Source: Bacteroidales bacterium
Lineage (GTDB): Bacteria > Bacteroidota > Bacteroidia > Bacteroidales > FEN-979
Assembly (NCBI GenBank): GCA_030681475.1
Contig: JAUXWT010000071.1
Span: 33,347 to 97,346, forward strand
Direction of reading: 5' to 3'
DNA length: 64,000 nt
In this document: piece by piece, positions 1 through 64,000 of the stretch
How the letters are laid out: every line of letters starts with the position of its first letter
Numbering within the stretch: position 1 is the first letter of the stretch
The notes under the pieces: generated by a model
Databases searched by the model: none
Seen by the model: only the letters and a program-made list of their open reading frames with translations
Told to the model about the DNA's origin: nothing
Made by a program: the position numbers and the translations under genes

Positions 1-2478
1 CATCTTTTGTTATATGGCGCCATTTGGACCAATGCCAATGCACCAATCCCGGCAGGCAATACAGCCATTTTTGACAGGTATGCCCGTTCGATGATCGCAA
101 GGGAAGCGGCTTTTGCTTATCTGATGGACCGGAAGTTTTCATCCAGCACCATAATTCCATTATCCCAGAATGACCGGGATTCTCTGCTTACCCGCGTTCT
201 CGGTCTTCTTGAGCAAATGAACACCGATGTGGATGTAGGTACTTTCTGGACTTTTTACAATCCGTGGCAGCACAGGTCAAAGGAACTCATTTCCTATCTC
301 ATTGCTTACGACCTGATGAAAGGCGCCGGTGTGTCACAACCACTGCTTGAAGCCTCAAAAGCAAAATTGATTACATTTTCGGCCAACCTCTATCAGAAAG
401 CATTGGCAACCTATACTTTCCTGAACCTGAAATTTTTTACCTACCAATTTAATAATCATAGTATTATGACAGCATCTGCCCTCGGCCTGGCAGCAATAGT
501 ATTCAATGATTATTCAAATGCCAATGTGAATTATCAGCCCCTGAACTGGATCAATGCCGGACTCTATAACCTGGATAATACCCTGTGGATGGAGAGTGGC
601 ATCTATCCGCGCGTGTCGGAACCGGACACCCTGGCAGGTTATGCAGAAGGACCACATTATTTTAAATATGCCTTCGAAAATGCCTTTCCATTTATACGTG
701 CTTTTGGTAATTTTCTTCCGGATGGTTACTATCCGGCCACGTTCAACAACACGACCAGAAACATCTGTAATCCATGGTTTGATACGCGATACGACCACCT
801 TTACGATTGGATGAACAAGATTCGGATGCCCGACGGGAGTTGTCCGGCCATACATGACGCCTACATGGGCTTTGGAACCGTCATTATGGCCTTGTCGGGA
901 AAGCCGCAATTTAACCGGCTCAATCCGGGCTTTACCCCTGATGATCCCTTTATCCGGACGCAGTATGTTTCGACAAATGTTTCGCATGGCCCCATTACGG
1001 ATAGCCTTTTTCAGCCAATGCCCGCAGCGGGAAGCCTGGTTTTTCGTTCATCATGGGAACCTTCGGCAGTGTATATGCACTTTATCGGCAAGCATGGGAT
1101 AGCCCTTACCGGCGCTAAAGCACACCACCAGGGAGATGCTTCCAGTTTTTCGCTGATGGCATATGGTGAACTTCTGGCCGTCGATCCGGGATATCCCGGA
1201 TCCTCACTGGCCGAACTCGAAAATAAAGCCACCGATCACAGCCTCATCCTTGTCAACGGAAACGGGCCATTGCCGCCTACCGGCGAGTTTGTCAGTACTT
1301 CAACCAATTCAGCTTATATCGAAAATTATTTTCATACGCCACTGCTCGACTACGGTGAAGTAAGGGTGGCATACCAGGGCGCAGAAATCATCAGGAAAAA
1401 CCTGTTCGTCAGAAACAAGTATTTTCTTCTTTCCGATTTTGTATCATCTGCAACGCCAAAGAATTACACCTTTCAACTGCATGGGAACGGATTATATGGA
1501 GGCACACCTTCGTCAACCACCGGGGCTTTCATTCCTGATTTCGGCAATGCCCGTGGCATTTATTCAAGGAACGCAGTTTCGCTGCTTGCACAGGTTACTG
1601 CACCCGGAGATGCTTCGGGATATGCTTATGAACTGGACAGCATGGCTATCGACGGTGGGTTCAGAAGATATTCAAAAATGCTTGTGCAAAAGAACAATAT
1701 CAACAATACGCTTTTTCTTTCCGTTCTGTTTCCGTATAATGCAAATTCTCCGATTGTTTTACCGGCAAGCCAGGGCGCTGCTGCCGCCTCAGTGAGAATT
1801 CAGGAGGATAATTTCAGGGATTTGGCTTTCTTTTCGAATAATGGCGTCCTTCACTCCATATCCGGAGACTCTTCGGGTATGAACAATCCGGTAAAGGGCA
1901 ATGGGAAGATCAATTTCCTGTCGGAAACTTCAGAGGGTAGTTTTTCTTCCGCATTTCTGCAAAATGGCGACAGTATCATTGCCGGAAATCAAACTATTAT
2001 CGGGACAGGAACTAAAATGGATGTTGCATGGATGAAATTCGATTCAGTTCTATCAGGCGGATATGTTTCCAATGGAGGCATCGTTAAATTTCACGCAGAT
2101 AAAATAATGCAGGCCCTTCGCGGACCGGTATCCACAATATCATATGACACTGTGAATCAATTGCTGGTGGTTATTTTCACCGGTAAAGGAAATTTTGTTT
2201 TCGGAAACCCGGATATGACCTGGGTATGGACCGGTCAGGCAAACGAAGATTGGCACAATCCGGAAAACTGGAAAATGCTTGACCATGAGTTTATTCAGGG
2301 GGTGCCGGTTGCAACAAATAATGTGATCATTCCCTCCGGTGTGATCAACATGCCGGTCGTAACTTCTGTTGGTTCAGCCAGTTGTCATAATCTCACCATC
2401 CACCCGGGAGCGGTGTTGACGATTGAGTTATTGAAGTTCCTAAGTGTTGAGGGAACCTTAACAATAGAATCTAACTAA
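1..2478 (+). CDS. heparinase II/III-family polysaccharide-lyase-like protein (5' end outside window)
   Basis: The reading frame stays open through nt 1-6, so the listed TTG at nt 7 is probably not the true start. A central HHQGDASSFSL...VDPGYPG motif is typical of the heparinase II/III C-terminal domain, and it follows a helical N-H-containing region. The C-terminal tail carries a WTGxxxxDWxNPxNW motif. No T9SS CTD is visible. Confidence 0.55.
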   Translation, partial: HLLLYGAIWTNANAPIPAGNTAIFDRYARSMIAREAAFAYLMDRKFSSSTIIPLSQNDRDSLLTRVLGLLEQMNTDVDVGTFWTFYNPWQHRSKELISYLIAYDLMKGAGVSQPLLEASKAKLITFSANLYQKALATYTFLNLKFFTYQFNNHSIMTASALGLAAIVFNDYSNANVNYQPLNWINAGLYNLDNTLWMESGIYPRVSEPDTLAGYAEGPHYFKYAFENAFPFIRAFGNFLPDGYYPATFNNTTRNICNPWFDTRYDHLYDWMNKIRMPDGSCPAIHDAYMGFGTVIMALSGKPQFNRLNPGFTPDDPFIRTQYVSTNVSHGPITDSLFQPMPAAGSLVFRSSWEPSAVYMHFIGKHGIALTGAKAHHQGDASSFSLMAYGELLAVDPGYPGSSLAELENKATDHSLILVNGNGPLPPTGEFVSTSTNSAYIENYFHTPLLDYGEVRVAYQGAEIIRKNLFVRNKYFLLSDFVSSATPKNYTFQLHGNGLYGGTPSSTTGAFIPDFGNARGIYSRNAVSLLAQVTAPGDASGYAYELDSMAIDGGFRRYSKMLVQKNNINNTLFLSVLFPYNANSPIVLPASQGAAAASVRIQEDNFRDLAFFSNNGVLHSISGDSSGMNNPVKGNGKINFLSETSEGSFSSAFLQNGDSIIAGNQTIIGTGTKMDVAWMKFDSVLSGGYVSNGGIVKFHADKIMQALRGPVSTISYDTVNQLLVVIFTGKGNFVFGNPDMTWVWTGQANEDWHNPENWKMLDHEFIQGVPVATNNVIIPSGVINMPVVTSVGSASCHNLTIHPGAVLTIELLKFLSVEGTLTIESN

Positions 2479-2491
2479 TCGATTCTGATTG

Positions 2492-2926
2492 TTAGAACGT
2501 TATCGTGTATTCATAAGAAACCGGGCCAGGCTTGGGCTGATCCGGCACATTGCTTTTTCCAGGATCGCTCTTTTTTGAGGTTGTATAACTGATTTCCACC
2601 CCAACCGGTAATTTGAAACTGATTTTTGTCTTTGTAGTCATTTTTACACGGACTCCCCGGTTTTTCACTTTTTCGAAACGGAGCAGACTCACAACCCGCA
2701 TGGCCTCTTCATCGCAACCATGACCGATCCCTTTCAATACCCGCGGATGCTGTACGATTCCGGTGTCGTGAATATCGTATTCAACGATTACAATTCCTTC
2801 CACCTGTGCTTCAAGCGCTGCATCAGGGTATCGCAGATTGGCGGCAATGAACTCCCTGAAAGCCTTGCTGCCACCGGTATATTTTGGCAGGTTCAGGAAT
2901 TTTTTTTTATGGTGATGATCCTGCAT
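2492..2926 (-). CDS. TonB C-terminal-domain protein (no obvious TM or Pro-rich region)
   Basis: The sequence FREFIAANLRYPDAALEAQVEGIVIVEYDI...G.V..PRVLKGIGHGCDEEAMRVV is the TonB_C fold signature. The protein is 144 aa and lies convergent with the upstream gene. Confidence 0.6.
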   Translation of the reverse strand: MQDHHHKKKFLNLPKYTGGSKAFREFIAANLRYPDAALEAQVEGIVIVEYDIHDTGIVQHPRVLKGIGHGCDEEAMRVVSLLRFEKVKNRGVRVKMTTKTKISFKLPVGVEISYTTSKKSDPGKSNVPDQPKPGPVSYEYTITF

Positions 2927-3091
2927 AGATCAGAGTTTTTTCCTTTGCACAAACACTAAAACGAGGGTAAAGATACAGCTTTTTCAAGGACTGGCGTGAT
3001 ATTTTCGGCCGCCATTGATTCACATAATCAATAACTTAACATTCGAGAAAAATATTTTCATAAAAGTATTGACAATAAGGAAATTACAGCC

Positions 3092-3099
3092 TATCTTTG
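3092..3099 (+). promoter_or_regulatory. candidate Bacteroidota -7 box (TATCTTTG = TAnnTTTG)
   Basis: It matches the TAnnTTTG consensus and lies 17 nt upstream of the ATG at 3116 in an AT-rich spacer. Confidence 0.35.
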
Positions 3100-3115
3100 T
3101 TAAAAAAAATGCCAT

Positions 3116-4660
3116 ATGAAAAAATTGATACTCCTCCTGATTTCAGTATTTTTTACTGTGCAGATCTTCAGCCAATCCGCTGTTGTCCAGGTAATTACCC
3201 CGAACGGCGGAGAGAATTGGACCATCGGTTGTCCATCCGTGATCCATTGGATCTCTTCCAACACTGCCGGGCCCGTAAAGATCGAACTGTTTAAAAGCGG
3301 CAACTTTTATATGACCATTGCAAGCCAGGTTCCGGCCGGAATCAACACATTTACATGGATCCCGCCATTCAACACGATCTCCGGGAATGATTTTAAGGTC
3401 AAGATCACTTGCATCACCAGTGTTGCAGGATTTGATTTCAGCGACGGTAATTTTTCGATAAACATGGGGACCCTCACGGTCGGATCGCCCAACGGTGGCG
3501 AAACATGGGTAAAAGGGACGATGCACCCGATCCTGTGGACAGACAATATCTGCGACAACGTCAGGATAGAACTATGGAAAGGCGGGGTATTCAATTCCGT
3601 GATCGCTGCATCTGTGCCATCAAACGGGTCATTCAATTGGGTGATCCCCAATGTGAATACGCTGGTTCCGGATAACGATTACAAGGTGAAGATCATGAGC
3701 CTTGCGAATGCAACCGGCACAACTTCCACCGTTCATGATTTCAGTGACAATAATTTCACCATTTTACCGGGACAGAATACCAGCCAAATTACCATTATCA
3801 CCCCGAACGGCGGTGAGAACTGGATCATCGGATGTCCATCCGTGATCCATTGGGTAACCACAACGGCAGCGACAGGTTCAGTCAAGATCGAATTATTCAA
3901 AAACAATTTGTACTATAAGACCATCGCCAGCCAGGTACCGGCAGGGGTAAGCTCGTTCACATGGATTGTTCCTTATTCCGTTGTTCCCGGCAACAATTAT
4001 AAAGTCAAAGTATCAAGCCTGACAAACACCACGGGTTTTGATTTCAGTGACAATGATTTTACAATACACCTGGGAAATATCACGGTTGGATCCCCGAACG
4101 GAGGCGAAACATGGGTTAAAGGGACGATGCATCCTATCCTGTGGACAGACAATATCTGCGACAACGTAAGGATCGAACTATGGAAAGGCGGGGTGTTCAA
4201 TTCCGTTATTGCAGCTTCAGTTCCATCCACCGGTACTTTCCACTGGATGATCCCCAACGTTACCACGTTGGTTCCGGGCAATGATTATAAGGTGAAGATC
4301 ATGAGCCTGTCGCTTGCAGGAAGTACAACGAATATGGTTTTCGATTTCAGCGACAACGACTTTACCATTGCCGGAGGTTCGCCTGTTTTGATGTCCAGGA
4401 TGTCTGACAATATTATTGTATTTCCAAATCCTTTTTCCACTGAGTTGTATGTGAATGTTGCAGAAGCATCCGATTCACCGGTTACTTTTGAGATCGTGAA
4501 CATCAATGGAGGCCTGATACTGTTGCAAACATCCGAATCCATGGCAGAAAATGAAACCGTCCGGTTAAACACATCGGCCATACCTAACGGGAAATATCTG
4601 CTTATTGTAAAAAAAGGGACTAAGGTCATATCCAGCCATCAGATTTTCCTGATCCGTTGA
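3116..4660 (+). CDS. secreted repeat protein (Kre9/KNH-like Ser/Thr-rich beta-sandwich modules x4) with T9SS C-terminal sorting domain
   Basis: There is a signal peptide (MKKLILLLISVFFTVQIFSQ). Four ITxPNGGExW...YKVKI modules are arranged A-B-A-B. The C-terminus IIVFPNPFSTELYVNV...GKYLLIVKKG is a typical T9SS CTD. Confidence 0.75.
   Translation: MKKLILLLISVFFTVQIFSQSAVVQVITPNGGENWTIGCPSVIHWISSNTAGPVKIELFKSGNFYMTIASQVPAGINTFTWIPPFNTISGNDFKVKITCITSVAGFDFSDGNFSINMGTLTVGSPNGGETWVKGTMHPILWTDNICDNVRIELWKGGVFNSVIAASVPSNGSFNWVIPNVNTLVPDNDYKVKIMSLANATGTTSTVHDFSDNNFTILPGQNTSQITIITPNGGENWIIGCPSVIHWVTTTAATGSVKIELFKNNLYYKTIASQVPAGVSSFTWIVPYSVVPGNNYKVKVSSLTNTTGFDFSDNDFTIHLGNITVGSPNGGETWVKGTMHPILWTDNICDNVRIELWKGGVFNSVIAASVPSTGTFHWMIPNVTTLVPGNDYKVKIMSLSLAGSTTNMVFDFSDNDFTIAGGSPVLMSRMSDNIIVFPNPFSTELYVNVAEASDSPVTFEIVNINGGLILLQTSESMAENETVRLNTSAIPNGKYLLIVKKGTKVISSHQIFLIR
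3186..4309. repeat. intragenic tandem duplication, about 607-bp period (A1-B1 / A2-B2)
   Basis: B1 (3473-3703) and B2 (4080-4309) are near-identical at DNA level over long runs, e.g. ctgtggacagacaatatctgcgacaacgt and ctatggaaaggcggggt. A1 and A2 share ccccgaacggcgg.gagaa.tgga.catcgg.tgtccatccgtgatccattgg. Confidence 0.85.
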
Positions 4661-4709
4661 GACCTGCCTAATTTTTACATCTGCCAAAAGCTGATCTGAA
4701 TATTTTTTT

Positions 4710-4743
4710 CTCCCGTGAAGTTAATTTTTTAACTTTACGGGAG
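4710..4743 (+). terminator. intrinsic-terminator-like hairpin (15-bp stem, UUUU loop)
   Basis: CTCCCGTGAAGTTAA-tttt-TTAACTTTACGGGAG pairs fully with one G-U wobble. It sits 50 nt after the stop at 4660 and follows a T-run. Confidence 0.6.
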
Positions 4744-4754
4744 ATCTTTCAACC

Positions 4755-7700
4755 ATGAGTTTCTTTGTAAACCTTGTCAGGTTAAATTTGCAGTGGTTTG
4801 GCCGGATGTCGGACTCGTTAATCTTTTTATCTGTTTTTTTATGTGTGTTTCACTCAACGAGTGGATTTCCCCAAGTATTCACCAAGGTAAACTCGGGAAC
4901 CAAGTCGGATATAAGGCAGTTGAAAATTACCCCGGACGGAACCGGGTATTTTCTTACAGATAAAATATTTGCATTTGATGGAAAGTCCTGGAAAAAGGCT
5001 GATTTTCCCGTTGCAGGGTTAATATCCACTTTCGACGCGATTTCCATGGATAATATATGGTACAGCACTTCACTTGAAACAAGTACCTCCATGTTATACC
5101 ATTATCATAACGGGGTCACTGAAACTATTCATGCCCCGTTTGCCAACGACATCACTTCCGTTTTTTTCCAGTCGGAAAACCTTGTGTTTTTTGCAAGTTA
5201 TTCAGATGTAGTAATATATAAAAATCGTGAATTTGAGAAATTCATTCCGGCAGTAATGTGCGGAATCATTAAAGCCATTTACGGGACCGGCAGGGACAAA
5301 TTCTGGGTTTTAAACCAGTCAAATAAGATGTTTTTCTGCAAAAACGGTCAATTTTTAAACATATTCCCTGATAAAACAGTGAATGATTTTCAATTTCTCA
5401 ACACGGATCATGGTTTTTTATTGACAGACGAGGCAATTATTGAGATCCAAGGTATGAACATCATCAGGGAATTTCGGAATAACTTGTTAAAGGATGTCAA
5501 AAAAATCCAATTACACGGGGATGAGATATGGGTAATTGGCACAGGCGGTCTTATCCTGATCCTGAAAGACGGATTATTCCGCCGGATAAATTATGAAGGC
5601 AAAGAAAATCTGAATGCACTTGGAACTGATGGTAATGGTGACATCTGGATCGCAGGGGATAACGGTTTATTACTATACAGCGGAAAGAAACATTTTCCCG
5701 CCTACGATGAATATTATCCCGGGTTTTCAGCTCAAAAATTAACATCCTTTGGGATTGTTGTGGACAATGAATATGGAGTGGCGTTTGCAGATTTTAACGG
5801 CGATAATAAAACAGATATTTACACGGTTTGTATCTCTGACCCTAATAAACTGTTCATCAATCAAACCAATCCGAAACTTGATGTTCCCCTCGCAAATAAT
5901 TTCAGGGAGGAGGCCGTGAAACGAGGGGCTTCCGGGTTGGTAATGGAAAAAGATATCCTGATTCCCTCGGAGTTGAAATTGGGTGTTTCGGTTGCTGATG
6001 TTGACAACGATGGAGATGAGGATATTTACCTTTCCTCATTGAACAGCCATAATAAATTATTGCTTAATAATGGCCATGGTTATTTCCGTAATGTTTCAAA
6101 CCAGAATGCCAGGGCCTGCGAGAATGTTAATCGGTGCAACGCTGCTGCATTTGCTGATGTTGACCTGGATGGCGACCTTGATTTATTCGTTACCAGTGAG
6201 CAGGGTCCCAACAGGTTTTTTATCAATGACGGAAACGGATATTTCACTGATGTTACTGAAACGGCAGGGGTTGCATCATCAGGGGCAGGTATGTGTGCCA
6301 CTTTTGGCGATGTGAACGATGACGGTTATCCCGATCTGGTTGTTACCTTTTGGTATCCGTCAAATAAAATCTATCTCAACGAATCGCGGAATGGTCAGGT
6401 GAAGTTTCGCGATATCACATTATTAACTGATCTCCCGAAAGCCGGTCCGGCAAAAAGCAATGCCGTGGTATTGGCCGACGTTAACAACGATGGACATCCC
6501 GACCTGTTCATCGCGAACCGTCATGCGGTCAACAGATTATATCTGAACGACGGAAAAGGCATTTTCAGGGATGAAACATCCCGGTATTTTGAAAACAAGG
6601 TTTATCTTACCAACGGAGCCGTATTTGCCGATTTCGATCTCGATGGTTATCAGGATTTGTATATAACCAACGTCGGAGACAATGTGATGTACAAGAATAT
6701 CGATGGTAAATATTTCGAAGATGTAACCGGTAAATTCGGCGCAGAAATGAGTGGATATTGTACCGGAAGCGCTGTTGGAGATGTTGACAACGATGGGGAT
6801 GTAGATCTTTATGCCGCAAATTATATCAATGGCAGCAGCATGATGTTCCTTAACAAAATGGAAAAAAGGAATTCTGTCACCTTTAAACTCCAGGGTACCC
6901 GATCGAACAGGAACGCAATAGGTGCAAAAATCTACTTATATGTAGTAAGGCCGGAAAGATCAGGCGATTCACTAGCCGGTTTCCGTGAAATTAGAGGAGG
7001 AGGAGGGTATTGCTCCATTTCAGCAAAGGAGGCGGTTTTTTCGCTCACCCCGGAATTGAACTATTATGCAGTAGTCTTGTTTCCAGCCTCAGGTATCCGT
7101 ATTAAAATAGATAAGATCACAAATGGATCAGTGATCCGTGTAAGTGAGGAAACAGGATTTGCAGCATATAAGACGTTATCAGAAAAAGCCTTGGTCAGGT
7201 TCCTCACCGACAGGGAAATCCAGTTGGAAATAGCTAAATATGTTGCTGTTTTATTGATCCTGTTAATCTATCTGTATATTCAGCGCAGGGGTTCCAGACA
7301 AATGATTGTCACGAGGTTTGTGTTGTGTCTTGCATTATTTATCATTTTCTCACTGGTTAACCAGTTTTTCCTGTTCAGCTCCTCAATTCTGTTATTTTCC
7401 CTGGTACCATCACTTGCAGTCATGGGATTGATTATCCTTCATCTGGTTACCGAAAGGATCCTGCTGAAGCGACAGGCAGAGCGGGACAAAAAGGAATTAA
7501 GAGAGAAAATTTCCCGTGATCTGCATGACGACCTTGCCTCCACACTGGGAAGTATCTCCATATATTCAAATACGTTAAAAGGAATGACGGATGCTACACA
7601 TCCGACTTTTAAAAAGCTCTCCGTTAAAATTGCCGAATTGACACAGACAGCTCTACAGTCGATCACTGACATTATCTGGATGACAGCGCCACGAAATGAT

Positions 7701-8105
7701 TCCCTGCAGCACCTGCTGTCGAAAGCAAGCGCCATGATGTTTGATGTGTTAACAGACAACAACATCAGGTTCAAGGAAAAAATTGAGCTTCCCGAACAGG
7801 ATATCATCTTGCGAGACAATATCCGCCATGATACTTTTCTCATCCTGAAGGAGGCGTTAAATAATGTGATCCGGCATGCCTCACCACAAATGGTAACCCT
7901 GAGTGCCTGTTTGTTTGATAAAATCTGCAAAATCCAGCTTACCGATGATGGTCAGGGATTCAGGGAGGATGAATTGCTACTCATGGATTTTCATGGAAAT
8001 GGATTGATCAATATGCACAGAAGGGCAGCGGATTCAGGAATTGAGTTACAGGTTCATTCAACCCCCGGTTTTGGCAGCCGAATTGAAATTTCTTTCCGAA
8101 TTTGA
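4755..8105 (+). CDS. sensor histidine kinase (HisKA_3/NarX-LiaS type) with a giant extracytoplasmic propeller + FG-GAP/VCBS + UnbV/ASPIC-like domain
   Basis: The N-terminal ~320 aa look like a propeller. About 6 FG-GAP/VCBS repeats follow (FADFNGDNKTDIY, VADVDNDGDEDIY, FADVDLDGDLDLF, FGDVNDDGYPDLV, LADVNNDGHPDLF, FADFDLDGYQDLY, VGDVDNDGDVDLY). Next comes an ASPIC/UnbV-like segment (NRNAIGAKIYLY...REIRGGGGYCS) and about 3 TM helices. The kinase core shows an H-box (RDLHDDLASTLGSI), N-box (LKEALNNVIRHA), DDGQGF and GNGLINM. The start may be the Met at 4806. Confidence 0.8.
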   Translation: MSFFVNLVRLNLQWFGRMSDSLIFLSVFLCVFHSTSGFPQVFTKVNSGTKSDIRQLKITPDGTGYFLTDKIFAFDGKSWKKADFPVAGLISTFDAISMDNIWYSTSLETSTSMLYHYHNGVTETIHAPFANDITSVFFQSENLVFFASYSDVVIYKNREFEKFIPAVMCGIIKAIYGTGRDKFWVLNQSNKMFFCKNGQFLNIFPDKTVNDFQFLNTDHGFLLTDEAIIEIQGMNIIREFRNNLLKDVKKIQLHGDEIWVIGTGGLILILKDGLFRRINYEGKENLNALGTDGNGDIWIAGDNGLLLYSGKKHFPAYDEYYPGFSAQKLTSFGIVVDNEYGVAFADFNGDNKTDIYTVCISDPNKLFINQTNPKLDVPLANNFREEAVKRGASGLVMEKDILIPSELKLGVSVADVDNDGDEDIYLSSLNSHNKLLLNNGHGYFRNVSNQNARACENVNRCNAAAFADVDLDGDLDLFVTSEQGPNRFFINDGNGYFTDVTETAGVASSGAGMCATFGDVNDDGYPDLVVTFWYPSNKIYLNESRNGQVKFRDITLLTDLPKAGPAKSNAVVLADVNNDGHPDLFIANRHAVNRLYLNDGKGIFRDETSRYFENKVYLTNGAVFADFDLDGYQDLYITNVGDNVMYKNIDGKYFEDVTGKFGAEMSGYCTGSAVGDVDNDGDVDLYAANYINGSSMMFLNKMEKRNSVTFKLQGTRSNRNAIGAKIYLYVVRPERSGDSLAGFREIRGGGGYCSISAKEAVFSLTPELNYYAVVLFPASGIRIKIDKITNGSVIRVSEETGFAAYKTLSEKALVRFLTDREIQLEIAKYVAVLLILLIYLYIQRRGSRQMIVTRFVLCLALFIIFSLVNQFFLFSSSILLFSLVPSLAVMGLIILHLVTERILLKRQAERDKKELREKISRDLHDDLASTLGSISIYSNTLKGMTDATHPTFKKLSVKIAELTQTALQSITDIIWMTAPRNDSLQHLLSKASAMMFDVLTDNNIRFKEKIELPEQDIILRDNIRHDTFLILKEALNNVIRHASPQMVTLSACLFDKICKIQLTDDGQGFREDELLLMDFHGNGLINMHRRAADSGIELQVHSTPGFGSRIEISFRI

Positions 8106-8164
8106 CCTAAACGGGCCATAGCTTCTCCCATTTTTAATTTTTAACTTGCAGCTAAATTTTTCCC

Positions 8165-8794
8165 ATGGAAATTACAATAGGGATCGTAGAGGACCATTCT
8201 GAATTCAGAAATAGCCTTGTATTTCTTATATCTTCGTTTACAGCATACCAGGTTGTTTGGGCGGTAGGGTCGGTTAGGGAGGCAATGGACAATAAAGAAC
8301 CGGTCGACATCATTCTCCTGGACATTAATCTTCCGAATCTTTCCGGAATTCAGGGAATTCCATTGTTCAAGGCAAAGTTCCCCGGCCAGAAGATCATCAT
8401 GCTGACCATTCAGGATGATGAAGAGAGTATTCTGAGCGCTATCAAAGCAGGTGCAGATGGGTATATCCTGAAAAAAACCAGCCCGCAAAAGATACTTGAA
8501 GCAATACAACAGGTGTATGAAGGCGGAGCAGCGCTGACTCCAATGGTTGCAAAACAAGTACTTGCGCTGTTTAAACCGAAAAAAGCGGTCAAAGTCACAC
8601 ATACATCCCTGACCCCACGCGAAAAAGAGATATTGACCCTTATAACGCAAGGAATGAGTACTTTGGTGATCGCTGAAACATTGTTTATCAGTATACAAAC
8701 GGTAAGAAACCATATCAAGAGCATTTATGAGAAACTTCATGTTCATTCCAAGGCTCATGCTGTTGCTATAGCGCTGAAGGAAAAAATAGTTTGA
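8165..8794 (+). CDS. response regulator, NarL/LuxR family (REC + HTH_LuxR)
   Basis: The receiver shows ILLDINLP (phospho-Asp context) and LTIQDDEESILSAIKAGADGYILK. The C-terminal LTPREKEILTLITQGMSTLVIAETLFISIQTVRNHIKSIYEKL is a LuxR-type HTH. It lies directly downstream of the HisKA_3 kinase. Confidence 0.9.
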   Translation: MEITIGIVEDHSEFRNSLVFLISSFTAYQVVWAVGSVREAMDNKEPVDIILLDINLPNLSGIQGIPLFKAKFPGQKIIMLTIQDDEESILSAIKAGADGYILKKTSPQKILEAIQQVYEGGAALTPMVAKQVLALFKPKKAVKVTHTSLTPREKEILTLITQGMSTLVIAETLFISIQTVRNHIKSIYEKLHVHSKAHAVAIALKEKIV

Positions 8795-8944
8795 AACAAA
8801 ATAACCCAAATGGGTCATTGTGAGAAAGTAAATTAAGTTGCAATTTTGGAGTAACATCAACCAAATATAAATTCACGAAATAAATTAGCAACAGATAAAT
8901 ACAAATTGAATTAATCTAACCATCTAATCTTAAAACAGTACACC

Positions 8945-11900
8945 ATGAAAAATCATTTACTTTTTAGGACAAAAAGACTTTTTAATAAAGCCTTATTGCT
9001 GGGAATTATTTCCACGTTTTTAATGAGCTTTGGGTCATTAACTGCACAGGTTAATTTCACACAAACCCTCAATGCCGATTTCAATAAAGGCGTTCTGAAC
9101 AATGTGATCGTAGCCAGTGATAACATATCCTTGCAATTTGGAGCCAGCGATGTTGGCTCCTGGCTCACAACGACTGTACTTCCGCAGACTTTGGCAGGAC
9201 ACAGGGCAGTTTCGTGGAATGACAAATATGCATACATCGTTGGAGGACACAATGGTACGAACTATATGAATACCGTGTATCTTGCAACTATTCAATCAGG
9301 TGGCATCACCAGTTGGACTGCCCAGAATCCCCTGCCCGTTGCATTACGTGATCCCGCAGTAGTGATCGGGACCAACACGATCTATGTCATGGGCGGACGT
9401 GACGGATCGCAGGTGTACAACACCATTTACTATGCCGCGCTCAATACCAATGGAACAATCGGACCCTGGCAGACTTCAGCAGTTACCCTGCCCGCCAATC
9501 GCTGGGGGCATACGGCTACCTATATGATGGGCTACATCTATGTGATCGGGGGTTCCGGTTCAATGACGGAGAATACTGCGTTGAATACTGTCTATTACAC
9601 AAAGGTCAACGCCTTGAATACTCTGTCGTCCTTTACTGCAGGTACAAACCTCACCACAGCGCGTAACCGTCACAGCGCCGTTACATACAAAAACAAACTG
9701 TATGTACTTGGAGGATATGACAATGCGGGCACGAAATCAAGTGCGGTTTATATCGCCACGCCAGCATTGAACGGATCAACCGGAGCATGGGCAGCTGGAA
9801 CCAGTTTACCGGTGGCCATCAGCAACCATTCGTCTGTTGTTACCAACGGTGTTATTACGGTAATGGCAGGTGCGGTCGGCGCGACATTAAGCAATACCGT
9901 CTATTATGCCAATGGTGATGCCGGGTCTCTTGTTTGGTCAACCTCCGGGAATGTGATGTATGATTTTACCAAAGATGGTTCTGCATTTACAGGAAATGGC
10001 CAGGCTTACTACACAGGTGGTGTAAACCTGTCGGCAACTCCGATTATCAACTGCCGGTATGCGAACATGGTTTTAACAACAAATTATATTGGCACCGGGA
10101 TCTTCGTTTCAGTTCCGTTTTATGAACTTGGTGCCGAAAGATGGATCAACTCTCTTACGTTCAACAAAACCTATACACCTCCTGCAAATTTACAGGTATC
10201 ATACAGAACTGCAGGGAATGATGGAATCTGGGGTGACTGGACCACACTGGTCACAGCCTCGCCCATCACGGTTAATCAGACTAAACAATACCTGCAATAT
10301 GCCCTGGTGATGACCGGGTCAACCACCTTTAATTCGACTTTTCATGACATGACGCTTACGACTCCGGGAACACAGATCTCCGGCAATCTTAATGCAATGA
10401 CTACCTTCACCGCGGTGCTTAGCCCGTATTGGGCAACAGGGGATATTTCATTTACAGCCGGCACCCATACTTTCGAGGCAGGCACAACAATCCTGTTCCT
10501 GCCAGAGACCGGGCTGACAGTAGGCCAGGCTAATGTGATCTGCAACGGAACGGTTACCGACTCCGTGAAATTCCTCTCCTATACCAATGAAACCGGGCAG
10601 TGGGACGGGATTTACTTTGATCCTAACAGCGACAACGGAGTTTCATCACAATTCTACTACACAGTGATCGCCAACGCGGGATTTGGCGCCAACAATGCGA
10701 ACTTATATTGCAACTCAACAAATGAGCCCCTGCTTTCGCGTTGCAGTATCCGGAATGCCGATGGAAACGGCATCCGGCTGAACTCAGCGCACATCAGCAT
10801 TCAGAACTCTGTTCTCAGGGGTAACTCAGAGAATGGTCTTTACCTGAATCTTTCCAATCCAACGCTGGTTTCTTCGGCGATGTCGTACAACGGCGAGGCA
10901 GGGGTTTACCTGACAGCGTCAACCTCGGTTCCTAATTTCAGCAGCGGAAGTTCCACGATCGACCATAACCTATATGGATTACATTATCCCTCTCCCAACC
11001 TGACGTTTGATCAACCCAGCGGTTCACCGACAATCACCTTAAACACATATAACGGCATTGCAATTGATGGCGGTGATATCTCTTCAGACCAGCACTGGAA
11101 TTCGATTCCTTATGATTACATTTTATTGGGGACTGTCAGGGTTGGTCAATATGCTGGTGCATGCCGGTTAACTATCGAACCGGGGAATACGATTAAATCA
11201 CTGGCCGGGGTTCAGCTACAGATCGGAATTGCATCGTCGTACGGTGGTGAATTGTATGCACTCGGATCAGCAGGAAACCAGATCACCTTTACTTCACATA
11301 ATGGACTTGCCGGCGGCTGGGGGGGGATCTATTTTACCGATTGGAGTGATAACTGGGGAGGACATTCCCAACTGGATTATTGTATCATCGAAAAAGGGAA
11401 TGACTACAACTATTTATCGGTGAATACCGTGCAACCCGACCTGATCAACAATACGATCATACGTAATGCTGTGCTTGACGGGGCAAGATATAACAATGCA
11501 TCCGGCAGTATAACCAATTGCCAGTTTCTTACAAACGGCAGGTACCCGCTTTATTTCATGAATCCAGAAGCCAACCCGGTACACACCGGAAATATCTATA
11601 CCGGGAATGGGATCAACCGGATCACCCTTTCTGGCGGGACATATTCTTTTGACCGCACTTATAACTATGAAGTTATACCATATTATGTACTGGACGATAT
11701 AATAATGGCAAAGTACGCATCGACATGCAGGTTAACACTTGCCCCCTCGGTAGCCATGGAATTTGCCCCGGGCAAGAAATTACAATTAGGTTCCACGAGT
11801 TCCTACGGTGGTGAAATATATGCCGTTGGTACAGCATCTGAAAGGATCTTCCTCAGGGCTTACAACCTATTAAACGGAGGCTGGGAGGGGATCCATTTTA

Positions 11901-14110
11901 CAACCTGGAATGATAACTGGGGTGGTGTATCAACCATGGAGTACGTTACCATCAACCATGGGAATGCCCAGGATATTCTCATTGAGGGATCTTCGCAACC
12001 AACTTTGAATTATTGTAACATACAAAAATCGGCAGGTCATGGTATTGTATTATACCAGTCAAATCCAACTATTACGAATTGTATTTTTACCCAAATAGCT
12101 CAATATCCGATTAAATTCAAAGACTGGACCTGCAATGCCTACCTTAGAAATAATTCTTATACCTCAAACGGGCTCAACTATATAGCCATGTCGGGAGGCA
12201 GTTACGATGCAAACCGTACTGTGTACTTCGATAATATCCCTTATCATGTGCTTGGCGATATCGTTATGGCGCTATACGCCAACCATGCCCGGTTAACCGT
12301 GCAACCAGGTGTCACCATGACCTTTGATCCGGGAGTTAAATTGCAGCTCGGATGGCCAACTTCATATGGCGGAGATCTTTGGGCGGAAGGGAAGTCTGAC
12401 AGCCTTATCACTTTCAAGCCATATAACAATACTGCCGGAGGATGGGCCGGAATTTATTTCAATACGTACAATGATAACTGGAGCGGGACCTCGTCAATGA
12501 AGTATTGCGTGGTAGAAAAAGGTGCAGACTATAATATGAGATGTGAAAACTCTGCCCAGCCGACAATCGACCACAGCACCTTTACCCAATCAACTGGCAA
12601 TGGCTTGAACCTTTCAAGTTCCAGCCTGACGATCATGAATTCAGATTTTACAAATAATACCACGAATGGTATTTTTCTGGAGGGAACAGGAACAAACACA
12701 ATTGGCAATACCGCTGCATTTACTTGTAACTTTTACAACAATGGAACTTATGCGTTGTATAATAATTCAACATCCATTGTCAATGCAAGGTATAATTACT
12801 GGGGAACAGGAGATTCAACCATGGTCGGGTTCAAAATATATGACAAATCGGACAATTCTGCCAAAGGCAAGGTCAATTTCAGCCCATTTGCACAGGTTCC
12901 GTCTTTGTTTACAACCAATACGGTAATGAGTGGTACCGTGAAATATGCAAATATCGCGGCCAGCCCGATGAAAAACGCATCCATGGTGATCAAGGATTTC
13001 AGCAATACTACCATTACTTCTACAACATCAAACACCTCAGGCGTATATGCTTTCCCGTCATTCCCTTCCGGAAATTACACCATGACAATTACTCCGGTAT
13101 CACCATCACCTCCATGGGCGCCATGCAACTCAACGGATGCCCTGGCGATCCTGAACCATTTTGCCCAGATCGCACCACTTGCCGGGATAAATCTCGCCGG
13201 AGCCGATGTCAACTTCAGTCATACAATTAACGGGACCGACGCCCTGTTTGTCATGAAACGATATACCTTCATGATCCCCACTTTCCCTGCAGGAGATTAC
13301 CTGCACCACACCAGCGCCTTGACCGTGAACGGGAGTAATGTGACAAATACGCTGCAAATGCTCGCTTTTGGCGATGTAAATGCATCTTTTGTACCAGCGA
13401 AAAAGAGCGGAAATTCTGTCGGACTGGTTCATGAGGGCTCGCTTCTTGTTGAATCCTATGCGGAATTTGATTTCCCGGTCAGGTTAAAATCTGCCATGCA
13501 GGTTGGCGCCATTTCACTCGGATTTTATTACCCTGAGCAATATCTTGAAATCACCGGAGCCCAATTGGCCAATGGCGTCGGCGGGTTCTCCTGGACTGCA
13601 ATCGATGGGTTGTTCCGGATGGGGTGGTGTGACATGAGCCCTCTTAACATCAATGATGATGAAATTGTGGTTATCCTGAAGATGAAGGCCAAAGATCTGT
13701 CTGGCCTTGTAACAGGCATCGCGCTGGATATTTTCGAGTATTCGGAGTTTGCCGATGCACTCGCAACACCCAATGACCTGGAGATCGTTTCGATCCCCAC
13801 AATCAACACCACGATTACCGGAATCAGTCCGGCAAAAGGCTTTGACGGGTTGTCTGTGTATCCCAATCCGGTATCGCAAAATTCAGTGATAGCGTTTTCA
13901 CTTGAAAACCCTGCAACAGTTCGGATTTCATTGCTGAATGTCGTCGGAACCCAAATCATGGAAATTGCCAACAGCGAGTTTTCATCCGGCAACCATAGAA
14001 TAGGATTGAAGGCTGCAAGTCTTAAAGAAGGTATTTATTTATTAAAAATCGAGCGCACAAGCAACGGACAAACCATATCCGGCATGATCAAGTTAGTAGT
14101 ATCTCACTAA
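8945..14110 (+). CDS. 1721-aa secreted multidomain protein: Kelch repeats, parallel beta-helix modules, CarboxypepD_reg-like, dockerin-like, cohesin-like, T9SS CTD
   Basis: It has a signal peptide and Kelch-type repeats (YIVGGHNG, IYVMGGRDG, IYVIGGSGS, LYVLGGYDNAG). PbH1-like repeats follow (NGIRLNSAHISIQNSVLRGNSENGLYL), then three ~188-aa modules. A YNYWGTGDS...GKVNFSPF motif and a CarboxypepD_reg-like segment (SGTVKY...GVYAFPSFPSGNYTMTI) come next. A degenerate dockerin-like segment (NSTDALAILNHF...ADVNFSHTINGTDALFVMKRY) precedes a cohesin-like segment (FDFPVRLKSAMQVGAISLGFYYPEQYLEI). The T9SS CTD is LSVYPNPVSQNSVIAF...GIYLLKI. Confidence 0.7.
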   Translation: MKNHLLFRTKRLFNKALLLGIISTFLMSFGSLTAQVNFTQTLNADFNKGVLNNVIVASDNISLQFGASDVGSWLTTTVLPQTLAGHRAVSWNDKYAYIVGGHNGTNYMNTVYLATIQSGGITSWTAQNPLPVALRDPAVVIGTNTIYVMGGRDGSQVYNTIYYAALNTNGTIGPWQTSAVTLPANRWGHTATYMMGYIYVIGGSGSMTENTALNTVYYTKVNALNTLSSFTAGTNLTTARNRHSAVTYKNKLYVLGGYDNAGTKSSAVYIATPALNGSTGAWAAGTSLPVAISNHSSVVTNGVITVMAGAVGATLSNTVYYANGDAGSLVWSTSGNVMYDFTKDGSAFTGNGQAYYTGGVNLSATPIINCRYANMVLTTNYIGTGIFVSVPFYELGAERWINSLTFNKTYTPPANLQVSYRTAGNDGIWGDWTTLVTASPITVNQTKQYLQYALVMTGSTTFNSTFHDMTLTTPGTQISGNLNAMTTFTAVLSPYWATGDISFTAGTHTFEAGTTILFLPETGLTVGQANVICNGTVTDSVKFLSYTNETGQWDGIYFDPNSDNGVSSQFYYTVIANAGFGANNANLYCNSTNEPLLSRCSIRNADGNGIRLNSAHISIQNSVLRGNSENGLYLNLSNPTLVSSAMSYNGEAGVYLTASTSVPNFSSGSSTIDHNLYGLHYPSPNLTFDQPSGSPTITLNTYNGIAIDGGDISSDQHWNSIPYDYILLGTVRVGQYAGACRLTIEPGNTIKSLAGVQLQIGIASSYGGELYALGSAGNQITFTSHNGLAGGWGGIYFTDWSDNWGGHSQLDYCIIEKGNDYNYLSVNTVQPDLINNTIIRNAVLDGARYNNASGSITNCQFLTNGRYPLYFMNPEANPVHTGNIYTGNGINRITLSGGTYSFDRTYNYEVIPYYVLDDIIMAKYASTCRLTLAPSVAMEFAPGKKLQLGSTSSYGGEIYAVGTASERIFLRAYNLLNGGWEGIHFTTWNDNWGGVSTMEYVTINHGNAQDILIEGSSQPTLNYCNIQKSAGHGIVLYQSNPTITNCIFTQIAQYPIKFKDWTCNAYLRNNSYTSNGLNYIAMSGGSYDANRTVYFDNIPYHVLGDIVMALYANHARLTVQPGVTMTFDPGVKLQLGWPTSYGGDLWAEGKSDSLITFKPYNNTAGGWAGIYFNTYNDNWSGTSSMKYCVVEKGADYNMRCENSAQPTIDHSTFTQSTGNGLNLSSSSLTIMNSDFTNNTTNGIFLEGTGTNTIGNTAAFTCNFYNNGTYALYNNSTSIVNARYNYWGTGDSTMVGFKIYDKSDNSAKGKVNFSPFAQVPSLFTTNTVMSGTVKYANIAASPMKNASMVIKDFSNTTITSTTSNTSGVYAFPSFPSGNYTMTITPVSPSPPWAPCNSTDALAILNHFAQIAPLAGINLAGADVNFSHTINGTDALFVMKRYTFMIPTFPAGDYLHHTSALTVNGSNVTNTLQMLAFGDVNASFVPAKKSGNSVGLVHEGSLLVESYAEFDFPVRLKSAMQVGAISLGFYYPEQYLEITGAQLANGVGGFSWTAIDGLFRMGWCDMSPLNINDDEIVVILKMKAKDLSGLVTGIALDIFEYSEFADALATPNDLEIVSIPTINTTITGISPAKGFDGLSVYPNPVSQNSVIAFSLENPATVRISLLNVVGTQIMEIANSEFSSGNHRIGLKAASLKEGIYLLKIERTSNGQTISGMIKLVVSH
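11040..12700. repeat. three tandem ~565-bp intragenic modules (beta-helix cap units)
   Basis: The recurring protein pattern is G(G/T)Y...IPY.(V/I)L.D....(A/Y)...RLT(I/L/V).PG......G..LQ(I/L)G...SYGG(E/D)(L/I)(Y/W)A.G......F....N...GGW.GI(Y/H)F....DNW(G/S)G.S...YC(I/V).EKG. Landmarks fall at about 11053, 11607 and 12173. The boundaries are approximate. Confidence 0.55.
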
Positions 14111-14123
14111 AAATCTCTGCACT

Positions 14124-17100
14124 ATGAAGACACTGATTTTAAAAATACTACCACTGTTGTTCCTGATCGTTTGGCCGGGTATCCTGATGTCCCAAACGAT
14201 CACGACAACGGCCGGCTCCGTAACAAGTTGTCCCGGTCAGATCGTGGTCCCGGTCAACGTGACCGATTGTAACGGGATCGGAGCGATCTCGCTGATTCTG
14301 AATTTTGATGACACAAAGTTGATATACAATGGTTATCAAAATCTGAACAGCGCTCTGACTGTCGGATTGCTGATCATCAATTCTGTAGCAAACAAGGTGG
14401 TCATCAGTTGGGCCAACACCACCGCGGCGAACCTTGGCAACAGTACCATGGTTGAACTGAAATTCAACGCGGCGCCGAGTACGACAAGCCTGGCCTGGGA
14501 CCTGACACCCGGAAACTGTGAGTACAGCGATGTATTGGGCAACGTCCTTCTTGCCACTTTTACAAATGGTACAGCAACAATAAATTCACCGCCGGAGATA
14601 AACATTCAGCCTGTCGATAAAACCGCACTGGTCGGGCAGAATACATCTTTTACCGTTTCGGCAACAGGAACAGGGTTAGCGTACCTGTGGCAGATCAGTA
14701 CCAACGGAGGGGCAAACTGGAGCGATCTGACAAACGGAGCACCCTATTCCGGGGTAACCTCTCCCACTCTGACCATTACAAACGTTCTGTTCGCCTACAA
14801 CGGCTATCAATACCGTTGCAGGCTTACGGGCACTTGTACGCCGGTAATTTATACCAACGAGGTCACGCTGTCAGTCATCGATCCGATTACGACAACATTA
14901 CCGACAGCAAGTTTCTGTCCGGGAAATATCATCGTTCCTGTAACGGTGACAAATTTCACCGGGGTTGCCACTTTTTCATTGACCTTTTCCTACAATACGT
15001 CCTGCTTGAACTACAACGGTTTTCAAAATTTGAATGGAACACTTTCAGGAGGTACGTTTGTGGCCAATGCAGCAGACGGCAAGGTGTATATGACCTGGTC
15101 ATCCACCACCCCGGTCACTTTTGGAGACGGGACACTGGTGGAGCTCCAGTTTGCTGCAACCACGGGAACAAGCAGCCTGGTGTGGGATGTGGCAACTGCC
15201 GGCAACTGTGAATACTCAGCCCTGAGCGGGTCAAGCATCACGGCTGTCTTTGTCAACGGGAATGAGACCATATACGGACTGCCGGCTGTTACCGCGCACC
15301 CGTTAAATAAAATCATAGCAAAGGGACAGAACACCACTTTCAGCATATCAGCTACCGGATCTGGACTTACCTATTTATGGCAGGTTAGTACAAATGGCGG
15401 TGCAAATTTCAATGATCTGGCGAACGGAGGATATTACTCAGGTGTAACTTCAACAACGCTGACCATTACCAGCGCACAACTTGTATTAAGCGGAAACCAG
15501 TATCGGTGCAGGGTAATAGGCACCTGTTCGCCCGTTGCTTTTTCTAACCCGGGGGTACTGATAGTTTTACCTAATGTTATTACCACATGTGGCACAGTTA
15601 CAGGTTGTCCGGGGCAAAGCATCATCCCGGTCAATGTAACCGATTTTATCGGCGTCGCCTCCTTTTCCATGACCTTGAACTACAACCCCTCCGTCTTGAC
15701 CTATGCCGGATACCAGCTCTTTAACGCAGCGCTATCTGGAGGAAGTTTTGCCATCAATGCATCAGGGGGAAAGATTTACCTGACATGGTCAAGTACAACA
15801 GCGGTCACCCTTACCACCGGGGCATTGCTCATAGAGTTGAAGTTTGATGGTGTTTCTGGGTCAAGCCCCTTGACCTGGGATACACCGACTCCCGGTAACT
15901 GCGAATATAGTGACCTCAACGGACAGGTAATCTTTTCAACATGGAACAACGGGAATGTAACCATCAACGTATCGCCTGTAATTATTACACATCCTGCAAA
16001 TAAGACCATTTATGCCTCAGGCAGTACCTCGTTTTCGGTTACAGCAACCGGTACCGGACTCGGATATTTGTGGCAGGTAAGTACCGATGGAGGTACAAAC
16101 TGGATGAACCTCACAAATTCATCACCATACTCAGGTGTAACTACCTCCACATTAACCATAAACCCTGCTTCAACTGGTATGAATGGCTACCAATACCGTT
16201 GTAAAGTTTCAGGTAATTGTTCGTTGTATATTTCAACAAACCTTTTACTGCAAGATGATACAGTAGCCAACGGACAGACGTATTGCTACAACGCGACTCA
16301 GGCCATTACGGTTGCCGGTAACGGAACCAAATTTATTGTTCAGAATGGTGGCAGTGCCTCCATGGTCGCCGGACAAAAAATCAGTTATCTGCCCGGAACC
16401 ATTGTTAATTCAGGCGGATATATGCATGGATCCATCACAACGACAGGACAGTATTGCATTGCGCAACCACTTATATCTAATTCTGCCCAACTGGTTGTGA
16501 CACAGGTGCCAGTAACCACCTCATCCGGTACAATAACGAATTCCTGCACCGGGAATCTGATTATTCCGGTCAGCGTGTCGAACTGTCTGAATGTCGGAAG
16601 TATATCCCTGACAATGATCTTTGATACCACGAAGATGACTTTTGAAGGGTACCAGGGGGTCAACACTGAACTTTCAGGCGGATTTCTGGTTGTCAATCGT
16701 GCGAGTAACAGGGTAATATTGTCATGGGCATCAACAACGGCCGCCAACGTCGGATCCGGAGTCTTGATTCAATACAGGTTTAAAGCCAACTCAGGAATTT
16801 CGTCAACCATATCCTGGGACACGCAAACCGCGGGGGCTTGTGAATATGCTGACATCAACGGGACTGTCATCACATCATTTTACAACACCAGTAACATCAC
16901 GATCCTTACAAATGCGCTGATCGTTAATGCCGGTTCGGATTTGATCAAGACAGGAAGCCCTGTTCAACTCAACGGCTCCGCAACCGGAGCAACGACGCCA
17001 TACACCTGGTTATGGTCACCGGCAGGGTCTTTAAATAACCCGGCAATACCAAATCCGATGGCCTCACCTGTGGTAACCACCGCGTACACGTTGACTGTAA

Positions 17101-17687
17101 CTGCCAACAATGGCTGTGTTGGTACCGATGTGATGAATGTCATGGTGGATGAGGTTCCCACAAACCTGGTACTTCAGGATATCACGATTCCCAATGGAGT
17201 CAGTAACTGTTACAATGCTTTACAGACCATTAACGTTGCTGGCGGCGGAACAATTTTCATTGTTGAAAATGGAGGCAGCGCAGTTATGATCGCAGGGCTT
17301 AAAATTAATTATCTTCCCGGAACAAAGGTTTACCCGGGCGGATACCTTCATGGATACATCACCACAACCGGAGATTATTGCAATACACTCCTTGCCCCTG
17401 AGATCCTGACCATTGAGGAAAATTCTCATGCTCCCACGGATGGGACCATATTCAGGATTTACCCAAACCCGACTACCGGCCAGTTCAATATTGTACTGAA
17501 AGAGAACGATTTACCCGGAAATGTCTATGTTACGGTGTATGGTTCCAGAGGTGAAATAATACTTAGTGATGTCATGATGCGTGATCTTCACAAAGGATTC
17601 TCACTTTCCGGCCAACCGTCAGGGCTGTATTTTGTAAGGGTTGTTAGCGGGAATAAGGGTTTTACAGGAAAACTGATCAAACAGTAA
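14124..17687 (+). CDS. 1187-aa scaffoldin-like secreted protein: 4 cohesin-like modules interleaved with 3 Ig-like modules, 2 copies of a novel ~70-aa module, T9SS CTD
   Basis: It has a signal peptide. The cohesin-like core CPGQ.(I/V).(V/I)PV.V(T/S)(D/N)(C/F)..(I/V)(G/A).(I/F)S(L/M) occurs 4 times. Three Ig-like modules match P..K....GQNT.F.(V/I)SATG.GL.YLWQ(I/V)ST(N/D)GG.N...L.N...YSGVT..TLTI....L..NGYQYRC. The duplicated module is LQD.T(V/I).NG...CYNA.Q.I.VAG.GT.FIV.NGGSA.M(V/I)AG.KI.YLPGT.V..GGY.HG.ITTTG.YC. The CTD is FRIYPNPTTGQFNIVL...GLYFVRVV. Confidence 0.7.
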   Translation: MKTLILKILPLLFLIVWPGILMSQTITTTAGSVTSCPGQIVVPVNVTDCNGIGAISLILNFDDTKLIYNGYQNLNSALTVGLLIINSVANKVVISWANTTAANLGNSTMVELKFNAAPSTTSLAWDLTPGNCEYSDVLGNVLLATFTNGTATINSPPEINIQPVDKTALVGQNTSFTVSATGTGLAYLWQISTNGGANWSDLTNGAPYSGVTSPTLTITNVLFAYNGYQYRCRLTGTCTPVIYTNEVTLSVIDPITTTLPTASFCPGNIIVPVTVTNFTGVATFSLTFSYNTSCLNYNGFQNLNGTLSGGTFVANAADGKVYMTWSSTTPVTFGDGTLVELQFAATTGTSSLVWDVATAGNCEYSALSGSSITAVFVNGNETIYGLPAVTAHPLNKIIAKGQNTTFSISATGSGLTYLWQVSTNGGANFNDLANGGYYSGVTSTTLTITSAQLVLSGNQYRCRVIGTCSPVAFSNPGVLIVLPNVITTCGTVTGCPGQSIIPVNVTDFIGVASFSMTLNYNPSVLTYAGYQLFNAALSGGSFAINASGGKIYLTWSSTTAVTLTTGALLIELKFDGVSGSSPLTWDTPTPGNCEYSDLNGQVIFSTWNNGNVTINVSPVIITHPANKTIYASGSTSFSVTATGTGLGYLWQVSTDGGTNWMNLTNSSPYSGVTTSTLTINPASTGMNGYQYRCKVSGNCSLYISTNLLLQDDTVANGQTYCYNATQAITVAGNGTKFIVQNGGSASMVAGQKISYLPGTIVNSGGYMHGSITTTGQYCIAQPLISNSAQLVVTQVPVTTSSGTITNSCTGNLIIPVSVSNCLNVGSISLTMIFDTTKMTFEGYQGVNTELSGGFLVVNRASNRVILSWASTTAANVGSGVLIQYRFKANSGISSTISWDTQTAGACEYADINGTVITSFYNTSNITILTNALIVNAGSDLIKTGSPVQLNGSATGATTPYTWLWSPAGSLNNPAIPNPMASPVVTTAYTLTVTANNGCVGTDVMNVMVDEVPTNLVLQDITIPNGVSNCYNALQTINVAGGGTIFIVENGGSAVMIAGLKINYLPGTKVYPGGYLHGYITTTGDYCNTLLAPEILTIEENSHAPTDGTIFRIYPNPTTGQFNIVLKENDLPGNVYVTVYGSRGEIILSDVMMRDLHKGFSLSGQPSGLYFVRVVSGNKGFTGKLIKQ
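14190..16240. repeat. three tandem ~690-bp cohesin-like + Ig-like units
   Basis: The conserved PV(N/T)VT(D/N) codons recur at about 14250, 14940 and 15625. A fourth cohesin-like copy sits at about 16570 after an insertion. The copies are diverged at DNA level and conserved at protein level. Confidence 0.65.
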
Positions 17688-17735
17688 GGGTATTGGATTG
17701 AGCCTGTTAGGCAAGTAGTATATTTTATACAGGAT

Positions 17736-18209
17736 TTAATAGAGGGTTTTGTCCGTTTTTTCGGTCCACTCTTTAAACAGTTCAAGTGCCAACGGGTTAT
17801 CAATCTGCCGGAAACTGATTTTTCTTTGTTCCGGAAGAAGGTTCAATTCTTCGTAGATGTGATAGTCTTTAAATCCAATTGATGCGGCATCGTGGCGTGT
17901 TGAACAATAATAAACCGACTGTATGTTAGCCCAATAAATTGCAGAAAGACACATTGGGCAAGGTTCGCAGGTTGCATATAGGATGGCTCCGGTGAGGTCG
18001 AAATTCCCGATTTTCCGGCATGCCTCCCTGATGGCGACGATTTCGGCATGTGCAGTCGGATCATTCTGCGAACTGACCTGGTTTCCACCTTTCCCAATGA
18101 CTTTTCCATTCATCACGACAATGGCGCCAAAGGGTCCGCCAACATTGTTCCTAACTGTATAAAAAGCTTCATTGAATGCTTCGTTCAGGTAATTGTCAAC
18201 AACTTCCAT
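17736..18209 (-). CDS. guaD: guanine deaminase, cytidine-deaminase-fold type (B. subtilis GuaD-like)
   Basis: At 157 aa it is close to the ~156-aa B. subtilis GuaD. GGPFGAIVV..GK(V/I)IG.G.N.V....DPTAHAEI.AIREAC and the zinc motif CEPCPMCLSAIYWA, plus the C-terminal E..KTDKTLY tail, closely resemble GuaD as I recall it. It lies next to the purine-catabolic genes. Confidence 0.8.
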   Translation of the reverse strand: MEVVDNYLNEAFNEAFYTVRNNVGGPFGAIVVMNGKVIGKGGNQVSSQNDPTAHAEIVAIREACRKIGNFDLTGAILYATCEPCPMCLSAIYWANIQSVYYCSTRHDAASIGFKDYHIYEELNLLPEQRKISFRQIDNPLALELFKEWTEKTDKTLY

Positions 18210-18258
18210 CTCTGGTTTATTTATTAGATCATCATATTTTACATGGCCTTATCGGTTA

Positions 18259-18266
18259 CAAATTTA
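18259..18266 (-). promoter_or_regulatory. candidate -7 box TAAATTTG for guaD
   Basis: The minus-strand sequence gtTAAATTTGtaacc matches TAnnTTTG about 50 nt upstream of the guaD ATG (18209). Confidence 0.3.
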
Positions 18267-18351
18267 ACAGGTAAAATGGCTTGAAATACATTTCATGCAT
18301 GATCTTCCTCCTTTTTTGACATTTTCAGGGGCAATTCTCATGCTTTATCTC

Positions 18352-18359
18352 TAATTTTG
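18352..18359 (+). promoter_or_regulatory. candidate -7 box TAATTTTG for the ygfK operon
   Basis: It matches TAnnTTTG 33 nt upstream of the GTG start at 18392, in the divergent guaD/ygfK spacer. Confidence 0.3.
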
Positions 18360-18391
18360 GGGGCAGTATATTCACCTGAATTAATAAAAAA

Positions 18392-21300
18392 GTGTCAGGA
18401 AAATTTCATCCGATACCTCTTCCGGGCCTCTTAAGATTAACACTTGCCGAAATCAGTCAAAACAGATTTATGGGAATTCCCGGTAGTTTGTTCTACCGGC
18501 CGCACCCTACCGATCGTTTTGGATTTACGAGATATGGACGATACCTTGAAACGCCCATCGGAGTGGCTGCAGGGCCTCACACACAGTTGGCGCTTAACAT
18601 AGTTGCCGCCTGGCTTTGCGGTGCCCGGTATATTGAGTTAAAGACCGTCCAGACCCTGGATGAACTCGAAGTCTCAAAACCCTGCATCGACATGCAGGAC
18701 GAGGGTTACAACTGTGAGTGGTCCCAGGAACTTAAAGTGAATGAGTCCTTTGCTGAGTACCTCAACGCCTGGATCATCATCCATATCCTTCATATTGAAT
18801 TGGGATTCACCGGATCAGTGGGAACGCTTTTTAACATGAGTGTGGGGTACAACCTTGAGGGGATCATGAATGCCAATGTCCAATGGTTTTTTGACCGGAT
18901 GCTGGATTGTAGTACAGAACTGGATAAAGCGAGAGAATCCATCAGGGGGATTTACCCTGGTATTGATAAGATAGATATCCCATCGAAAATATCGGATCAT
19001 GTTACCTTGAGCACCATGCATGGATGTCCGCCCGACGAGATTGAAAGGATCGGGCTATATCTGATCAGCGAAAAGAAATTACATACCACAATTAAATTAA
19101 ATCCAACATTACTTGGACCGGAAGTAATTCGCGGGTTGCTGAACACCAGGTTTGGCTTTTCCACTGTAGTTCCTGACACCGCTTTTGAACATGACCTGAA
19201 ATATCCGGATGCAATACAGATCATTGAATCGCTGGGGTTGGCTTCAGATAAAAACGGATTACAGTTTGGCGTAAAGCTTACCAACACCCTGGAATGTAAA
19301 AACAATAAAAATATTTTCGGGGACGGGGAGACCATGATGTACATGAGCGGCCGGGCGCTACATCCCATAAGCGTATTGCTGGCAAGGAAAATGCAGAATG
19401 ACATGGGGGGCAGCCTTGATATCTCTTTTTCTGCAGGTGCGGATTGTTTTAACGTTGCCGATGTGCTGGACTGTGGTATGAGACCGGTGACCGTGTGCAG
19501 CGATTTGCTGAAGCCCGGCGGATACGGGCGTTTATTTCAATATATTGAAAACCTTCGTTCACACAACCAGGTCAACAAGTCAGCTCTGCAAAACCTGAAT
19601 AATTATGCTGACAGGGTTGTCGATAATCCGGGTTATTATAAGCATTTATTGTCCGATCCCTCTATCAAGACTTCAAGGGAACTTGGTTGGTTTGACTGTA
19701 TTCATGCTCCGTGTACAGATACCTGTCCGACAAATCAGGACATTCCGGAATATATGCATCATACAGCGCATGATGATATTCCCGCGGCATTTGATACAAT
19801 TTTCATGACCAATCCCTTTCCATCAGTTACAGGAATGGTATGCGACCATTTGTGTGAGTTGAAATGCACCCGGGTAAATTTTGACAATGCATTGCATATC
19901 AGAGAGATCAAGAGGTTTGTGGCGGAAAACACCCCACCCCCATCCCCACCCCCAAAAGGAGAGGGGCAAGTGGCCCGGGCAGCCATTATCGGGGCTGGCC
20001 CGGCTGGTTTATCCTGTGGATGGTACTTACGCAATGCTGGTTTTGAGGTGGATATCTTTGAACAGAAAAATGTTGCCGGGGGCATGGTTTCTGCAGCCAT
20101 TCCCTCATTCCGGCTTACCGGCGAGGCCATTGATAACGATATACAACGGATACTGGCATCAGGGATTCATCTGCATGATAATCAATATATTGACGCCGCA
20201 CGTTTTAAGCTGCTCCAACGTGATTACGACCTCATTTTCCTGGCTGCAGGCGCTCAACAATCAATCAGACTGAATATCGAAGGAATAGACTCAAGCGGGG
20301 TGATTGATCCGCTGGAGTTTTTATTTGATGTCAGGCAAAATAAGACAACCAGGTTGGGTCAGCACGTGATCATCATTGGAGGTGGGAATACAGCCATGGA
20401 TTCCGCCCGCACTGCATTCCGGATGGTAGGAAAAGAGGGGAGTGTCACCATCGTTTACCGTCGCACGGTTAAAGAAATGCCCGCCGATCATGGTGAGATC
20501 AAAGCAGTGCAGGAAGAGGGGATCCGTATCATTGAGCTAGCCAATCCCGTTCGTGTTCAATCGGTCGGGGGCAGGGTTACCGGACTGTTATGTTCACGCA
20601 ACATCCTGACCTTGAATGGAAATGATGACAGGCCCTCCCCACGCGCCATCCCTGGTTCCGAATTTGAAATTTCATGCGATACCATTATTCCGGCCATTGG
20701 CCAGCAGATGGCGGTTGATTTTCTTGAGCATGATCAACTTCGTCCGGTTCAGGGAAGTTATAAAACAGGAGTTCCCAAACTTTACATCGGCGGAGATGCC
20801 ATGCGTGGCGCCTCGACAGCAATCAATGCCATCGCCGACGGCCGCAAAGCCGCAGAAGAAATCATAGCACAAACGGCGCACCTGCTCCCCTCCCCTGCAA
20901 GGGGAGGGGTCGAGTGTGGGGTAGAAGATATCCCCCAACTGATGCATCGCAAAGCGATCAGGGAATATGGAATTCATCCGGCAGAAACCGCCCTGGACAG
21001 GAGAAGGAATTTCGATCTGGTCATGTCATCCTTTACAGCAGAACAGGCAAAGACAGAGGCAGCACGGTGTTTGCGATGTGATGTGATCTGCAACGTATGT
21101 GTCTCGGTTTGCCCGAACCTGGCCAACTTCGGATACCGGGTCGAACCAGTGCGTTATTCGCTGGAAAAGGCAGTTTTAAATGAGGATGGCTCCATCGTAA
21201 TAGAAAAGGATAAGGTTTTTAAGGTTGATCAGCCATTTCAGATCCTTAACATCCGTGATCTGTGCAATGAATGTGGTAATTGTACTACATTTTGCCCGAC

Positions 21301-21628
21301 CAGCGGCAGGCCATTCGCCGATAAGCCCGGTATATTTCTTTCTGTGAAATCGTTGAACGAAGTGGGTACAGGCTTTCTTTTTAGTCAGCTTCCGGGAAAA
21401 CAGGCGCTGATTTATAGGGACAAGGAGAGTGTAAAAACTTTGAGTTTGATGGATGACAAATATGTGTATGAGACAGACCAGGTCACAGCGGTTATCAATG
21501 CAAAAGATTTCGCACTGCTTGATGTAAAGTTTCTGACACCGTGTGTTAAAGAATTCCACTTTGAATTTGCTGCAGAAATGAGTATAATATTGAATGGTGC
21601 AATGCAAATAACAGTGAATATTGAATAA
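18392..21628 (+). CDS. ygfK: YgfK-type Fe-S/flavin oxidoreductase (annotated 'putative selenate reductase subunit YgfK'; DPD-like TIM barrel + GltD-like FAD/NAD(P) domain + 2x[4Fe-4S])
   Basis: The N-terminus PIPLPGLL...FMGIPGSLFY...ETPIGVAAGPHTQLALNIVAAWLCGARYIELKTVQTLDELEVSKPCIDMQDEGYNCEWSQE aligns with E. coli YgfK as I recall it. It carries AIIGAGPAGLSCG (GxGxxG), IIIGGGNTAMD, and the motifs CLRCDVICNVCVSVCPN and CNECGNCTTFCP. At 1078 aa it compares with about 1030 aa in E. coli. The start codon is GTG. Confidence 0.88.
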   Translation: MSGKFHPIPLPGLLRLTLAEISQNRFMGIPGSLFYRPHPTDRFGFTRYGRYLETPIGVAAGPHTQLALNIVAAWLCGARYIELKTVQTLDELEVSKPCIDMQDEGYNCEWSQELKVNESFAEYLNAWIIIHILHIELGFTGSVGTLFNMSVGYNLEGIMNANVQWFFDRMLDCSTELDKARESIRGIYPGIDKIDIPSKISDHVTLSTMHGCPPDEIERIGLYLISEKKLHTTIKLNPTLLGPEVIRGLLNTRFGFSTVVPDTAFEHDLKYPDAIQIIESLGLASDKNGLQFGVKLTNTLECKNNKNIFGDGETMMYMSGRALHPISVLLARKMQNDMGGSLDISFSAGADCFNVADVLDCGMRPVTVCSDLLKPGGYGRLFQYIENLRSHNQVNKSALQNLNNYADRVVDNPGYYKHLLSDPSIKTSRELGWFDCIHAPCTDTCPTNQDIPEYMHHTAHDDIPAAFDTIFMTNPFPSVTGMVCDHLCELKCTRVNFDNALHIREIKRFVAENTPPPSPPPKGEGQVARAAIIGAGPAGLSCGWYLRNAGFEVDIFEQKNVAGGMVSAAIPSFRLTGEAIDNDIQRILASGIHLHDNQYIDAARFKLLQRDYDLIFLAAGAQQSIRLNIEGIDSSGVIDPLEFLFDVRQNKTTRLGQHVIIIGGGNTAMDSARTAFRMVGKEGSVTIVYRRTVKEMPADHGEIKAVQEEGIRIIELANPVRVQSVGGRVTGLLCSRNILTLNGNDDRPSPRAIPGSEFEISCDTIIPAIGQQMAVDFLEHDQLRPVQGSYKTGVPKLYIGGDAMRGASTAINAIADGRKAAEEIIAQTAHLLPSPARGGVECGVEDIPQLMHRKAIREYGIHPAETALDRRRNFDLVMSSFTAEQAKTEAARCLRCDVICNVCVSVCPNLANFGYRVEPVRYSLEKAVLNEDGSIVIEKDKVFKVDQPFQILNIRDLCNECGNCTTFCPTSGRPFADKPGIFLSVKSLNEVGTGFLFSQLPGKQALIYRDKESVKTLSLMDDKYVYETDQVTAVINAKDFALLDVKFLTPCVKEFHFEFAAEMSIILNGAMQITVNIE
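19931..19973. repeat. GC-rich palindromic-element copy inserted in frame in ygfK (encodes TPPPSPPPKGEGQV)
   Basis: ACCCCACCCCCATCCCCACCCCCAAAAGGAGAGGGGCAAGTGG is related to the reverse complement of 20881-20925 and to the intergenic copy at 39048-39095. It lies immediately 5' of the GxGxxG codons. Confidence 0.6.
20881..20925. repeat. GC-rich palindromic-element copy inserted in frame in ygfK (encodes LLPSPARGGVECGV)
   Basis: The core CCCCTCCCC-TGCAA-GGGGAGGGG (20887-20909) is a perfect 9-bp GC stem. It is followed by TCGAGTGTGGGGTA, which resembles the TCAGGGGTTGAGGTA arm of the copy at 39048-39095. Confidence 0.65.
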
Positions 21629-21669
21629 AAAACATTGAAAAGTGAATAAATAACAGTGAATAGTTATGA
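21607..21669. repeat. 7-nt-period tandem array spanning the ygfK stop and the next ATG
   Basis: The units read aataaca gtgaata ttgaata aaaaaca ttgaaaa gtgaata aataaca gtgaata gttatga. The 14-mer AATAACAGTGAATA occurs twice (21607-21620 and 21649-21662). Confidence 0.6.
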
Positions 21670-23138
21670 TACCAATTATTAAGAATGTTGTTGATCAGGC
21701 AGTGCTGGAAAAGGCCATTGGCCATTACCGCGAAAAGGGAATCATCCTGCCGACTTTCGCCCAGATGCAAAACCCGGACCTAATTCCCGGTAGCATCAGG
21801 GATAGATTGAAGAACATCGGCCTGTGGGATCTTCATCCCCTGAATTTATTCAGGATAACCTGGAAAAATGAACCGAAGGCCTCCGGAGGATTATTTGGGG
21901 CGCCTAATTTTATTGTGTTGCCGAAGGAGCTCACCGGAATTGATACTCCCATCATTGTGATGCTTGGCAAATGGTTCCCGACCGGGGCACACAAGGTGGG
22001 CGCTGCCTATGGATGCCTGGCCCCCCGCATCATCACCGGTGGGTTCGATCCGACTTATCATAAAGCGGTATGGCCGTCAACCGGAAACTATTGCCGCGGT
22101 GGCGCCTTTGATTCCTATCTCATGGATGTAACCGCGGTGGCCATCCTTCCAGAGGAGATGAGCCGCGAACGGTTTGCCTGGCTTGAGGAGATCGGCGCCG
22201 AAGTGATCGCCACACCGGGTTGCGAGTCAAATGTGAAGGAGATATACGATAAATGCTGGGAGATCAGGCGTACACGGAAAGATTGTATCATTTTCAACCA
22301 GTTTGATGAATTTGGAAACTCATGCTGGCACCATGAAGTTACCGGTCATGCGATTGAAGAGGCGTTCAGGATGGTTGCGGGAAAGGATGCGCACTTGTCT
22401 GCCTATATTTCAGCAACCGGATCGGCGGGGACCATCGCTGCGGGAGATTATCTGCGAACCAAATTCCCCTCTATGAAAGTGGTTGCATCAGAGGCGCTGC
22501 AATGCCCCACACTGTTGATGAATGGTTTTGGCGGTCACCGGATCGAGGGGATCGGTGACAAGCATGTTCCATGGGTACACAACGTAAGGAATACCGATGT
22601 TGTTACGGCAATTGATGATGAAGATTGCATGCGGTTGCTGAGATTGTTCAATGAAAAAGCCGGACATGAATACCTTAAAGCCAATGGAGTTGATGGGGAG
22701 TTGGTGTCAATGTTATACACAATAGGCATTTCCGGGATCGGGAATATTTTATCAGCCATCAAAACCGCAAAACATTTTGAATTCACAAGTGAGGATATCA
22801 TGGTGACCATTGCCACAGATTCTGCCGAAATGTATGGCTCCAGAATTATGGAGCTGAACAGTGAACGCGGTTCCTATTCATCGATTCAGGCCGCACGGGA
22901 TCACGAGAAATGCATGTTGGGAAATGGTACTTCAAACATGAAAGAGCTCGGATACAGCGACCGGAAAGCAATTCATAACCTGAAATATTTCACCTGGATC
23001 GAACAGCAGGGAAAGGATGTGGAGGATTTACGCCAGTTGTGGGAGGATCGTCATATCTGGACGGAGATATTCAGCCAGCCTGCCCGCTGGGATGAACTGA
23101 TAAATGAATTCAATGAAAGAACTGGATTACTTAAATAA
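21666..23138 (+). CDS. fold-type-II PLP-dependent enzyme, long (490 aa) uncharacterised subfamily (cysteine synthase/Trp-synthase-beta superfamily)
   Basis: GKWFPTGAHKVGAAYGCL supplies a candidate PLP-Lys. WPSTGNYCRGGAFDS and SATGSAGTIAAGDYL (Gly-rich phosphate loop) are typical of the PALP fold. An extra ~120-aa C-terminal extension is present. The specific function is not recognisable. Confidence 0.6.
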   Translation: MIPIIKNVVDQAVLEKAIGHYREKGIILPTFAQMQNPDLIPGSIRDRLKNIGLWDLHPLNLFRITWKNEPKASGGLFGAPNFIVLPKELTGIDTPIIVMLGKWFPTGAHKVGAAYGCLAPRIITGGFDPTYHKAVWPSTGNYCRGGAFDSYLMDVTAVAILPEEMSRERFAWLEEIGAEVIATPGCESNVKEIYDKCWEIRRTRKDCIIFNQFDEFGNSCWHHEVTGHAIEEAFRMVAGKDAHLSAYISATGSAGTIAAGDYLRTKFPSMKVVASEALQCPTLLMNGFGGHRIEGIGDKHVPWVHNVRNTDVVTAIDDEDCMRLLRLFNEKAGHEYLKANGVDGELVSMLYTIGISGIGNILSAIKTAKHFEFTSEDIMVTIATDSAEMYGSRIMELNSERGSYSSIQAARDHEKCMLGNGTSNMKELGYSDRKAIHNLKYFTWIEQQGKDVEDLRQLWEDRHIWTEIFSQPARWDELINEFNERTGLLK

Positions 23139-23142
23139 AATG

Positions 23143-23293
23143 TGGCTAAAGCCAATGGCTCAGAAACCCATCAATAACAGTTGGCTGAAGCCAACTGCAA
23201 TAAATGGAGGAAAAGCAAAATCTGTTGGTATTTATTGCAGTCAGCTTTAGCTGACTGATTAAGGGATGACTTAATAATTGGGGCTTTAGCCCC
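23143..23293. repeat. ~150-bp dyad-symmetric element made of four tetraloop hairpins plus a central 12-bp inverted repeat
   Basis: H1 is TGGC-TAAA-GCCA (23143-23154). H2 is GTTGGC-TGAA-GCCAAC (23180-23195). The central pair is ACTGCAATAAAT / ATTTATTGCAGT (about 23194-23205 and 23230-23241). H3 is GTCAGC-TTTA-GCTGAC (23240-23255). H4 is GGGGC-TTTA-GCCCC (23280-23293). Confidence 0.7.
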
Positions 23294-23328
23294 ATTAATG
23301 AGAAAATAATTTCAGAAATATTTTAAAC

Positions 23329-24633
23329 ATGCCTGAAAAATTCCACTTTGAATGTGTAAACTGTAAAACTGAATATCCCGGCGACAAGGTCATCTATTTG
23401 TGTCCATCATGCGAAGCGTTGAACAAACCCGGCATTCCCCCGCAGGGTGTTCTGAAGACCATATACCCTTATGAAAAAATTCGCGGCTCAAATCCTGTGA
23501 ATAACCTTTTTGAACGGTTGCAGCGCGAACAGTTTCTTTCATTGCTGCCAATTAAAGGGATGAATTCATGGACTGGATTGCATGTCGGGGATACACCTTT
23601 ATACAAGGTGGACAAGTGGACAGGTGGGCAGGCGGACAGGCGGACAGACGGACAGGCGGACAGGCGGGGGGATGAGTTTGAGATTTACCTGAAAGATGAT
23701 TCGCAGAATCCAACATTTTCTTTTAAGGATCGAGCTTCAGCGCTTGTTTCGGCCTGGGCGCGTGAAAATGGAATAAAAACCCTGGTCGCTGCTTCCACCG
23801 GAAATGCTGGATCGTCACTCGCAGGTATTTGTGCATCACAGGGACAAAAGGCGATGATCGTCGTGCCTGCAGCGGCACCGCTGGCCAAACTTACACAGAT
23901 ACTCATGTATGGAGCAACGCTGGTTCCGGTCAGGGGTACTTATGATGATGCTTTCGACCTGAGCGTGCAGATCTCTGAAAAATATGGTTATTATAACCGG
24001 AATACAGCCTATAATCCACTTACCATTGAAGGCAAAAAGACAGTTTCATTCGAACTGTTCCACCAACTCGGAAACCAGGTTCCAGACCGGATCTTTATCC
24101 CGGTTGGGGATGGGGTCATCTTTTCCGGTGTTTGCAAGGGATTTGAAGATCTGCTGAAACTTGGGATCATCAGCCGGATGCCGGTTCTGGTAGCAGTTCA
24201 GGCGGAAGGGAGCAGCAACCTGATCAACAATTTGAAAAACGACTCATTCGATGTCAAGCCATCCAGGACAATTGCCGATTCTATTTCCGTGGATGCGCCC
24301 CGATGTTTCTTCCTGACACGTGACTATATTGAGAAATATCACGGGGAGTCTGTTTCAGTATCAGACCAGAAAATTTTGACGGCATCGCTTCATCTTTCTC
24401 ATTCAAGGGGAATATTTTCCGAACCTGCAGCGGTTGCAGCTTATGCCGGCATGTTGAAATATCGCGATCAGGGATTGATCCCGCCCGGTACAAAAAATGT
24501 GGTGTTGCTCACCGGAAGCGGACTGAAAGATCTGACCGCCGTTCAATCATCCATCCAAATACCGGAGGCTGTTGAGCCGGATATCCGATCGGTTGAAGCA
24601 ATTATCCAAAGGCATTTTTCACATAAATCCTGA
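23329..24633 (+). CDS. threonine-synthase-like PLP enzyme with N-terminal Zn-ribbon
   Basis: A CxxC...CxxC ribbon (CVNCKTEY...LCPSCEA) starts the protein. The PLP-Lys motif is NPTFSFKDRAS, followed by ASTGNAGSSLA. Length and order are typical of the ThrC family. It contains a low-complexity insert, GGQADRRTDGQADRRGDE. Confidence 0.7.
   Translation: MPEKFHFECVNCKTEYPGDKVIYLCPSCEALNKPGIPPQGVLKTIYPYEKIRGSNPVNNLFERLQREQFLSLLPIKGMNSWTGLHVGDTPLYKVDKWTGGQADRRTDGQADRRGDEFEIYLKDDSQNPTFSFKDRASALVSAWARENGIKTLVAASTGNAGSSLAGICASQGQKAMIVVPAAAPLAKLTQILMYGATLVPVRGTYDDAFDLSVQISEKYGYYNRNTAYNPLTIEGKKTVSFELFHQLGNQVPDRIFIPVGDGVIFSGVCKGFEDLLKLGIISRMPVLVAVQAEGSSNLINNLKNDSFDVKPSRTIADSISVDAPRCFFLTRDYIEKYHGESVSVSDQKILTASLHLSHSRGIFSEPAAVAAYAGMLKYRDQGLIPPGTKNVVLLTGSGLKDLTAVQSSIQIPEAVEPDIRSVEAIIQRHFSHKS
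23608..23671. repeat. 8 x 8-nt tandem repeat inside the ThrC-like CDS
   Basis: The units read GTGGACAA GTGGACAG GTGGGCAG GCGGACAG GCGGACAG ACGGACAG GCGGACAG GCGGGGGG. Confidence 0.85.
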
Positions 24634-24634
24634 T

Positions 24635-27274
24635 ATGATCACCTTTTACCTGAACCACCGGAAAGTCGAATACCCTGAAGATAACAACCGGACATTGCTG
24701 CAATATCTGCGGGAGACAGCAGGGATCACTTCCGTGAAAGATGGCTGTTCCGGCCAGGCGGCCTGTGGCGCCTGTATGGTGGAAATTAATGGAAAGGCGA
24801 AATTATCATGTACCAGCAAGATGAAGTTTCTTGAAGGGGCACAGATCATCACCATGGAAGGCATTCCGGAAGTGGTTCGCGATATCATTGCAAAGGCATA
24901 TGTAGAAAAGGGCGCCGTGCAATGCGGATTTTGCACCCCGGGCCTGATCATACGCACCAAAGTCCTGTTCTCTGAAAACCCTAATCCGGATCGGGAACAG
25001 ATTAAAAAGGCCATCAACCTTAATCTCTGCCGGTGTACCGGATATGTGAAAATAGTCGATGCCATTGAAACCGCACTGAAAAATCTCAGGGATGAACGAT
25101 CAAAAGAGAATACTTCGCGAAACGGTCCCAGGCCAACTTCAGAACAACCACCGGGGAACCTGCCTGCCGGTATTGGCAAATCCCTGAAAAAATATGAAGC
25201 GTATGAAACGGCCATTGGAAAACGATTGTTTATCAATGATATGCAGATTGAAGGGATGCTTCATGGCGCCCTTCGGTTCAGTGATCATCCCCGGGCACGG
25301 ATAGTTTCAATTGATACTTCGGAAGCGATAAAAATTGAGGGTGTGATCAGGGTGTTTACAGCGTCCGATGTTCCGGGTGACCGGTTTACCGGATTGATCA
25401 TCAGCGACTGGCCATTGATGATCGCTCCGGGTGAAATAACCAGGTATATCGGTGATGTCATTGCCGGAGTAGTTGCCGTGGATGAGGAGACAGCCCGGAG
25501 CGCTGCAAGGTTGATCAAGGTTGAATATGAGGTTCTTGACCCTGTTTCTGATGTCCATCTTGCTTTAAAACCAGGTTCGGCGCTGGTGCATCCCGGCAGA
25601 TCAAACCTGCTGGAAAAATGTGTCGTCTGTAGGGTCGATCCGTTGGGATCAACAAACGGTCAATCTGCATTTTGTGTAACCGGAATCTATGAAACCCAGC
25701 GCATTGAGCATGCATTTCTGGAGACTGAAGCGGCATTGGCTCTTCCATTAGAAGATGGAATTCACCTGTATAGCCAGGGGCAAGGCATCTATGTTGATCA
25801 ACGGCAGGTGGCTTCGCTGCTTGGATTGGATGACGAGCAGGTTCGTGTTACGCTGGTTCCATGCGGGGGCGGATTTGGCGGACGTGAGGATATGACCGTT
25901 CAGGGTCATGTTTCGCTTTTTGCATTTCTCCTGAAGCAACCGGTGAGATTGCACTTGTCGAGGGACGAGTCGATCATGATGCACCCTAAGCGGCACCCGG
26001 TCTGGATGGATATATCACTCGGCTGTGATGAGCATGGGAAGCTTATCGCACTGCGCCTTCGGGCCATCGGCGACACCGGCGCCTATGCTTCGGTCGGTAC
26101 CAAAGTGATGGAACGCGTGGCCGGCCATGCAAGTGGCGGGTACCATATCCCATCAGTGGATATCGAGTCGCTTACGGTGTACACCAACAACATCCCCTCC
26201 GGCGCAATGCGGGGATTCGGGGCCAACCAGGTTGCTTTTGCACTGGAAAGCTGCATTGATGAATTATGTAAACAGGGTGGTTTTGACCGCTGGAAATTCC
26301 GGTACGACAATGCACTTGAGAAAGGAAAGATGACGGCCACAGGACAGGTACTCGGCGAAGGAGTTGGCATCAAAGCCTGTCTGAATGCCTTGAAAGATCA
26401 TTTCTATGCTGCAAAATATGCCGGACTCGCCTGCGGGATCAAAAATTCCGGTGTAGGCAACGGGATGACCGACTTCAGCGATGTAAAGATCTCTTTTCTT
26501 ACAAATGGAAGAATCCTCATCGAACATGGTTGGACCGAAATGGGGCAAGGCGTTCAGAACATGGCGATCCAGACCCTTAACGAGGAGACCGGTATCGATC
26601 CTTCCCTTATTGATGTCGTAGTTGATACCATTGCCGGGTTGCCTACCGGTATGACAACCTCATCACGGGCAACAGCCTTGCTTGGGAACGCCATCATTGA
26701 TGCTTCAGCGGCAATCAGGCAGGATCTGGATAGGTATGCACACGAAAAAGGCAGCCTGCCAGAAAAAGACTTTCATCACGCGCTTTTCCACATGGCAGGA
26801 AAGACATACAGCGGTAAATATTATTGCGACTGGACGACCAAACCCGGCGCCGATGTTGAGAAGATCATTACCCATTACTCATACGGGTACGCGGCCCAGC
26901 TTGTGGTGCTGAATGATTTCGGGATGATCGATAAAGTTTATGCTGCCCACGATGCCGGGAAGATTATGAATCCCATGCTTTTTGAAGGCCAGATCGAGGG
27001 CGCTGTGCACATGGGTATTGGTTATGCACTTTCCGAAGATCTGCCGATGAAAGATGGCAGGCTGGTGAGTGAGAAATTATCTGATTGTGGTGTACTTAGC
27101 GCACCACAAACGCCGGAGATCATTGTCATTGGCGTTGAAGAGGCCGACCCGGTGGGTCCTTACGGGGCCAAGGGTATCGGGGAGATCGGGCTGGTACCAA
27201 CAGCCGCTGCGGTTGCCAACGCCCTATGTCAGTTTGACGGGATCAGGCGTTATCGTTTACCGATGAAAAGATGA
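24635..27274 (+). CDS. xdhD: molybdopterin hydroxylase with fused N-terminal [2Fe-2S] domains, no FAD domain (XdhD / selenium-dependent molybdenum hydroxylase-like)
   Basis: The [2Fe-2S] domains show DGCSGQAACGACMV, GFCTPG and CRCTGY. The Moco domain shows GGGFGGRED, AMRGFGANQ and AKGIGEIG (active-site Glu/Arg/Glu equivalents). The ATG at 24635 is preferred because it follows the upstream stop (24631-24633) by 1 nt. The listed ORF start at 24572 would overlap the upstream gene. Confidence 0.8.
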   Translation: MITFYLNHRKVEYPEDNNRTLLQYLRETAGITSVKDGCSGQAACGACMVEINGKAKLSCTSKMKFLEGAQIITMEGIPEVVRDIIAKAYVEKGAVQCGFCTPGLIIRTKVLFSENPNPDREQIKKAINLNLCRCTGYVKIVDAIETALKNLRDERSKENTSRNGPRPTSEQPPGNLPAGIGKSLKKYEAYETAIGKRLFINDMQIEGMLHGALRFSDHPRARIVSIDTSEAIKIEGVIRVFTASDVPGDRFTGLIISDWPLMIAPGEITRYIGDVIAGVVAVDEETARSAARLIKVEYEVLDPVSDVHLALKPGSALVHPGRSNLLEKCVVCRVDPLGSTNGQSAFCVTGIYETQRIEHAFLETEAALALPLEDGIHLYSQGQGIYVDQRQVASLLGLDDEQVRVTLVPCGGGFGGREDMTVQGHVSLFAFLLKQPVRLHLSRDESIMMHPKRHPVWMDISLGCDEHGKLIALRLRAIGDTGAYASVGTKVMERVAGHASGGYHIPSVDIESLTVYTNNIPSGAMRGFGANQVAFALESCIDELCKQGGFDRWKFRYDNALEKGKMTATGQVLGEGVGIKACLNALKDHFYAAKYAGLACGIKNSGVGNGMTDFSDVKISFLTNGRILIEHGWTEMGQGVQNMAIQTLNEETGIDPSLIDVVVDTIAGLPTGMTTSSRATALLGNAIIDASAAIRQDLDRYAHEKGSLPEKDFHHALFHMAGKTYSGKYYCDWTTKPGADVEKIITHYSYGYAAQLVVLNDFGMIDKVYAAHDAGKIMNPMLFEGQIEGAVHMGIGYALSEDLPMKDGRLVSEKLSDCGVLSAPQTPEIIVIGVEEADPVGPYGAKGIGEIGLVPTAAAVANALCQFDGIRRYRLPMKR

Positions 27275-27326
27275 ATGGCAACCACAACCTGTTCATCCTG
27301 TTTGGCCGGTTCCCAATAGCAATTTA

Positions 27327-30300
27327 TTAAGTTATCAATTCCTTAGTTTCGATCTCCGTATAAACGAGATCAATTTTTTGCTGAATTTCAATTGTCTTGG
27401 CAATGGAGGTGGCAATCTTACAATAGGTAGCCGGGTCGGTCATCTGCCTTCCCTTACGGTCTTTCAGATATTTTTCCAATACCTGGTAACCACCGATGTG
27501 ATAATTCCACATTTCCGGTTCAATACCCTCAAAATATTTTGTCGCGTTGATAAAAACGCATCTGTTCGCTTCATTGTAAACAGGCTTTACAATCAAATCC
27601 TCTCCAAGACCCTTATATTTTACTATCGGGTTATTCAATGATTTACTTTTGAGCAGGTGCAGTTGGGTCAGCTCTTCGCCCAATTCCGCCATCTGTAAAA
27701 ATAAGGTATGAATGCCGGTAAAAGGTACTCGCGGGAAATCAATTTTAAGGAACTCGGCATATTTCTCCCGGTAGATATTGCTGTATAACACTGAATAGCA
27801 GTAAAAAAGGATCTGCTCCGGGGTTGGTTTTTTCTTATATACTTTTTCCAATTGTTCAAAAACCACGGATGAAATATTTGGTTTCCTGCCTTCGCTCCCG
27901 TATTCCGTTTCAGACTCAAAAAGCATCATGCTTTGAAAACCGCCTTTCTTTTTCTTTTCTTCGGGTTTATAGAGGTATAGTGGTAAAAATAATTCACCAC
28001 CTCTGTAAAACAAGTTAAAGTCAATTATTTTATTTGAAATAAAAGCTAAGTTCCACAAATGATCATCTCCAACAACCTGACCTTGTCTTCCAATTGCCAA
28101 ACCAAGATTTTCTTTGAGCAGATGTTGCATGATAGCATGTTGGGGACTACTAAATAAACCCCGTGACATTCCTGTATAATAAGTAAAACGAATATCAAGA
28201 GGTCTGTATAAAACCCTTTTTAATAGTCCCTTTATTGGACCACTTTCTCTTATATCTTGTTGAGCATTTTCGACTTTCCAATCTCTACTATCTTTCCCCA
28301 ATGTGTATGCCTGGCGGGCAAATTCTGTATCAAATCTTGAGAATTGAGATAAACGATTCCATAATTCTATCGGCTCAAATCCTATTGTTAAGGAATCTCT
28401 CCCGGTGACAAAACCAACAGTATTCACCGGAAAAATTTCATTTACCCTCATCCAATTATTATAATGCTCAATATCTTTAGTATTTCGCCTAATGAAAAAA
28501 TACCAAGGGCTTTCGGGTTTCAGTTGTATGAAATCTTTCTTTTTCAGGCTGTGCTTATCCAGCCATATATATTTATTTTCCCGTTCGCCGAATAAATCAG
28601 AATGATAGATTTTACAACCCTTTGCTTTTTCTCTCTTTATGAAAAGGGCAATGGCGACGCCCTGTTGTATGTCAAACACGTTTTCATCCCTTGCCCCATT
28701 GGGGGAAGTCTCTTTTTTCAGGGAGTTACCGTGTAAATCCAGAATATAAATCTCATTGAAAGTATTCATTAAACTCTGCCTCATTCCCCGGAAAGTCGGA
28801 TTATCGAGATAGCTGTGGTTGGTAATCATTCCCACAACTCCCAGTCCGGCCTTGTGTATTTTCCATTGGGCAAATCGCAGAAATTTTACATAGTCGTCCT
28901 GTAGCCAAAGTTTTTTTTCTTCCAGCTTCTTGCCGTCAATTTCGTAATAACTTTGGGCGCCATCAATATTTGATTTTAACAATCGTTCAGTCCACTCGTT
29001 TTTATTCGCGGAGATACCACTGTACGGCGGATTCCCCATTATTACCAAAATTGACTCCTCCTTTTTTATTCTGCCTGCTTCATGACTTTCATCGCTCAGA
29101 CTTTCAAGGCCGGGGATTTGTGTCTGGCTAAGGTCCTCGATATCGAGCGTGTTGGTAAGATATAGTTTAAAACGCTCGTTGTCTTTCATTGTGTAACCCA
29201 GTTCTTCCAATAGAAAGCTCATTTTTATATGTCCGATTGCATAGGGAGCCATCATGAGCTCAAAAGCGTAAAAGTCCTTCAGGATGTGTTCACTCAGCAG
29301 TTTGTTCACTCCTCCTTCGCCATATTTGGCCGTGTATTCATGTACCGCCAGTTTTATAGCTTCTGCAGGAAAGGTGAGTGTTCCTCCGGCCGGATCCAAT
29401 AGGGTAACCTCTTTACTGGCTAATCCGTCGTTTAGGTTAAAACGAGTTTTTAAAATATCATGTACACTACGGACAATATAGCGTACCACCGGTTCGGGGG
29501 TATAATACACCCCCCTTTTTTCGCGTGTGGCAGGGTCGTATTCGCTCAGAAAAGTTTCGTAGAAATGTACAATGGGATCCTCGCCCTTGCCGGCTTTGAA
29601 ATACCCGTGTAGAATGTTCCTGACATCTGCGGCATTCAGCACTTCGGCAATGTCATCAACCATTACTTCCATGTGCTTGGGCAAATCGCCCTGAGAAATG
29701 AATTTGAACACATTCCGCAGAATGCCGATTGTTTTGGGAATCAGATCGTAAGCCAGCTTTCGGTTAAAGCCATTGGCGCTTCTGGTGCGCGCTGCGAAAA
29801 GGCCATAGGTGATGGTTTGTGAGAACAGATCGGCAAAATCTTTTTCGGTGAGATTGGCAATAAGGAATTTTTTAAACGTTTCGAAAAATCCATACAATTC
29901 ACCTTTTCCTTTTTGCTGTTGCTCCATCTCCACCGTGATCACCTCATCGCGCAAAAAGCGGGTCCGGATGGCAAGTTCTTTGCCTAATTGTTCGGCAGTA
30001 GTAACTTTCGGAAGTGAAAATGCAAAAAACTTTGAAAGCAGTACGGTGAATTTTGCTTCATTTTCAATTGGCGGGGGAATACCCTTCTTAGCCAGAGCAG
30101 AACGTGCAACAAAGGTTTTGTCAACCATCTCCCCTTTACGGTAGAGGCGGAATTCATAAAAATCGGTGAGAATTACATTCGGGAATGTTTTCAGATAACG
30201 CTTCAGTTGTTCCGATCGTTCAATTATATCAAGGTTTTCACCTGGTTTCTTTGCTTCAACATACCCGATGATGTTCTCTTTTCCGTCCCACACCCTGAAA

Positions 30301-30473
30301 TCAGGGTTACCGGCTTCGGTTTTCTTCGGCAGGGTAGTGATTTGCGTTTTTAACTTACCGGTACTGATGGCAAAATCAAGTAGAAAATGGGAGAAGTGCG
30401 GATAGTAGCTCTCTTCTCTTGCATCCCCCCGCGTAGTTGTTTTTGTAATTTTTTCCAGGTAATCCTTTATCAT
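27327..30473 (-). CDS. single-chain type IIG/IIL-like restriction-modification enzyme (PD-ExK nuclease + gamma-class N6-adenine MTase + type ISP-like C-terminal specificity domain)
   Basis: The N-terminus NPDFRVWDGKENIIGYVEAKKPG...VILTDFYEFRLY resembles the MmeI-type D-Xn-E-X-K endonuclease. SAM motif I is LLDPAGGTLTF and catalytic motif IV is IMGNPPYSG. The C-terminal YRPLDIRFTYY and WNYHIGGYQVLEKYLKDRKGR are typical of the type ISP C-terminal domain. No partner gene is adjacent. Confidence 0.75.
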   Translation of the reverse strand: MIKDYLEKITKTTTRGDAREESYYPHFSHFLLDFAISTGKLKTQITTLPKKTEAGNPDFRVWDGKENIIGYVEAKKPGENLDIIERSEQLKRYLKTFPNVILTDFYEFRLYRKGEMVDKTFVARSALAKKGIPPPIENEAKFTVLLSKFFAFSLPKVTTAEQLGKELAIRTRFLRDEVITVEMEQQQKGKGELYGFFETFKKFLIANLTEKDFADLFSQTITYGLFAARTRSANGFNRKLAYDLIPKTIGILRNVFKFISQGDLPKHMEVMVDDIAEVLNAADVRNILHGYFKAGKGEDPIVHFYETFLSEYDPATREKRGVYYTPEPVVRYIVRSVHDILKTRFNLNDGLASKEVTLLDPAGGTLTFPAEAIKLAVHEYTAKYGEGGVNKLLSEHILKDFYAFELMMAPYAIGHIKMSFLLEELGYTMKDNERFKLYLTNTLDIEDLSQTQIPGLESLSDESHEAGRIKKEESILVIMGNPPYSGISANKNEWTERLLKSNIDGAQSYYEIDGKKLEEKKLWLQDDYVKFLRFAQWKIHKAGLGVVGMITNHSYLDNPTFRGMRQSLMNTFNEIYILDLHGNSLKKETSPNGARDENVFDIQQGVAIALFIKREKAKGCKIYHSDLFGERENKYIWLDKHSLKKKDFIQLKPESPWYFFIRRNTKDIEHYNNWMRVNEIFPVNTVGFVTGRDSLTIGFEPIELWNRLSQFSRFDTEFARQAYTLGKDSRDWKVENAQQDIRESGPIKGLLKRVLYRPLDIRFTYYTGMSRGLFSSPQHAIMQHLLKENLGLAIGRQGQVVGDDHLWNLAFISNKIIDFNLFYRGGELFLPLYLYKPEEKKKKGGFQSMMLFESETEYGSEGRKPNISSVVFEQLEKVYKKKPTPEQILFYCYSVLYSNIYREKYAEFLKIDFPRVPFTGIHTLFLQMAELGEELTQLHLLKSKSLNNPIVKYKGLGEDLIVKPVYNEANRCVFINATKYFEGIEPEMWNYHIGGYQVLEKYLKDRKGRQMTDPATYCKIATSIAKTIEIQQKIDLVYTEIETKELIT

Positions 30474-30565
30474 AAATTGGAATTATGATGTGCACAAGTA
30501 AACAAAAGTAGTATTTTTATCAAATGGTTCATGACGGTTATACATGAAAAACCAATACTAAATAT

Positions 30566-31852
30566 ATGCTTCTTCTCAGAAATGGAACATACATCGACTG
30601 GCAAACGTTGGAATTCAAACGCACCGATATAATGGTGGAACCAGGAGCAAATGGTGGCTGCTTGTACGCTGAAAACCTCAGCCAAAGCCCCGATTTCGGA
30701 GGGAGAGCCGCTGGGAGTGAGCATTCCATCGACTGTACAGGCAAATTTATAACCAAATCGTTCGCCAACGGCCACCATCATGTCTATTCCGCCCTTGCCC
30801 GGGGGATGCCTGTGCCAAAGAAAAATCCAGTGAATTTCGGAGAGATCCTTCAATATATCTGGTGGAATCTTGACAAGGCGCTTGACCTGGAGATGGTCAG
30901 ATCGAGTGCCCTTGTTACGGCCATAGCATGCGCAAAAAGAGGGGTTACCTTTGTCATTGATCATCATGCTTCACCATTTGCCGTTGAGGGCAGCCTGGAA
31001 ACAATCGCCCATGCCTTTGATGAAGTTGGTGTCGGACACCTCTTGTGTTATGAAATCTCCGACCGCGACGGGTTGGAAATTGCTCAGAAAGGCCTCGCCG
31101 AAACAGCGGATTACCTTTCAAAACGACAGGGACTGGTTGGATTGCATGCCTCATTTACCGTGGGCAACGAAACATTGAAACAGGCGGTTCAACTCGCGAC
31201 AACAACAAAATCTGGTATTCATATTCATGTTGCCGAGGACAAGTCTGACCAGGAACATTGTGTTGAGCATTATCAACAACGGGTCATCGGGCGTTTAGCC
31301 GATGCCGGGGTCATGCAGTTTCCGAAAACCATCCTGGCGCATTGCCTTCATCTGGATTATCATGAACGCGGCCTAGTCGAAGGTTCTGCTGCCTGGGTCG
31401 TGCAGAACATGGAGAGCAACCTGAACAACAAAGTTGGCTTTTTTAACTCAGCCGGACTTGGACGACGGATCATGATCGGTACCGATGGGATGCACAGCGA
31501 CATGTTACCCAGCGCCAAAGCGGCGTTCTTTGCCGGTCACAATTTCGACAACATCAACTATAGTTCAACTTATGACAGGTTAAGGAATGTACACCATTAT
31601 CTCAATTCCAATGGAATTCCGGGGGACGGCGAGAACAACCTGGTGGTTCTTGATTACGATCCGCCTACTCCAATGAGTGCGGAGAACTTCTATGGTCATT
31701 TTCTATTTGGAATTGAATCGTCGCATATCAGCCATGTGATCTCACAAGGCAGGCTCATTGTGGAGGATGGCCGTGTCGTGACCGTTGATGAAAAAAAAGT
31801 ATTGGAAGTGTCACGAAAACAGGCAAGGCGGTTATGGCAAAAAATGAAATAG
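30566..31852 (+). CDS. ssnA: SsnA-type aminohydrolase (amidohydrolase superfamily)
   Basis: FANGHHHVYSALARGMP is the metal-binding HxH plus the SsnA signature. IHVAEDKSD, AHCLHL and GTDGMHSD are also present. At 428 aa it compares with about 440 aa in E. coli SsnA. It lies next to hyuA. Confidence 0.8.
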   Translation: MLLLRNGTYIDWQTLEFKRTDIMVEPGANGGCLYAENLSQSPDFGGRAAGSEHSIDCTGKFITKSFANGHHHVYSALARGMPVPKKNPVNFGEILQYIWWNLDKALDLEMVRSSALVTAIACAKRGVTFVIDHHASPFAVEGSLETIAHAFDEVGVGHLLCYEISDRDGLEIAQKGLAETADYLSKRQGLVGLHASFTVGNETLKQAVQLATTTKSGIHIHVAEDKSDQEHCVEHYQQRVIGRLADAGVMQFPKTILAHCLHLDYHERGLVEGSAAWVVQNMESNLNNKVGFFNSAGLGRRIMIGTDGMHSDMLPSAKAAFFAGHNFDNINYSSTYDRLRNVHHYLNSNGIPGDGENNLVVLDYDPPTPMSAENFYGHFLFGIESSHISHVISQGRLIVEDGRVVTVDEKKVLEVSRKQARRLWQKMK

Positions 31853-33216
31853 AAAAGTTACTGATCCGGAATGGAAAACTTGTTGAGGCAGGCGGAAGTT
31901 CCATGGAAGACCTGGTGCTCGAGAATGGCATTATCGCGGCCCGCGGGAAGTTCGATGCTTCAACCCATCCTGGTTGCCGGAATATTGATGCTAATGGAAA
32001 ATATGTGATCCCGGGTGGATTTGATCCACATGTGCATTTCTCATTGCCTTCTCCGGCAGGTAAATCATGTGATGATTTCAAGTCTGGCAGCCAGGCTGCC
32101 CTGGCAGGAGGCACGACAAGTTTCATGGATTTTGTCACCCCGCGCCGGGGACAATCTTTAATGGAAGCCTTGCGCCTGCGCAGGGAAGAGGCTGCTGAAA
32201 GCCAGACCAGTTTCGGCCTTCACATGGGCATCAGTGAATGGAATCCGAAGGTGGCCGCTGAAGTTGTTCCTTTGATGGAGAAAGACAACATCCGGTCGTT
32301 CAAGGCCTACCTGGCCTATCGTGATTCAATCGGGATTGGTTATGAAGAGGTGTATGAGCTGATGCGGGTTGTTGGCCCGGCCGGCGGACTGGTGATGGTT
32401 CACTGTGAGGAGGGGGAGATGATCAGCCGGTTGCAAAGGCGATTTTTAAGTGAAGGCAAGACCCGTTCCACTTTTCACGCGTTATCCCGCCCGCCGGAGG
32501 CTGAAATTCGGGCTATAGAGAAGGTGATTGAAATATCGGCAAAAACAAACTGCCCGGCTTATATTGTTCACATCTCCACCGGAAGGGGCGCAGATTTGAT
32601 CGCTTCAGCCAAAAAGGATGGCCTCCGGGTCTATGGTGAAACCTGTCCGCACTACCTCCTGCTTGATGAATCCGTATATGATCCCTCATGCGATGACATG
32701 CAGATTCTTCCTTACATCCTGTCCCCGCCGATCCGCGTGAAAGATGACCAGGCCCGTCTCTGGGAAAGGCTGTCTGACGGCACCCTGGATGTGGTGGCCA
32801 CCGACCATTGTCCATTCAACCTTTATGGTCAAAAGGACCGGGGATTGGATGACTTTACCAAAATCCCCAACGGAGCAGGCAGTATCCGACACCGTTTGCA
32901 ATTGCTGTACACTTTTGGCGTACTGACCAGTAAAATAACGATCAATCAGTTTGTCAGCCTGACCTCCACCCGACCGGCTGAAATTTTCGGCATGGGTCAC
33001 CGGAAAGGGAAACTTCTCCCGGGTTGTGATGCCGATATTGTGATCTGGGATCCTGATTTTGAAACGACGATCACGATTGACACCAGCGTGTGCAGATGCG
33101 ATTCTGACGTCTTTGAAGGGTTTCATATCATGGGTCGCCCGGAAACAGTAATCATGAATGGTAAGATCATTGATCAGAGGTCAGGAAATCCTTTTAGCCT
33201 TCCGGTCAGCAAGTGA
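31834..33216 (+). CDS. hyuA: D-hydantoinase/dihydropyrimidinase (HyuA-like cyclic amidohydrolase)
   Basis: GGFDPHVHFSLP is the HxH motif and SFKAYLAY carries the carboxylated Lys. VHCEEGE, HISTGRG and VATDHCPF are also present. The protein is 460 aa and overlaps ssnA by 19 nt. Confidence 0.85.
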   Translation: MAKNEIEKLLIRNGKLVEAGGSSMEDLVLENGIIAARGKFDASTHPGCRNIDANGKYVIPGGFDPHVHFSLPSPAGKSCDDFKSGSQAALAGGTTSFMDFVTPRRGQSLMEALRLRREEAAESQTSFGLHMGISEWNPKVAAEVVPLMEKDNIRSFKAYLAYRDSIGIGYEEVYELMRVVGPAGGLVMVHCEEGEMISRLQRRFLSEGKTRSTFHALSRPPEAEIRAIEKVIEISAKTNCPAYIVHISTGRGADLIASAKKDGLRVYGETCPHYLLLDESVYDPSCDDMQILPYILSPPIRVKDDQARLWERLSDGTLDVVATDHCPFNLYGQKDRGLDDFTKIPNGAGSIRHRLQLLYTFGVLTSKITINQFVSLTSTRPAEIFGMGHRKGKLLPGCDADIVIWDPDFETTITIDTSVCRCDSDVFEGFHIMGRPETVIMNGKIIDQRSGNPFSLPVSK

Positions 33217-34359
33217 ATGCAGCATCGCAGCCGGATCTTCAAACCGGTTGGTGAGCATCATGGCCGCAATGATGTATGGTTTAAATCCTGCTTGTTTATA
33301 GAGTGGCACGCGATAACGTTCAAAAACGGAAGCAGCCACCTCTCCTTCGTTACATGAAATACCGGAAATATCGGCAGGAAGGCAATGCATATACAACGCC
33401 TGACCCTTTTTCGTCAGTTTCATCTTGTCTTCGGTGCATTCCCAGTTTTTATACATTGCATTGTTTGCAAGGCACTCTTTCTCCAAGCCTTTCAATCCAT
33501 CATGATCACTTTTTTTCAGCAGTTCAGTTCTACGCTGCATCACATGGAAAGGCGCCCAGCTCTTTGGATAAACGATATCGGCATCCCTAAATGCGTCGTC
33601 CATGGAGTTTACCACCCGGAAATTGCCGCCACTTTCAACAGCCTGCTTTCCGGCCAGGTCAACCACTACGGGGATGAGTCCGTAACCTTCGGGAAAGGCG
33701 AGGTCAACATGCATTCCCAGACGGGTCATCAGGCCAATAATTCCCTGGGGTACCGAAAGAGGCTTGCCATAACTGGGTGAATAAGCCCAGGTCATGGCGA
33801 TCTTTTTGCCTTTTAAATTTTCAAGCGAACCAAAAACAGTTTTAAGGTGAAGCAAATCTGCCATTGACTGGGTCGGATGGTCAATATCGCATTGCAGGTT
33901 GATTATTCCCGGTCGTTGGGGCAACACACCGTCGGAAAATGCTTCGTCAAGGGCAGCGCCAACTTCACGCATGTAGGCATTTCCGGCACCCAGGAACATG
34001 TCGTCGCGGATGCCGATGATGTCGCTCAGGAAGGAGATCATCGCGGAGGTTTCCCGAACCGTCTCGCCATGGGCGATCTGCGATTTCCCTTCGTCAAGGT
34101 CCTGTACGGCAAGCCCAAGCAGGTTGGCTGCAGAGGAAAATGAAAATCGCGTCCGGGTGGAGTTATCGCGAAACTGAGAAATGGCCAGCCCTGAGTCGAA
34201 ACAGCGGGAGGAGATGTTGTTGTCGCGAAGCGCTTTCAGGTCTTCCGCCACGGACAGGATGGTCTCCAGATTTGTAAGACTTTTTTCCCAGGTGAGGAGG
34301 AAGTCTTTGTTGTACAGGCCGGTAGTTGAGTCGTCAGTTTTGGTAATTATTTCAGTCAT
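33181..34359 (-). CDS. ygeW: YgeW-type knotted carbamoyltransferase
   Basis: STRTRFSF is the carbamoyl-phosphate motif. HPTQSMADL and YMHCLPA (HCLP motif) are present. At 392 aa it compares with about 396 aa in E. coli YgeW. It lies adjacent to ygeY. Confidence 0.85.
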   Translation of the reverse strand: MTEIITKTDDSTTGLYNKDFLLTWEKSLTNLETILSVAEDLKALRDNNISSRCFDSGLAISQFRDNSTRTRFSFSSAANLLGLAVQDLDEGKSQIAHGETVRETSAMISFLSDIIGIRDDMFLGAGNAYMREVGAALDEAFSDGVLPQRPGIINLQCDIDHPTQSMADLLHLKTVFGSLENLKGKKIAMTWAYSPSYGKPLSVPQGIIGLMTRLGMHVDLAFPEGYGLIPVVVDLAGKQAVESGGNFRVVNSMDDAFRDADIVYPKSWAPFHVMQRRTELLKKSDHDGLKGLEKECLANNAMYKNWECTEDKMKLTKKGQALYMHCLPADISGISCNEGEVAASVFERYRVPLYKQAGFKPYIIAAMMLTNRFEDPAAMLHSLADRKAKRIS

Positions 34360-34377
34360 GGTTTAGTTATTATTGTT

Positions 34378-34431
34378 GGGGCGCATTGCTATGTGCCCTT
34401 GGGGCGCATAGGGGCGCATATTTATGCGCCC
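34378..34431. repeat. 3 x GGGGCGCAT direct repeats; the last copy forms a GC-rich hairpin
   Basis: The copies are at 34378-34386, 34401-34409 and 34411-34419. A hairpin GGGCGCAT-(attt loop)-ATGCGCCC spans 34412-34431. The element sits between the ygeY stop and the ygeW start. Confidence 0.7.
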
Positions 34432-34453
34432 TTACTTTCAGTTCGTCTTTTGA

Positions 34454-35647
34454 TTATTCCGACAGATAATATGCCAGCGCTGCATAAAACGCCGAAGCCG
34501 CCACCAAATCGCTCACCGGCACCATTTCATTTGGGGCATGGGCCAGTACCTCGTTCCCCGGGCCAAAACCGATGCACGGAATCTTGTAATGCCCGTTAAT
34601 GGTGACGCCGTTGGTGGAGAAGGTCCATTTGTCGATTACCGGTTCTTTATTAAAAAGTCCGGTAAACGCCTCCTGAGCCTTAACGACCAGGTGGTGATCT
34701 TCTTCGATTTTCCAGGTTGGATAGTATTTTTCCATCCCATAGGAGAGACCGGTGTATGCAGTCTCCTCATATTGCAGCACTTCTATCTCAGCATCTGAAT
34801 CTTTAAGGATTTCCCTGATTTCAGCTACAGCAGATTCTTTGGTTTCACCCCAGGTGAGCCGGCGGTCAAGGTGAATGCGCGCATAATCGGCAACGGCACA
34901 TAATGAAGGGCTGCCTGAGATAAATTCTGAAACGGTAACACTGCCTTTTCCAAGGAAGTCATCGGATTTTAACCGGTCGTTCAGCTTTTCGATGGCCAGG
35001 CAGGCACGCGAGGCCATATAAACAGCGTTCTTTCCCCGCTCGGGCGCTGATCCGTGGGAGGAGACGCCCCTGAAGGTCACAGAAATCTCCATCCTTCCTC
35101 GGTGACCCCGGTAGATATTCAGATTGGTTGGTTCGGTGAGGACAACAAAGTCGGGAACGATTTTTTCTTCTTCAACGATATATTTCCAGCACAGCCCGTC
35201 ACAATCCTCTTCAATGACCGTACCAGTAAAGTAAATCGTGAGATCGCGGTCAAAGGCAAGTTCTTTCAGGATGCGTCCTGCCGTTACGAATGCAGCAGGA
35301 CCGCCTTTCTGGTCAACAGTGCCACGGCCATGCACAAAACCATCACGTATCTCTCCGGAAAAGGGATCGCTGGTCCAGTTGGCTAAATTCCCGGTGTCGA
35401 CCGTATCGATATGTCCATCGAATGCAAGGATCTTGCTGCCAGTACCAATACGGCCGATCACGTTACCAAGCCCATCGAAACGAACTTCATCAAAGCCGGC
35501 TTCAACCATCTGCCGCTGCAGTTCAACGGCCATGACTTTTTCTCCTGTACTGAGGGATTTGATTTTAACGAGTTTGGAGAGATTTCCGGCGGTGTATTCG
35601 GCATATTTACCGGCCAGGTTGTTGATTTTTGTAAGGATATCTTTCAA
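34454..35647 (-). CDS. ygeY: YgeY-type M20 family metallo-hydrolase ('selenium metabolism-linked hydrolase')
   Basis: It has the M20/ArgE/DapE layout: GHIDTV, HGRGTVDQKG, EEDCDG and GVSSHGSAP. At 397 aa it compares with about 403 aa in E. coli YgeY. It pairs with ygeW. The apparent start is TTG, and there is no in-frame ATG near the N-terminus. Confidence 0.8.
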   Translation of the reverse strand: MKDILTKINNLAGKYAEYTAGNLSKLVKIKSLSTGEKVMAVELQRQMVEAGFDEVRFDGLGNVIGRIGTGSKILAFDGHIDTVDTGNLANWTSDPFSGEIRDGFVHGRGTVDQKGGPAAFVTAGRILKELAFDRDLTIYFTGTVIEEDCDGLCWKYIVEEEKIVPDFVVLTEPTNLNIYRGHRGRMEISVTFRGVSSHGSAPERGKNAVYMASRACLAIEKLNDRLKSDDFLGKGSVTVSEFISGSPSLCAVADYARIHLDRRLTWGETKESAVAEIREILKDSDAEIEVLQYEETAYTGLSYGMEKYYPTWKIEEDHHLVVKAQEAFTGLFNKEPVIDKWTFSTNGVTINGHYKIPCIGFGPGNEVLAHAPNEMVPVSDLVAASAFYAALAYYLSE

Positions 35648-35712
35648 ATTACAGAAAAATTAGTTGTTTCAGAGCAACGGCAAAGGTACAAATCTTCCTG
35701 CATTTGAGTTGA

Positions 35713-36672
35713 TCAAAACTTGCTTTTTGATGCAAAAATCTGGTTGAAAAGAGTAGCATTGCCTGATCCGAAAATAGCGCTTGTATTGGTGCTCGAACGG
35801 ATATAATACATTTTATTCAATGGCCCTGTGGCGCCAGTCACCTCTATGGGCGACATGTTGGTTCCCTCGATCCTCAGGGAATATGGATATGTTACCGGGA
35901 TGTCGCCATCATCGGCAAACTCAGCGCCTGTCGAATTAGCGATCGAGTTGATATAGATGACAGTTTTTGCCGAATCCGCTTTTTCACCATTGACCAGCCA
36001 GTTGTTTCCACTTCGGGAGAGGATAAAAGAACTGTCGCCAGGGTAAACAAAGGTCAGCTTTGTTACCTCCTTCGGATTAAACCGGCAAATCAACCTGTTC
36101 CGGTATTGAGCCGGTTGGTCGGAAAAGATCATCGACAGGAATCCATCTACGACATAAACATGGTCATCTCCGGCAATGCGGATATGCGATTTAACACTGA
36201 ATCCCTGGTTTCTGACCATGCCCTGCATCGCAGGGCGCTGTGAAACGGAAACCTTCCCGACCATGAAGTCGGCGGCTATCGTTTTACCCTGTTCAACGAC
36301 AACCCGCCTGCCCAGCGAATCTGTAATCTCGAGGTCTTTCCAGGCGGCCCGGTCGGAAGCAGCGACTCTTTCGGCAGTAACTTGAGCCAGGGCTGTGAGA
36401 ATGTTGTTGACCGCGGCGGAATCGGCAGGATATTTTTTATTGTTGATCTTAATGTCCCAGTTTTTCCCTGTCTTCTCAAGGATAAGCGGATCGGAGTTCT
36501 TTCCTTTTGGAAAGATTTTAATGGCAGTAACACTGGCCGAATCCACTGAAAAAAGTTCACTTTTGAAAGTCCGGTCGCTTTGATTTCGATCGCGGAGAAA
36601 GACGATCAGCGCCAGGATAGCGAGAATGAGAAAGAGAAAAACAAGTTTTTTAGTGTCGATTTTCCTGAACAT
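35713..36672 (-). CDS. DUF4340-like membrane-anchored protein
   Basis: An N-terminal TM is present (LVFLFLILAILALIVFL). The beta-rich body and the position downstream of a GldG-like gene match how DUF4340 is usually found. Confidence 0.5.
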   Translation of the reverse strand: MFRKIDTKKLVFLFLILAILALIVFLRDRNQSDRTFKSELFSVDSASVTAIKIFPKGKNSDPLILEKTGKNWDIKINNKKYPADSAAVNNILTALAQVTAERVAASDRAAWKDLEITDSLGRRVVVEQGKTIAADFMVGKVSVSQRPAMQGMVRNQGFSVKSHIRIAGDDHVYVVDGFLSMIFSDQPAQYRNRLICRFNPKEVTKLTFVYPGDSSFILSRSGNNWLVNGEKADSAKTVIYINSIANSTGAEFADDGDIPVTYPYSLRIEGTNMSPIEVTGATGPLNKMYYIRSSTNTSAIFGSGNATLFNQIFASKSKF

Positions 36673-36729
36673 GGCTTGAATTATTTTGTTATTTGGACAA
36701 AAACAGGATCAGTCATAAAACGAATCCGA

Positions 36730-38250
36730 TCAGATATAGTTTTCGTTCATACGTTTGATACGCAGGTTCCTGCGGTACTGGTAACGGAAAAGTCCAATTC
36801 CAAGGATGAGAAAAATGGGAACCAGGAAGTTCAGGTATTTCAGCATGGCTTTTTTACCATCTTCCATCTGATCAATGGGGCGGGAGGTGACCTCTTTTGT
36901 ACGGAGATCGATCAACCCGGTGTCGTCCGACAACCAATCAATGGAATTGACCATGAGGTTCAGGTTGTCTGCCGGAATTTGCCTTGCCTGCTGTCCCTCT
37001 CCATTTATAGGAAAGTCTCCGTCGGAGATGATGATCATCCGTGAGGTCATATTACCTGACAGTTTCCCGCTCACGAGGGCACAAACGGTAAGACCGGAAC
37101 GGGGAAATTCATGCGGTTGCCAGTTCCGGTTGATGTTAAAGGTGAGCGGGAGATTTTCTGTCCCCGATTTTTCGGAAGTGGATGCAAGCGGAGTAAAGGT
37201 GATGTCTCCGCCCGGGGAAGAAAAATCGATGGAACTTGCAAATTGCAGCAACACCGAAGTGAGTCCTTTGGTCACCGGGTGGTCGGCAAATTTGGCGATT
37301 AACGGCAGGTACGGAAAACGCATGTTCGACTGGAATGTCATATAGCCCTGCTGCTGATTCACCATGACGCTTCCACAGTTCTGATCAATGATAAAATTAG
37401 GGTTGACCATCACTCCTTTTCCCTGAAGCCAAACTTCAAGCCCGGTTTTTATTTCAGTTCCAGAAAGCGTCTGCAAGTCACCGTCCACACGGTTCAAGGC
37501 GATACAGATGTTTTTTCCCATGGCCAGAAATTCATCGAGTTTTGCAAGATGAAAGGGTGGAAAACTATCATGCGGATTGATGATAACCAGCGTTTTATAA
37601 TTTGCAAGATTTATGGAAACCTCATCCAGTTTAACTGGTTCCGCATCATAAAGTACCGAAAGTGATTGCATCACCTGCGCCATGGAATTCGGAGATGCTT
37701 CGCCATGTCCCTGGATGATCCCGATCTTTGGCTTGTTCTCAACCGTCATTTTTTTAATGCTGGTCGAAAGTGCATATTCCATGGCCGAGCCTGCCTGGAT
37801 AAATGGAATGACCTCTTTCTTGTCGCCATAGTGAACAACTGCGCCCATGTATGCTTTTTGTTGCTTGACCTGGTCTTTCTCCCGCACATTGATCAGGACA
37901 GGACTGACGCCCTCCTGCATCGTTTTCTGTTCAGCAGCTTCATCGATGTTCGGGTTGATGAATTCGAACATCACTTTTCCATTCGAACGGTTGGAATACT
38001 CAATGAGTTCTTCCCTGAAATCACGCCGAAGCTGCGCGAACTGTTGCGGGAGTTCTTCGCTAATATATGCGGAAACGGTTACCGTCTCCTTCAATGACCC
38101 GAGGATGTTCTTCGTCGCCTCACTCAGGGTGTAACGCTTGTCGGCGGTGAAATCAAGGCGGAAAAAGAAGCGGTCGCCAAGATAGTTGATAAAAATTGCC
38201 ACTCCGATGATCAGCAAAATGTAGGTGTAAACTGATTTATTGCTTTTCAT
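36730..38250 (-). CDS. GldG-like ABC-transporter auxiliary protein
   Basis: TM helices lie at both the N- and C-termini, enclosing a large periplasmic domain. It sits downstream of an ABC-2 permease and ATPase, in the ABC-type uncharacterised transport system (GldG family) arrangement. Confidence 0.65.
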   Translation of the reverse strand: MKSNKSVYTYILLIIGVAIFINYLGDRFFFRLDFTADKRYTLSEATKNILGSLKETVTVSAYISEELPQQFAQLRRDFREELIEYSNRSNGKVMFEFINPNIDEAAEQKTMQEGVSPVLINVREKDQVKQQKAYMGAVVHYGDKKEVIPFIQAGSAMEYALSTSIKKMTVENKPKIGIIQGHGEASPNSMAQVMQSLSVLYDAEPVKLDEVSINLANYKTLVIINPHDSFPPFHLAKLDEFLAMGKNICIALNRVDGDLQTLSGTEIKTGLEVWLQGKGVMVNPNFIIDQNCGSVMVNQQQGYMTFQSNMRFPYLPLIAKFADHPVTKGLTSVLLQFASSIDFSSPGGDITFTPLASTSEKSGTENLPLTFNINRNWQPHEFPRSGLTVCALVSGKLSGNMTSRMIIISDGDFPINGEGQQARQIPADNLNLMVNSIDWLSDDTGLIDLRTKEVTSRPIDQMEDGKKAMLKYLNFLVPIFLILGIGLFRYQYRRNLRIKRMNENYI

Positions 38251-38287
38251 AGTTCTTTTCTGTTAACATTTTGAAAAAATCCACATA

Positions 38288-39013
38288 TTAATTTGAACCA
38301 TGGCGCCTCGACAAGACCAGTTCCGTGCCCAGGAGCCCAGCGAAGATGATAGAGAGGAAATAGATAATATCTTTTGAGTCGATCACCCCGCGAGCCATTG
38401 ATTCGTAGTGGGTGGATAGGCTCAGATAACCAAGCAGGCGTGCAATCCATCCCCCGAAACCACTGCTTATGAGACTGAAAATCAAGTGAAAGAATATTCC
38501 GATAAACAGCGCCCCAAGAAAAGCGACGATCTGATTGCTGGTGATGCTGCTGGTAAAAAGACCAATACTTATATACGAAGCGCTCATAAACAACAGCCCG
38601 AGATAGCCCATCAGCACAGCGCTATGGTCGATCTTGCCAATGTTGGCCACCGTAATATAATAGGGGATTGTCAGCGCCAAAGTGATGCAGATGAGCAGAA
38701 AGGCAGCAAGAAATTTTCCGATAATGATTTGCCAGTCGCTGACGGGCTTTGTCACCAGCAATTCGATAGTTCCCGATTTCTGTTCCTCGGCAAGCAACCC
38801 CATGGTGATGGCTGGAATGAAGAAAAAGAGTGTCCAGAAGGATATGCCGAAAAATGACTGCAGACTGGCCTGTCCCACCAGGAAAATGTCGCTGCCGAAG
38901 ATCCAGGTAAAGAAACCGCTGAATCCGAGAAACAGTACGATCATGACATAGGCCATCAGCGAGTCGAAAAATGACCGGAGTTCTCTCTTTGTGATGATCC
39001 AGATCTTGTTCAT
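38288..39013 (-). CDS. ABC-2 family permease (GldF-like)
   Basis: The protein is 241 aa with about 6 predicted TM helices. It lies between the ABC ATPase and the GldG-like gene. Confidence 0.7.
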   Translation of the reverse strand: MNKIWIITKRELRSFFDSLMAYVMIVLFLGFSGFFTWIFGSDIFLVGQASLQSFFGISFWTLFFFIPAITMGLLAEEQKSGTIELLVTKPVSDWQIIIGKFLAAFLLICITLALTIPYYITVANIGKIDHSAVLMGYLGLLFMSASYISIGLFTSSITSNQIVAFLGALFIGIFFHLIFSLISSGFGGWIARLLGYLSLSTHYESMARGVIDSKDIIYFLSIIFAGLLGTELVLSRRHGSN

Positions 39014-39047
39014 ATTCTTTAGTGTTTGTATTAATAATGGCGGATTG

Positions 39048-39095
39048 ACCTCAACCTTACCCTCTCCTGAAGGAGAAGGGGTCAGGGGTTGAGGT
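39048..39095. repeat. complete copy of the GC-rich palindromic element (two-helix hairpin) between ABC ATPase and permease genes
   Basis: The sequence is ACCTCAACC-tta-CCCTCTCC-tgaa-GGAGAAGGG-gtcag-GGTTGAGGT. The outer 8-bp helix pairs 39049-39056 with 39087-39094. The inner helix pairs 39060-39067 with 39072-39080 and has one bulge. Confidence 0.75.
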
Positions 39096-39097
39096 AT

Positions 39098-40030
39098 TTA
39101 ATTGGTAATCGTCAAGTCGCGGAATACCTCTTCAAGTTTCCGTTCCACAGGAGTCATTTCAGTTAGGGCCCATCCCTTTTCAACACACAACCGGAAGATG
39201 GCTTTGCGCGAGTTCATATCTGCCTTACTCTGCACCTCAAAGGCCTGGGTGTAGTGGGGTAGAATATCGACAATCTCCACAGTTTCAAGCGATTGAAGGC
39301 TCCGATAGATCTCCTCGTTTGTACCGTCTTCGATGGTAACCTTTACGATCTCCTTGTTTTGGGCCTGTTTACGAAGGGATGAGGCCGTACCGTCGGCAAC
39401 CAGTTTTCCCTTGTTGATGATCAGGATGCGATCGCAGGTTGCTTCGACCTCAGCAAGGATGTGGGAACTGAGGATCACCGTTTTTTCGCGGCCGATCTTT
39501 TTGATCAACTCCCTGATCTCAACGATCTGGTTGGGATCAAGGCCGGAGGTTGGCTCGTCGAGGATCAGCACCTCCGGATCGTGGATCATGGCCTGTGCCA
39601 GGCCGACACGCTGCTGGTAACCCCTGGAGAGTTCGTTGATTTTCTTGTACTTCTCTCCTTTCAGACCGCAAACGTTGACCATCTCCAAAATTCGTTCGCG
39701 GATCTTTGCTTTGGGGACGTTCTGAATCTCTGCAACAAATCGCAGGTAATCAATCACCGGCATATCTTTGTACAGCGGGTTGGTCTCGGGGAGGTACCCG
39801 ATATGCCTCTTTACCTCTTCAGGATTGGCCTGCACCGATACGCCGCCAACCTTTACATCGCCATCGTTGGAACCCATAAAGCATGTGATGATCTTCATGG
39901 TAGTGGTCTTACCGGCGCCATTGGGACCCAGGAAGCCGACGATCTCACCGGTGTCCACCTTGAACGAGATATTGTCGACCGCCTTCTGAAATCCGTAACT
40001 CTTTGTCAGATTTTCAACACTTACTTCCAT
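39098..40030 (-). CDS. ABC transporter ATP-binding protein (GldA-like)
   Basis: Walker A is GPNGAGKTT, the signature is LSRGYQQRV, Walker B is ILDEPTSGLD and the H-loop is SSHIL. Confidence 0.9.
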   Translation of the reverse strand: MEVSVENLTKSYGFQKAVDNISFKVDTGEIVGFLGPNGAGKTTTMKIITCFMGSNDGDVKVGGVSVQANPEEVKRHIGYLPETNPLYKDMPVIDYLRFVAEIQNVPKAKIRERILEMVNVCGLKGEKYKKINELSRGYQQRVGLAQAMIHDPEVLILDEPTSGLDPNQIVEIRELIKKIGREKTVILSSHILAEVEATCDRILIINKGKLVADGTASSLRKQAQNKEIVKVTIEDGTNEEIYRSLQSLETVEIVDILPHYTQAFEVQSKADMNSRKAIFRLCVEKGWALTEMTPVERKLEEVFRDLTITN

Positions 40031-40108
40031 AAGTACTTCAGTTTAAACAATTGGTGAATTGAACTATCCGGCGGCAAAAATAAAAAAAAGAGAAAAAAAA
40101 GTAAAATT

Positions 40109-43100
40109 TTATAGATTTTTTTTCGAAGACCGGGAACTTCCCTTCCCTGTTTCAAAGCGTACGCTATTGACCTTCTCCACCGACATCAGAATTACCTCGC
40201 CGGTTGCCGGCAGTGAAAAATCGGGTTCTTTTTCATGATCATCCACGGCGGAAATGGCATCCTTGATGGCAAGCCATACTGATAATCCAAGCATGAAAGG
40301 AGGCTCCCCCACTGCTTTACTCCGGCGGATGGTACCGGCATTTGGCACATCCTGTAAAAACTCCACCCTGAAATCCGCCGGAATGTCATTGATCGTGGGA
40401 ATTTTATATGTGTCGGGAGAGTGGGTGAGCTGGTTGCCTTCTTTATCCCATTTTATCTCTTCGGTGGTGCACCAGCCCACACCCTGGATAAACCCACCTT
40501 CAACCTGACCTTTGTCAATTCCTTCGTTGAGGGATTCGCCAACATCATGAATGATGTCGGTTCGCAACAATTGGTGGGCGCCGGTCAGCGTGTCGATCAT
40601 CACTTCCGAAACGGCCATGCCATATGCATAATAGTAGAACGGGTGACCTTGCCCCGTTTCACGGTCAAAGTACAAACCGGGTGTTTTGTAGAATCCTGTT
40701 GCACTGAGGCTTACCTGGTTCAGGCGCGCCAGGTTGCAAAGCTGATCAAAACGGATCTTGCAGGAAGGATGCTCAATGTTAAGAACATGATTGTCATGGA
40801 ATACAATATTTTCATAGGAACAAATAACCTCCGGGTGCAGCTTTTCAAATTCTGTAATTGCAAGGTTGGCCAACCGCTCTTTAATGATGTCGATGGCGTT
40901 TTTCACCGCCATGCCATTGAGATCGCTGCCCGAGGAGGCGGCAGTGGGTGAGGTGTTCGGCACTTTGGAAGTATTCGTGGCATTCACCCTTACTTTTTCA
41001 GGGGACAGGCCAAGCTCTTCTGAGACGATGCGAAGTATTTTTGTATGGAGTCCTTGTCCCATTTCGGTCCCCCCATGATTGACCAGTACGGTCCCATCTG
41101 TATAAATGTTGACCAAAGCGCCAGCCTGGTTCAGAAAAGCAGTAGTAAATGAGATCCCGAATTTCACCGGGGTTAGGGCAAGTCCTTTCTTAGTGAATTC
41201 ATTTTCACGGTTGAACCGGTTGATCTCCAGCCTGCGGAGATGATAAGCTGAATCATCCACCAGTTTGCCGTACATTGTGAAAAGATGGTTGTTTTCAACA
41301 ATTTCGCCATAAGGGGTCAGGTTATGTTCATTTTGCCGGTAAAAGTTCATGTATCTTATTTCCGCAGCATCCTTTTTCAGGAACCGGGCGATCCGGTCAA
41401 TGGCGTTTTCGATGACAGCCATGCCCTGCGGACCGCCGAAGCCGCGGAAAGCCGTGTTGGATGGCAGGTTGGACATCCACACTTGTCCGGTTATTGAAAC
41501 GTTGGGCAGGTAATAGGCATTGTCGGCGTGAAGCATGGCCCGTTCGAGGATTGCCTGGGAAAGGTCGGTCGAGGAACCTGCATCTGCGTTTAGTTCCACC
41601 TTATATGCCACGATCAATCCGTTGTTATCAAACCCGATCTCATACCTGGAGAGGAAGCGATGCCGCTTTCCGGTCATGATCTGGTCGTCGTCGCGGAACA
41701 GGTGTATTTTTACCGGCCGTTTCGTGGCATTTGCCATCAGCGCGGCCCAGGCAGCCACATGGTTTCCCTGCGTCTCTTTGCCGCCGAAAGCTCCGCCCAT
41801 TCGTCTGACCTCAACTTCAACATCATTTTTTTGAATGCCAAGAACTTCTGCTACAATCGCCTGTGTTTCAGCAGGATTCTGGCTGGATGCATGCATCAGC
41901 ATCTCCTTTCCTTCGCCGGGAATGGCAAGTGCGGACTGCGTTTCAAGGTACCAGTGCTCCTGTGCCCCGGTGGTCAGTTCACCCTGGATCACATGCGGCG
42001 CACTTTTCATCGCATCATCCGGATTCCCCCGCTCGATTTTACGCGCAGGAGCGAGGCTGTTTTTCGCCTCTATCGCTGAATTGATATCGAGGATGGCGGG
42101 GAGCGGTTCATAATCAATGATGATGAGTTGCTCGGCTTTCAGGGCAGTCGCTTCGGTTTCAGCGGCAACCAGTGCAATGGCCTGACCGATGAAAGTGACC
42201 TCGTGATCAGCGAGACATGGTTCGTCATGAACCACGGGACCCATCTGGTTTTCGCCGGGAATATCCCTGGCAGTCAGGATACAATGCACCCCTGGAATTT
42301 TCAAAGCTTCCGAAATATCGATCCGCCTGATGAGGGCATGGGCGTGTTTGCTGTAAACCACTTTCCCGAATAATAATTGATTGTTAACCAGGATGTCTTC
42401 AACGAATACCGATTCCCCGGTAACATGCTTCACGGCGCTTTCGTGTGGCATGACATGAACTGTTTTCACAGTGTCTGTCATCCTGATTGGAACTGCAACC
42501 TTCTCGGGTTGAGGTGGTTTTGAAGTTTCAATAAAGAATTTCATCAATAAATTCCTGCCGGCGCTTTTCCTGTATGCTGCATCCGCACGGGCATCTGAAA
42601 TTGGGGTGAACTCATGTCCCAGCGTGAGCATCGCCTGCATGATCGATTCCTGTGTCCATGGTTTTCCGGTCAGCGCTTTTTCAGTTTTCACGGCACGTTT
42701 CGGTGTGGCGGCCAAACCTCCGAAGGCGAGAATGATCTCATGAACAATTCCTTGTTTTTCAGTCAGCCTGAAGGCAGCTCCGACGGTCGAGATATCCATA
42801 TCTTTCCGTTTTGATACCTTATAGGAATGAACAACTGTCCCGGTTTCGTATTTCGGGATGATAATTTCCGTGATCAACTCATGATCGCGCAGGTCTGTTT
42901 TTCGATAATCCAGAATAAAATCTTCCACCCGTATAATCCTTTCCGCATCCATGGAACGAACCCTTATTTTGGCCTGGTAAGCGATCAGCAGGGGCAGTGT
43001 GTCGCCAATGGGGGAGGCTGATGCAACATTTCCTCCCAGTGTGGCCACATTCCGGATCTGAAGGGAGCCGAAAACTTTGAGGATGTTAAACAGCGCAGGC

Positions 43101-43957
43101 ATCCGCTGATATGAATACCCCTTGAGCTGTTCGAGCGTGAGTCCGGCTCCGATGTGATAACTATCATGATCTTCCCGGAAAAAACGCAATTCTTCGACAG
43201 CAGAAAGATCGAGGATACTTTTCAGCGCCTCCTTTTTCTTGGTCTGGCGCAGGGCAACATCTGTTGCGCCTGTGATGACGATGGCATCCGGGTTCTCTTT
43301 TCGCAGCCGTAGGGCTTCAGAAATTGTAAAAGGTCTGAAATAAAATTGTTTCCCTGTTTTTATTTGAATTGTTTCCTGATCCTTATGGATCGAATTCAGC
43401 ATATCAACAGTGTTGGATTCATGGCCGGAAAAATGATCAGATTGAGTCTCTTTGCCAAGTTTTTCTGCTGCTTCCAGAATGGGTTGATAACCGGTGCAAC
43501 GGCAAAGATTGCCGGTAAGTGCATCATCCATGATTTCACGGGGTGGATTATGATGGTTTTTAAACAGCCCGAAAAGCGACATCACCACGCCCGGGGTACA
43601 GTAACCGCACTGGCTGCCATTCGACTCCACCATCATCTGCTGGACGGGGTGAAGCGCCTTTTTCCTGGTATCAGCAAGGTTTTCGATGGTGATCAGTTGT
43701 TTGCCATGGATCATCGGAAGAAAAACCAGACAGGAATCAATGGTACGGTAAACAAGTCTGCCCTGATCACCTGCTTCGGCAAGCACTACTGTGCAGGCGC
43801 CGCAATCCCCTTCGGCACATCCCTCTTTGACACCTTTATGCGAAGGAAGGGACCGAAGATAATTCAACACGGTTGTTGTGGGTGTTAATCCTGAAGATTC
43901 AGAAAATACAACATATTCAATGCGGTTATCAAGGACAAAACGGATGGTATCAGCCAT
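40109..43957 (-). CDS. xanthine dehydrogenase, single-chain [2Fe-2S]-FAD-Moco architecture (eukaryote-like fusion of XdhA+XdhB)
   Basis: GCAEGDCGACTV, CGYCTPG and CRCTGY mark the iron-sulfur domains. An FAD-binding/CODH-flavoprotein segment follows (ITGATDVAL...GGNVASASPIGD). The Moco domain has RMGGAFGGKETQ, AFRGFGGPQG and SKAVGEPP, the XDH catalytic Glu/Arg/Glu contexts. The start is assigned to the ATG at 43957 (MADTIRF), which overlaps the xdhC stop as ATGGCTGA. The listed start at 44002 is less likely. Confidence 0.88.
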   Translation of the reverse strand: MADTIRFVLDNRIEYVVFSESSGLTPTTTVLNYLRSLPSHKGVKEGCAEGDCGACTVVLAEAGDQGRLVYRTIDSCLVFLPMIHGKQLITIENLADTRKKALHPVQQMMVESNGSQCGYCTPGVVMSLFGLFKNHHNPPREIMDDALTGNLCRCTGYQPILEAAEKLGKETQSDHFSGHESNTVDMLNSIHKDQETIQIKTGKQFYFRPFTISEALRLRKENPDAIVITGATDVALRQTKKKEALKSILDLSAVEELRFFREDHDSYHIGAGLTLEQLKGYSYQRMPALFNILKVFGSLQIRNVATLGGNVASASPIGDTLPLLIAYQAKIRVRSMDAERIIRVEDFILDYRKTDLRDHELITEIIIPKYETGTVVHSYKVSKRKDMDISTVGAAFRLTEKQGIVHEIILAFGGLAATPKRAVKTEKALTGKPWTQESIMQAMLTLGHEFTPISDARADAAYRKSAGRNLLMKFFIETSKPPQPEKVAVPIRMTDTVKTVHVMPHESAVKHVTGESVFVEDILVNNQLLFGKVVYSKHAHALIRRIDISEALKIPGVHCILTARDIPGENQMGPVVHDEPCLADHEVTFIGQAIALVAAETEATALKAEQLIIIDYEPLPAILDINSAIEAKNSLAPARKIERGNPDDAMKSAPHVIQGELTTGAQEHWYLETQSALAIPGEGKEMLMHASSQNPAETQAIVAEVLGIQKNDVEVEVRRMGGAFGGKETQGNHVAAWAALMANATKRPVKIHLFRDDDQIMTGKRHRFLSRYEIGFDNNGLIVAYKVELNADAGSSTDLSQAILERAMLHADNAYYLPNVSITGQVWMSNLPSNTAFRGFGGPQGMAVIENAIDRIARFLKKDAAEIRYMNFYRQNEHNLTPYGEIVENNHLFTMYGKLVDDSAYHLRRLEINRFNRENEFTKKGLALTPVKFGISFTTAFLNQAGALVNIYTDGTVLVNHGGTEMGQGLHTKILRIVSEELGLSPEKVRVNATNTSKVPNTSPTAASSGSDLNGMAVKNAIDIIKERLANLAITEFEKLHPEVICSYENIVFHDNHVLNIEHPSCKIRFDQLCNLARLNQVSLSATGFYKTPGLYFDRETGQGHPFYYYAYGMAVSEVMIDTLTGAHQLLRTDIIHDVGESLNEGIDKGQVEGGFIQGVGWCTTEEIKWDKEGNQLTHSPDTYKIPTINDIPADFRVEFLQDVPNAGTIRRSKAVGEPPFMLGLSVWLAIKDAISAVDDHEKEPDFSLPATGEVILMSVEKVNSVRFETGKGSSRSSKKNL

Positions 43958-44744
43958 TTTTAATCGTGTTGTTTGTTTTCTTATCAGAAGTATTTCTGAC
44001 ATCGATAAGTTTTGCCAGGATGCTGATGGCGATTTCCTGCGGTGTTTCTGCGTTGAATTCTATGCCAATGGGCATGTCAATCCCTTCGAGTTCTTCCGGT
44101 GTAAGAATATCTTCTTCAAGAAACCTTTTTTTCAGCAGAGCCACCTTTTTACCGCTTCCGATCATTCCGATGTACGCGTGAGGTTTTCGGGCAACCACCG
44201 CCAGGATGTCCTCGTCATAAATGTGTTTTGGTGTCACGATGACGATAAAGGTGTTTTCATCAAAAACAACCTCTTCGATGCCTTGAAAATAATCCTTGTT
44301 GATGATATTGAATCCTGTAAATGCTTGATCCCTGAAGATTTCTTCGCGTGGATCGAACAGTGTGACTGAAAACTCCAGTTCCCTGGCAAATCCTGCCAGC
44401 GATTTTCCGATATGTCCGGCTCCGAAAATGAAAAGTTTATTAAGCGGATTCAGGGGTTCGATATATATCTCCATGGTCCCTCCGCAATGCATGTTCAGGT
44501 CTTTGTCGAGGTTGAAAGTGAATTTGGCAGGTTTTCCGGAGCCGATCAGTTGCACGGCCATTTGTGCCACTTCATGTTCAATGCTGCCTCCGCCGATACT
44601 GCCAAAAATGGTACTATCGGCATATACGATCATTTTGGCGCCGGTCTTGCGCGGCGTTGAACCTGTTGAGTCAATGACAATACATAATGCGGCAGGTTGC
44701 CGGTTATTGATGACCTCTTCTGTTTTTGCAAAAATCCGCTCCAT
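43950..44744 (-). CDS. xdhC: XdhC/CoxI-family Moco insertion/sulfuration chaperone
   Basis: The XdhC_CoxI N-domain shows TGSTPRKTGAKM and GSIGGG. The Rossmann-like C-domain shows IFGAGHIG. It lies immediately upstream of, and is translationally coupled to, XDH. Confidence 0.8.
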   Translation of the reverse strand: MERIFAKTEEVINNRQPAALCIVIDSTGSTPRKTGAKMIVYADSTIFGSIGGGSIEHEVAQMAVQLIGSGKPAKFTFNLDKDLNMHCGGTMEIYIEPLNPLNKLFIFGAGHIGKSLAGFARELEFSVTLFDPREEIFRDQAFTGFNIINKDYFQGIEEVVFDENTFIVIVTPKHIYDEDILAVVARKPHAYIGMIGSGKKVALLKKRFLEEDILTPEELEGIDMPIGIEFNAETPQEIAISILAKLIDVRNTSDKKTNNTIKNG

Positions 44745-44788
44745 GAAAATATCTTGTTTGGATCACTGACACTTCTTGGGGCGTAAAA

Positions 44789-45397
44789 TTACAATTTTTC
44801 ACCATAACGTGTCCAACGGATAAACTCATGGTAATCCGCAGGAGTGTTTATGTTCCAAAGGATCCGTTCATCAGGGAACGGGACTTCGACCCGCGTAAAG
44901 CGCTTGAGTTCCTGGCGGAAGTCAGGAATATCCTTCAGTTTACGAAAAAAATCAACCACGCCGCCCCCCAACAACATGGGGTGACCGCCACGACCTTTGC
45001 AGACCGGTACGGAATAATTGCCGGAAGACACCGATGCAAGCAGCAAGTCGAGCAGGGAGGGGGCAACGAAGAGGTTATCGATGTTCTGGATAAAGCAGAC
45101 TTTGCCTTCAGGGACCACTTTCAACCCGAGCTGGATCGACCATGAACGGCCCCTTTCCAGGTTCCTGTTCACGACCATGACCAGGTTTTTCTCATCGAAG
45201 CACGAGGTGTCAAACTGTTCATTCACCACCATCACAACAGGATTGCAGCCATGATCCAGGAAACTTTTTACCAGGTTACCGGCGAATGTCATCCCATGAC
45301 CATCGGGCAGCAATGCCTTGTCGCTGCCCATACGGCCTGAAATTCCCGCTGCCGGAATGATGGCTGAGAAGGATGGTTGCACGGGAGTTTTTTTCAA
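44789..45397 (-). CDS. mocA: MobA-like NTP transferase, probable molybdenum cofactor cytidylyltransferase (MocA/YgfJ-like)
   Basis: AIIPAAGISGRMGSDKALL is the MobA/MocA N-terminal motif. The protein is 202 aa, has a TTG start, and lies upstream of xdhC and XDH. Confidence 0.7.
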   Translation of the reverse strand: MKKTPVQPSFSAIIPAAGISGRMGSDKALLPDGHGMTFAGNLVKSFLDHGCNPVVMVVNEQFDTSCFDEKNLVMVVNRNLERGRSWSIQLGLKVVPEGKVCFIQNIDNLFVAPSLLDLLLASVSSGNYSVPVCKGRGGHPMLLGGGVVDFFRKLKDIPDFRQELKRFTRVEVPFPDERILWNINTPADYHEFIRWTRYGEKL

Positions 45398-45515
45398 TTA
45401 TAGGTAACTTATTAATGTTTACAGGGCAGGGTATCTCTAAAGTGAGAGGTTCTTCCCGGCAGCGATGCTGATTGGGTAACCTGTTCGATTGAGCGATCGT
45501 GCGTTTTTATCATTA

Positions 45516-46298
45516 TCATTTTTCAGCTACAACCAACATTTCAAAATCTTCAGTTGTTAATTTGTCATTTCTCGAAAATTTTCCGAGTTTCGCACCATAT
45601 ATATCAATTTTCTTGAATCCAAGCGATTTTAATAACCAAGTTATTTCACTGGGCACGTAATACCTTTCGTTGCATTCAAGCGTCTTTTTATTTCCAAAAT
45701 CATCTTCAATTTCAGTGATATTATGGTCACGAAAGGTCATTAAATCAAAAGTATTACTTCGATATGTCGCATTCCCTTCTTCTGATGTTGAAGCGCAAAA
45801 TTCTTCAACAGAGTGATATAATGGGAATAGACCATTTAGGGTTGTGAATATAAATTTTCCATCCTCTCTCAGCGATTTTGTCACACCATTCAGAATCTCA
45901 TAATTCATTTCATCAGTTTCCATCAATGGAAATCCGCCCTCACAAAGCATTATTGCAAGATCAAATTCATAATTAAAAGACAAATTTCTTGCGTCTTGCT
46001 TTACAAAATTAATTTTGAGATTATTCCTTTCTGCCTTTTCCTTTGCTCTTGCAAGTTGCGTTTCTGATAAATCAATCCCCGTAACAGTATATCCTCTTTT
46101 TGATAATTCAATGGCATGTCGTCCTGTTCCGCATCCGACATCCAATATCTTCAATGATTTATCAGATTTGAGTTCATTTTCAATGAAATCACATTCACCT
46201 ACCGTTCCCTGTGTGAAATTTTCATTATCGTATTTCTGACCGTAATTCTCAAACAGCGCTTCGTACCATTGCTTTTTATTCATATCACGCCATATCAA
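45516..46298 (-). CDS. class I SAM-dependent methyltransferase
   Basis: Motif I is ILDVGCGTGRHAIELSKRGYTVTGIDLS. The region is visibly more AT-rich than its neighbours. Confidence 0.8.
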   Translation of the reverse strand: MIWRDMNKKQWYEALFENYGQKYDNENFTQGTVGECDFIENELKSDKSLKILDVGCGTGRHAIELSKRGYTVTGIDLSETQLARAKEKAERNNLKINFVKQDARNLSFNYEFDLAIMLCEGGFPLMETDEMNYEILNGVTKSLREDGKFIFTTLNGLFPLYHSVEEFCASTSEEGNATYRSNTFDLMTFRDHNITEIEDDFGNKKTLECNERYYVPSEITWLLKSLGFKKIDIYGAKLGKFSRNDKLTTEDFEMLVVAEK

Positions 46299-46350
46299 AT
46301 TTATTAATCACTTTGCAGCCAGGTTCTCTTGCATGACGAACAACGTCACG

Positions 46351-46689
46351 CTAAATAGAATCCCTGATTTTCCTGGGCAGCTTCATTTTTACCAACTCGT
46401 ACGATTGCCGTATGTAATGCTCCCATTCCGCCCGGCTGAACCTGCTTTCGTCAAGCACGGTCATCCATTGCCGGCGTGCAAAATGTGAAGCCTGAACAAT
46501 GTCGCCCGTCTGGGTCAGCTCATCAAACTGATCTTCGGGAATTTTTAAGGCAACTTGCAGTGGAAGATCAAGCCCGGTAAGGCAAAATATTTTTCCTGCA
46601 ACGGAGAAAACAAGATGGTTTTCCCATTTAATATCCTCGGTTACGGCGGGGAGAGATAAGCAAAACTCACGTAATTCTTCAATGTTCAT
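46351..46689 (-). CDS. MmcQ/YjbR-family protein
   Basis: The protein is 112 aa. LREFCLSLPAVTEDIKWENHLVFSVAGKIF is typical of the YjbR/CyaY-like fold family. Confidence 0.6.
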   Translation of the reverse strand: MNIEELREFCLSLPAVTEDIKWENHLVFSVAGKIFCLTGLDLPLQVALKIPEDQFDELTQTGDIVQASHFARRQWMTVLDESRFSRAEWEHYIRQSYELVKMKLPRKIRDSI

Positions 46690-46722
46690 TTGTCAAAAAT
46701 ACAAAATCACAGGATTATTCTT

Positions 46723-46730
46723 TACCTTTG
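46723..46730 (+). promoter_or_regulatory. candidate -7 box TACCTTTG
   Basis: It matches TAnnTTTG about 80 nt upstream of the ATG at 46810. Confidence 0.25.
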
Positions 46731-46809
46731 TTCATACATTATTCAAATGATGTGATTATCACAAAATGCATTGCTTTTAGGACACCCTATTTTTTAGTGA
46801 AATCAAATT

Positions 46810-48453
46810 ATGGAAGAGATTCCCAGATTAACGTTCCCATCATTTTTTGCAGCAACAATAAGCCGGTTCAGCCATCGCGATGCATTGGCATTGGTTGGAG
46901 AGAAACCCATAACGTACCAGGAAACCCATGGCCGGATACTGGCTGTCATGGCTTTTCTCGAAAAGCTTGGTATCCGGCCTGGCGATAAGGTTGCCATCCT
47001 GAGCACAAATCAACCCAACTGGGGAGTAGCTTACTTCGCTGTCACCTTCATGGGAGCGGTCGCGGTACCATTGTTGCCCGAGTTCCTTCCGGTTGAAATA
47101 TCAACATTGGTCGAGCATTCCGAAACCAGGGTTATTTTTGCTTCTGAGGGATTGTTGCCTAAATTGGAAGGAATTACAACAGGGTTGTTGCAGGAAGTTG
47201 TTAGAATCGAAGATTTTTCGGTCACCAGGTCAAAGAGTGGACGGCCCCTTTTCGAAGCAAGCGCCACACCTGCGGGAGTTTATGAGGTTGAAGAGGATGC
47301 CCTGGCAGCAATCATATATACATCAGGAACAACAGGCACTCCCAAAGGGGTGATGCTGTCGCATAAAAATATCTGTTTTTCAGCCATAAGCGGCCACAAT
47401 ATTCAACCCATCAGGGAGACCGACCGGTTCCTTTCCGTTCTCCCGCTATCACATACGTATGAAAATACACTCGGACTGATTCTTCCCATGTACAGTGGCG
47501 CTTGTGTTTACTATCTTGGAAAACCTCCTACACCAGCCTTGTTGCTTCCGGCATTGCTGGAGGTGAAACCAACCACCATACTGACTGTTCCGCTGATCAT
47601 AGAAAAAATATTCCGGTCAAAGATCTTGCCGGCATTCACCGGTAATAAAGTCGTCAACCTCATGTATAAAATTCCGGCCGTCCGGAAAATGTTACACAAG
47701 GTAGCAGGGAAGAAACTGTTGGCGACCTTCGGAGGGGAACTCATTTTCTTTGGCGTGGGTGGCGCCAAACTAAATAAAACGGTAGAGCAGTTTCTGATCG
47801 AATCAGGTTTCCCATATGCTGTCGGCTACGGACTCACCGAATGTGCTCCCTTACTGGCCGGATTCAACCCGCAACACCCCAGGTTGCAATCCACCGGGCC
47901 AGCCTGCAAAGGCGTTGAACTGAAGATCGTAAAGGCGGATGAACACGCCGGCGAAGGCGAAATATGGGCGAAAGGCCCGAATATCATGAAAGGCTATTAT
48001 AAAGAGCCCGGGTTGACCGGCGAGATCATCACCCCCGACGGATGGTTGAAAACCGGAGACCTAGGCGCTTTTGATGCTGATAACAACCTTTTCATCAAAG
48101 GGAGGGTCAAAAGTATGATCGTGCGCTCAAATGGGGAAAATGTTTATCCCGAAGACATTGAATCGGTGATCAACAACTTCCGGCATGTGGTCGAATCGCT
48201 GGTGGTTGAGCAAAAGGGCAAACTCGTCGCCTTGGTGCACTTTAACAAAGAGGAAATAGACCTTCGCTATCAGCATCTGAAAAGCGAGGTTTCAAATTAT
48301 GCCGAACAAAAAATCGAAGAACTTCGTATAGAACTTCAGGAGTATGTGAATTCCAGGGTCAATAAATTCTCACAGGTCCAATTGGTTGTTTCTCATGCAG
48401 ATCCGTTTCAGAAAACCGCAACGCAGAAGATCAAAAGGTTTATGTATGTCTGA
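46810..48453 (+). CDS. AMP-dependent acyl-CoA synthetase (long-chain-fatty-acid--CoA ligase-like)
   Basis: The AMP-binding motif is IIYTSGTTGTPKGVMLSHKN. YGLTE and TGDLG....N.L.I.GR.K are also present. The protein is 547 aa. Confidence 0.85.
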   Translation: MEEIPRLTFPSFFAATISRFSHRDALALVGEKPITYQETHGRILAVMAFLEKLGIRPGDKVAILSTNQPNWGVAYFAVTFMGAVAVPLLPEFLPVEISTLVEHSETRVIFASEGLLPKLEGITTGLLQEVVRIEDFSVTRSKSGRPLFEASATPAGVYEVEEDALAAIIYTSGTTGTPKGVMLSHKNICFSAISGHNIQPIRETDRFLSVLPLSHTYENTLGLILPMYSGACVYYLGKPPTPALLLPALLEVKPTTILTVPLIIEKIFRSKILPAFTGNKVVNLMYKIPAVRKMLHKVAGKKLLATFGGELIFFGVGGAKLNKTVEQFLIESGFPYAVGYGLTECAPLLAGFNPQHPRLQSTGPACKGVELKIVKADEHAGEGEIWAKGPNIMKGYYKEPGLTGEIITPDGWLKTGDLGAFDADNNLFIKGRVKSMIVRSNGENVYPEDIESVINNFRHVVESLVVEQKGKLVALVHFNKEEIDLRYQHLKSEVSNYAEQKIEELRIELQEYVNSRVNKFSQVQLVVSHADPFQKTATQKIKRFMYV

Positions 48454-48457
48454 AGGG

Positions 48458-48509
48458 TATGACGAATATGGGAATGACGGATATGCGAATGTCGAATGAT
48501 GAATGATGG
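48458..48509. repeat. 7-8-nt tandem array (GAATGNN units) bridging the acyl-CoA ligase stop and the sigma-factor start
   Basis: The units read gtatgac gaatatgg gaatgacg gatatgc gaatgtc gaatgat gaatgat gg. The sigma ATG (48503) lies inside the array. Confidence 0.7.
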
Positions 48510-49126
48510 ATTCAAGCCAGCCATTGGATGAACGTACACTCGAACTACTCTTCAGGGATAATTTCACCGGATTGTGCCGGTTTGCATATGGGTATGTGAA
48601 GGATGAGGAAGCAGCGAAGGAAATAGTGCAGGATGCTTTTGTGAATCTTTGGGAAAGGCGGCAAATGATCGACCTTTCAAAATCAGTTAAAAGCTACCTG
48701 TCAACTACGGTTCGAAACAAATGCCTCAACTATCTGCGCGACCATAAAAAATTCAGCAGCGACCTTATTGAACTCGAAAATCTTTCGGGTGATGCAAAGT
48801 ATGACCATGCCGATAAACTTGTTGAGGCCGATATCCGCGATCAGATTGCCCGGGCAATTGATGAATTACCCGAAAAGTGCCGAGAGATCTTCATACTCAG
48901 CCGCAATCACCATTTGAAATACCAGCAGATCGCTGATCATCTTGGGATTTCCATTAAAACAGTTGAGACCCAGATGTCAAAGGCCCTGCAGCACCTGCGC
49001 CACCGCCTCGCCGAATACCTGCCAACATTTATTTTCTTAATTTCACTACCTGGCTACCTCACCACCTCGCTACTTATTTTCACCATTTCACCATTTCACC
49101 ATTTCGCTATTTATTTATCAGGGTAA
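48503..49126 (+). CDS. ECF-type RNA polymerase sigma-70 factor (Bacteroides expansion family) with repeat-encoded C-terminal tail
   Basis: Region 2 is IVQDAFVNLWER. Region 4 is ELPEKCREIFILSRNHHLKYQQIADHLGISIKTVETQMSKAL. The last ~35 aa (LPTFIFLISLPGYLTTSLLIFTISPFHHFAIYLSG) are translated from an 8-nt repeat array. Confidence 0.85.
   Translation: MMDSSQPLDERTLELLFRDNFTGLCRFAYGYVKDEEAAKEIVQDAFVNLWERRQMIDLSKSVKSYLSTTVRNKCLNYLRDHKKFSSDLIELENLSGDAKYDHADKLVEADIRDQIARAIDELPEKCREIFILSRNHHLKYQQIADHLGISIKTVETQMSKALQHLRHRLAEYLPTFIFLISLPGYLTTSLLIFTISPFHHFAIYLSG
49043..49114. repeat. 8-nt tandem array at the 3' end of the sigma ORF
   Basis: The units read tcactacc tggctacc tcaccacc tcgctact tattttca ccatttca ccatttca ccatttcg ctatttat. 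Confidence 0.7.
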
Positions 49127-49163
49127 ATCCTTTTTAATGTGTATAAACTACAGTTAAACACCA

Positions 49164-50210
49164 GTGAAAACAAATTCGACATATCATATTGATCTGATCT
49201 CCAGGTATTTTTGTGGAGAGGCATCCCCGGAGGAGATCCATGATCTGGAGGTGTGGGTCAAAACTGATCCGGCAAACTCAGCGCTGTTTTCAGAATATCA
49301 GAAAGTCTGGAATGCAGTTGAGCATGCACGTATCGGATCCTCCATTGATCTCAACCGGGAGTGGAAAAAACTCACCTCAAGCCTGAAGATCAGGTCGGAA
49401 AATCTGGAATCTGAAATCGTAAATCCAAAATCCAAAATCCGAGATCTGAAATCTGAAGTCGTAAATCGTAAATCCCGGTTCCTCGCCTGGTCTCTTCGGG
49501 TTGCTGCCATTTTTATATTACTTGCCGTCCCGGCTTTCTTGCTTTATCGTTACATAACCTTGCCAGGCGACAAACAGTTGGTCGCAGGGAGCGAGGTAAT
49601 TGAGCAAACGCTGCCCGACGGTACCACCGTTACCTTGAACGCCGGTGCAACGCTCTCATATCCTTCCCGGTTTGAAGGTTCTTCCAGAATAGTCTCCCTG
49701 CAAGGCGAAGCATGGTTTGAAGTTTCACATGATAAAACCAAACCATTTATCATTGCAGCCGGAAATGCCAGGATCCGCGTGATGGGCACCTCCTTTTTCG
49801 TAAATACAAAAACCTGGGATGATACCAGGGAAATTATTCTGTCGGAAGGGGTCGTAAAGGTGTACTATGAAAATAATCCCGAAATAATGGCCTTCTTGTT
49901 CCCGGGTGATAAAGCCGAAATGACCTGCGACGGTTATGCCATCTCGAAAACCACAAACAGCGACGTCAACTTTCTGGCGTGGAAAACAAAACATATGGTT
50001 TTTAACAACACCCCCCTGAATGAAGTTGCCGCCATGCTGACAAAGGTTTACCACACAAATATACGTTTGTCCGGCGACAGGCTCAGTGATTGCCGGATAA
50101 CCACTACCTTTGACAAGCAGTCACTTGAATCTGTATTGAATGTACTCAAAGCCACACTTGATTTACAGGTCACGGATACCGGTGCGGGAATCGAACTCTC
50201 CGGCCATTAA
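49164..50210 (+). CDS. FecR-family anti-sigma factor / transmembrane sensor
   Basis: The N-terminal anti-sigma motif is LISRYFCGEASPEE...L..W. A single TM is present (AWSLRVAAIFILLAVPAFLLY). The periplasmic FecR domain shows LPDGTTVTLNAGATLSYP and GEAWFEV. The start is GTG. It lies between the ECF sigma factor and the STN-containing TonB receptor. Confidence 0.88.
   Translation: MKTNSTYHIDLISRYFCGEASPEEIHDLEVWVKTDPANSALFSEYQKVWNAVEHARIGSSIDLNREWKKLTSSLKIRSENLESEIVNPKSKIRDLKSEVVNRKSRFLAWSLRVAAIFILLAVPAFLLYRYITLPGDKQLVAGSEVIEQTLPDGTTVTLNAGATLSYPSRFEGSSRIVSLQGEAWFEVSHDKTKPFIIAAGNARIRVMGTSFFVNTKTWDDTREIILSEGVVKVYYENNPEIMAFLFPGDKAEMTCDGYAISKTTNSDVNFLAWKTKHMVFNNTPLNEVAAMLTKVYHTNIRLSGDRLSDCRITTTFDKQSLESVLNVLKATLDLQVTDTGAGIELSGH
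49400..49476. repeat. 11 x 7-nt tandem repeat inside the FecR CDS (cytoplasmic linker)
   Basis: The units read aaatctg gaatctg aaatcgt aaatcca aaatcca aaatccg agatctg aaatctg aagtcgt aaatcgt aaatccc. They encode NLESEIVNPKSKIRDLKSEVVNRKS. Confidence 0.85.
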
Positions 50211-52857
50211 ATATCCTTTTCTCGTTATTATCCTCTTTCTTCTGTTTTCATTACCGCTCAAATCACAGGATCTGCAGCAAAAGATCACCCTGACAATGAC
50301 TGACAGATCCATATCGGACATCCTTGAAGAGATCACCAGGATTTCTAAGATAGAATTTTCATATAATCCACAGGAACTACCGGTCGAAAAGCATATTACC
50401 GTGAATATAAAAAACAAACCCATCCTGGTTATTCTTGAAGAGGTGCTCACTCGCAATGGGATCGGTTACCAGGAGGTTGAGAACCACCTGGTGCTGAAAC
50501 AGCACAATAAGGAAACACCAGGGAAAAACAGTACCGGATCCGCAGTATCTTCCCGTTTTACACTCAGCGGCTATCTCAGGGACAAACGTACCGGTGAGGC
50601 GCTGATCGGCGCTAATGTTTATATAAAGGGCACAACCACTGGAGCCATGACAAACGGTTATGGCTTTTATTCCCTTACGTACAGCGGGGGAAAATTTCCG
50701 GTCGCATTCTCATACATGGGATACAAAGAGGTGTTGTTCGAGGTGAATTTGAATGAAAATACCCGTTTATCGGTTGAAATAGAGGAGGATAAACTGGAAA
50801 TGAGGGAAGTAGAGATCGTTGCCCACGATCCGGAATCACATATCGGTAATACCCAGATGAGTGAATTCAGGTTTTCGCAGAAAACACTGTCGCAACTGCC
50901 CGGATTCGGGGGCGACATCGACATCATCAGGGCTTTGCAAACGGTGCCCGGGATCCAGACATTCGGCGACGGGTCGGCCCTGTACTATGTTCGCGGCGGC
51001 AACAGCGATCAAAACCTGTTTCTGATTGACGAGGTGCCTGTTTATAATCCAGCTCATCTGTTTGGTTTCTTTTCGGCGTTTGCCCCGGATGCGATCAACA
51101 ATGTACAGGTCTATAAAGGTGATTTTCCGGCCAAATTTGGTGGGCGACTTTCCTCAGTTATTGATATCATGGCTCGTGAAGGCAACATGAAACGGTTCGG
51201 CTTTTCAGGGAACGTCGGCCCTTATGCTTCCAACATTACCCTGGAAGGGCCAATCGTTAAAGACCGGGCCTCTTTTTTCATCTCAGGACGCGTTTCAACG
51301 CTAAATTGGCTGAATAACCTGCGAAATTTCAACAAGAGTTTTGATTTCCGGTTTTTCGATATCAATGCCAAGTTGAATTACCGGCTGAACGATAATAACC
51401 GTTTTTTCTTCACACTTTATACCGGAAGAGATGTTTTAAGCCCGTATCGCTCGACGGAGGTTAATTCTCTGGGGATAAACTGGGATAACCTGGTGGGGAC
51501 ATTCCGCTGGAACCATCTTTTCAGCAACCGGATCTTCAGCAATTCCACCCTGAACTACAGCCGTTACAAGTACTCCATGAGTCTTCCACAGGAGCAGAAT
51601 GGTTACTGGAACTCATCAATCTCCAACGTCACGGTCAAAACTGACCTTTCGTGGTACCTGAATACACGAAACATCATCCGTTCAGGATTTGAGATTACGT
51701 ATCACCATTCCAATCCCGGGAATGTTACCCTTGAGAACGGTAATGATCCGCGGAAGGTGCCCTTGGTCGCCGAATACCATTCCATGGAATATGTAATTTA
51801 TGCATCGAATGACCAGCATTTCGGAAAACGGTTTTTGTTGCGGTATGGATTAAGGCTGCCGATTTGGCAGAATATCGGTCCAACGGAGGTTTACTACTTT
51901 GACCCACTGCATCAGGTGATCGACACCATCAAATACAGACCAGGAAATGCATATTACACGGCCTTCAGCCCTGAACCGCGGCTGACTGTGCAGTTTCGGG
52001 TCAATGAAAAATCCTCGGTGAAGGCAAGTTACAGCCGGACTACCCAGTTTCTTCAACTGCTGTCCAACTCAACAAGTCCTTTTACCTCCCTTGAGGTTTG
52101 GGCGCCATCAGGTCCAAATATAAAACCACAAACTGCCGACCAGGTTGCCTTGGGCTATTTCAACAATTTCACCCGGCCGAAAATCACCCTCTCCGCCGAA
52201 GGATATTATAAGTGGTTCCACGATCATCCAGATTACCGCGACCACGCCAACTTGCTGTTCAATACGCTGATTGAAGGGGAGTTGCGTTTTGGTAAAGCAT
52301 GGTCCTTTGGCATTGAACTCATGCTGCGAAAGACAACCGGACAAATTACCGGCTGGATAGGATATACCTGGTCGAAAGCAATGATCCGGACGCCTGATAT
52401 CAACGGTGGAAAAGTTTATCCTGCCAATTATGACCATCCGAATAATATTTGTATCAACCTTTGCTGGGATAATAAGAAGCATTGGATACTAACGGCCAAC
52501 TGGATCTATCTGACCGGTGGCGCTATCACAACACCTGTCGGATTTTTTTACCACAATGGAGTTTCCGTTCCCATTTACGGCGGTAAAAACAATGACCGAT
52601 TGCCCGATTATCACCGCCTTGATGTGTCGGCGACCTATGTGTTCAACAAGCCGGGAAACCGCTATCACCACAGCGTTGCTTTAACGCTATATAACGCCTA
52701 TGGCCGCTTTAACCCCTTTTCAATCAATTTTAATAAATTAATGGATAAGGATGACTTTGTCGTACCTGCAAACCTGGGCGGTTCGCATCTCCTGGTCCCG
52801 ACTTCGGTCTCTGTTTCAAGTATCATTCCTTCCATAAACTATAAATTCAGGTTCTGA
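50140..52857 (+). CDS. TonB-dependent receptor with N-terminal STN signalling domain and CarboxypepD_reg-like domain (FecA-type transducer)
   Basis: The STN domain is ISDILEEITRISKIEFSYNPQEL...ILVILEEVL...GIGYQ. A CarboxypepD_reg-like segment follows (LSGYLRDKRTGEALIGANVYIKGTTTGAMTNGYGFYSL), then a plug and barrel. The C-terminus ends in a terminal aromatic, ...INYKFRF. The true start is uncertain: the ATG at 50140 overlaps fecR, and the GTG at 50182 gives a cleaner signal peptide. Confidence 0.85.
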   Translation: MYSKPHLIYRSRIPVRESNSPAIKYPFLVIILFLLFSLPLKSQDLQQKITLTMTDRSISDILEEITRISKIEFSYNPQELPVEKHITVNIKNKPILVILEEVLTRNGIGYQEVENHLVLKQHNKETPGKNSTGSAVSSRFTLSGYLRDKRTGEALIGANVYIKGTTTGAMTNGYGFYSLTYSGGKFPVAFSYMGYKEVLFEVNLNENTRLSVEIEEDKLEMREVEIVAHDPESHIGNTQMSEFRFSQKTLSQLPGFGGDIDIIRALQTVPGIQTFGDGSALYYVRGGNSDQNLFLIDEVPVYNPAHLFGFFSAFAPDAINNVQVYKGDFPAKFGGRLSSVIDIMAREGNMKRFGFSGNVGPYASNITLEGPIVKDRASFFISGRVSTLNWLNNLRNFNKSFDFRFFDINAKLNYRLNDNNRFFFTLYTGRDVLSPYRSTEVNSLGINWDNLVGTFRWNHLFSNRIFSNSTLNYSRYKYSMSLPQEQNGYWNSSISNVTVKTDLSWYLNTRNIIRSGFEITYHHSNPGNVTLENGNDPRKVPLVAEYHSMEYVIYASNDQHFGKRFLLRYGLRLPIWQNIGPTEVYYFDPLHQVIDTIKYRPGNAYYTAFSPEPRLTVQFRVNEKSSVKASYSRTTQFLQLLSNSTSPFTSLEVWAPSGPNIKPQTADQVALGYFNNFTRPKITLSAEGYYKWFHDHPDYRDHANLLFNTLIEGELRFGKAWSFGIELMLRKTTGQITGWIGYTWSKAMIRTPDINGGKVYPANYDHPNNICINLCWDNKKHWILTANWIYLTGGAITTPVGFFYHNGVSVPIYGGKNNDRLPDYHRLDVSATYVFNKPGNRYHHSVALTLYNAYGRFNPFSINFNKLMDKDDFVVPANLGGSHLLVPTSVSVSSIIPSINYKFRF

Positions 52858-53678
52858 TGTACAGGATAACGACACTCATTTGCCTACTGTGGCTTCTGCA
52901 GGGATGCGTAAAGCAAACCTCATGGGAGCCCAAGGATGAATTAACCAGGATGCTCATTGTGGATGCCATCATCACGGATGAAGTAAAAGTACACCAGATA
53001 AAACTTACTTATCCTGTTTCCCAATTGAACCAGGCGCCCGAACCCGTCGCCGGTGCAGGAGTGTTGATAAGCAATGAAGACTCAACCTGGCAATTAATCG
53101 AATCACCTGTTCATTCGGGGATATACAATACTCCGCCATTCTTTTTCGCACGCCTTCCGAAAACATATACCCTTCTCATCTCGGTTGAAGGCAAGGTTTA
53201 TACAGCCAAGACCACAATGACCCCCGGCGCTGTTTTCGGAGAACTGCGCTATGCCAGGAACAAGGATAACAATTTATATTATGTTGATTGGGTGGCTAAT
53301 GCCTTCAGCGCAGAAAAAGCAGCCATGTGGGAGTTGCTGCTCGACTGGACGAAAGTACCCGGGTATGAACAACTTGACTCCCTGGAAAACCATGCCAGAT
53401 TGCTTTTTTACACTTTACCCACCCTCGACGTCAGCGAAGTTTTTGCCCCGATGATGGAATCGGTCTTCTTTCCATCAGGTACGATCATTACCGAACGCAG
53501 ATATTCCCTGATCCCGCAGCACGCTGAATTTATCCGTGAAATGCTGCTTGAAACAAACTGGACCGGCGGATTGTTCCCCGTGGCGCCAGCCAATGTGGGA
53601 ACGAACATGAGCAATGGCGCATTCGGGTACTTCGGGGCCTGCGCCGTCACTGAATTGTCGTTAACCGTAATCCCATAA
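52857..53678 (+). CDS. DUF4249-like lipoprotein (TonB-receptor partner)
   Basis: The lipobox is LWLLQGC. Its ATG shares 1 nt with the receptor stop (TGATG). The size (273 aa) and the position after a CarboxypepD_reg-type receptor fit DUF4249. Confidence 0.5.
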   Translation: MYRITTLICLLWLLQGCVKQTSWEPKDELTRMLIVDAIITDEVKVHQIKLTYPVSQLNQAPEPVAGAGVLISNEDSTWQLIESPVHSGIYNTPPFFFARLPKTYTLLISVEGKVYTAKTTMTPGAVFGELRYARNKDNNLYYVDWVANAFSAEKAAMWELLLDWTKVPGYEQLDSLENHARLLFYTLPTLDVSEVFAPMMESVFFPSGTIITERRYSLIPQHAEFIREMLLETNWTGGLFPVAPANVGTNMSNGAFGYFGACAVTELSLTVIP

Positions 53679-53719
53679 TCCTATTGTGTATTCTTTTGTG
53701 CCCTACTGTGCCTATTGTG
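53679..53719. repeat. ~10-nt tandem array (CCTATTGTG-like units) after the DUF4249 stop
   Basis: The units read tcctattgtg tattcttttgtg ccctactgtg cctattgtg. Confidence 0.5.
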
Positions 53720-53764
53720 GTAAAAATAGCTGATATCATCGAATATTTTTAATTCCGACATAGG

Positions 53765-53794
53765 GGTAATCGCACACCCGGGTGTATTATTACC
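53765..53794 (+). terminator. hairpin containing the perfect palindrome ACACCCGGGTGT
   Basis: GGTAAT (53765-53770) pairs with ATTACC (53789-53794). The inner palindrome spans 53774-53785. The hairpin lies between the DUF4249 stop and the next ATG. Confidence 0.35.
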
Positions 53795-53833
53795 AAGAAA
53801 CGTAAATTATCAAATATTTTAACACTTTAACTT

Positions 53834-54766
53834 ATGAAAACGAAAAACCTGTTCCGCCTCACATTCCTGGTCCTTGCCATTTTCGGGCTTTCATTGACCG
53901 GCTGTCAAAAAGAGAAAAATGTAAATCCTCCGGCTGATTCTTCCTCGCTTCAGCAACTCTCAAATGATGAAGAATCTGTTGAGTCTGCCCTTAACGAGTC
54001 GATGAATGACGTTAACAACCTTCTTTCAAACGGAAACCTGAAATCAACCCAGATGCTTCCATGCAATGCAACAATTGATTCGACCGTTGTTGTAAACGAC
54101 ACATTAACAATTTACATAACTTATAATGGTTTGAACTGCAGCGGTACCCGCTACCGTACAGGCAAAGTTGAAATCAAAAAGCATGTCGGCACTCACTGGT
54201 ACCAACAAGGCGCCACTGTTAAGGTCAGGCATATCAACTTCACGATCACGAAAGTTTCTAACCAGAAATCAATTACCCTCAACAGTGTCCATGTCCATAA
54301 AAATGTTAGCGGCGGTGTGATATGGCAGCTCGGAAACGGGATGAACGCAATCGTTCACAGAACATGGGGTCATGCCAATGTGACTTTCGATGACGGCACA
54401 ACCAAGATCTGGAACGTGGCAAGACAGAAGACATTCACCGGAACGCCTCCCGCAAACCTGGTACTTACCATCGACGGATTTGGAACAGTCGGTGATTATG
54501 CTAATCTACTGGTCTGGGGACTCAACCGCCAGGGGGAACATTTCTACACCCAGATCAACCAACCGGTGGTCCATCGCCAGGTTTGCGACTGGGACCCGGT
54601 TTCCGGAATAAAGAAACACGCCATCCCTTCTGATTCAAAAAGCGCCACCCTCACCTTTGGCTACAACAGCAATAACCAGCCGATCACCGGCAACGAATGC
54701 CCGACCAAGTTCAGGGTTGACTGGCAGAAGCAGAACAATTCGGGAACAGTGTACCTCTGGTTATAA
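53834..54766 (+). CDS. hypothetical lipoprotein
   Basis: A signal peptide and lipobox are present (FGLSLTGCQKE). I recognise no family. It is the last gene of the sigma/FecR/receptor block. Confidence 0.5.
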   Translation: MKTKNLFRLTFLVLAIFGLSLTGCQKEKNVNPPADSSSLQQLSNDEESVESALNESMNDVNNLLSNGNLKSTQMLPCNATIDSTVVVNDTLTIYITYNGLNCSGTRYRTGKVEIKKHVGTHWYQQGATVKVRHINFTITKVSNQKSITLNSVHVHKNVSGGVIWQLGNGMNAIVHRTWGHANVTFDDGTTKIWNVARQKTFTGTPPANLVLTIDGFGTVGDYANLLVWGLNRQGEHFYTQINQPVVHRQVCDWDPVSGIKKHAIPSDSKSATLTFGYNSNNQPITGNECPTKFRVDWQKQNNSGTVYLWL

Positions 54767-54811
54767 TCTAATCCCTGGCCTTTGGGGCAGGCAAAACCCC
54801 AGCACTGAATT

Positions 54812-54942
54812 GAGGGTGTCTTAAAAGGTAACTTTTTAATATTAACCGCTGAGACGCGGAGACGCAGATGATTCACAATCAATACTTTATTTCTCTGCGC
54901 CTTTGCGTCTCTGCGGTAAGAAACGACTTTTTAAACACCCTC
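54812..54942. repeat. 131-bp imperfect palindrome (nested inverted repeats) between convergent genes; probable bidirectional terminator or repeat element
   Basis: The outer arms are GAGGGTGTCTTAAAAG (54812-54827) and CTTTTTAAACACCCTC (54927-54942). The inner arms are ACCGCTGAGACGCGGAGACGCAGA (54845-54868) and TCTCTGCGCCTTTGCGTCTCTGCGGT (54892-54917). Confidence 0.7.
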
Positions 54943-54945
54943 GGT

Positions 54946-56091
54946 TTAGTCAAAGCACCCGATATACCTCGAAATCACCATCCTTTGGATCTCTGAGGTT
55001 CCTTCGCCGATTTGCAGGAGGCGCTGGTCACGGTAAAAGCGTTCAACATCATAGTCTTTCATGAGCCCGTAGCCACCATGAAGCTGAACGGCTTCGTCGG
55101 CTACCTCACGGGCAATTTCAGAGCAGTAAAGCTTAGCCATGGCCGACTCCTTGGCATAAGGCTGATCATTTGTTTTAAGCCAGGCGCCTTTGTATAAAAG
55201 ATTTCGCGCCAGTTCTATTTTTGTAGCCATGTCGGCCAGTTTAAACGCATTGACCTGGAATTCTGCAATGGGTTTTCCAAATTGCTTTCGTGTTTTGGCA
55301 TAGCCCAACGCCAATTCAAAGGCTCCCTGTGCCAGTCCCAGGCCAATTGCCGCGATGGCCAGGCGGCCGCTGTCGAGCGTCCGGAGCATAATCTTCGACC
55401 CTGCGCCGCGTTTGCCAAGAAGGTTCGAGGCCGGCACCCTGCATTCATCAAAAAACAATTGTGCCGTGTCGGAGGCACGCCACATCATTTTGCCATGCAT
55501 GGGCACGCGCTTAAAGCCTGGTGTGTCGGCGTCAACGAGAATTGTTGAGAATTCTTTTTGTCCACCCGACTCGCCCGAAACCACCTGTACAGTCGCCCCC
55601 TTGTTAATGGACGATGCCCCGTTCGTGATAAAAATCTTGGCCCCATTGATGATCCAGTGATCATCTTCAAGCCTTGCAGAAGTCTTGGTCGCTCGTGAAT
55701 CGCTACCGGCATCCGGTTCAGTGAGGCCAAAAGCCCATAGTGCGTCGCCAGTTGAAAGCATGGGGAGGTATTTATTCTTTTGCTCATCGGTTCCATAATT
55801 CATGATGGGGCTGATACCCAGAGAAATATGGGCAGCCAGCGTGGCAGCCTGAGAACTGTCAATTCGTGCCAGTTCTTCCACGGCAATGACATATGCAAGG
55901 GTGTCCATACCAATTCCCCCGTATTCCTGCGGGGTACGCAGTCCGAACAACCCTAACTCACCCATCCTTTTTGTAAGGGGGATAGAAAATTCAGCTTTTT
56001 CATCGAGTTCCTGTGCGACCGGCTTGATTTCACGTTCGGCAAAATCACGCACGGTTTTACGTATCATGTTGTGTTCTTCCGTCAAGTACAT
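54946..56091 (-). CDS. acyl-CoA dehydrogenase (isovaleryl-CoA dehydrogenase role inferred from context)
   Basis: It has the ACAD fold: GLTEPDAGSD, WIINGAKIFITNG, and a C-terminal IGEGTSEIQ carrying a Glu at the SCAD/MCAD-type catalytic-base position. It is the last gene of the liu-like operon. Confidence 0.8.
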   Translation of the reverse strand: MYLTEEHNMIRKTVRDFAEREIKPVAQELDEKAEFSIPLTKRMGELGLFGLRTPQEYGGIGMDTLAYVIAVEELARIDSSQAATLAAHISLGISPIMNYGTDEQKNKYLPMLSTGDALWAFGLTEPDAGSDSRATKTSARLEDDHWIINGAKIFITNGASSINKGATVQVVSGESGGQKEFSTILVDADTPGFKRVPMHGKMMWRASDTAQLFFDECRVPASNLLGKRGAGSKIMLRTLDSGRLAIAAIGLGLAQGAFELALGYAKTRKQFGKPIAEFQVNAFKLADMATKIELARNLLYKGAWLKTNDQPYAKESAMAKLYCSEIAREVADEAVQLHGGYGLMKDYDVERFYRDQRLLQIGEGTSEIQRMVISRYIGCFD

Positions 56092-56111
56092 CGTATTATT
56101 ATTTGGGGTTG

Positions 56112-56160
56112 ATATTTAAATTCGAAATTCGACATTTAATATTCGATATTCGTTATCCCT
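56112..56160. repeat. 7-nt tandem array (ATTCGNN units) in the HMGL/ACAD junction
   Basis: The units read atattta aattcga aattcga catttaa tattcga tattcgt tatccct. The array overlaps the stop codon at 56153-56155. Confidence 0.7.
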
Positions 56161-57004
56161 GGTAAATTTCCCTGGCCACCTGATAAGCCACTTTCAAGGT
56201 ATCCTGGTTGATTGCCAACGGGAACTTGTTTCGCAGTGCGAATTCAACCAGGTTCTCAGTTTTCAGGTTGCCAAGCATCTCTTTTCCCGACATCGGGCAG
56301 CCGCCCCAGCCGTTGATCACGCCGTCGAAACGCCTGCATCCGGCCAGGTAGGCAGCTTCCACCTTCTCGTACCATCCGTGGTTCGCAGTATGGAGGTGTA
56401 AACCGAATTCCACCTCCGGGAACATCGGGATCAAGGTGGTATATACCTTGGAAATCAATGCCGGATCAATCTCCATGGATACATTCGACAACGGGATGAT
56501 CCTGGCGCCAGCCCGGTGGAGTTTACCTATCCATTCCACAAGAGTTTCAAAACTCCAGTGGTCACCGTATGGGTTCCCGAAGGCCATTGACAAGTAAACA
56601 ACAGCCTTTTTACCATGTTCACGACACAAACCGGTCAGCATTTCTACCGTATCCAGTGATTGTTCCACTGTAGATTTGACATTAAGCTTCAGGAATGTGG
56701 GTGAAAATGAGAAAGGGAAGGAGATGTGTGTAATTTCGTCCACATCAGCCAGTATTTCAACCCCGCGGGGATGTACAGCCAGGAACATCCGGTTTGTCGT
56801 AGTACCTGTCAGATCAAGTAATTTCAATACTTCCAGTGAATCAGCCATCTGCGGAATGATACGGCGGGAAACAAAGCTTCCGATCTCAACCGTATCAAAC
56901 CCGACCCCGAGGAGATGGTTGATATAGCGAACCTTCTCCCCGGTGGGAATAATCTGTGAAAACCCCTGCATCCCTTCGCGTGGTGATTCAATGATCTTTA
57001 TCAT
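56153..57004 (-). CDS. HMG-CoA-lyase-like (DRE_TIM_HMGL) protein, paralogue 2
   Basis: IIESPREGMQG is a variant of the G-P-R-D-G-L-Q motif. GFDTVEIGSFVS and a TIM-barrel pattern are present. It overlaps the upstream paralogue by 4 nt. Confidence 0.65.
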   Translation of the reverse strand: MIKIIESPREGMQGFSQIIPTGEKVRYINHLLGVGFDTVEIGSFVSRRIIPQMADSLEVLKLLDLTGTTTNRMFLAVHPRGVEILADVDEITHISFPFSFSPTFLKLNVKSTVEQSLDTVEMLTGLCREHGKKAVVYLSMAFGNPYGDHWSFETLVEWIGKLHRAGARIIPLSNVSMEIDPALISKVYTTLIPMFPEVEFGLHLHTANHGWYEKVEAAYLAGCRRFDGVINGWGGCPMSGKEMLGNLKTENLVEFALRNKFPLAINQDTLKVAYQVAREIYQG

Positions 57005-58011
57005 CCTTTTCCAGTCAGTGATTTAGGAATCCTTCCGTTCCTGATCGATTCTGAACGGAGGCGCCTTCCAACGATCCGTTCCACCATCAATCCGATCTCG
57101 AGCACTTTATCTACATCCAGTTGGGTGTCAATACCCATTTCATCCATCATCACTACCATATCTTCGGTAGAGACCAGTCCGACCAGGTTAGGATCTTTGT
57201 AATAGTAACTTCCGGTCCCGGCTACAGGCACGCCACTGACAAAATTGGCAGGTTGACCGCCAATGCCGCCCATGGTTGATTCATAGTTGATCATTCCGGC
57301 TTGTAGCGCAGCCAGAACATTTGCAAGTCCCCATCCGCGGGTAGTATGAAAATGAACGATCTGCTTTTCAACTTTTACGCCGGAATCAAGCAGCATCGAA
57401 TAATACCGGTAAACCCTGTCGGGAGAGGCCGAACCGTCGTGATCGGCATGCTCCACATCTTTTACGCCGATGTCGAGCCACCGTTTGGTGAATTCGATCG
57501 CCTTCTCCATCTTTGTCGGCCCTTCGATCGGGCAACCCCAGATGGTACTTACAGTTCCGTTTACATTCATACCGGCATCAAGGGCCATCGGAATGTATTT
57601 TTCTGCCATCTTCCAATAATCCTCAAGGCTTAGACCCGAATTCTTACGGTGGTGCGTTTCGCTGGTGGATACCATCAAAAGGATACGGTCGGGGCCCCAA
57701 CCCTCTTTCCTGGCCTGGATAGCACGTTCGATCGCCTTTTCACGGATGGTGATGGCTGTAAGGGAAATCTTTTCTGGTGCGGAGGCTACCACCTTGCTGG
57801 CGCGGAGGCGCTTCAGTACATCCACAGCATCTTTGAACTGGGGCATCCCGGAGGGATTTCCCAGGTTGGTTACCTCAATGTGCCTGAATCCGGCAAGAAT
57901 TAATTGTTCAGCAAGCCACACTTTAGCATCTGTTGGGATAAAAATCTCTTCGTGCTGGAATCCATCTCTTACGGTGATGTCGCCGATTGTTACTTTTTTT
58001 GGATAATTCAT
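57001..58011 (-). CDS. HMG-CoA-lyase-like (pyruvate carboxyltransferase/HMGL family) protein, paralogue 1
   Basis: GDITVRDGFQHE is a variant of the RDG(L/F)Q motif. FRHIEVTN and HFHTTRGWGLANVLAALQAG (HxH metal site) are present. The protein is 336 aa. Confidence 0.65.
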   Translation of the reverse strand: MNYPKKVTIGDITVRDGFQHEEIFIPTDAKVWLAEQLILAGFRHIEVTNLGNPSGMPQFKDAVDVLKRLRASKVVASAPEKISLTAITIREKAIERAIQARKEGWGPDRILLMVSTSETHHRKNSGLSLEDYWKMAEKYIPMALDAGMNVNGTVSTIWGCPIEGPTKMEKAIEFTKRWLDIGVKDVEHADHDGSASPDRVYRYYSMLLDSGVKVEKQIVHFHTTRGWGLANVLAALQAGMINYESTMGGIGGQPANFVSGVPVAGTGSYYYKDPNLVGLVSTEDMVVMMDEMGIDTQLDVDKVLEIGLMVERIVGRRLRSESIRNGRIPKSLTGKG

Positions 58012-58113
58012 AGTCTATTCGTTATCAATTTAAATGCAAAAGTCAAAATTAATGGTTTTATCATACCCGTCATACAAACACCTTCATCCTCAAATTTTAA
58101 AATCCCCAAATTT

Positions 58114-60126
58114 TCAAATCTCTGTTTCTTCAAATTCCACAAGCGCCGTAACAGTCTCCACCCGTTCGTTTACCGATACGTTCACGGATTTCACAACGGC
58201 ATCACGGGGGGATACGATCAGGTTTTCCATTTTCATGGCTTCGATGATCAGGAGCGGGTCTCCTTTTTTTACGCTTTCGCCACCCTTGACCTGTATCCTG
58301 ATCACCTTTCCGGGCATGGGAGAGGTAACGTGGTTGCTGTCATGCCCATGCATGTCAAATCCGGATGAAAATACCGATTCGGCGAGAATATCATGACGTT
58401 TCAATCTGAAAATATGACCATGACAGCTTACATAAGCTTGATTTTCAGAATCTTCAGATACCCAGACTATGTAGTTGTGGTGATCGACCGTAAAATCGAT
58501 GCGGTTTGGTGAATAGGCAATGGGAGATGAATGAAACGCTTTTCCCCTGATTTCAAATAAAAAATTATTTTCAGCATACCCAGGAACCTTCACAGTGACC
58601 TCCATCTCTTCGAATTGAAGTCTGATATTCATTAAGTTACGCCAATATCCGACAGTCTCCCAGAGATTGGGTTTTTCGAACCAACCCGGAATTGTTTTGA
58701 GGTTGCGTTTCAGGGTGAACATCAGGTAGCCAATCATGGGGACATGATCCGGGATTTCGTTTTTATCATTAATGATTTCCTTGGTAAGCGCTGCAGTGTG
58801 TTCATCACAGAATTTCGTGGTAATGGTGTTGGAAATAAATGCTTCACTCTGCAGTAACTTGACCAGGTAGGTGATGTTTGTCCTGATGCCGTGGATGATA
58901 TAGTCTTCTAACGCCAACAGCATGATCTGGCTGGCTTCATGCCGGTCTTTTCCCCAAACGATGAGCTTGCATATCATCGGGTCGAAAGAGCTTTTAATTT
59001 CCGTGTTGGCTGTAATACCGGTGTCTATCCGGATTCCCGGGATTTCGGGTTCTTTGTAGAAGGTCATCCTGCCTGGTGATGGCTGGAAATTATTGGCAGG
59101 GTCTTCAGCATAGATCCGGCATTCGATGGCATGACCGTGTTGATGAATATCCTTTTGTTGTAACCTGAGCTTATTCCCGGCTGCCACGTGGATCTGTTCC
59201 TCAACCAGGTCGATTCCGGTAACCATTTCAGTTACAGGATGTTCAACCTGGATTCGGGTGTTCATCTCAAGGAAATAATAATTTAAATCTTTATCAACCA
59301 GGAATTCGATGGTGCCCGCGTTGTTGTATCCGATGGCCTTCCCGATGGCAACGGCTGCCGCACCCATTTTTTCACGTATTTCCGGGGTGAGGGTCGGGGA
59401 GGGAGATTCTTCGATAATTTTCTGGTATCGCCGCTGGATGGAACATTCACGCTCATAAAGGTGTATTACATTCCCAAAATTGTCACCCAGTATCTGAATC
59501 TCGATATGACGAGGTTCTTCAACGAATTTTTCGATATATACAGTCTCGTCACCGAAATAGGCCAGCGCCTGGCGGCTGGTTGCCTCAATAGCTTCCGCAA
59601 GTTCGCTTTCCTTGTAAACGATACGCATCCCCTTGCCGCCACCTCCTGCTGCGGCTTTTAGCAATACCGGAAACCCGATCTTGTGCGCTGTCTTTTCAAG
59701 TTCCTGCTTTGTCCCGGTTACGCCATCGGTCATCGGGATTTTAATCTTTTTAACGAAGGCACGTGCCTCGATCTTGTTCCCCATGATCTTCATAGCTTCG
59801 GGATGTGGGCCGATAAAGATGATCCCGGCTTCAACACACGCTTCTACGAATAAAGGATTTTCTGCCAGGAAACCATATCCGGGGTGGATGGCATCACAGC
59901 CTGTCTGTAAGGCCACATCAATGATCTTCGGAATGTTCAGATAGGTGTCGCTGAGTTCAACCTCTCCGATGCACCAGGATTCATCGGCCATGGTAACATG
60001 TAATGAGTCGGCATCAACTTGCGAATATATTGCCACAACCTTGATCCCTAATTTTTTCGCGGAGCGGATTACCCGTACGGCGATTTCGCCCCGGTTCGCG
60101 ATGAGTATTTTGTGAATAACGTTCAT
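58114..60126 (-). CDS. biotin-dependent acyl-CoA carboxylase alpha subunit (biotin carboxylase + BCCP; methylcrotonyl-CoA carboxylase by context)
   Basis: KILIANRGEIAVR and the ATP-grasp motif GGGGKGMR are present, along with EMNTRIQVEHPVTE. The C-terminal biotinyl-Lys motif is IIEAMKMEN. Confidence 0.9.
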   Translation of the reverse strand: MNVIHKILIANRGEIAVRVIRSAKKLGIKVVAIYSQVDADSLHVTMADESWCIGEVELSDTYLNIPKIIDVALQTGCDAIHPGYGFLAENPLFVEACVEAGIIFIGPHPEAMKIMGNKIEARAFVKKIKIPMTDGVTGTKQELEKTAHKIGFPVLLKAAAGGGGKGMRIVYKESELAEAIEATSRQALAYFGDETVYIEKFVEEPRHIEIQILGDNFGNVIHLYERECSIQRRYQKIIEESPSPTLTPEIREKMGAAAVAIGKAIGYNNAGTIEFLVDKDLNYYFLEMNTRIQVEHPVTEMVTGIDLVEEQIHVAAGNKLRLQQKDIHQHGHAIECRIYAEDPANNFQPSPGRMTFYKEPEIPGIRIDTGITANTEIKSSFDPMICKLIVWGKDRHEASQIMLLALEDYIIHGIRTNITYLVKLLQSEAFISNTITTKFCDEHTAALTKEIINDKNEIPDHVPMIGYLMFTLKRNLKTIPGWFEKPNLWETVGYWRNLMNIRLQFEEMEVTVKVPGYAENNFLFEIRGKAFHSSPIAYSPNRIDFTVDHHNYIVWVSEDSENQAYVSCHGHIFRLKRHDILAESVFSSGFDMHGHDSNHVTSPMPGKVIRIQVKGGESVKKGDPLLIIEAMKMENLIVSPRDAVVKSVNVSVNERVETVTALVEFEETEI

Positions 60127-60127
60127 A

Positions 60128-60910
60128 TTATCTCACCCAGTTCGGTTTACGTTTTTCGAGAAATGCATTCATCCCCTCCTGCCCTTCTTCAGATGCCCTG
60201 ATATCTGCGATCATATGGGCGGTAAAGTCATATGCTTCAATAAATGTGAGGTTGTTGGCAACTTCATGGATCAGGGTCTTGCAATGGCTCATGGCTTTCG
60301 GCCCGCTTGTTCTCAAATGAGCGATCACCTCTTCGATGATTTCACCAAGGATCTCATCGGGTACCGACTTATTTACCAGCCGGTATTTTTCAGCTTCTAT
60401 CCCTTTTATCCTTCTGCCGGTAAGCATCAGTTCCTTAGCCCCATATTCTCCAATCCGCTTGATGACATAAGGTGAAATGCACGCCGGAACAATCCCTATT
60501 TTAACCTCACTTAACGAAAAGGTCGCATCATCGTTGCAGTAAGCGAGATCGCAGGCAGCGAGCAGCCCGTTGGCCCCGCCGAGCGCCACGCCATGAACAA
60601 CGGCCAGCGTTGGTTTCGGGCAATTATAGATGGACAGGAAACATTTTGAAAGCAACAGGCTTTCAGTGTAATTCTGGTTATAGCTGTTCTGCGATGCAGA
60701 TTTCATCCAATTCAGGTCAACGCCTGCACAGAACGACTTACCCTTTCCGCGGAGGACGACGCAAAGAACTGAAGGGTCAAGCTTTTCAAAACAGTGAGTC
60801 AACTCGCGCAACATGGTTTCATCAAAGGCATTGTGAACCTCAGGGCGGTTCAGCCAAACAGTGAGAACACCGTTATCAAAATTAGTTTCGATGGTTTTAT
60901 ATGTGCTCAT
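60128..60910 (-). CDS. enoyl-CoA hydratase/isomerase family (methylglutaconyl-CoA hydratase by context)
   Basis: The crotonase fold shows FCAGVDL and GVALGGANGLLAACDL. The start is assigned to the ATG at 60910 (MSTYKTIE). The upstream ATG at 60931 lies inside the 7-nt repeat array. Confidence 0.8.
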   Translation of the reverse strand: MSTYKTIETNFDNGVLTVWLNRPEVHNAFDETMLRELTHCFEKLDPSVLCVVLRGKGKSFCAGVDLNWMKSASQNSYNQNYTESLLLSKCFLSIYNCPKPTLAVVHGVALGGANGLLAACDLAYCNDDATFSLSEVKIGIVPACISPYVIKRIGEYGAKELMLTGRRIKGIEAEKYRLVNKSVPDEILGEIIEEVIAHLRTSGPKAMSHCKTLIHEVANNLTFIEAYDFTAHMIADIRASEEGQEGMNAFLEKRKPNWVR

Positions 60911-60970
60911 TTGTCCCTTGTTACTTGTCATTTGTCACTTGTCACTTGTCACTTGTCACGTGCCCTTCGT
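60908..60970. repeat. 9 x 7-nt tandem array (CACTTGT consensus) filling the MCC-beta/hydratase junction
   Basis: The units read catttgt cccttgt tacttgt catttgt cacttgt cacttgt cacttgt cacgtgc ccttcgt. The array runs from 2 nt after the MCC-beta stop (60972) to the hydratase start. Confidence 0.85.
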
Positions 60971-60971
60971 C

Positions 60972-62579
60972 TTACATCCTGAAAATCCCAAACTGCGTTT
61001 TCTCATATTTCTTGTTTTGCGAAATGGCAATGGCCAGCCCGATTATTTTTCTGGTATCCACAGGGTCTATAATTCCATCGTCCCAGAGGCGTGCTGTACT
61101 GAAATAGGCGGAGCCCTCCTCCTCGTATTTCTTCAGAATGGTCTGCAGCATCTTCTCACGCTCCTCAGGCAACAGCGTTTTACCTGCTGCTTTGAGCTGA
61201 TCTTCCTTCACGGTGATCAACACATTTGCAGCCTGTTCGCCACCCATGACGGATATCTTGGAATTGGGGTACATAAACAGGAACCGTGGTTCATAGGCGC
61301 GGCCTGCCATAGCGTAATTTCCGGCACCGAAGGAGCCCCCGAAGATCACTGTAAATTTCGGTACGTTGGCATTGGCCACGGCATGCACAAACTTTGCTCC
61401 GTCACGGGCAATGCCGGCACGCTCATACTCCTTGCCAACGATAAAACCGGTGATGTTTTGTAAAAACAGGATAGGTATGTTTCTTGACGTACAAAGCTCA
61501 ACAAAATGAGCGCCCTTGAGGGCGGTTTCTCCGAAAAGCACCCCGTTGTTCGCCAGGATCCCAACCGGATAACCCATGATCCGTGCAAATCCTGTGGTGA
61601 GTGTTGGGGCGTAACGTTCTTTGAATTCATGAAAAAGACTGCCGTCAACGACACGTGCAATGATCTCCTTTGAATCGACCGACTTTTTCAGGTCAACCGG
61701 AAGAATTCCGTATAACTCTTCCGGGTCATAGGCAGGTTCCACAATGGGATGAGTTTCCAGCGCCTGGAATTCCTGACGCAGGATGGATTCAAATATATTC
61801 CTGCAGATCTGAATGGCATGAACATCGTTTTCGGCCAGGTGGTCTGCAACGCCGGAGATCAACGTATGTACCTCGGCGCCACCCAGTTCCTCTGCCGAGA
61901 CCTCCTCTCCGGTGGCTGCTTTCACCAGGGGAGGGCCGCCGATGAAAATGGTTCCCTGGTTGCGGACGATGATGGTCTCATCGCTCATAGCCGGAACGTA
62001 AGCCCCGCCGGCAGTACAGGATCCCATCACCACGGCAATCTGCGGTATTCCCTGTGCCGACAGCCTGGCCTGGTTATAGAAGAACCGTCCGAAATCATAT
62101 TTATCAGGAAAAACATTGGCCTGTTCCGGGAGAAATACACCGCCTGAGTCAACAAGATAAACACACGGTAGCCGGTTTTCCATGGCGATCTCCTGTGCCC
62201 TGACATGCTTCTTGATGGTCTCTTTGACATAGGTGCCACCCTTCACCGTTGCATCATTGGCCACGATCATCACCTCTTTGCCATGGATCACACCAATCCC
62301 GGTAACGATGCCGGCTGAAGGGAATCCGTTGTCATAAAGGCCAAAAGCGGCAAGGGGAGAAAGTTCAATAAACGGGGTATTCCGGTCAACCAGAAGGTCG
62401 ATCCGCTCCCTGACAAGGAGTTTTCCCCGTTCCTTGTGCCTGGATACCAACTTTTCCGGCCCCCCTAGTCTTACGGTGGCCAGATTTTCTTTATATTGGT
62501 CGAGCAGCTTCAGGAATTCATCCCGGTTTTGGTGATATTCAGGGCTGCTGACCTTAATTTTACTTTCTATCCGAAACAT
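60972..62579 (-). CDS. acyl-CoA carboxylase carboxyltransferase (beta) subunit (methylcrotonyl-CoA carboxylase beta-like)
   Basis: The carboxyl_trans domain shows [28 protein letters not shown] and [12 protein letters not shown]. The protein is 535 aa. Confidence 0.88.
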
Positions 62580-62778
62580 TGTATTTGTCTGAAAAACAAC
62601 GAGATAATAAATTTTAATCTTGCAATATCCGTTTGAAAATATCGCGTACTAAAGTAAGAATAATTCCAAATTATGCCAACTAATTCTGAAATAACTGCCG
62701 TATCTTTACGTTGATCTATTCTGAATCTGTACAAGCTCAATCAGGAGCATTAAACCCTGTATCCATTAACACAACATC

Positions 62779-64000
62779 GTGAACAATTTTACCGGGAATA
62801 CTTTTAAGGAACTAACCCTGGAACAACTTCTTGATAACGAGCAGTTGAATGGGGAGAGGACTACACTGAGAAAGGCATTCGCGGCCATGTTGAACCAGTC
62901 GGAGCGGGATGAGGATTCTGGGTACGCACAGATGGTTCTTGAAACAGCAGCCATTATCCTGGAGGATATGAGCCTTGGTCCCGCATCAGTGAAATGCCTG
63001 ATTCTGAAAAATCTCGCTGACAAAGGGATACTATCATTGGAAAAGATTGAAAATGAATATGGTAAAACTGCCAGGGGATTGATAGAAGGCATTCATAAAC
63101 TTGAAAAGCTGGATTTAAAAAAATATAATACCAACACGGAAAATTTCATCGGATTGATATTAACGTTATCTGATGACATTCGTGTCTTGCTGATCCGGCT
63201 TGGCATGAGGCTGTATGATATGCGTCATCTGACAGATTATTCGGCGGATAAGCAAAAAATGATAACCGGAGAGACACAGGCGCTATTTATCCCCATCGCT
63301 CATCGCCTGGGGCTGTATCAGATAAAAAAAGAGCTTGAAGACCTTGTCATGCGATTCTTTGATCCGCAAACATATACCCTTATTGAGGAAAAGCTAAGGG
63401 AAACCAAAGCCGATCGGGATCATTATACGGCTGATTTCATCAAACCTATTGAAAAACAGCTTATTGAACATGGATTCGACTGCGAACTGAAGAGCAGGGT
63501 AAAATCGATCCCTTCCATTCACCGGAAAATGCTGACCCAGAAAGTGGAATTCGAAAAGGTCTATGATCTTTTCGCCATCCGGATCATACTGAATAAAACT
63601 GTTGAAAATGATGCAGCAGATTGCTGGAGGATCTACTCACTGATCACTGATATATACAAACCAAACCCACGCCGTTTACGCGACTGGATCTCCTTTCCGA
63701 AATCGACCGGATATGAATCGCTTCATACGACCGTTATTGGTCCGGACGGGCGATGGGTGGAGGTTCAGATCCGCACCCGTCGCATGGATGAGATTGCAGA
63801 GAAGGGTTTTGCCGCACACTGGAAGTACAAATCCGGGAACAAGGAAAAAGCCAGGGAAACCTTTTATGCTGATATCCGGGAGTTACTTGAAAAACCGTTG
63901 CAGACCTCACTTGAAAAGTCAATCGACCGTGAAAAGAAATTGCTCTACTCCGATGAGATTTTTGTTTTTACGCCGAAGGGAGACCTGAAGCGGCTTAAAT
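62779..64000 (+). CDS. RelA/SpoT-homologue (p)ppGpp synthetase with degenerate hydrolase domain (3' end outside window)
   Basis: This ORF is absent from the supplied track because it has no stop inside the window. The frame opens after the TAA at 62767-62769, and GTG 62779 is the first start candidate. The synthetase motifs are SIPSIHRKM....V.F.KVYDLFAIRII, GYESLHTTV and EVQIRTRRMDEIAEKGFAAHWKYK. The N-terminal region lacks the conserved His and HD of active hydrolases. Confidence 0.85.
   Translation, partial: MNNFTGNTFKELTLEQLLDNEQLNGERTTLRKAFAAMLNQSERDEDSGYAQMVLETAAIILEDMSLGPASVKCLILKNLADKGILSLEKIENEYGKTARGLIEGIHKLEKLDLKKYNTNTENFIGLILTLSDDIRVLLIRLGMRLYDMRHLTDYSADKQKMITGETQALFIPIAHRLGLYQIKKELEDLVMRFFDPQTYTLIEEKLRETKADRDHYTADFIKPIEKQLIEHGFDCELKSRVKSIPSIHRKMLTQKVEFEKVYDLFAIRIILNKTVENDAADCWRIYSLITDIYKPNPRRLRDWISFPKSTGYESLHTTVIGPDGRWVEVQIRTRRMDEIAEKGFAAHWKYKSGNKEKARETFYADIRELLEKPLQTSLEKSIDREKKLLYSDEIFVFTPKGDLKRLK

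Follow-up and report, generated by a model that had tools for sequence, protein, structure and literature searches.

Do two neighbouring genes of a Bacteroidales bacterium encode surface proteins that hold on to each other through cohesins and dockerins? The question is raised by a 64,000-nucleotide window (GCA_030681475.1, JAUXWT010000071.1:33347-97346) carrying two large open reading frames, P1 and P2, for which the initial annotation had proposed a self-assembling, non-cellulosomal complex exported by T9SS. We followed this proposal through the modules of the two proteins, their conservation and the spread of their parts to other proteins.

The gene pair and its modules

Both reading frames were recovered as first drawn (Table 1), and the NCBI record of P2 already carries the automatic label "cohesin domain-containing protein". 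The P1 stop codon is separated from the P2 start by 13 nt, no terminator-like site was found between the two genes, and a convergent gene lies downstream of the pair. P1 and P2 lie in an operon arrangement and are probably co-transcribed. The adjoining two-component system may regulate the pair; it was not kept at the orthologous loci compared.

P1 runs from a signal peptide through a Kelch propeller, four beta-helix units and a CarboxypepD_reg-like sandwich to a dockerin, a cohesin and a T9SS CTD. The CarboxypepD_reg-like sandwich stands before the dockerin in P1 and in most other proteins that bear this tail. The Kelch and beta-helix payload probably serves in glycan binding or processing, or in adhesion. 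Hydrophobic signal sequences were read from the translated N-termini of both proteins, and the cut-offs of the T9SS profiles were passed at the extreme C-terminus of both, so that export is predicted. T9SS type A cargo may be released instead of anchored, which counts against an assembly held on the cell surface.

In P2, Pfam Cohesin (PF00963, cut-off of 24.1 bits) scored 78.2 bits in four stretches, alongside three Ig_3 matches. Self-comparison resolved four homologous cohesins and three Ig modules, and with TIGR04183 at the C-terminus this bears out the order first described, four cohesins interleaved with Ig-like modules and a T9SS CTD. Two further modules homologous to each other, the unassigned X1 and X2, were delimited. 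X1 is restricted to P2 orthologs of 1177-1191 aa. X2 always stands before the CTD in CTD-type orthologs. The fourth cohesin found no match when scanned alone against Pfam. Its AF2 model (pLDDT 86.6) was closest to solved cohesins, namely 6kgf, 6kgd and 6kgc (TM 0.76-0.79, rmsd 2.3 Å) and 2xdh (TM 0.81), with type II and III cohesins below type I at TM 0.53-0.62; 2xdh was also the best sequence match of the P2-type cohesin profile (E 0.0018). The modules are thus not an unrelated beta-sandwich, and the cohesin and dockerin matches of the pair are far beyond chance.

Table 1. Genes and modules at the P1-P2 locus, with nucleotide positions counted from the first base of the window
Feature	Position	Strand	Identity or support
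FG-GAP sensor histidine kinase	4755-8105	+	two-component system adjoining P1-P2 (system, 4755..8794)
LuxR-type response regulator	8165-8794	+	two-component system adjoining P1-P2
P1 gene	8945..14110	+	1721 aa, NCBI MDP1622830.1
P1 Kelch beta-propeller (aa 80-340)	9182..9964	+	Pfam Kelch families 91.9 bits; PDB Kelch matches E 4e-14
P1 four right-handed beta-helix units (aa 508-1265)	10466..12739	+	Pfam Beta_helix 66.9 bits, 4 stretches; NosD; internal repeats
P1 CarboxypepD_reg-like beta-sandwich (aa 1328-1383)	12926..13093	+	Pfam CarboxypepD_reg
P1 dockerin (aa 1390-1446)	13112..13282	+	Pfam Dockerin_1; family profile; model helices; alignment
P1 beta-hairpin extension of dockerin (aa 1447-1475)	13283..13369	+	model
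P1 cohesin-fold module (aa 1493-1622)	13421..13810	+	AF2 and Foldseek; HMM relation to P2 cohesins; adjoins CTD
P1 T9SS type A CTD (aa 1638-1721)	13856..14107	+	PF18962 36.3 bits; TIGR04183 27.4 bits
P2 gene	14124..17687	+	1187 aa, NCBI MDP1622831.1
P2 cohesin 1 (aa 25-153)	14196..14582	+	Pfam 26.1 bits alone; self-comparison
P2 Ig-like spacer 1 (aa 156-240)	14589..14843	+	Pfam Ig_3; self-comparison
P2 cohesin 2 (aa 250-385)	14871..15278	+	best Pfam stretch; self-comparison
P2 Ig-like spacer 2 (aa 388-470)	15285..15533	+	self-comparison
P2 cohesin 3 (aa 482-614)	15567..15965	+	Pfam 31.9 bits alone
P2 Ig-like spacer 3 (aa 617-700)	15972..16223	+	self-comparison
P2 X1 module (aa 703-780)	16230..16463	+	self-comparison
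P2 cohesin 4 (aa 796-927)	16509..16904	+	phmmer vs cohesin 2, 1e-29; AF2/Foldseek type I fold
P2 PKD-like module (aa 932-1008)	16917..17147	+	weak Pfam PKD / K319L-like_PKD matches
P2 X2 module (aa 1011-1087)	17154..17384	+	homolog of X1
P2 T9SS type A CTD (aa 1112-1187)	17457..17684	+	Por_Secre_tail PF18962 42.3 bits; TIGR04183 40.1 bits

The dockerin and cohesin in the tail of P1

The segment of P1 initially quoted as dockerin-like matched Dockerin_1 (PF00404, cut-off of 22.9 bits) at aa 1395-1439, scoring 24.8 bits within full-length P1 and 30.0 bits as an isolated segment, over profile positions 11-55 of 57. Relatives reached up to 35.9 bits, and the family profile matched the PDB dockerins 1ohz_B, 2mte and 1daq (E 1e-6 to 4e-6). 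A canonical type I dockerin has two 12-residue EF-hand loops with ligands at positions 1, 3, 5, 9 and 12, each followed by a helix. By alignment, the P1 dockerin departs from this two-loop pattern: calcium ligands are confined to loop 2 (D1421, N1423, S1425, N1429, and D1432), and loop 1 is vestigial, its positions 1, 3, and 5 being taken by P, P, and W throughout the orthologs. This makes the P1 dockerin a one-site variant. The earlier description as degenerate was apt, and one EF-hand calcium site is intact. Both EF-hand helices are kept (NSTDALAILNHF and GTDALFVMKRY). In the AF2 model of the tail, helices fall at model residues 73-83, 91-95, and 107-117 with pLDDT >90, which by the secondary structure of the model gives the dockerin a predicted three-helix fold. 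Its hairpin extension recurs in proteins whose chain stops about 40 aa beyond the dockerin.

One-loop dockerins are functional and bind cohesins in R. flavefaciens (PMC12270676). The group-2 dockerins of that species are comparable to the one-site P1 dockerin, but they are physically truncated, whereas P1 keeps both helices, loses only the ligands of loop 1 and adds a hairpin; organism and anchoring differ as well.

The module after the dockerin found no match when scanned alone against Pfam. Its AF2 model (pLDDT 87.7) had cohesins as the best Foldseek matches (TM 0.67-0.74), including 5nrm_A (0.74), 2xdh (0.71), and 1g1k (0.67). A family HMM of this module found all four P2 cohesins with E 3.7e-15 when run on a small set of sequences, the open reading frames of the window and of six loci. 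Profiles and models together support the tail order that had been read at the outset, dockerin, own cohesin-like module and CTD.

Conservation of the pair and spread of its tail

Our survey covered 42 P1-like loci from species-representative MAGs, almost all of which carry the label Bacteroidales. In all 42, a P2-like multi-cohesin gene, nearly always with four cohesins, directly followed the P1-like gene at a distance of 78-366 nt. All 42 P1-like proteins had dockerin and cohesin, and 41 also had the CTD. The pair is kept in about 40 related uncultured species, and neighbouring genes varied among the several loci inspected gene by gene. Functional coupling of P1 and P2 is well supported by the 13-nt gap and the invariant adjacency.

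Conservation is nearly uniform over the modules. Among P1 orthologs the dockerin is the most conserved module, at a pairwise identity of 0.73-0.74 compared to about 0.6 for the body. A mirror-tree comparison gave r 0.57 for the dockerin against the P2 cohesins and r 0.59 against an Ig control; it did not discriminate, singling out no dockerin-cohesin pair, and lends specific docking of P1 on P2 no support.

As a cassette, the dockerin-cohesin-CTD tail is widespread and occurs on many T9SS payloads, among them peptidases, PKD and lectin-like proteins, and the P1-type dockerin matched 2,682 protein clusters (E <= 1e-3). Since the tail is generic, the P1 dockerin need not be reserved for P2, and the conserved adjacency could mean joint function without direct docking. 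The proposal of a paired complex thus stands in its module calls and in the coupling of the two genes; the tail on which it was built is not peculiar to P1. The same dockerin is the plain C-terminal tail of complete CTD-less proteins, e.g., a subtilase, where it can act only in trans.

A second line of evidence came from the C-termini of P2 orthologs. Of 33 classifiable loci, 20 ended in an X module plus CTD and 13 in a two-loop dockerin, and the best 120 P2 homologs split into at least 50 and at least 41, respectively. Some of the two-loop tails reach 24-29 bits with Pfam Dockerin_1. In 11/13 dockerin-type loci, as against 0/20 CTD-type loci, additional genes with two-loop dockerin tails lay no more than 10 kb away; those inspected have a signal peptide and no CTD. 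This alternation makes sense only if the two-loop dockerin offers another way of being attached. Given the spread of the cassette and the alternation with its extra tailed genes, the evidence points to a trans-acting cohesin-dockerin network on T9SS cargo.

Proposed wiring of the modules and relation to known systems

For the pair itself, we see about an even chance that P1 and P2 are T9SS cargo that would assemble on the cell surface via non-cellulosomal cohesin-dockerin contacts. P2 is scaffoldin-like, as the initial annotation read it: a non-catalytic presenter of four type-I-like cohesins on Ig spacers, which would be attached by its own CTD. P1 would be the payload carrier, its tail combining a calcium-dependent one-loop dockerin plug with a CTD-proximal socket, a cohesin of a second type. 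The most likely wiring would place the P1 dockerin in the P2 cohesins, with up to four P1 per P2, because under the scaffoldin rule a chain's own dockerin misfits its own cohesin; the dockerin of CipA-type scaffoldins is not known to bind the cohesins of its chain. In this scheme the P1 cohesin would serve as the anchoring socket of another dockerin; in sister lineages this may be the two-loop type that takes the place of the CTD in the P2 ortholog and that tails neighbouring enzymes. Further points count against the scheme: neither protein needs the other for anchoring, since each has its own CTD; the window holds one dockerin and five cohesins; and the P1 cohesin is not relaxed in loci of the present CTD type.

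An unlikely rival is that the P1 tail is self-contained. The dockerin would bind the P1 CTD-proximal cohesin, either as a cis clasp that makes a rigid pedestal ahead of the CTD or in a daisy chain of P1 copies joined head-to-tail, and the P2 cohesins would bind something else or cassette proteins generally. Spacing favours this reading: a full-length cohesin follows the dockerin in 102 of the best 147 dockerin-bearing cluster representatives, within 10 residues in 93 of the 102. So does the AF2 model, in which dockerin, hairpin and cohesin form a nearly continuous block of high pLDDT, which drops only briefly at model residues 161-170, an arrangement compatible with packing in cis. The cassette also sits on many payloads for which no P2-like neighbour was examined. 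Yet the modules occur separately as well. A terminal dockerin without cohesin was found in 37/147 representatives, P0328 and P0312 being complete proteins of this kind, about 140 aa are inserted between the two modules in a few proteins, and there is at least one free-standing signal peptide-cohesin-CTD protein without dockerin; L053 has a like module pair. A self-contained tail would also run contrary to the CipA-type rule and leaves the strict adjacency of P1 and P2 unexplained.

Docking may play no part at all, which we consider rather improbable. The modules would then act as structural spacers and calcium-stabilised linkers within T9SS adhesins or fibril proteins that work together, the two being kept as a pair since one surface function needs both. 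The near-uniform conservation, the lost first calcium loop and the lack of specific covariation in the mirror-tree fit this reading. Non-cellulosomal cohesins and dockerins reportedly often lie in one polypeptide, and their function is said to be largely obscure; P1 and P2 fall under this heading, with both modules in P1, four cohesins in P2 and no cellulolytic context. Spacers are hard to reconcile with the CTD-or-dockerin alternation and with extra dockerin-tailed genes that occur only in dockerin-type loci. Peptidases with terminal dockerins have the layout of classical cargo, no P1 module is better conserved than the dockerin, and the closest fold relative, 2xdh, comes from Archaeoglobus fulgidus, whose cohesin-dockerin pair binds well enough for engineered use.

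The trans-acting network can also be drawn more widely, in a form that we regard as quite doubtful. The pair would be the CTD-anchored form of a two-specificity network on T9SS cargo, in which proteins that have a Sec signal and a dockerin tail alone attach to CTD-bearing cohesin proteins and might be carried over the outer membrane by these partners, docked in the periplasm as passengers of the T9SS translocon. In sister lineages the attached proteins would include the four-cohesin scaffoldin itself, peptidases, an EEP nuclease/phosphatase, and BNR proteins.

A classical cellulosome degrading plant cell walls, which a multi-cohesin protein beside a dockerin-bearing one might suggest, is effectively refuted: Pfam found no GH (as noted at the outset), CBM, SLH or sortase (LPXTG) signal in P1 or P2, the 64 kb hold a single dockerin, the host is a diderm Bacteroidales with T9SS CTDs on both proteins, and the dockerin tails of relatives sit on peptidases, an EEP nuclease/phosphatase, and BNR, PKD, and lectin-like proteins.

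Among known systems, the clostridial scaffoldins (in C. thermocellum CipA, its anchoring scaffoldins OlpB/SdbA, and OlpA/OlpC as anchors with one cohesin) share with P2 the several type-I-like cohesins on one protein and with P1 a dockerin in which a helix comes after an EF-hand loop, and with the wider family two sequence types each of cohesin and dockerin and single-cohesin anchors. Foldseek matched the P1 and P2 cohesin models to CipA, OlpA, and OlpC cohesins at TM 0.66-0.75. Unlike the C. thermocellum cellulosome, P1 and P2 would be attached by a T9SS CTD instead of SLH or sortase, and they form a strict 1:1 gene pair, where the cellulosome has a single scaffoldin serving dozens of enzymes. 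The P1 dockerin differs from clostridial ones in its single calcium loop and beta-hairpin extension.

A. fulgidus offers a cohesin-dockerin pair in a similarly non-cellulolytic setting, and its cohesin 2xdh is among the best fold matches for both cohesin types. Its proteins carry cohesin and dockerin in one chain. The pair is a working binder that has found use in display engineering and in designer cellulosomes. It differs from ours in being archaeal, with a canonical two-loop dockerin and neither T9SS nor a four-cohesin partner gene. In Clostridium perfringens, non-cellulosomal modules likewise link large secreted multi-domain proteins, and the GH84C cohesin-FN3 structure (2w1n) was the top Foldseek match of the P1 tail; that system is Gram-positive, with GH and toxin payloads, and has no multi-cohesin scaffoldin and no T9SS. 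"Ca. Stygibacter" (Cloacimonadota) has a scaffoldin-like protein, inferred from sequence alone, that resembles P2 in tandem cohesins and a T9SS-type CTD, and its genome encodes peptidases and further enzymes with dockerin tails (Williams et al. 2021, PMC8542988). It belongs to another phylum, and the protein has 3755 aa, CBM2/CBM3 and no conserved Kelch/beta-helix partner gene; neither the dockerin-cohesin-CTD cassette nor the CTD/dockerin alternation was reported there.

Our literature search found no paper describing the P1-P2 system. A 2025 review mentions Gram-negative bacteria solely as engineered hosts for cohesin-dockerin display, and a study of Bacteroidetes cellulases describes cohesins and dockerins as typically missing from Bacteroidetes genomes. 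Natural cohesin-dockerin assemblies are understood almost wholly from Gram-positive cellulosomes and amylosomes; the Bacteroidales pair and its cassette join these modules to a T9SS sorting signal. The one-loop hairpin dockerin and its cohesins could serve as orthogonal parts for designer scaffolds and Gram-negative display. Should the modules bind in the cellulosomal manner, T9SS organisms would join peptidases, glycan-binding proteins and other enzymes into modular assemblies held non-covalently on their surface, and how CTD-less dockerin proteins cross the outer membrane would become a directly testable question.

The P1/P2 gene pair and its surroundings

The initial annotation had placed two adjoining genes here, P1, a Kelch/beta-helix protein with a dockerin-like segment, a cohesin-like module, and a T9SS C-terminal sorting domain (CTD), and P2, a protein with four cohesin-like modules, interleaved Ig-like modules, and a CTD. 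Both open reading frames were recovered with the coordinates, strand, and lengths it described (see the table), and all of its module calls were borne out by Pfam and NCBIfam profiles and by predicted folds. NCBI holds identical MAG proteins for both: MDP1622830.1, annotated as “right-handed parallel beta-helix repeat-containing protein,” for P1, and MDP1622831.1, annotated as “cohesin domain-containing protein,” for P2. They come from one contig, 244 kb long, of an uncultured Bacteroidales bacterium. Run SRR13727517 also yields an assembly of this stretch. The P1 stop codon and the P2 ATG are 13 nt apart, and no terminator-like site was seen in this gap. A 150-nt AT-rich spacer lies upstream of P1, and a convergent deaminase gene marks the downstream end of the unit. 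Scanning for sigma-70 promoters and terminators returned consensus noise only, the consensus of the tool being one that does not cover Bacteroidetes promoters. The dockerin of P1 is the only one in the 64-kb window, and the cohesins number five, one in P1 and four in P2.

The sensor histidine kinase and the LuxR/GerE response regulator just upstream of P1 are candidate regulators of the pair. In orthologous loci where the P2 ortholog ends in a dockerin, a 163-aa LytTR-only protein takes their place; the upstream regulator is therefore not conserved. Elsewhere in the window, the Type ISP-like gene sits in the stretch of lowest GC (0.415) and may have been horizontally acquired. The flavoprotein, PALP, and molybdoenzyme cluster probably serves purine or pyrimidine catabolism, and its first part is syntenic with one homologous locus (L009). 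The open reading frame at 7-2478 has no Pfam match and a weak likeness to HepC, a heparin-sulfate lyase (NCBIfam E 8e-4, far below the cut-off).

Features of the window and of homologous loci (L0xx) from other genomes or contigs
Feature	Sequence	Coordinates	Strand	Length or residues
P1	window	8945..14110	+	1721 aa
P2	window	14124..17687	+	1187 aa
P2-type cohesins with Cys pair	window	14196-16904		
X1 module of P2	window	16230-16463		aa 703-780
X2 module of P2	window	17154-17384		aa 1011-1087
ORF with weak HepC likeness	window	7-2478		823 aa
Third T9SS cargo (three Kre9_KNH Ig-like domains, CTD)	window	3116-4660		514 aa
Sensor histidine kinase (five FG-GAP_3 repeats, HisKA_3, HATPase_c)	window	4755-8105		
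LuxR/GerE response regulator	window	8165-8794		
Dihydropyrimidine-dehydrogenase-like Fe-S flavoprotein, two PALP enzymes, two xanthine-dehydrogenase-family molybdoenzymes	window	18392-27274 and 40109-44002		
Type ISP restriction-modification-like protein (Type_ISP_C, N6_Mtase, Eco57I)	window	27327-30473	-	1048 aa
P2 ortholog with two-loop dockerin	L007	10001-13366		
P2 ortholog with two-loop dockerin	L008	10001-13480		
Extra dockerin-tailed gene	L007	1-3962		
Extra dockerin-tailed gene	L007	15713-16555		
Extra dockerin-tailed gene	L008	13835-15493		
Extra dockerin-tailed gene	L005	15953-17902		
Extra dockerin-tailed gene	L003	2289-5171		
P0033 (signal peptide-cohesin-CTD)	L006	10001-10828		
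Small protein, P1-type cohesin + CTD	L053	9986-10684		

Modules of P1 and P2

A Pfam scan of P1 returned a Kelch propeller, four Beta_helix/NosD stretches, CarboxypepD_reg (aa 1328-1383), and the CTD. Dockerin_1 matched aa 1395-1439 at 24.8 bits in the whole protein and 30.0 bits in the isolated segment (cut-off, 22.9 bits). Against the PDB, a profile of 21 orthologous P1 dockerins found the type I dockerins 1ohz_B (E 1e-6) and CelS (E 4e-6), with its conserved loop aligned to the Ca loops of solved type I dockerins. In all orthologs the second repeat reads D-V-N-x-S-x-x-[VI]-N-x-T-D (Ca-loop residues D1421, N1423, S1425, N1429, and D1432 in P1), and the first keeps the helix NSTDALxILNHF with its Ser-Thr pair. 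Ligand positions 1, 3, and 5 of the first repeat are occupied by Pro/Trp. Since the ligand residues are lost from the first repeat and kept in the second, this is a one-site (“one-loop”) dockerin. What had been described as a degenerate dockerin-like segment is a match above the Pfam cut-off that holds Ca ligands in its second loop alone.

An AlphaFold model of the P1 tail (aa 1324-1721; 37 sequences; pLDDT 87.7) runs from a sandwich through three helices, a beta-hairpin, and a beta-sandwich to the CTD. The isolated P1 cohesin has no Pfam match. The best single-domain PDB matches of the beta-sandwich before the CTD were cohesins (5nrm_A, TM 0.74; 2xdh, 0.71; also 1g1k and 6kgf), and an HMM of the P1-cohesin family picked up all four P2 cohesins (E 3.7e-15 in a search space made up of the window's ORFs and those of six loci). 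The Kelch and beta-helix payload hints at a role in adhesion or in the binding or processing of glycans; its Pfam and PDB matches gave no catalytic assignment.

For P2, the Pfam scan gave Cohesin PF00963 at 78.2 bits over four stretches (cut-off, 24.1 bits), three Ig_3 domains, a weak PKD, and a T9SS sorting domain, which NCBIfam scored as TIGR04183 at 40.1 bits. Self-comparison set the order as signal peptide-Coh1-Ig1-Coh2-Ig2-Coh3-Ig3-X1-Coh4-PKD-X2-CTD. As isolated segments, Coh1 and Coh3 exceeded the Pfam cut-off, and Coh4 and the X modules had no Pfam match. Because Coh4 had no match alone, we modeled aa 792-1187 from an alignment with 38 orthologs (pLDDT 86.6). The best PDB fold matches were all cohesins, the type I/non-cellulosomal ones closest: Coh4 reached TM 0.81 with Archaeoglobus fulgidus 2xdh and 0.76-0.79 with Clostridium acetobutylicum CohA2 (rmsd 2.3 A, 22% identity), versus 0.53-0.62 with type II/III cohesins. 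A phmmer search of the PDB with the full-length proteins found no cohesin, just Kelch, Ig, and CTD matches, so a profile was needed; that of the P2-type cohesins matched cohesins exclusively, if weakly (2xdh, E 0.0018). Two Cys residues are nearly invariant in P2-type cohesins, one in a CPG motif close to the start and one in GNCEY close to the end, and they probably form a disulfide. X is a module of 75-80 aa with the motif QDxTVxNGxxxCYNAxQTIxVAGxG, modeled as about nine short beta strands (pLDDT 85-93), and has a sub-threshold likeness to the NCBIfam “3-coathanger stack” NF045639 (E 0.054).

Conservation, the P1 cassette, and the alternating end of P2

Every relative inspected on a longer contig has the Kelch/beta-helix/dockerin/cohesin/CTD gene followed by the multi-cohesin/Ig gene, and the flanking genes vary among several of these loci. 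Scanning one genome per GTDB species gave 45 loci in about 40 genomes, all of them MAGs and nearly all labeled Bacteroidales, Lentimicrobiaceae, Prolixibacteraceae, or “Draconibacterium.” One pair lies in a bin labeled Alphaproteobacteria (L031, SACF01000005.1), which is probably mis-binned. After annotation with our own HMMs, all 42 P1-like genes carried dockerin and cohesin (41 also the CTD), and in every case the gene that came next, within 78-366 nt, was P2-like, with four cohesins in nearly all of them. This cohesin count was almost invariant among the 120 best P2 homologs. Per-module conservation measured against the window proteins was uniform, with no module standing out.

Some MAGs hold two pairs (L016/L019 on one contig, L017/L018 on one contig, and L021 and L050 in one MAG), the second being a tandem or a divergent copy (35% identity, three cohesins). 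Such duplicates are a possible source for specificity-determining residues. In several loci from three MAG assemblies (L002, L005/L049, and L051), the genes are in many pieces, apparently through frameshifts, which creates spurious “short” homologs. P0029, considered as a free-standing cohesin-CTD anchor, was rejected as one of these: only 2 nt separate its start from the preceding gene, and it is probably a piece split off by a frameshift.

The P1 tail is found well beyond P1. The one-loop dockerin profile, run exhaustively with HMMER over 1.84 billion cluster representatives, matched 2,682 proteins end to end at E <= 1e-3, of which 822 reached E <= 1e-10. Among the best 147 of the 2,682, a full cohesin followed the dockerin in 102, after a median of 4 residues and within 10 in 93. 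Of these 102, 77 had a detected CTD and 22 more a CTD-sized tail. Another 37 of the 147, some of them fragments, stop about 40 residues past the dockerin, giving dockerin plus hairpin without cohesin or CTD. A P1-like body was present in just 22 of the 147; elsewhere the payload is, for example, an M4 thermolysin-like peptidase or an fn3/phosphatase-like, Laminin_G_3, GEVED, or PKD protein, usually with CarboxypepD_reg directly N-terminal of the dockerin. The dockerin-cohesin-CTD tail of P1 is a generic cassette. P0033 is genuinely on its own, with unrelated neighbors on a contig of 835 kb, and the L053 protein has the same module pair; from their makeup, both resemble anchoring scaffoldins of minimal size.

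The C-terminus of P2 orthologs takes two forms. X plus CTD closes them in 20 of the 42 genome loci and in at least 50 of the 120 best homologs, with X always before the CTD; a two-loop dockerin (in Lentimicrobium, for example, DVNQDGVIDTAD...DVNGDGIIDTAD) stands in its place in 13 loci and at least 41 homologs, all lacking X. Scanned in isolation, DVNQDG-type tails exceeded the Dockerin_1 cut-off at 24-29 bits, matching nearly end to end. The Asp/Asn positions are also retained in another subclass (DGNGDK...DFNMN), which has no Pfam match. Signal peptides of the two kinds of P2 are nearly identical, and both lack a lipobox. Extra genes ending in a two-loop dockerin occur at 11 of the 13 dockerin-type loci versus none of the 20 CTD-type loci. 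We read this cargo directly from the loci, as homolog searches with the two-loop profile returned mostly short fragments. Examples are a 2740-aa Peptidase_S8/GEVED protein, BNR_2 and Exo_endo_phos proteins, and a 960-aa protein without assigned function; none has a CTD, and the three that are complete and full-length have Sec signals. A dockerin replacing the CTD is what one would expect of an alternative attachment of the same scaffold, and the alternation fits this. The obvious socket would be the CTD-proximal cohesin present in every P1 ortholog.

Proposed docking and relation to known systems

P1 and P2 form one operon, are strictly inherited together, and both carry Sec and T9SS signals. 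Across the wider family there are anchors (cohesin-CTD), cargo (payload-dockerin), adaptors (cohesin-dockerin), and scaffolds (four cohesins). We infer Ca-dependent docking between these cohesins and dockerins, and favor a scheme in which the P1 dockerin would bind the P2 cohesins and the two-loop dockerin the P1-type cohesin. The dockerin of a scaffoldin is not known to fit the cohesins of its own chain, which argues for this scheme. So do the reciprocity that it would give the 1:1 gene pair in dockerin-type loci and the position of the P1 dockerin as the sole dockerin beside P2 in CTD-type loci. Of the P1 modules, the dockerin is conserved best (0.73-0.74 versus about 0.6), and the cohesin of P1 evolves faster (0.49 versus 0.65) in precisely those loci that have heterogeneous two-loop dockerins; both patterns are consistent with the scheme, without being proof. 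Relaxed constraint on the P1 cohesin in CTD-type loci was not seen, the trend being the opposite if anything. In a mirror-tree/partial Mantel test for the dockerin partner, the Ig control scored as high as the cohesins. This lack of discrimination and the presence of a CTD on each of P1 and P2 count against the favored scheme.

The P1 dockerin may instead be packed in cis on the cohesin of its own chain, as the AlphaFold2 model makes the dockerin-to-cohesin stretch nearly one confident block. A subtilase and a PKD-cohesin adaptor, both complete, end in a dockerin and stand alone amid housekeeping genes; in proteins of this kind the dockerin can act only in trans. A classical cellulosome, which the initial annotation had also discounted, is rejected on the absence of GH, CBM, and SLH modules from P1 and P2, the diderm host, and the T9SS CTDs.

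Non-cellulosomal cohesin-dockerin modules have reportedly been known since Peer et al. 2009, and the P1/P2 system, with docking of P1 to P2 as the favored reading, belongs with them. Among solved structures, the A. fulgidus cohesin comes closest. One-loop dockerins of Ruminococcus flavefaciens are functional (PMC12270676), and their group-2 type is the closest precedent for the P1 dockerin. At the system level, the closest is a CTD-bearing scaffoldin-like protein inferred from sequence in Cloacimonadota (PMC8542988). One Bacteroidetes study describes cohesin/dockerin components as typically absent from the phylum, and in a 2025 review, Gram-negative bacteria appear just as engineered hosts. 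Our literature search found no paper on Bacteroidales or Lentimicrobium cohesin-dockerin systems, nor on dockerins joined with T9SS in this way. The P2 cohesins had already been annotated automatically, so noting them is in itself nothing new; the new elements are the conserved pair, the dockerin-cohesin-CTD cassette and its spread, and the alternation of CTD and dockerin.

Follow-up and report, generated by a model that had tools for sequence, protein, structure and literature searches.

A purine and urate degradation gene set in a freshwater Bacteroidales bacterium that probably ends in a pair of PLP enzymes

The 64 kb stretch of DNA analysed here (the window) comes from an uncultured freshwater Bacteroidales and carries, at positions 17736-45397, what is probably the anaerobic, reductive pathway of purine and urate degradation via 2,8-dioxopurine in a Bacteroidales form, with two PLP enzymes as its last step. 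The usual last enzyme, YgeX, appears to be replaced by a conserved pair, PLP490 and PLP434. What we observe is the family membership of six enzymes, a conserved synteny, and the occurrence of the PLP pair without ygeX in other phyla; all substrates in this organism, the function of the PLP pair and the source of the hydroxylase's electrons are what we infer.

The original prediction of a ygf/yge-type purine/urate catabolic set in a Bacteroidota context, with altered membership, agrees with our results. All named genes are present as open reading frames within the span, and the window contains a Bacteroidetes-type ECF sigma factor, a SusC-like gene and T9SS tails. Two of its proteins are 100% identical to proteins recorded as 'MAG: Bacteroidales bacterium'. 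Membership is indeed altered, as ygeX and other genes are not in the window and the PLP pair is. The predicted link to urate consumption also stands, and goes beyond association now that biochemical work of 2025 has solved the pathway. The chemistry and enzyme order of the 2,8-dioxopurine pathway are taken from that work (Li et al. 2025; Liu et al. 2025). Bacteroidota are not among the phyla in the published pathway surveys, as far as these are accessible. NCBIfam models were scored against their curated cut-offs, Pfam domains were assigned, E. coli proteins were compared with the 64 kb by tblastn, and the relatives compared are MAG loci. The features are as follows, with scores given against the cut-off of each model.

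17736-18209, minus strand: guanine deaminase, small CDA-fold (B. subtilis GuaD) type (PDB 1WKQ/1TIY, E=1.1e-41; Pfam dCMP_cyt_deam_1)
18392-21628, plus strand: YgfK, predicted NADPH:2,8-dioxopurine oxidoreductase (DOPOR) (TIGR03315, 855.4 against 835.3, full length)
21666-23138, plus strand: PLP490, CysK/CBS-fold PLP enzyme of an uncharacterised family (Pfam PALP only)
23329-24633, plus strand: PLP434, PLP enzyme resembling threonine synthase, N-terminal 4-Cys zinc ribbon (TIGR00260, 171.1 against 167.1)
24635-27274, plus strand: FAD-less [2Fe-2S]+Moco hydroxylase, TIGR03311 family (842.7 against 830.45)
27327-30473, minus strand: Type IIG restriction enzyme-methyltransferase (PADLOC REase_MTase_IIG, 886.8 bits; Pfam Type_ISP_C, N6_Mtase, Eco57I)
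30566-31852, plus strand: SsnA-like amidohydrolase (SsnA models best, under cut-off)
31834-33216, plus strand: HyuA, D-hydantoinase/dihydropyrimidinase (TIGR02033, 463.6 against 393.25)
33181-34359, minus strand: YgeW, knotted carbamoyltransferase (NF005538, 687.7 against 453)
34454-35647, minus strand: YgeY, M20 hydrolase (NF009555, 516.9 against 321)
35713-40030, minus strand: DUF4340 protein and GldG/GldF/GldA-like ABC-2 module (Pfam DUF4340; Gld models)
40109-44002, minus strand: fused XdhA+XdhB xanthine dehydrogenase (XdhA part, TIGR02963, 536.1 against 467; XdhB part, TIGR02965, 1022.1 against 849.5)
43950-44744, minus strand: XdhC-family Moco insertion chaperone (Pfam XdhC_CoxI and XdhC_C)
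44789-45397, minus strand: MobA/MocA-like nucleotidyltransferase, Moco nucleotide addition (Pfam NTP_transf_3)

Purines would enter the pathway by deamination of guanine to xanthine. The deaminase gene is divergent from ygfK and encodes 157 aa, of which residues 6-154 align to the full-length B. subtilis protein of 1WKQ/1TIY; no NCBIfam model scores above its own cut-off. The predicted guaD is therefore a guanine deaminase, but of the B. subtilis CDA-fold type instead of the E. coli amidohydrolase type. Homologues occupy the same position in three related loci (L013, L014, L017). Hypoxanthine and xanthine would then be oxidized to urate by the fused XdhAB, which contains the Fe-S, FAD and Moco parts of the complete enzyme that had been predicted, and which would be matured by XdhC and the MocA-like transferase. 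For the latter two the best models stay under cut-off (TIGR02964, 139.1 against 161.6; TIGR03310, 83.2 against 186.45), and XdhC is 30% identical to part of E. coli YqeB.

The reductive branch is predicted to begin with conversion of urate to 2,8-dioxopurine at the FAD-less hydroxylase, whose longest reading frame starts from a TTG at 24572 and whose public gene call has 879 aa. Of the earlier description as an XdhD-like FAD-less enzyme, the second half holds, as no FAD domain was found in the domain scan, while the first does not: the protein passes TIGR03311, shares 24% identity with E. coli XdhD, scores 206 against 1101.9 for the XdhD model TIGR03313 and lacks the XdhD E606 insertion. We infer that it is a Bacillota-type 2,8-dioxopurine dehydrogenase (DOPDH); the DOPDH of C. 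sporogenes is also XDH-like, with Fe-S and Moco and without FAD. TIGR03311 is named selenium-dependent xanthine dehydrogenase (Se_dep_XDH) in NCBIfam. 'Selenium-linked' is a family label only, and no selenium gene was found in the 64 kb window.

YgfK would dearomatise 2,8-dioxopurine with NADPH. Its longest reading frame starts at 18392, a public gene call (L040) starts at 18470 and gives 1052 aa, and an alignment of 1034 aa with E. coli YgfK shows 35% identity. The SsnA-like protein is a candidate for opening the ring of reduced 2,8-dioxopurine. It is 33% identical to E. coli SsnA, with H70, H72, H219, H221 and D307 among the shared invariant residues, and SsnA is the top family for it, as it is for every one of 30 sequences that were aligned and scanned, although it scores under cut-off with both models (369 against 444 and 328.9 against 455.5). 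Among the four families singled out for an NCBIfam check, YgfK, YgeW and YgeY thus pass and SsnA does not. Together with HyuA (38% identical to the E. coli protein), which would act next, it is expected to yield 2,3-diureidopropionate. From this product YgeW (70% identical to E. coli YgeW) would take off one ureido group as carbamoyl phosphate by phosphorolysis, and YgeY (52% identical to its E. coli counterpart) would hydrolyse the second to give 2,3-diaminopropionate.

The NCBIfam name of TIGR03311, the divergence of the SsnA-like protein, and the retention in the hydroxylase of R880- and E1261-equivalent residues, typical of xanthine-oxidising enzymes, could also indicate that the cluster breaks down another N-heterocycle, or that it is oxidative with the TIGR03311 enzyme as a second xanthine dehydrogenase. 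This is very unlikely, given that YgfK, HyuA, YgeW and YgeY pass equivalog cut-offs, with YgeW so close to the E. coli protein, that a complete XDH is already present separately, and that the C. sporogenes DOPDH shares the XDH-like, FAD-less architecture.

In E. coli and Clostridia the last step is performed by YgeX. Guilt by association suggests that in the Bacteroidales pathway the fold-type-II enzymes PLP490 (CysK-like) and PLP434 (ThrC-like) would convert 2,3-diaminopropionate to pyruvate and ammonia. The two resemble YgeX at the fold level only; PLP434 is 25% identical to the E. coli protein over just 127 aa. PLP490 scores far under the cut-off of the cysK model (95.7 against 350.95) and has about 180 extra residues; its added N- and C-terminal segments are conserved, with family-specific motifs kept across phyla. 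The lysine of its 'GAHKVG' motif aligns with that of SVKDR in cysteine synthase, and 'STGNY' aligns with the 'TSGNT' loop. Foldseek matches an AF2 model best to CysK and beta-cyanoalanine synthase, the model being poor (pLDDT 65). PLP434 passes TIGR00260 marginally and reaches 217 against 303 for PRK08197. Three aligned solved ThrC have NP[YH]R[IL]EGQKT and PVGNAGN where PLP434 has NPLTIEGKKT and PVGDGVI, so that an Arg and an Asn common to all three are lost; the Thr in place of the Arg is invariant in 22 orthologues. In public databases PLP434 and PLP490 go under the names 'threonine synthase' and 'cysteine synthase'.

The two genes had been listed as intercalated among the pathway genes, a view that we reject, as no other genes are kept so tightly beside YgfK, the hydroxylase and SsnA. 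A search with the SsnA-like protein (identities of 55-78%) gave 38 loci, of which 36 come from MAGs that are unclassified or carry the label of a Bacteroidota lineage. The related loci show YgfK-PLP490-PLP434-hydroxylase-SsnA(-HyuA), with YgeW-YgeY on the opposite strand; the order from YgfK to SsnA is common to about 20 of the Bacteroidota MAG loci. In the informative loci (n=23), which extend 7 kb or more upstream of SsnA, the hydroxylase is found in 22/23, PLP434 in 20/23 and PLP490, next to ygfK, in 19/23. With the same gene order in dozens of related loci, the clustering is not due to chance.

Variant clusters from independent lineages, the Armatimonadota and others of high GC, have a homologous pair in place of YgeX. 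Neither the window nor any of the loci fetched contains a YgeX orthologue. Two such clusters, L048 (an Armatimonadota MAG) and L049, encode proteins like DOPDH (47-48% identity) and SsnA (39-40%), together with a luciferase-like reductase and two OTCase-like proteins. In both of these Armatimonadota-type clusters PLP499, 48% identical to PLP490, lies beside a ThrC-like PLP enzyme with the same Thr-for-Arg signature ('NGLTIEG'). L049 also has HyuA (38% identical to that of the window, 41% to that of E. coli), and L048 a carbamate kinase (50% identical to E. coli YqeA) and an amidohydrolase truncated where the locus ends. In L045 and L050 the same two PLP types accompany a short protein like YgfK; the PLP genes overlap by 4 nt in L049 and L050. 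Farther PLP490 homologues (31-41% identity) lie outside purine clusters, by moaA, by F420-biosynthesis genes or without related neighbours.

This conservation bears on whether the two are simply a biosynthetic threonine synthase and cysteine synthase placed in the cluster incidentally, as the names in the source records and the 4-bit pass of TIGR00260 would have it. Urate-gene synteny kept in about 20 Bacteroidota loci and in other phyla, the ThrC residues lost from PLP434, the low cysK score and added length of PLP490, and the failure to find thrA, thrB, cysE or other biosynthetic neighbours make this extremely improbable.

The pair might instead serve in maturation of the Mo-hydroxylases, for instance as a source of sulfide or selenide for their terminal Mo ligand, in place of the SelD/YqeB/YqeC trait. 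Its closest ties are with the hydroxylase, YgfK and SsnA, and these persist in loci where hyuA, ygeW and ygeY are not its neighbours (L022, L026, L027, L030, L031). A PLP490 homologue adjoins moaA in L046, another has moaE, moaA and moaD nearby in L045, neither selD nor yqeC was found in the window or fetched loci, and some CysK-family enzymes release H2S (PDB 5XEM is among the matches). Yet the Moco sulfurases known are NifS-like enzymes of fold type I, and XdhC is already in the window. The pair also adjoins downstream enzymes, namely carbamoyltransferases in L048 and L049 and carbamate kinase in L048, and apart from the pair none of these clusters has an enzyme for the diaminopropionate step. 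We regard a maturation role as quite improbable.

That two enzymes would serve one terminal step may have to do with the stereochemistry of the pathway. The upstream enzymes give intermediates of (R) configuration (D). Since YgeX, which takes both isomers, is unusual in this respect, two enzymes could share the work. One might act as a racemase or in a D-specific step and the other in beta-elimination, or the two may form a heteromer. The pair might instead catalyse beta-replacement, with 2,3-diaminopropionate or a ureido-alanine as substrate and a beta-substituted alanine such as serine or cysteine as product, in which case carbon would be assimilated and not released as pyruvate. In fold and active-site loops PLP490 matches beta-substituted-alanine synthases (CysK, CBS, beta-cyanoalanine synthase), the ThrC family to which PLP434 is related adds water after elimination, and many relatives bear the names of MAG series from lake waters that we assume to be anoxic and sulfidic. 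Beta-replacement is nonetheless unlikely, as pyruvate is the product in the characterised pathways, where it feeds fermentation, and no gene supplying a second substrate is kept beside the pair.

The restriction-modification gene and the ABC module, both predicted to be intercalated, are later insertions into the two operons. The Type IIG gene (GC 0.411, against 0.48-0.51 for its neighbours) splits the ygfK...hyuA operon from the opposite strand and, among relatives, occurs in L005 and L007 only; it lies outside the pathway, as a low-GC insert in a recurrent hotspot for defence genes, and could impair ssnA-hyuA expression. The ABC-2 module, under cut-off with three Gld models (262.6 against 389.85, 216.6 against 288.5, 387.8 against 402.6), lies between ygeY and xdh and is found elsewhere only in the closest relatives (L001, L002, L003, L012); in L004, L006, L011, L013, L017 and L035 xdh follows ygeY without it. 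It is a lineage-specific insert and probably no pathway member.

The absences that had been predicted were confirmed by tblastn over the 64 kb: E. coli YgeX, YqeA, YqeC, YgfM and permeases have no match, and YqeB matches the short XdhC only. The NCS2 permeases XanQ, GhxQ and UacT, as well as SelD, also gave no match. As the 64 kb contain no carbamate kinase, purine/urate permease, selD, yqeC, or FAD subunit or other electron-transfer partner, completeness of the pathway is not demonstrable from the window. The gene set probably extends the known reductive urate pathway to environmental Bacteroidales.

Judging from its sequence, the cluster at 17736-45397 probably encodes a Bacteroidota version of a reductive urate pathway that is itself already known. 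Two studies from 2025 solved this pathway (Li et al., bioRxiv 10.1101/2025.05.19.654654; Liu et al., bioRxiv 10.1101/2025.04.24.650524). The first step, dehydroxylation of urate to 2,8-dioxopurine, is catalysed in E. coli by XdhD-YgfM and in Clostridium sporogenes by DOPDH/XdhAC, an enzyme that is FAD-less and depends on selenium. YgfK then reduces 2,8-dioxopurine, SsnA and HyuA open the rings, and the two ureido groups are taken off by YgeW, acting with the carbamate kinase YqeA, and by YgeY. In the final step, YgeX converts 2,3-diaminopropionate to pyruvate; an E. coli ygeX mutant supplied with urate builds up diaminopropionate.

Genes of the cluster in order, with NCBIfam HMM scores against the curated cut-offs used for family calls
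Minus strand: 157-aa deaminase
Plus strand: YgfK; TIGR03315, 855.4 against 835.3, above
21666-23138, plus strand: PLP490, fold-type-II pyridoxal phosphate (PLP) enzyme
23329-24633, plus strand: PLP434, fold-type-II PLP enzyme
24635-27274, plus strand: Mo-hydroxylase with Fe-S and Moco domains and no FAD domain; TIGR03311 (selenium-dependent xanthine dehydrogenase), 842.7 against 830.45, above
Minus strand: large restriction-modification gene
Plus strand: SsnA-like protein; best family match, below with both models (369 against 444; 328.9 against 455.5)
Plus strand: HyuA; D-hydantoinase, 463.6 against 393.25, above
Minus strand: YgeW; 687.7 against 453, above
Minus strand: YgeY; 516.9 against 321, above
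Minus strand: DUF4340 protein
Minus strand: three ABC-2 genes
Minus strand: fused 1297-aa xanthine dehydrogenase; XdhAB halves, 536.1 against 467 and 1022.1 against 849.5, both above
Minus strand: XdhC; best match, below (139.1 against 161.6)
Minus strand: MocA-like protein; best match, below (83.2 against 186.45)

Six functions score above cut-off: YgfK, the TIGR03311 hydroxylase, D-hydantoinase, YgeW, YgeY and XdhAB. The original prediction had recognized an E. coli ygf/yge-type purine and urate gene set here; for YgfK, YgeW, YgeY and the selenium-type hydroxylase the family scores agree, while SsnA falls short of its cut-off. The SsnA-like protein is 33% identical to E. coli SsnA, with shared invariant residues including H70, H72, H219, H221 and D307, and its gene keeps its place beside the hydroxylase gene in relatives. 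The alignment scanned against NCBIfam included E. coli SsnA, and the below-cut-off score is thus known for the window protein only. The published SsnA similarity network covers six phyla, with Bacteroidota not among them, likely because their SsnA proteins fall below the family cut-off, as the window protein does. The small deaminase is a guanine deaminase of the B. subtilis type (CDA fold); it matches 1WKQ over its whole length with E=1.1e-41 (query residues 6-154 against chain residues 13-161 of 164), and the similarity covers the GuaD C-terminal segment beyond the deaminase core. The hydroxylase had been described as XdhD-like, a description that does not hold: it is 24% identical to E. coli XdhD, scores 206.4 against a TIGR03313 cut-off of 1101.9 and is missing the insertion that contains XdhD Glu606. 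Its family score and FAD-less architecture make it a candidate for the step from urate to 2,8-dioxopurine.

Searches of the 64 kb with E. coli proteins (tblastn) gave no match for YgeX (at E<=1e-5), YqeA, YqeC, YgfM, XanQ, GhxQ, UacT or SelD, and YqeB matched only the 264-aa XdhC. The predicted inventory, including its absences, is therefore confirmed by the family scores, the GuaD match and these null results. The window has no gene for a carbamate kinase, a permease, an electron-transfer partner or a selenium function, and selD, yqeB and yqeC were found neither there nor in any of the loci fetched for comparison (numbered with the prefix L), among which YqeA matches occur in L037 and L048 only. 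An Rfam scan of the window gave no hit to riboswitches or to any other RNA family. The convergent hyuA and ygeW genes share their last 36 bp (33181-33216), leaving no space for a terminator between them. On the minus strand, an open reading frame of 165 aa (30470-30967) runs antisense to the 5' end of ssnA and matches no family; it probably does not represent a gene.

The E. coli K-12 cluster ygeW-ygeX-ygeY-hyuA-yqeA ... ygfK-ssnA-ygfM-xdhD encodes the reductive breakdown of uric acid described by Li et al. (2025). The window shares with it YgfK (35% identity), HyuA (38%), YgeW (70%) and YgeY (52%), and its SsnA-like protein is 33% identical to SsnA; both also have a MocA-like gene and an enzyme for guanine deamination. 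The chemistry of the window would be that of the E. coli pathway down to 2,3-diaminopropionate. In contrast to E. coli K-12, the window is without YgeX, YqeA, long-form YqeB, YqeC, YgfM and purine permeases. Its hydroxylase is of the TIGR03311 type instead of XdhD, its guanine deaminase has the CDA fold and is not an amidohydrolase, and a different pair of PLP enzymes forms a conserved part of its operon. C. sporogenes (Liu et al. 2025) resembles the window in having a FAD-less Fe-S and Moco hydroxylase beside YgfK, SsnA (SsnA-like in the window), HyuA, YgeW and YgeY, and a separate xanthine dehydrogenase feeding urate into the pathway; from its description, C. sporogenes XdhAC would belong to TIGR03311, like the window hydroxylase. 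However, YgeX is present in C. sporogenes, and SelD and YqeB/YqeC accompany the cluster in every strain of the Liu et al. library that bears it; none of these was seen in the window.

Using the SsnA-like protein as query, we retrieved 38 loci whose identities range from 55 to 78%. All but two are metagenome-assembled genomes (MAGs) labelled as unclassified "bacterium" or as Bacteroidota lineages, including Bacteroidales, Lentimicrobiaceae, Draconibacterium, Flavobacteriaceae, Polaribacter and Saprospiraceae (36 of 38); the others are one Omnitrophota and one Dissulfurispiraceae. Many bear the names of lake-water MAG series. The shared order is ygfK-PLP490-PLP434-hydroxylase-ssnA(-hyuA), with ygeW-ygeY convergent to it and xdh-xdhC-mocA beyond. 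In the 23 loci that extend 7 kb or more upstream of ssnA, the hydroxylase is present in 22, PLP434 in 20 and PLP490 in 19, and PLP490 and PLP434 identical to those of the window (100%) also occur in the Logan assembly of SRR13727517. The restriction gene recurs in L005 and L007 only, and the ABC-2 module in the four closest relatives only (L001, L002, L003, L012); in L004, L006, L011, L013, L017 and L035, ygeY is followed by xdh without it. Because of this distribution, the PLP genes are core members of the cluster, and the restriction gene and ABC module are later inserts. All three had been regarded as intercalated, a view that survives for the latter two and fails for the PLP pair.

The Type IIG restriction gene has a GC content of 0.411, compared with 0.48-0.51 in its neighbours. 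Inserted in antisense orientation after the hydroxylase gene and before ssnA, it splits an operon that is single in most relatives. The hydroxylase-ssnA junction (its coordinates in brackets) is a repeated insertion site for defence-type genes, occupied differently in different relatives: Type IIG genes in the window (27275-30565), L005 (4178-9572) and L007, with an AAA_15/AAA_21 ATPase also in L005; a BpuJI-type endonuclease accompanied by two DNA methylases in L028 (5179-9325); a Schlafen/AlbA_2 protein in L008 (7536-9194); and a DUF1016/YhcG PDDEXK nuclease in L022 and L027 (~7300-9950). It looks like a defence hotspot within a catabolic operon. ABC-2 modules of the kind found between ygeY and xdh are of the exporter type. 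We considered this module as the missing purine transporter and ruled it out, as it is confined to the four closest relatives and has no solute-binding protein gene beside it. In the equivalog test for the gliding-motility ABC transporter GldAFG, all of its genes fall below cut-off (GldA 387.8 against 402.6, GldF 216.6 against 288.5, GldG 262.6 against 389.85).

Several further features accompany the cluster. In the window it is flanked by T9SS-tailed giant proteins and by a Bacteroidetes-type ECF sigma factor with FecR and SusC-like genes. Two large secreted proteins of 1721 and 1187 aa are encoded directly upstream (8945-17687); they carry T9SS Por_Secre_tail sorting domains and Kelch/beta-propeller, beta-helix and cohesin domains. 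A minus-strand set at 54946-62579 resembles leucine/isovalerate acyl-CoA catabolism, with an acyl-CoA dehydrogenase, two HMG-CoA-lyase-like proteins, a biotin carboxylase with BCCP, an enoyl-CoA hydratase and a carboxyltransferase. A PPK2-family polyphosphate kinase is encoded downstream of ssnA in four Bacteroidota loci that are more distant and have no adjacent carbamate kinase (TIGR03709, 324.8 against 247.2), at about 250 bp or less in L020 (6372-7256) and L023 (10302-11183) and at several kb in L029 (10444-11337) and L036 (11717-12607). A conserved open reading frame of ~210 aa without Pfam or NCBIfam match occurs in six distant loci (L024, 11330-11971; L020, L028, L030, L031, L038) and lies downstream of ssnA in five of them; it follows ssnA directly in L024, L028 and L030 and is about 9 kb off in L031.

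The two PLP enzymes are labelled threonine synthase and cysteine synthase in public databases. PLP434 is ThrC-like with a zinc ribbon. Threonine synthase (PDB 2ZSJ, 6CGQ, 1UIM, 2D1F) is its best sequence and structure match, and the PLP lysine and Asn-loop are kept. It passes TIGR00260 marginally, by 4 bits (171.1 against 167.1), and is below cut-off on the other five ThrC models (for example 217.4 against 303). In an alignment with three solved ThrC sequences, their NP[YH]R[IL]EGQKT and PVGNAGN motifs correspond to NPLTIEGKKT and PVGDGVI in PLP434, positions that we take to be phosphate-contacting in ThrC. The threonine that replaces the ThrC arginine is invariant in 22 orthologues and recurs in the distant partner proteins encoded by L045 and L048-L050. 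PLP490 has a CysK/CBS-type core, with O-acetylserine sulfhydrylase CysK as its best match and the PLP lysine and Asn-loop again kept: in the alignment with cysteine synthase, the lysine of its GAHKVG motif falls at the SVKDR lysine and its STGNY at the TSGNT loop. In contrast to CysK, it carries extra conserved segments of ~80 N-terminal and ~95 C-terminal residues and scores far below the family cut-offs (cysK 95.7 against 350.95; cysKM 90.5 against 344.15). Motifs in the extra segments (NLFRIxW, HNLKYFTWVEQ) are kept even in homologues at 30-48% identity. The AlphaFold model of PLP490 has a pLDDT of 65 from a shallow alignment (78-100% identity), so the Foldseek result backs the fold class and not the extra segments. 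That the pair are ordinary biosynthetic enzymes, as their database labels would have it, is the least likely explanation.

YgeX shares with both proteins the PLP fold type, the Pfam family PF00291 and a position that would lie at the end of the pathway. It differs in being one protein in place of two, and aligns with PLP434 at 25% identity over 127 aa and with PLP490 over a 46-residue patch; it is not among the 60 PDB sequence matches listed for either. On these sequence comparisons, PLP490 and PLP434 are not YgeX orthologues. Li et al. (2025) scored neighbourhood "YgeX" by PF00291 alone, a criterion under which proteins of the PLP490 and PLP434 types would count as YgeX.

The most telling evidence comes from independent high-GC lineages, in which the same pair occurs. 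Li et al. (2025) noted for Chloroflexota a variant with a luciferase-family, putatively F420-dependent reductase, and L048, from an Armatimonadota MAG, belongs to that type, as does L049; the GC content of both is about 68-71%. They encode a DOPDH-like hydroxylase (47-48% identity), an SsnA-like protein (39-40%), the luciferase-like reductase, a PLP490 homologue (48%) with an adjacent ThrC-like PLP enzyme bearing an NGLTIEG signature, and two OTCase-like proteins. HyuA of L049 is 38% identical to that of the window and 41% to that of E. coli; in L048 an amidohydrolase is cut by the end of the locus. Compared with this variant, the window has a full-length YgfK, YgeW and YgeY instead of the two OTCase-like enzymes, and no carbamate kinase; L048 has one, at 50% identity to YqeA of E. 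coli. In L045 and L050 both PLP types are found together with a short YgfK-like protein. The paired PLP genes of L049 and of L050 have a 4-nt overlap, and none of the four loci has ygeX or ygeY. The L045 variant cluster (ENA ERZ25039454 contig_13168, 393-16811, GC 0.70) comprises a DOPDH-like protein, a short SsnA-like protein, an M20/M28 peptidase, a CN_hydrolase of the beta-ureidopropionase type, the PLP pair, a 691-aa YgfK-like protein without about a third of YgfK, and a fused xanthine dehydrogenase with moaE/A/D; its carbamoyl groups would be taken off by different enzymes. L041 was rejected as a further instance of the pairing: its ThrC-like gene adjoins a PLP490 homologue without purine genes, and the product keeps the ThrC arginine. 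A full-length PLP490 homologue at 46% identity is annotated in Aduncisulcus paluster, an anaerobic protist (Metamonada) (P0245/P0391; GKT33050.1, GKT33049.1); it may reflect either transfer from a bacterium or contamination.

Family membership and conserved linkage of the pair are direct observations. From these we infer that it is a non-orthologous, two-enzyme replacement of YgeX common to other phyla, which would act after YgeW and YgeY to convert 2,3-diaminopropionate to pyruvate and ammonia. Since the pathway intermediates are (R)-configured, and YgeX stands out in the literature by taking either isomer, a division of labour between two enzymes is plausible: racemization or D-specific handling by one and beta-elimination by the other, or action as a heteromer. 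It is possible, if rather doubtful, that PLP490 and PLP434 are two new PLP families forming an obligate pair, perhaps a heteromer, that serves as a YgeX-alternative terminal module in Bacteroidota, Armatimonadota and other lineages. Instead of elimination, the pair may catalyse a beta-replacement to serine or cysteine, which in the boldest form of the obligate-pair reading might be coupled to D-to-L conversion. Alternatively, it may supply sulfur or selenium to the Mo centre, a role suggested by PLP490 homologues that adjoin moaA in L046 and have moa genes nearby in L045; taken furthest, this might make the pathway independent of SelD/YqeB/YqeC.

We found no description in the literature of a Bacteroidota version of the pathway or of a two-enzyme replacement of YgeX. 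Gut Bacteroidetes have been reported as urate non-consumers, and the accessible part of the supplementary text of Liu et al. (2025) has no Bacteroidota entries. A preprint on Prevotella copri uricolysis is unrelated and reports no known urate genes in that species. The 2,8-dioxopurine pathway is being pursued for urate-lowering probiotics. Our data indicate that a version of it that looks complete is present in Bacteroidales from the environment, mostly from lake water, and that its terminal enzyme is not universal, a conserved PLP pair apparently taking the place of YgeX in at least three lineages. The misannotation of this pair probably affects thousands of metagenomic proteins. If the proposed replacement is true, it would represent a new enzymatic solution for diaminopropionate turnover and would provide better marker genes with which to count purine degraders in metagenomes.

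Follow-up and report, generated by a model that had tools for sequence, protein, structure and literature searches.

Repeats of apparent BoxC/PIT/TM type translated in two interdomain linkers of a Bacteroidales YgfK

What are the two short, GC-rich, palindromic elements that lie in frame inside ygfK, on either side of the segment encoding its FAD/NAD(P) domain, and how did they come to be there? The stretch of Bacteroidales DNA analysed here (64 kb, hereafter the window) contains an intact ORF of 1078 aa, read from a GTG codon at 18392..21628 on the plus strand; an independent gene call placed its start 26 codons downstream. The ORF was identified as ygfK (TIGR03315 Se_ygfK, 855 bits against a cutoff of 835), with the Pfam domains Fer4_20, Pyr_redox_2 and Fer4, and the identical gene was found in an independent assembly (Logan contig, L001). 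An earlier note on this DNA had placed GC-rich elements in frame at 19931-19973 and 20881-20925 (elements A and B), described a perfect stem in the second and proposed kinship with an intergenic copy at about 39048-39095 (element C). Sequence, ORF and translation agreed with the placement, and the stem and the kinship were also recovered, as described below.

Element A (19931..19973, plus strand; CACCCCACCCCCATCCCCACCCCCAAAAGGAGAGGGGCAAGTG) encodes the peptide TPPPSPPPKGEGQV in the linker ahead of Rossmann strand beta1. Read on the coding strand, it consists of two pyrimidine blocks, a loop and a purine block (CCCCACCCCC-AT-CCCCACCCCC-AAAA-GGAGAGGGG) and is a decayed copy. Inspection of the sequence showed block 2 to be lost or damaged, the blocks on the minus strand pair through six Watson-Crick pairs, two G-T pairs and one mismatch, and the hairpin on the mRNA strand is degraded (RNA fold z=+0.4). 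Element B (20881..20925, plus strand) has a pyrimidine block, loop, purine block, spacer and second purine block (CCCCTCCCC-TGCAA-GGGGAGGGG-TC-GAGTGTGGGG), and its peptide, LLPSPARGGVECGV, forms a disordered linker C-terminal of the FAD/NAD(P) domain. The stem CCCCTCCCC/TGCAA/GGGGAGGGG is perfect and, counting the flanking T-A pair, gives a 10-bp hairpin with loop GCA at 20887..20909 on the plus strand (CCCCTCCCCT/GCA/AGGGGAGGGG; RNA fold -29.1 kcal/mol, z=-2.2). Element C (39048..39095, assigned to no strand) is intergenic and represents the full-length palindromic form, with the pyrimidine-purine-purine module on both strands (ACCTCAACC-TTA-CCCTCTCC-TGAA-GGAGAAGGG-GTCA-GGGGTTGAGGT); its stem CCCTCTCC/TGAA/GGAGAAGGG carries a one-base bulge, and RNA folding gave z=-3.6 for one strand and -4.5 for the other. 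A generic detector of the pyrimidine-purine-purine module matched 20888-20921 in B and 39049-39079 in C.

Only three copies are visible in the 64 kb, two of them within one gene. An nhmmer profile built on copies from relatives returned exactly these three (B, E=2e-8; C at 39046-39094, E=1e-6; A, minus strand, E=2.6e-5). The pattern CCCYNYCC-N3-7-GGRNRGGG matched A and B only, with a same-window expectation of 0.0 over 100 dinucleotide shuffles. A candidate fourth copy at 59386-59403 was rejected, having no hairpin partner and lying where a minus-strand gene of 670 aa encodes a conserved ...EESPSPTLTPE... motif, which we take to be that of biotin carboxylases. Rfam 15 gave no match in the window at gathering thresholds, on which ground a known structured RNA was rejected; around element C the matches (CRISPR-DR57, a miRNA) were at chance level (E ≥1.8). 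A terminator role for C was likewise rejected: the element has no T-run and lies within an ABC-transporter operon (both genes on the minus strand), where the ATPase gene stops 3 nt ahead of it (39098) and the permease gene starts 35 nt beyond it (39013). PIT elements are reported to show no terminator activity (PMC4666352).

The segment between A and B (19979..20842, plus strand; residues 530-817) encodes the FAD/NAD(P) (Pyr_redox_2) domain and could be aligned throughout with E. coli YgfK and 120 homologues, which indicates that it is an integral and universally conserved part of YgfK and not cargo. Element A ends two codons ahead of AAIIGAGPAG, just before the GxGxxG motif as the earlier note had stated, and B begins 14 residues past the Pyr_redox_2 match, in keeping with the stated position after the oxidoreductase domain. 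In the AlphaFold model (mean pLDDT 88.8, pTM 0.86), residues 513-528 are a coil that connects a helix to Rossmann strand beta1 and residues 834-842 are the sole internal segment with pLDDT <50, so that both sites are predicted to be coiled or disordered. The idea that the elements add peptides did not hold for net length: the two linkers measure 19 and 25 aa, against modal lengths of 19 and 23 aa in element-free homologues, which hold these lengths fixed (an example of such a linker is NYSGDLPGDHIKPNGKK). The elements thus appear to occupy pre-existing hypervariable linkers that were afterwards trimmed.

Comparison across homologues supported the proposal of lineage-specific insertion, with E. 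coli YgfK and ~65/120 Bacteroidales homologues being free of elements. Where present, element-type peptides occurred at either site as PPAPPLGGEGR in one reading or as LLPSPARGGVGGGV in the reverse-complement reading. Both orientations were found at both linkers in several separate homologue clades, including opposite orientations in sister taxa (P0092 versus P0091; P0053 versus P0025), and 2-4 tandem copies were found in five homologues (P0002, P0022, P0032, P0016 and P0029). The linker DNA of relatives contained the same modules together with 33-nt tandem half-units (arrays examined at the DNA level in L002, L005 and L026). These patterns point to repeated gains in both orientations, tandem arrays and losses among the relatives. 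Conservation of the element DNA was strong: third-codon identity between the window and its relatives at conserved four-fold residues was 0.40-0.48, and the core of the site-2 element was identical to that of relative L003 at 35/38 nt, including 9/9 third positions and the loop. Most copies in the ~1.3 Mb that surrounds related ygfK genes lay within the ygfK linkers, and only a few outside. Such a concentration is unexpected for a randomly inserting element and may reflect long retention or site preference; an unrecognised function could be an alternative cause of the strong DNA conservation.

Elements A, B and C do not appear to be a new kind of element, their architecture being, as judged from sequence, that of the published BoxC/PIT/'TM' intrastrand-triplex repeats. 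BoxC/PIT/triplex-motif repeats have been known since 1992, and we know of no mobilising activity for them. In the family unit, a pyrimidine block is joined by a short loop to its purine complement, and a mirror purine block follows after a 2-3 nt spacer; the full form has an extra 5' complementary pyrimidine block and is therefore a palindrome of ~48 nt. In the window, the pyrimidine block of ~9 nt, the 3-6 nt loop and the complementary purine block were recognised as a perfect (B), bulged (C) or degraded (A) hairpin, accompanied by a second, mirror-symmetric purine block able to form G·G-C, A·A-T and T·A-T triads. Mirror triads numbered 9/9 in C, 8/9 in A (minus strand), 7/9 in B, whose third block is partly decayed, and 9/9 in the L003 orthologue of B, scores that would be compatible with a purine-motif triplex. 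The triplex itself has been shown in vitro for an E. coli oligonucleotide, and none in vivo (PMC4666352).

The published BoxC/PIT/TM_ECO pattern is CCCTCNCCC-N3-6-GGGNGAGGG-N3-GGGNGAGGG (Holder et al. 2015, PMC4666352), and 0/3 window copies fit this strict regular expression: in B the blocks are 4-1-4 (CCCCTCCCC), in C CCCTCTCCT is accompanied by a purine block with a bulge, and A is without block 2. Since the E. coli blocks are 3-3-3, and the window copies 4-1-4 or bulged, we regard the latter as family variants and not as E. coli-type TM_ECO. In E. coli MG1655 the TM_ECO family was reported to be always intergenic (PMC4666352), whereas in the window this applies to C and not to A and B, which lie within the ygfK reading frame. 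Scanning reference genomes with GGRGAGGGGNNGGGGGTGRGG returned at least 145 matches in at least 120 stretches. Among the matches listed, the family core was found in more than ten phyla, which included Proteobacteria, Chloroflexota, Cyanobacteria, Bacteroidota, Planctomycetota, Acidobacteriota, Armatimonadota, Firmicutes and CPR, and nearly all had the upstream CTCCCCTCYCC block and loop. Block sequences varied (GGAGAGGGG, GGGGAGGGG, GGGAGAAGG and a short GGGGG cyanobacterial type), and two variable purine positions co-varied across phyla (GGAGAGGGG with GGGGGTGAGG; GGGGAGGGG with GGGGGTGGGG). In comparison to random control windows (62.5%), only 25% of the 145 matches listed lay in long open stretches, so the family is under-represented in coding sequence, though not absent there. 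The consensus element is open in 4/6 frames, always encoding Pro/Ser/Thr followed by Gly/Glu/Arg. In-frame copies elsewhere included one in an intact, Pfam-confirmed Tex protein (L100) and, on the reading of translations only, three in tandem in a long ORF (L112) and three near the N-terminus of an amidohydrolase adjoining ygfK (L002). A G-quadruplex pattern (four G-tracts of ≥3 G) fits the strand opposite the coding strand of A (GGGGGTGGGGATGGGGGTGGGG) and many cores (GGGGAGGGGCCGGGGGTGGGG). However, B has only three such tracts and the fit of the GGAGAGGGG..GGGGGTGAGG variant is not clean; a G-quadruplex was rejected as the unifying property, the commonest family variant having no four clean G-tracts.

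We therefore consider it probable, with good confidence, that A, B and C each represent a copy of a widespread BoxC/PIT/TM-type repeat, one that is tolerated in the ygfK linkers and persists at the DNA level. An ancestor of this Bacteroidales clade would have gained one copy in each of the interdomain linkers flanking the FAD/NAD(P) domain, presumably among the few places in ygfK that tolerate a flexible peptide of ~15 aa. Copies would later have been inherited, re-inserted or amplified in some lineages, and those in the window lineage trimmed to the preferred linker length and now left to decay, as seen in the third block of B and the second of A. For the protein they would serve as spacers only. 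The repeat would persist not because of selection on the enzyme but through a process acting on DNA, either concerted evolution or homing by machinery that the family itself supplies.

The earlier note had also described A and B as inverted with respect to each other and able to promote inversion or deletion of the flavin domain. As they stand the two are indeed mirror images, A having two pyrimidine blocks and one purine block and B one pyrimidine and two purine blocks. However, a direct alignment scored as well as an inverted one (38 versus 37), and because the complete element is a palindrome, their relative orientation is uninformative; relatives displayed every combination of orientations across the two sites. 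The recombination is implausible because the longest exact word common to A and B is only 7 nt, and the enzyme would not survive inversion of a core domain that lies in frame.

A further reading, compatible with the tolerated-repeat explanation and bearing on the origin of the family, is that A and B are relics (solo termini) of a cassette encoding DUF559, the repeat family being its terminal inverted repeat or a MITE-like derivative; we put this forward tentatively. The cassette would be a small selfish element with a Vsr-like nuclease that inserts in frame, and the ygfK copies would, on a possibility that falls somewhat short of probable, have been left after its loss or by non-autonomous spread. 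Among the 120 repeat-selected loci listed, all 8 real DUF559 domains lay ≤170 nt from a module, most being flanked on both sides. The commonest arrangement, CCTCACCCCC-NN-CCCCTCTCC-loop-GGAGAGGGG ... DUF559 ... CCCCTCTCC-loop-GGAGAGGGG-NN-GGGGGTGAGG, has ends that are mutual inverted repeats. Pfam placed DUF559 in frame in MetRS (L090) and LeuRS (L101, L178) with E=1e-32 to 1e-34, and comparison of a filled and an empty LeuRS site revealed a 157-aa insert bounded at both ends by element-encoded peptides. In loci selected on DUF559 alone, a strict module lay within ≤250 nt in 9/14, the remaining five having variant or mismatched modules by eye, and module density was 19 in 11.6 kb compared to 14 in 1.26 Mb at ygfK loci. 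Furthermore, ~75/120 DUF559 proteins end, by eye, in element-type peptides (for example ...PSPRPSP followed by the stop), the end of E. coli ycjD falls within a degenerate module, and ~170 nt downstream of ycjD, past a duplicated ycjD 3' end, comes TM_ECO #9. Enrichment of DUF559 among predicted inversion targets (odds ratio 14; PMC9881135) also counts in favour.

Against this, a DUF559 gene is absent from the window and from ~80 ygfK loci, a DUF559 insert is absent from all YgfK homologues examined, and the association of DUF559 with modules is one of proximity. The opposite arrangement, with third blocks facing inward, also occurs (L090, L170), so the modules are not simply fixed termini, and Holder et al. 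found no link between these repeats and mobile elements in E. coli (PMC4666352). The flanking of DUF559 genes across phyla, together with their in-frame position in MetRS and LeuRS, suggests that the repeats are termini or relics of such a cassette. That BoxC/PIT repeats in general derive from a selfish DUF559 (Vsr-like, PD-(D/E)XK) cassette found across phyla, as its termini and its non-autonomous relics, is possible, though somewhat short of probable. Stop-free Pro/Gly peptides read from both strands would allow cassette and solo ends to sit in frame within essential genes, among them MetRS, LeuRS, Tex and YgfK. If this were true, cleavage or gene conversion directed by DUF559 at its repeats would account for a consensus that is nearly identical across phyla, for ygfK copies conserved better than synonymous sites, and for the local instability described near the repeats in E. 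coli.

Selection on the enzyme itself was also considered, namely that the elements are kept for the expression or folding of YgfK, with the hairpin (-29 kcal/mol) and the PPPSPPP peptide pausing ribosomes at domain boundaries, which we think unlikely. That such a pause would help the flavin domain to fold during translation or to load its cofactor is similarly doubtful. Both copies do lie exactly at domain boundaries, B has a perfect hairpin (z=-2.2), A encodes consecutive prolines, which are EF-P-dependent stalling motifs, and the element DNA is conserved far better than synonymous sites. However, the ~65/120 close homologues and E. coli YgfK do without elements, the hairpin of A has decayed (z=+0.4), and among relatives the hairpins occur in either orientation and are decayed to all degrees, and losses are seen too. 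The loop is also as conserved as the stems, which is not the pattern expected under selection on structure. Finally, it is very improbable, and already contradicted, that these are ordinary low-complexity Pro/Gly linkers under protein selection with DNA palindromes as a by-product of codon choice: such linkers are common and their length is seemingly constrained (19 and 23 aa), but the same DNA module occurs in intergenic DNA in the window and in many phyla, one DNA sequence, read on its two strands, yields both peptide types, third positions are 9/9 identical to L003 while synonymous sites are near saturation, and the shuffle expectation of the pattern was 0.0.

What is new here is the context, BoxC/PIT copies being translated, in either orientation, as Pro/Gly-rich peptides at two hypervariable linkers of YgfK; BoxC/PIT triplex motifs have not previously been reported inside genes. 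For ygfK the meaning is modest, in that its two interdomain linkers can freely take up foreign sequence, and annotators can take these Pro/Gly peptides of YgfK as derived from a repeat. For the family, described as strictly intergenic and mainly proteobacterial, the range now extends to many phyla and to translation in conserved enzymes. The flanking of DUF559 by modules offers a testable candidate for what spreads or maintains BoxC/PIT repeats, as well as for the role of the very common DUF559 'endonuclease domain-containing proteins'.

The likeness to Rickettsia palindromic elements drawn in the earlier note is fair as a functional analogy: these too are palindromic, lie in frame in conserved genes and are translated as surface or linker peptides that leave the protein intact, and the window would provide a second, independent example of such behaviour. 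Rickettsia palindromic elements are reportedly ~100-150 bp long, AT-richer and confined to Rickettsia. The likeness ends at the palindromic and in-frame character: A, B and C are 43-48 nt long, occur in a Bacteroidales-type genome and share no similarity of sequence or architecture with the Rickettsia elements, which lack a mirrored purine block. They are not relatives, and the window copies belong with BoxC/PIT/TM (PMC4666352).

The REP/REPIN-RAYT system, which serves as a model for the proposed relationship between DUF559 and the repeats, also consists of short GC-rich palindromes, present as singlets and as inverted doublets that form long hairpins, with a repeat-flanked protein gene. REPs have GTAG or CGTC heads, are extragenic and species-specific in sequence, and their partner RAYT is an IS200/IS605-type Y1 transposase. 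In contrast, the partner candidate here is a PD-(D/E)XK Vsr-like nuclease and the core is nearly identical across phyla; the family consensus has no conserved GTAG/CGTC head, and although B ends in GGGGTAG, its orthologues do not.

A second comparison concerns the related loci and not the window. Like inteins and Vsr-like homing endonucleases, DUF559 inserts would be selfish endonuclease genes residing in essential genes without inactivating them, and their nuclease fold belongs to the Vsr/DUF559 clan, as it does in the Vsr-like homing endonucleases (PMC2677866). The functions given in the Vsr/DUF559/DUF2726 clan entry include group I intron homing endonuclease (PMC3424549). Unlike inteins and intron endonucleases, the inserts have no splicing blocks and no intron context and are translated between repeat-encoded Pro/Gly linkers.

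The closest system remains BoxC/PIT/TM_ECO (Hoyne and Maher 2000, 2002; Holder et al. 2015, PMC4666352), which shares with the window copies the order of C-rich block, 3-6 nt loop, G-rich complement, 2-3 nt spacer and G-rich mirror, in near-identical blocks (CCCTCTCCC / GGGAGAGGG / GGGGTGAGGG). Both occur in more than one copy, in both orientations and in paired or palindromic forms, and are associated with local indel variation. Unlike TM_ECO of E. coli, the window copies are 4-1-4 or bulged and 2/3 are partly decayed; and whereas the E. coli family is intergenic and catalogued in Proteobacteria, 2/3 copies here are translated, in the genome of a member of the Bacteroidales.

BoxC/PIT-type repeats occupy two structurally free linkers of YgfK, and relatives of this Bacteroidales bacterium have gained them repeatedly and in both orientations. 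The ygfK ORF (18392–21628, plus strand) reads intact, and the two elements described in the earlier note have the sequence reported there and lie in frame. YgfK was identified with TIGR03315 (855 bits, cutoff 835), and Pfam placed Fer4_20 at residues 435–513, the FAD/NAD(P) domain (Pyr_redox_2) at 530–817 and Fe-S motifs at the C-terminus. Element A (19931–19973, plus strand; CACCCCACCCCCATCCCCACCCCCAAAAGGAGAGGGGCAAGTG, translated TPPPSPPPKGEGQV) occupies the linker before the FAD/NAD(P) domain (site 1) and element B (20881–20925, plus strand; translated LLPSPARGGVECGV) the linker after it (site 2); B contains a perfect 10-bp hairpin at 20887–20909, plus strand (CCCCTCCCCT/GCA/AGGGGAGGGG). The search pattern proposed earlier matched only A and B in the 64 kb (0.0 expected from shuffles), and a profile of relatives' copies found exactly three copies: B (E = 2e−8), C (E = 1e−6) and A (E = 2.6e−5). 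The intergenic element C (39046–39094 in the profile match) separates the stop codon of the ATPase gene from the start of the permease gene in an ABC-transporter operon. Another stretch, 59386–59403 (GGTGAGGGTCGGGGAGGG), looks like two purine blocks without a hairpin partner and was rejected as a chance look-alike; its minus strand codes for ...EESPSPTLTPE... within a 670-aa gene, which we take to be a biotin carboxylase motif. Gene order around ygfK (14124–24633) was reminiscent of the E. coli ygfK-ssnA-ygfM-xdhD cluster (L204, E. coli 3016060–3024186). On an independent contig with an identical gene (L001), two PALP genes and then an xdhD-like molybdopterin/Fe-S gene lie downstream of ygfK; in relatives' clusters, amidohydrolases come next.

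The linker and flank DNA of relatives shares a common unit, CCYCACCCCC-NN-CCCCTCYCC-loop-GGRGAGGGG-NN-GGGGGTGRGG, of which coding copies often miss one outer block. Scanning the core GGRGAGGGGNNGGGGGTGRGG against one genome per species returned at least 120 stretches (the resulting loci, L084–L203, are repeat-selected). Among the matches listed, core-bearing taxa included Alpha-, Beta- and Gammaproteobacteria, Chloroflexota, Cyanobacteria, Bacteroidota, Planctomycetota, Acidobacteriota, Armatimonadota, Firmicutes and CPR, and nearly all these matches had an upstream CTCCCCTCYCC and a 3–7 nt loop. Across L084–L203 the core's two variable purine positions change together, GGAGAGGGG pairing with GGGGGTGAGG in most phyla and GGGGAGGGG with GGGGGTGGGG mainly in Alphaproteobacteria, with a few mixed cases; this co-variation may reflect triplex geometry or two lines of descent. 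The 3′ purine block mirrors the purine arm of the hairpin, a hallmark of purine-motif intramolecular triplexes. Judged by sequence, the ygfK repeats belong to exactly the family described by Holder et al. 2015 (PMC4666352), known as BoxC in the 1990s, as PIT elements from Hoyne and Maher 2000–2002, and as TM_ECO in the 2015 study. That study counted 3610 copies of the TM_ECO family in 262 proteobacterial genomes, accompanied by local indel variation; the single strand formed a triplex in vitro, none was detected in vivo, and neither promoter or terminator activity nor a link to mobile elements was found (PMC4666352). No Rfam model covers A, B or C. Intergenic DNA of a relative (L003, 358–436) carries a compound element in which a single outer stem (ACCCCATCCC / AGGGTGGGGT) surrounds two different inner hairpins, suggestive of insertion of one copy into another.

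We aligned 120 YgfK homologues (54–100% identity); every one was a MAG protein of Bacteroidales or Bacteroidota type. In element-free homologues the linkers were near-fixed in length, at 19 aa (KRFVAE to IIGAGPAG) and 23 aa (GRKAAEEI to LMHRK), and otherwise unconserved in sequence. The linkers of the query (19 and 25 aa) show that the protein was not lengthened by the elements, which corrects the earlier description of added peptides. Many relatives had PPAPPLGGEGR-type or LLPSPARGGVGGGV-type peptides in these linkers, which are two strand readings of a single DNA sequence; both types were found at both sites, with 2–4 tandem copies in some homologues and linkers reaching 56–59 aa. In a quick neighbour-joining tree with linker columns masked, element peptides fell mostly in the query's clade, where they were patchily lost, and also in at least four further clades, and sister sequences carried opposite orientations at one site (P0092 and P0091; P0053 and P0025). 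In two loci (L005, 5665–5841; L026, 2793–2969) the site-2 linker comprises a decayed copy, a tandem array of 33-nt half-elements (ALMPSPPAPV repeated) and a full hairpin in opposite orientation, pointing to amplification on the spot as well as a second gain, independent of the first. E. coli YgfK (35% identity) lacks both peptides, and its alignment shows a 17-residue gap at site 2. An AlphaFold model (pLDDT 88.8, pTM 0.86) placed both sites in coil or low-confidence segments. Site 1 is coil (residues 513–528) between a helix (503–512) and a Rossmann strand (529–533), and site 2 falls in the sole internal segment with pLDDT <50 (residues 834–842).

In the window, L003, L030, L016 and L002, the site-2 copies have their 5′ junction and TGCAA loop in common, which makes them orthologous, and they have decayed to different degrees. 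Between these genes, identity at the third positions of conserved 4-fold residues was 0.40–0.48, i.e. synonymous sites are near saturation. The element core was identical between the window and L003 at 35/38 nt, including 9/9 third positions, against ~57% in the linker flanks. Selection on the peptide, to go by these comparisons, cannot account for such conservation; a DNA-level process presumably holds the element near the family consensus, whether nucleic-acid selection, re-insertion, or gene conversion with other copies as donors. A and B had been described as inverted copies, and as they stand they are mirror images (Y-Y-R versus Y-R-R, for pyrimidine and purine blocks), but they align as well directly (38) as inverted (37) because the full element is palindromic. 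Their longest common exact word is 7 nt, making homologous recombination between them implausible and leaving the inversion or deletion once suggested unsupported. Inversion would wreck a domain present in every YgfK (the 120 homologues and E. coli YgfK).

The family is under-represented in genes without being absent from them: 25% of the matches listed (n = 145) lay within long open stretches versus 62.5% of random control windows. Outside the window, 'in frame' was assessed from open reading frames and Pfam matches. Such copies occur in an intact, Pfam-confirmed Tex protein (L100; SLPSPFGEGSGVRL), in a long ORF with three in tandem (L112, by translation only) and in the amidohydrolase gene called beside ygfK in the cluster of a close relative (L002, 19098–19209), where three half-elements stand in tandem and in frame close to the N-terminus (LTPGPSPGSLPLTPGPSPGSLPLSPGPSPMGRGE; LTPGPSPGSLP...). 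In-frame copies are a trait of the family.

In several long ORFs, two elements enclose a ~110-aa segment matching DUF559 (Pfam PF04480, E = 1e−32 to 1e−34). Such inserts lie in frame in MetRS (L090, 2124–2636) and, at different positions, in two LeuRS (L101, 6629–7083; L178, 6924–7408), all by Pfam, and in an 1188-aa ORF (L163, 4546–5270) by our own profile without a Pfam scan; all four have triplex-motif repeats on both sides, read as Pro/Gly linkers. Comparison of filled and empty LeuRS sites delimited a 157-aa insert starting LTPNPSPKERG and ending SPLLGRGVGGEV, with conserved flanks; both its ends fall at the repeats. Modules (pyrimidine block, loop, purine block, spacer, mirrored purine block) commonly form an inverted pair with outer ends CCTCACCCCC... 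and ...GGGGGTGAGG. All eight real DUF559 domains in the repeat-selected loci were ≤170 nt from a module. Fourteen loci were instead chosen by similarity to DUF559 alone (E. coli ycjD, three metagenomic/genomic proteins and, from six classes, ten 'plasmid' records). In 9/14 a detector written for the purpose found a strict module within 250 nt, and the other five had variant, short-block or mismatched modules by eye. Module density was 19 in 11.6 kb of these loci versus 14 in 1.26 Mb of ygfK loci. In L206–L219 the modules flanked DUF559 genes of Methylomonas, Azospirillum, Sphingomonas, Deinococcus, Klebsiella, Neisseria and Photobacterium, with block sequences that vary by lineage and a third block always mirroring the second (e.g. 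GGGAGAAGG..AGGATGAGGG); a cyanobacterial short-block module reads CCCCC-AGAA-TGGGGG-TCA-GGGGG. In E. coli MG1655 (L205, 1349000–1352500), the terminus of ycjD (DUF559; 2408–2761 of the locus, minus strand), ...NRRSPSP*, falls in a degenerate module (CCCTCTCCC-TGAAAG-AGCGAGGGGG), and the spacer that separates ycjD from the start of fabI contains, ~170 nt downstream, a duplicated ycjD 3′ end and then the published TM_ECO #9 (BoxC). By eye, ~75/120 DUF559 proteins from a profile search ended in ...PSPRPSP* or similar. Regular arrays of up to 14 modules directly adjoin DUF559 genes (L219, 1871–3312; L213, 1995–2691; L209, 997–1466), the modules recurring every ~150 nt in Photobacterium and in L209 and every ~280 nt in Neisseria gonorrhoeae. 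In the list of Milman et al. 2023 (PMC9881135), the enrichment of gene families for flanking inverted repeats is among the highest for DUF559 (odds ratio 14); no paper connecting it with BoxC/PIT turned up in the literature searched. Neither the window nor the ygfK loci contained a DUF559 gene, and the link bears on the origin of the repeat family, not on the ygfK locus itself.

Four frames of the family consensus are free of stops, and the encoded peptide is always flexible. The ygfK elements would have been tolerated on arrival and then kept as spacers, trimmed to the preferred linker length and now decaying, their sequence presumably held near consensus by a DNA-level process. More speculatively, that process may be homing or gene conversion driven by DUF559, the nuclease found between such repeats at other loci, an idea we consider somewhat short of an even chance; this association is the more interesting, testable hypothesis attached to the ygfK finding. 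A host function, for example translational pausing at the domain borders where A and B lie and from which relatives have patchily lost such elements, seems unlikely. Set beside two peptide types read from opposite strands of one sequence, protein-level convergence is highly improbable.

The BoxC/PIT family itself is already known; the literature searched reported neither copies in frame in conserved enzymes nor an occurrence of the family in Bacteroidales and numerous further phyla. C has the complete palindromic form, with mirror triads 9/9 and the Y-R-R module present on each strand. B (triads 7/9) retains a perfect hairpin and a damaged third block, GAGTGTGGGG versus GGGGGTGGGG in the orthologous L003 copy, and A has lost a proper second block, its minus strand reading CCCCTCTCC-TTTT-GGGGGTGGGG-AT-GGGGGTGGGG. 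All three are variants of the BoxC/PIT family. The published E. coli TM_ECO pattern is CCCTCNCCC-N3-6-GGGNGAGGG-N3-GGGNGAGGG (PMC4666352), and as a strict expression it matched 0/3 window copies because their blocks are 4-1-4 or bulged. Furthermore, whereas the 23 copies in E. coli MG1655 are 'always located intergenically' (PMC4666352), A and B lie in frame within ygfK.
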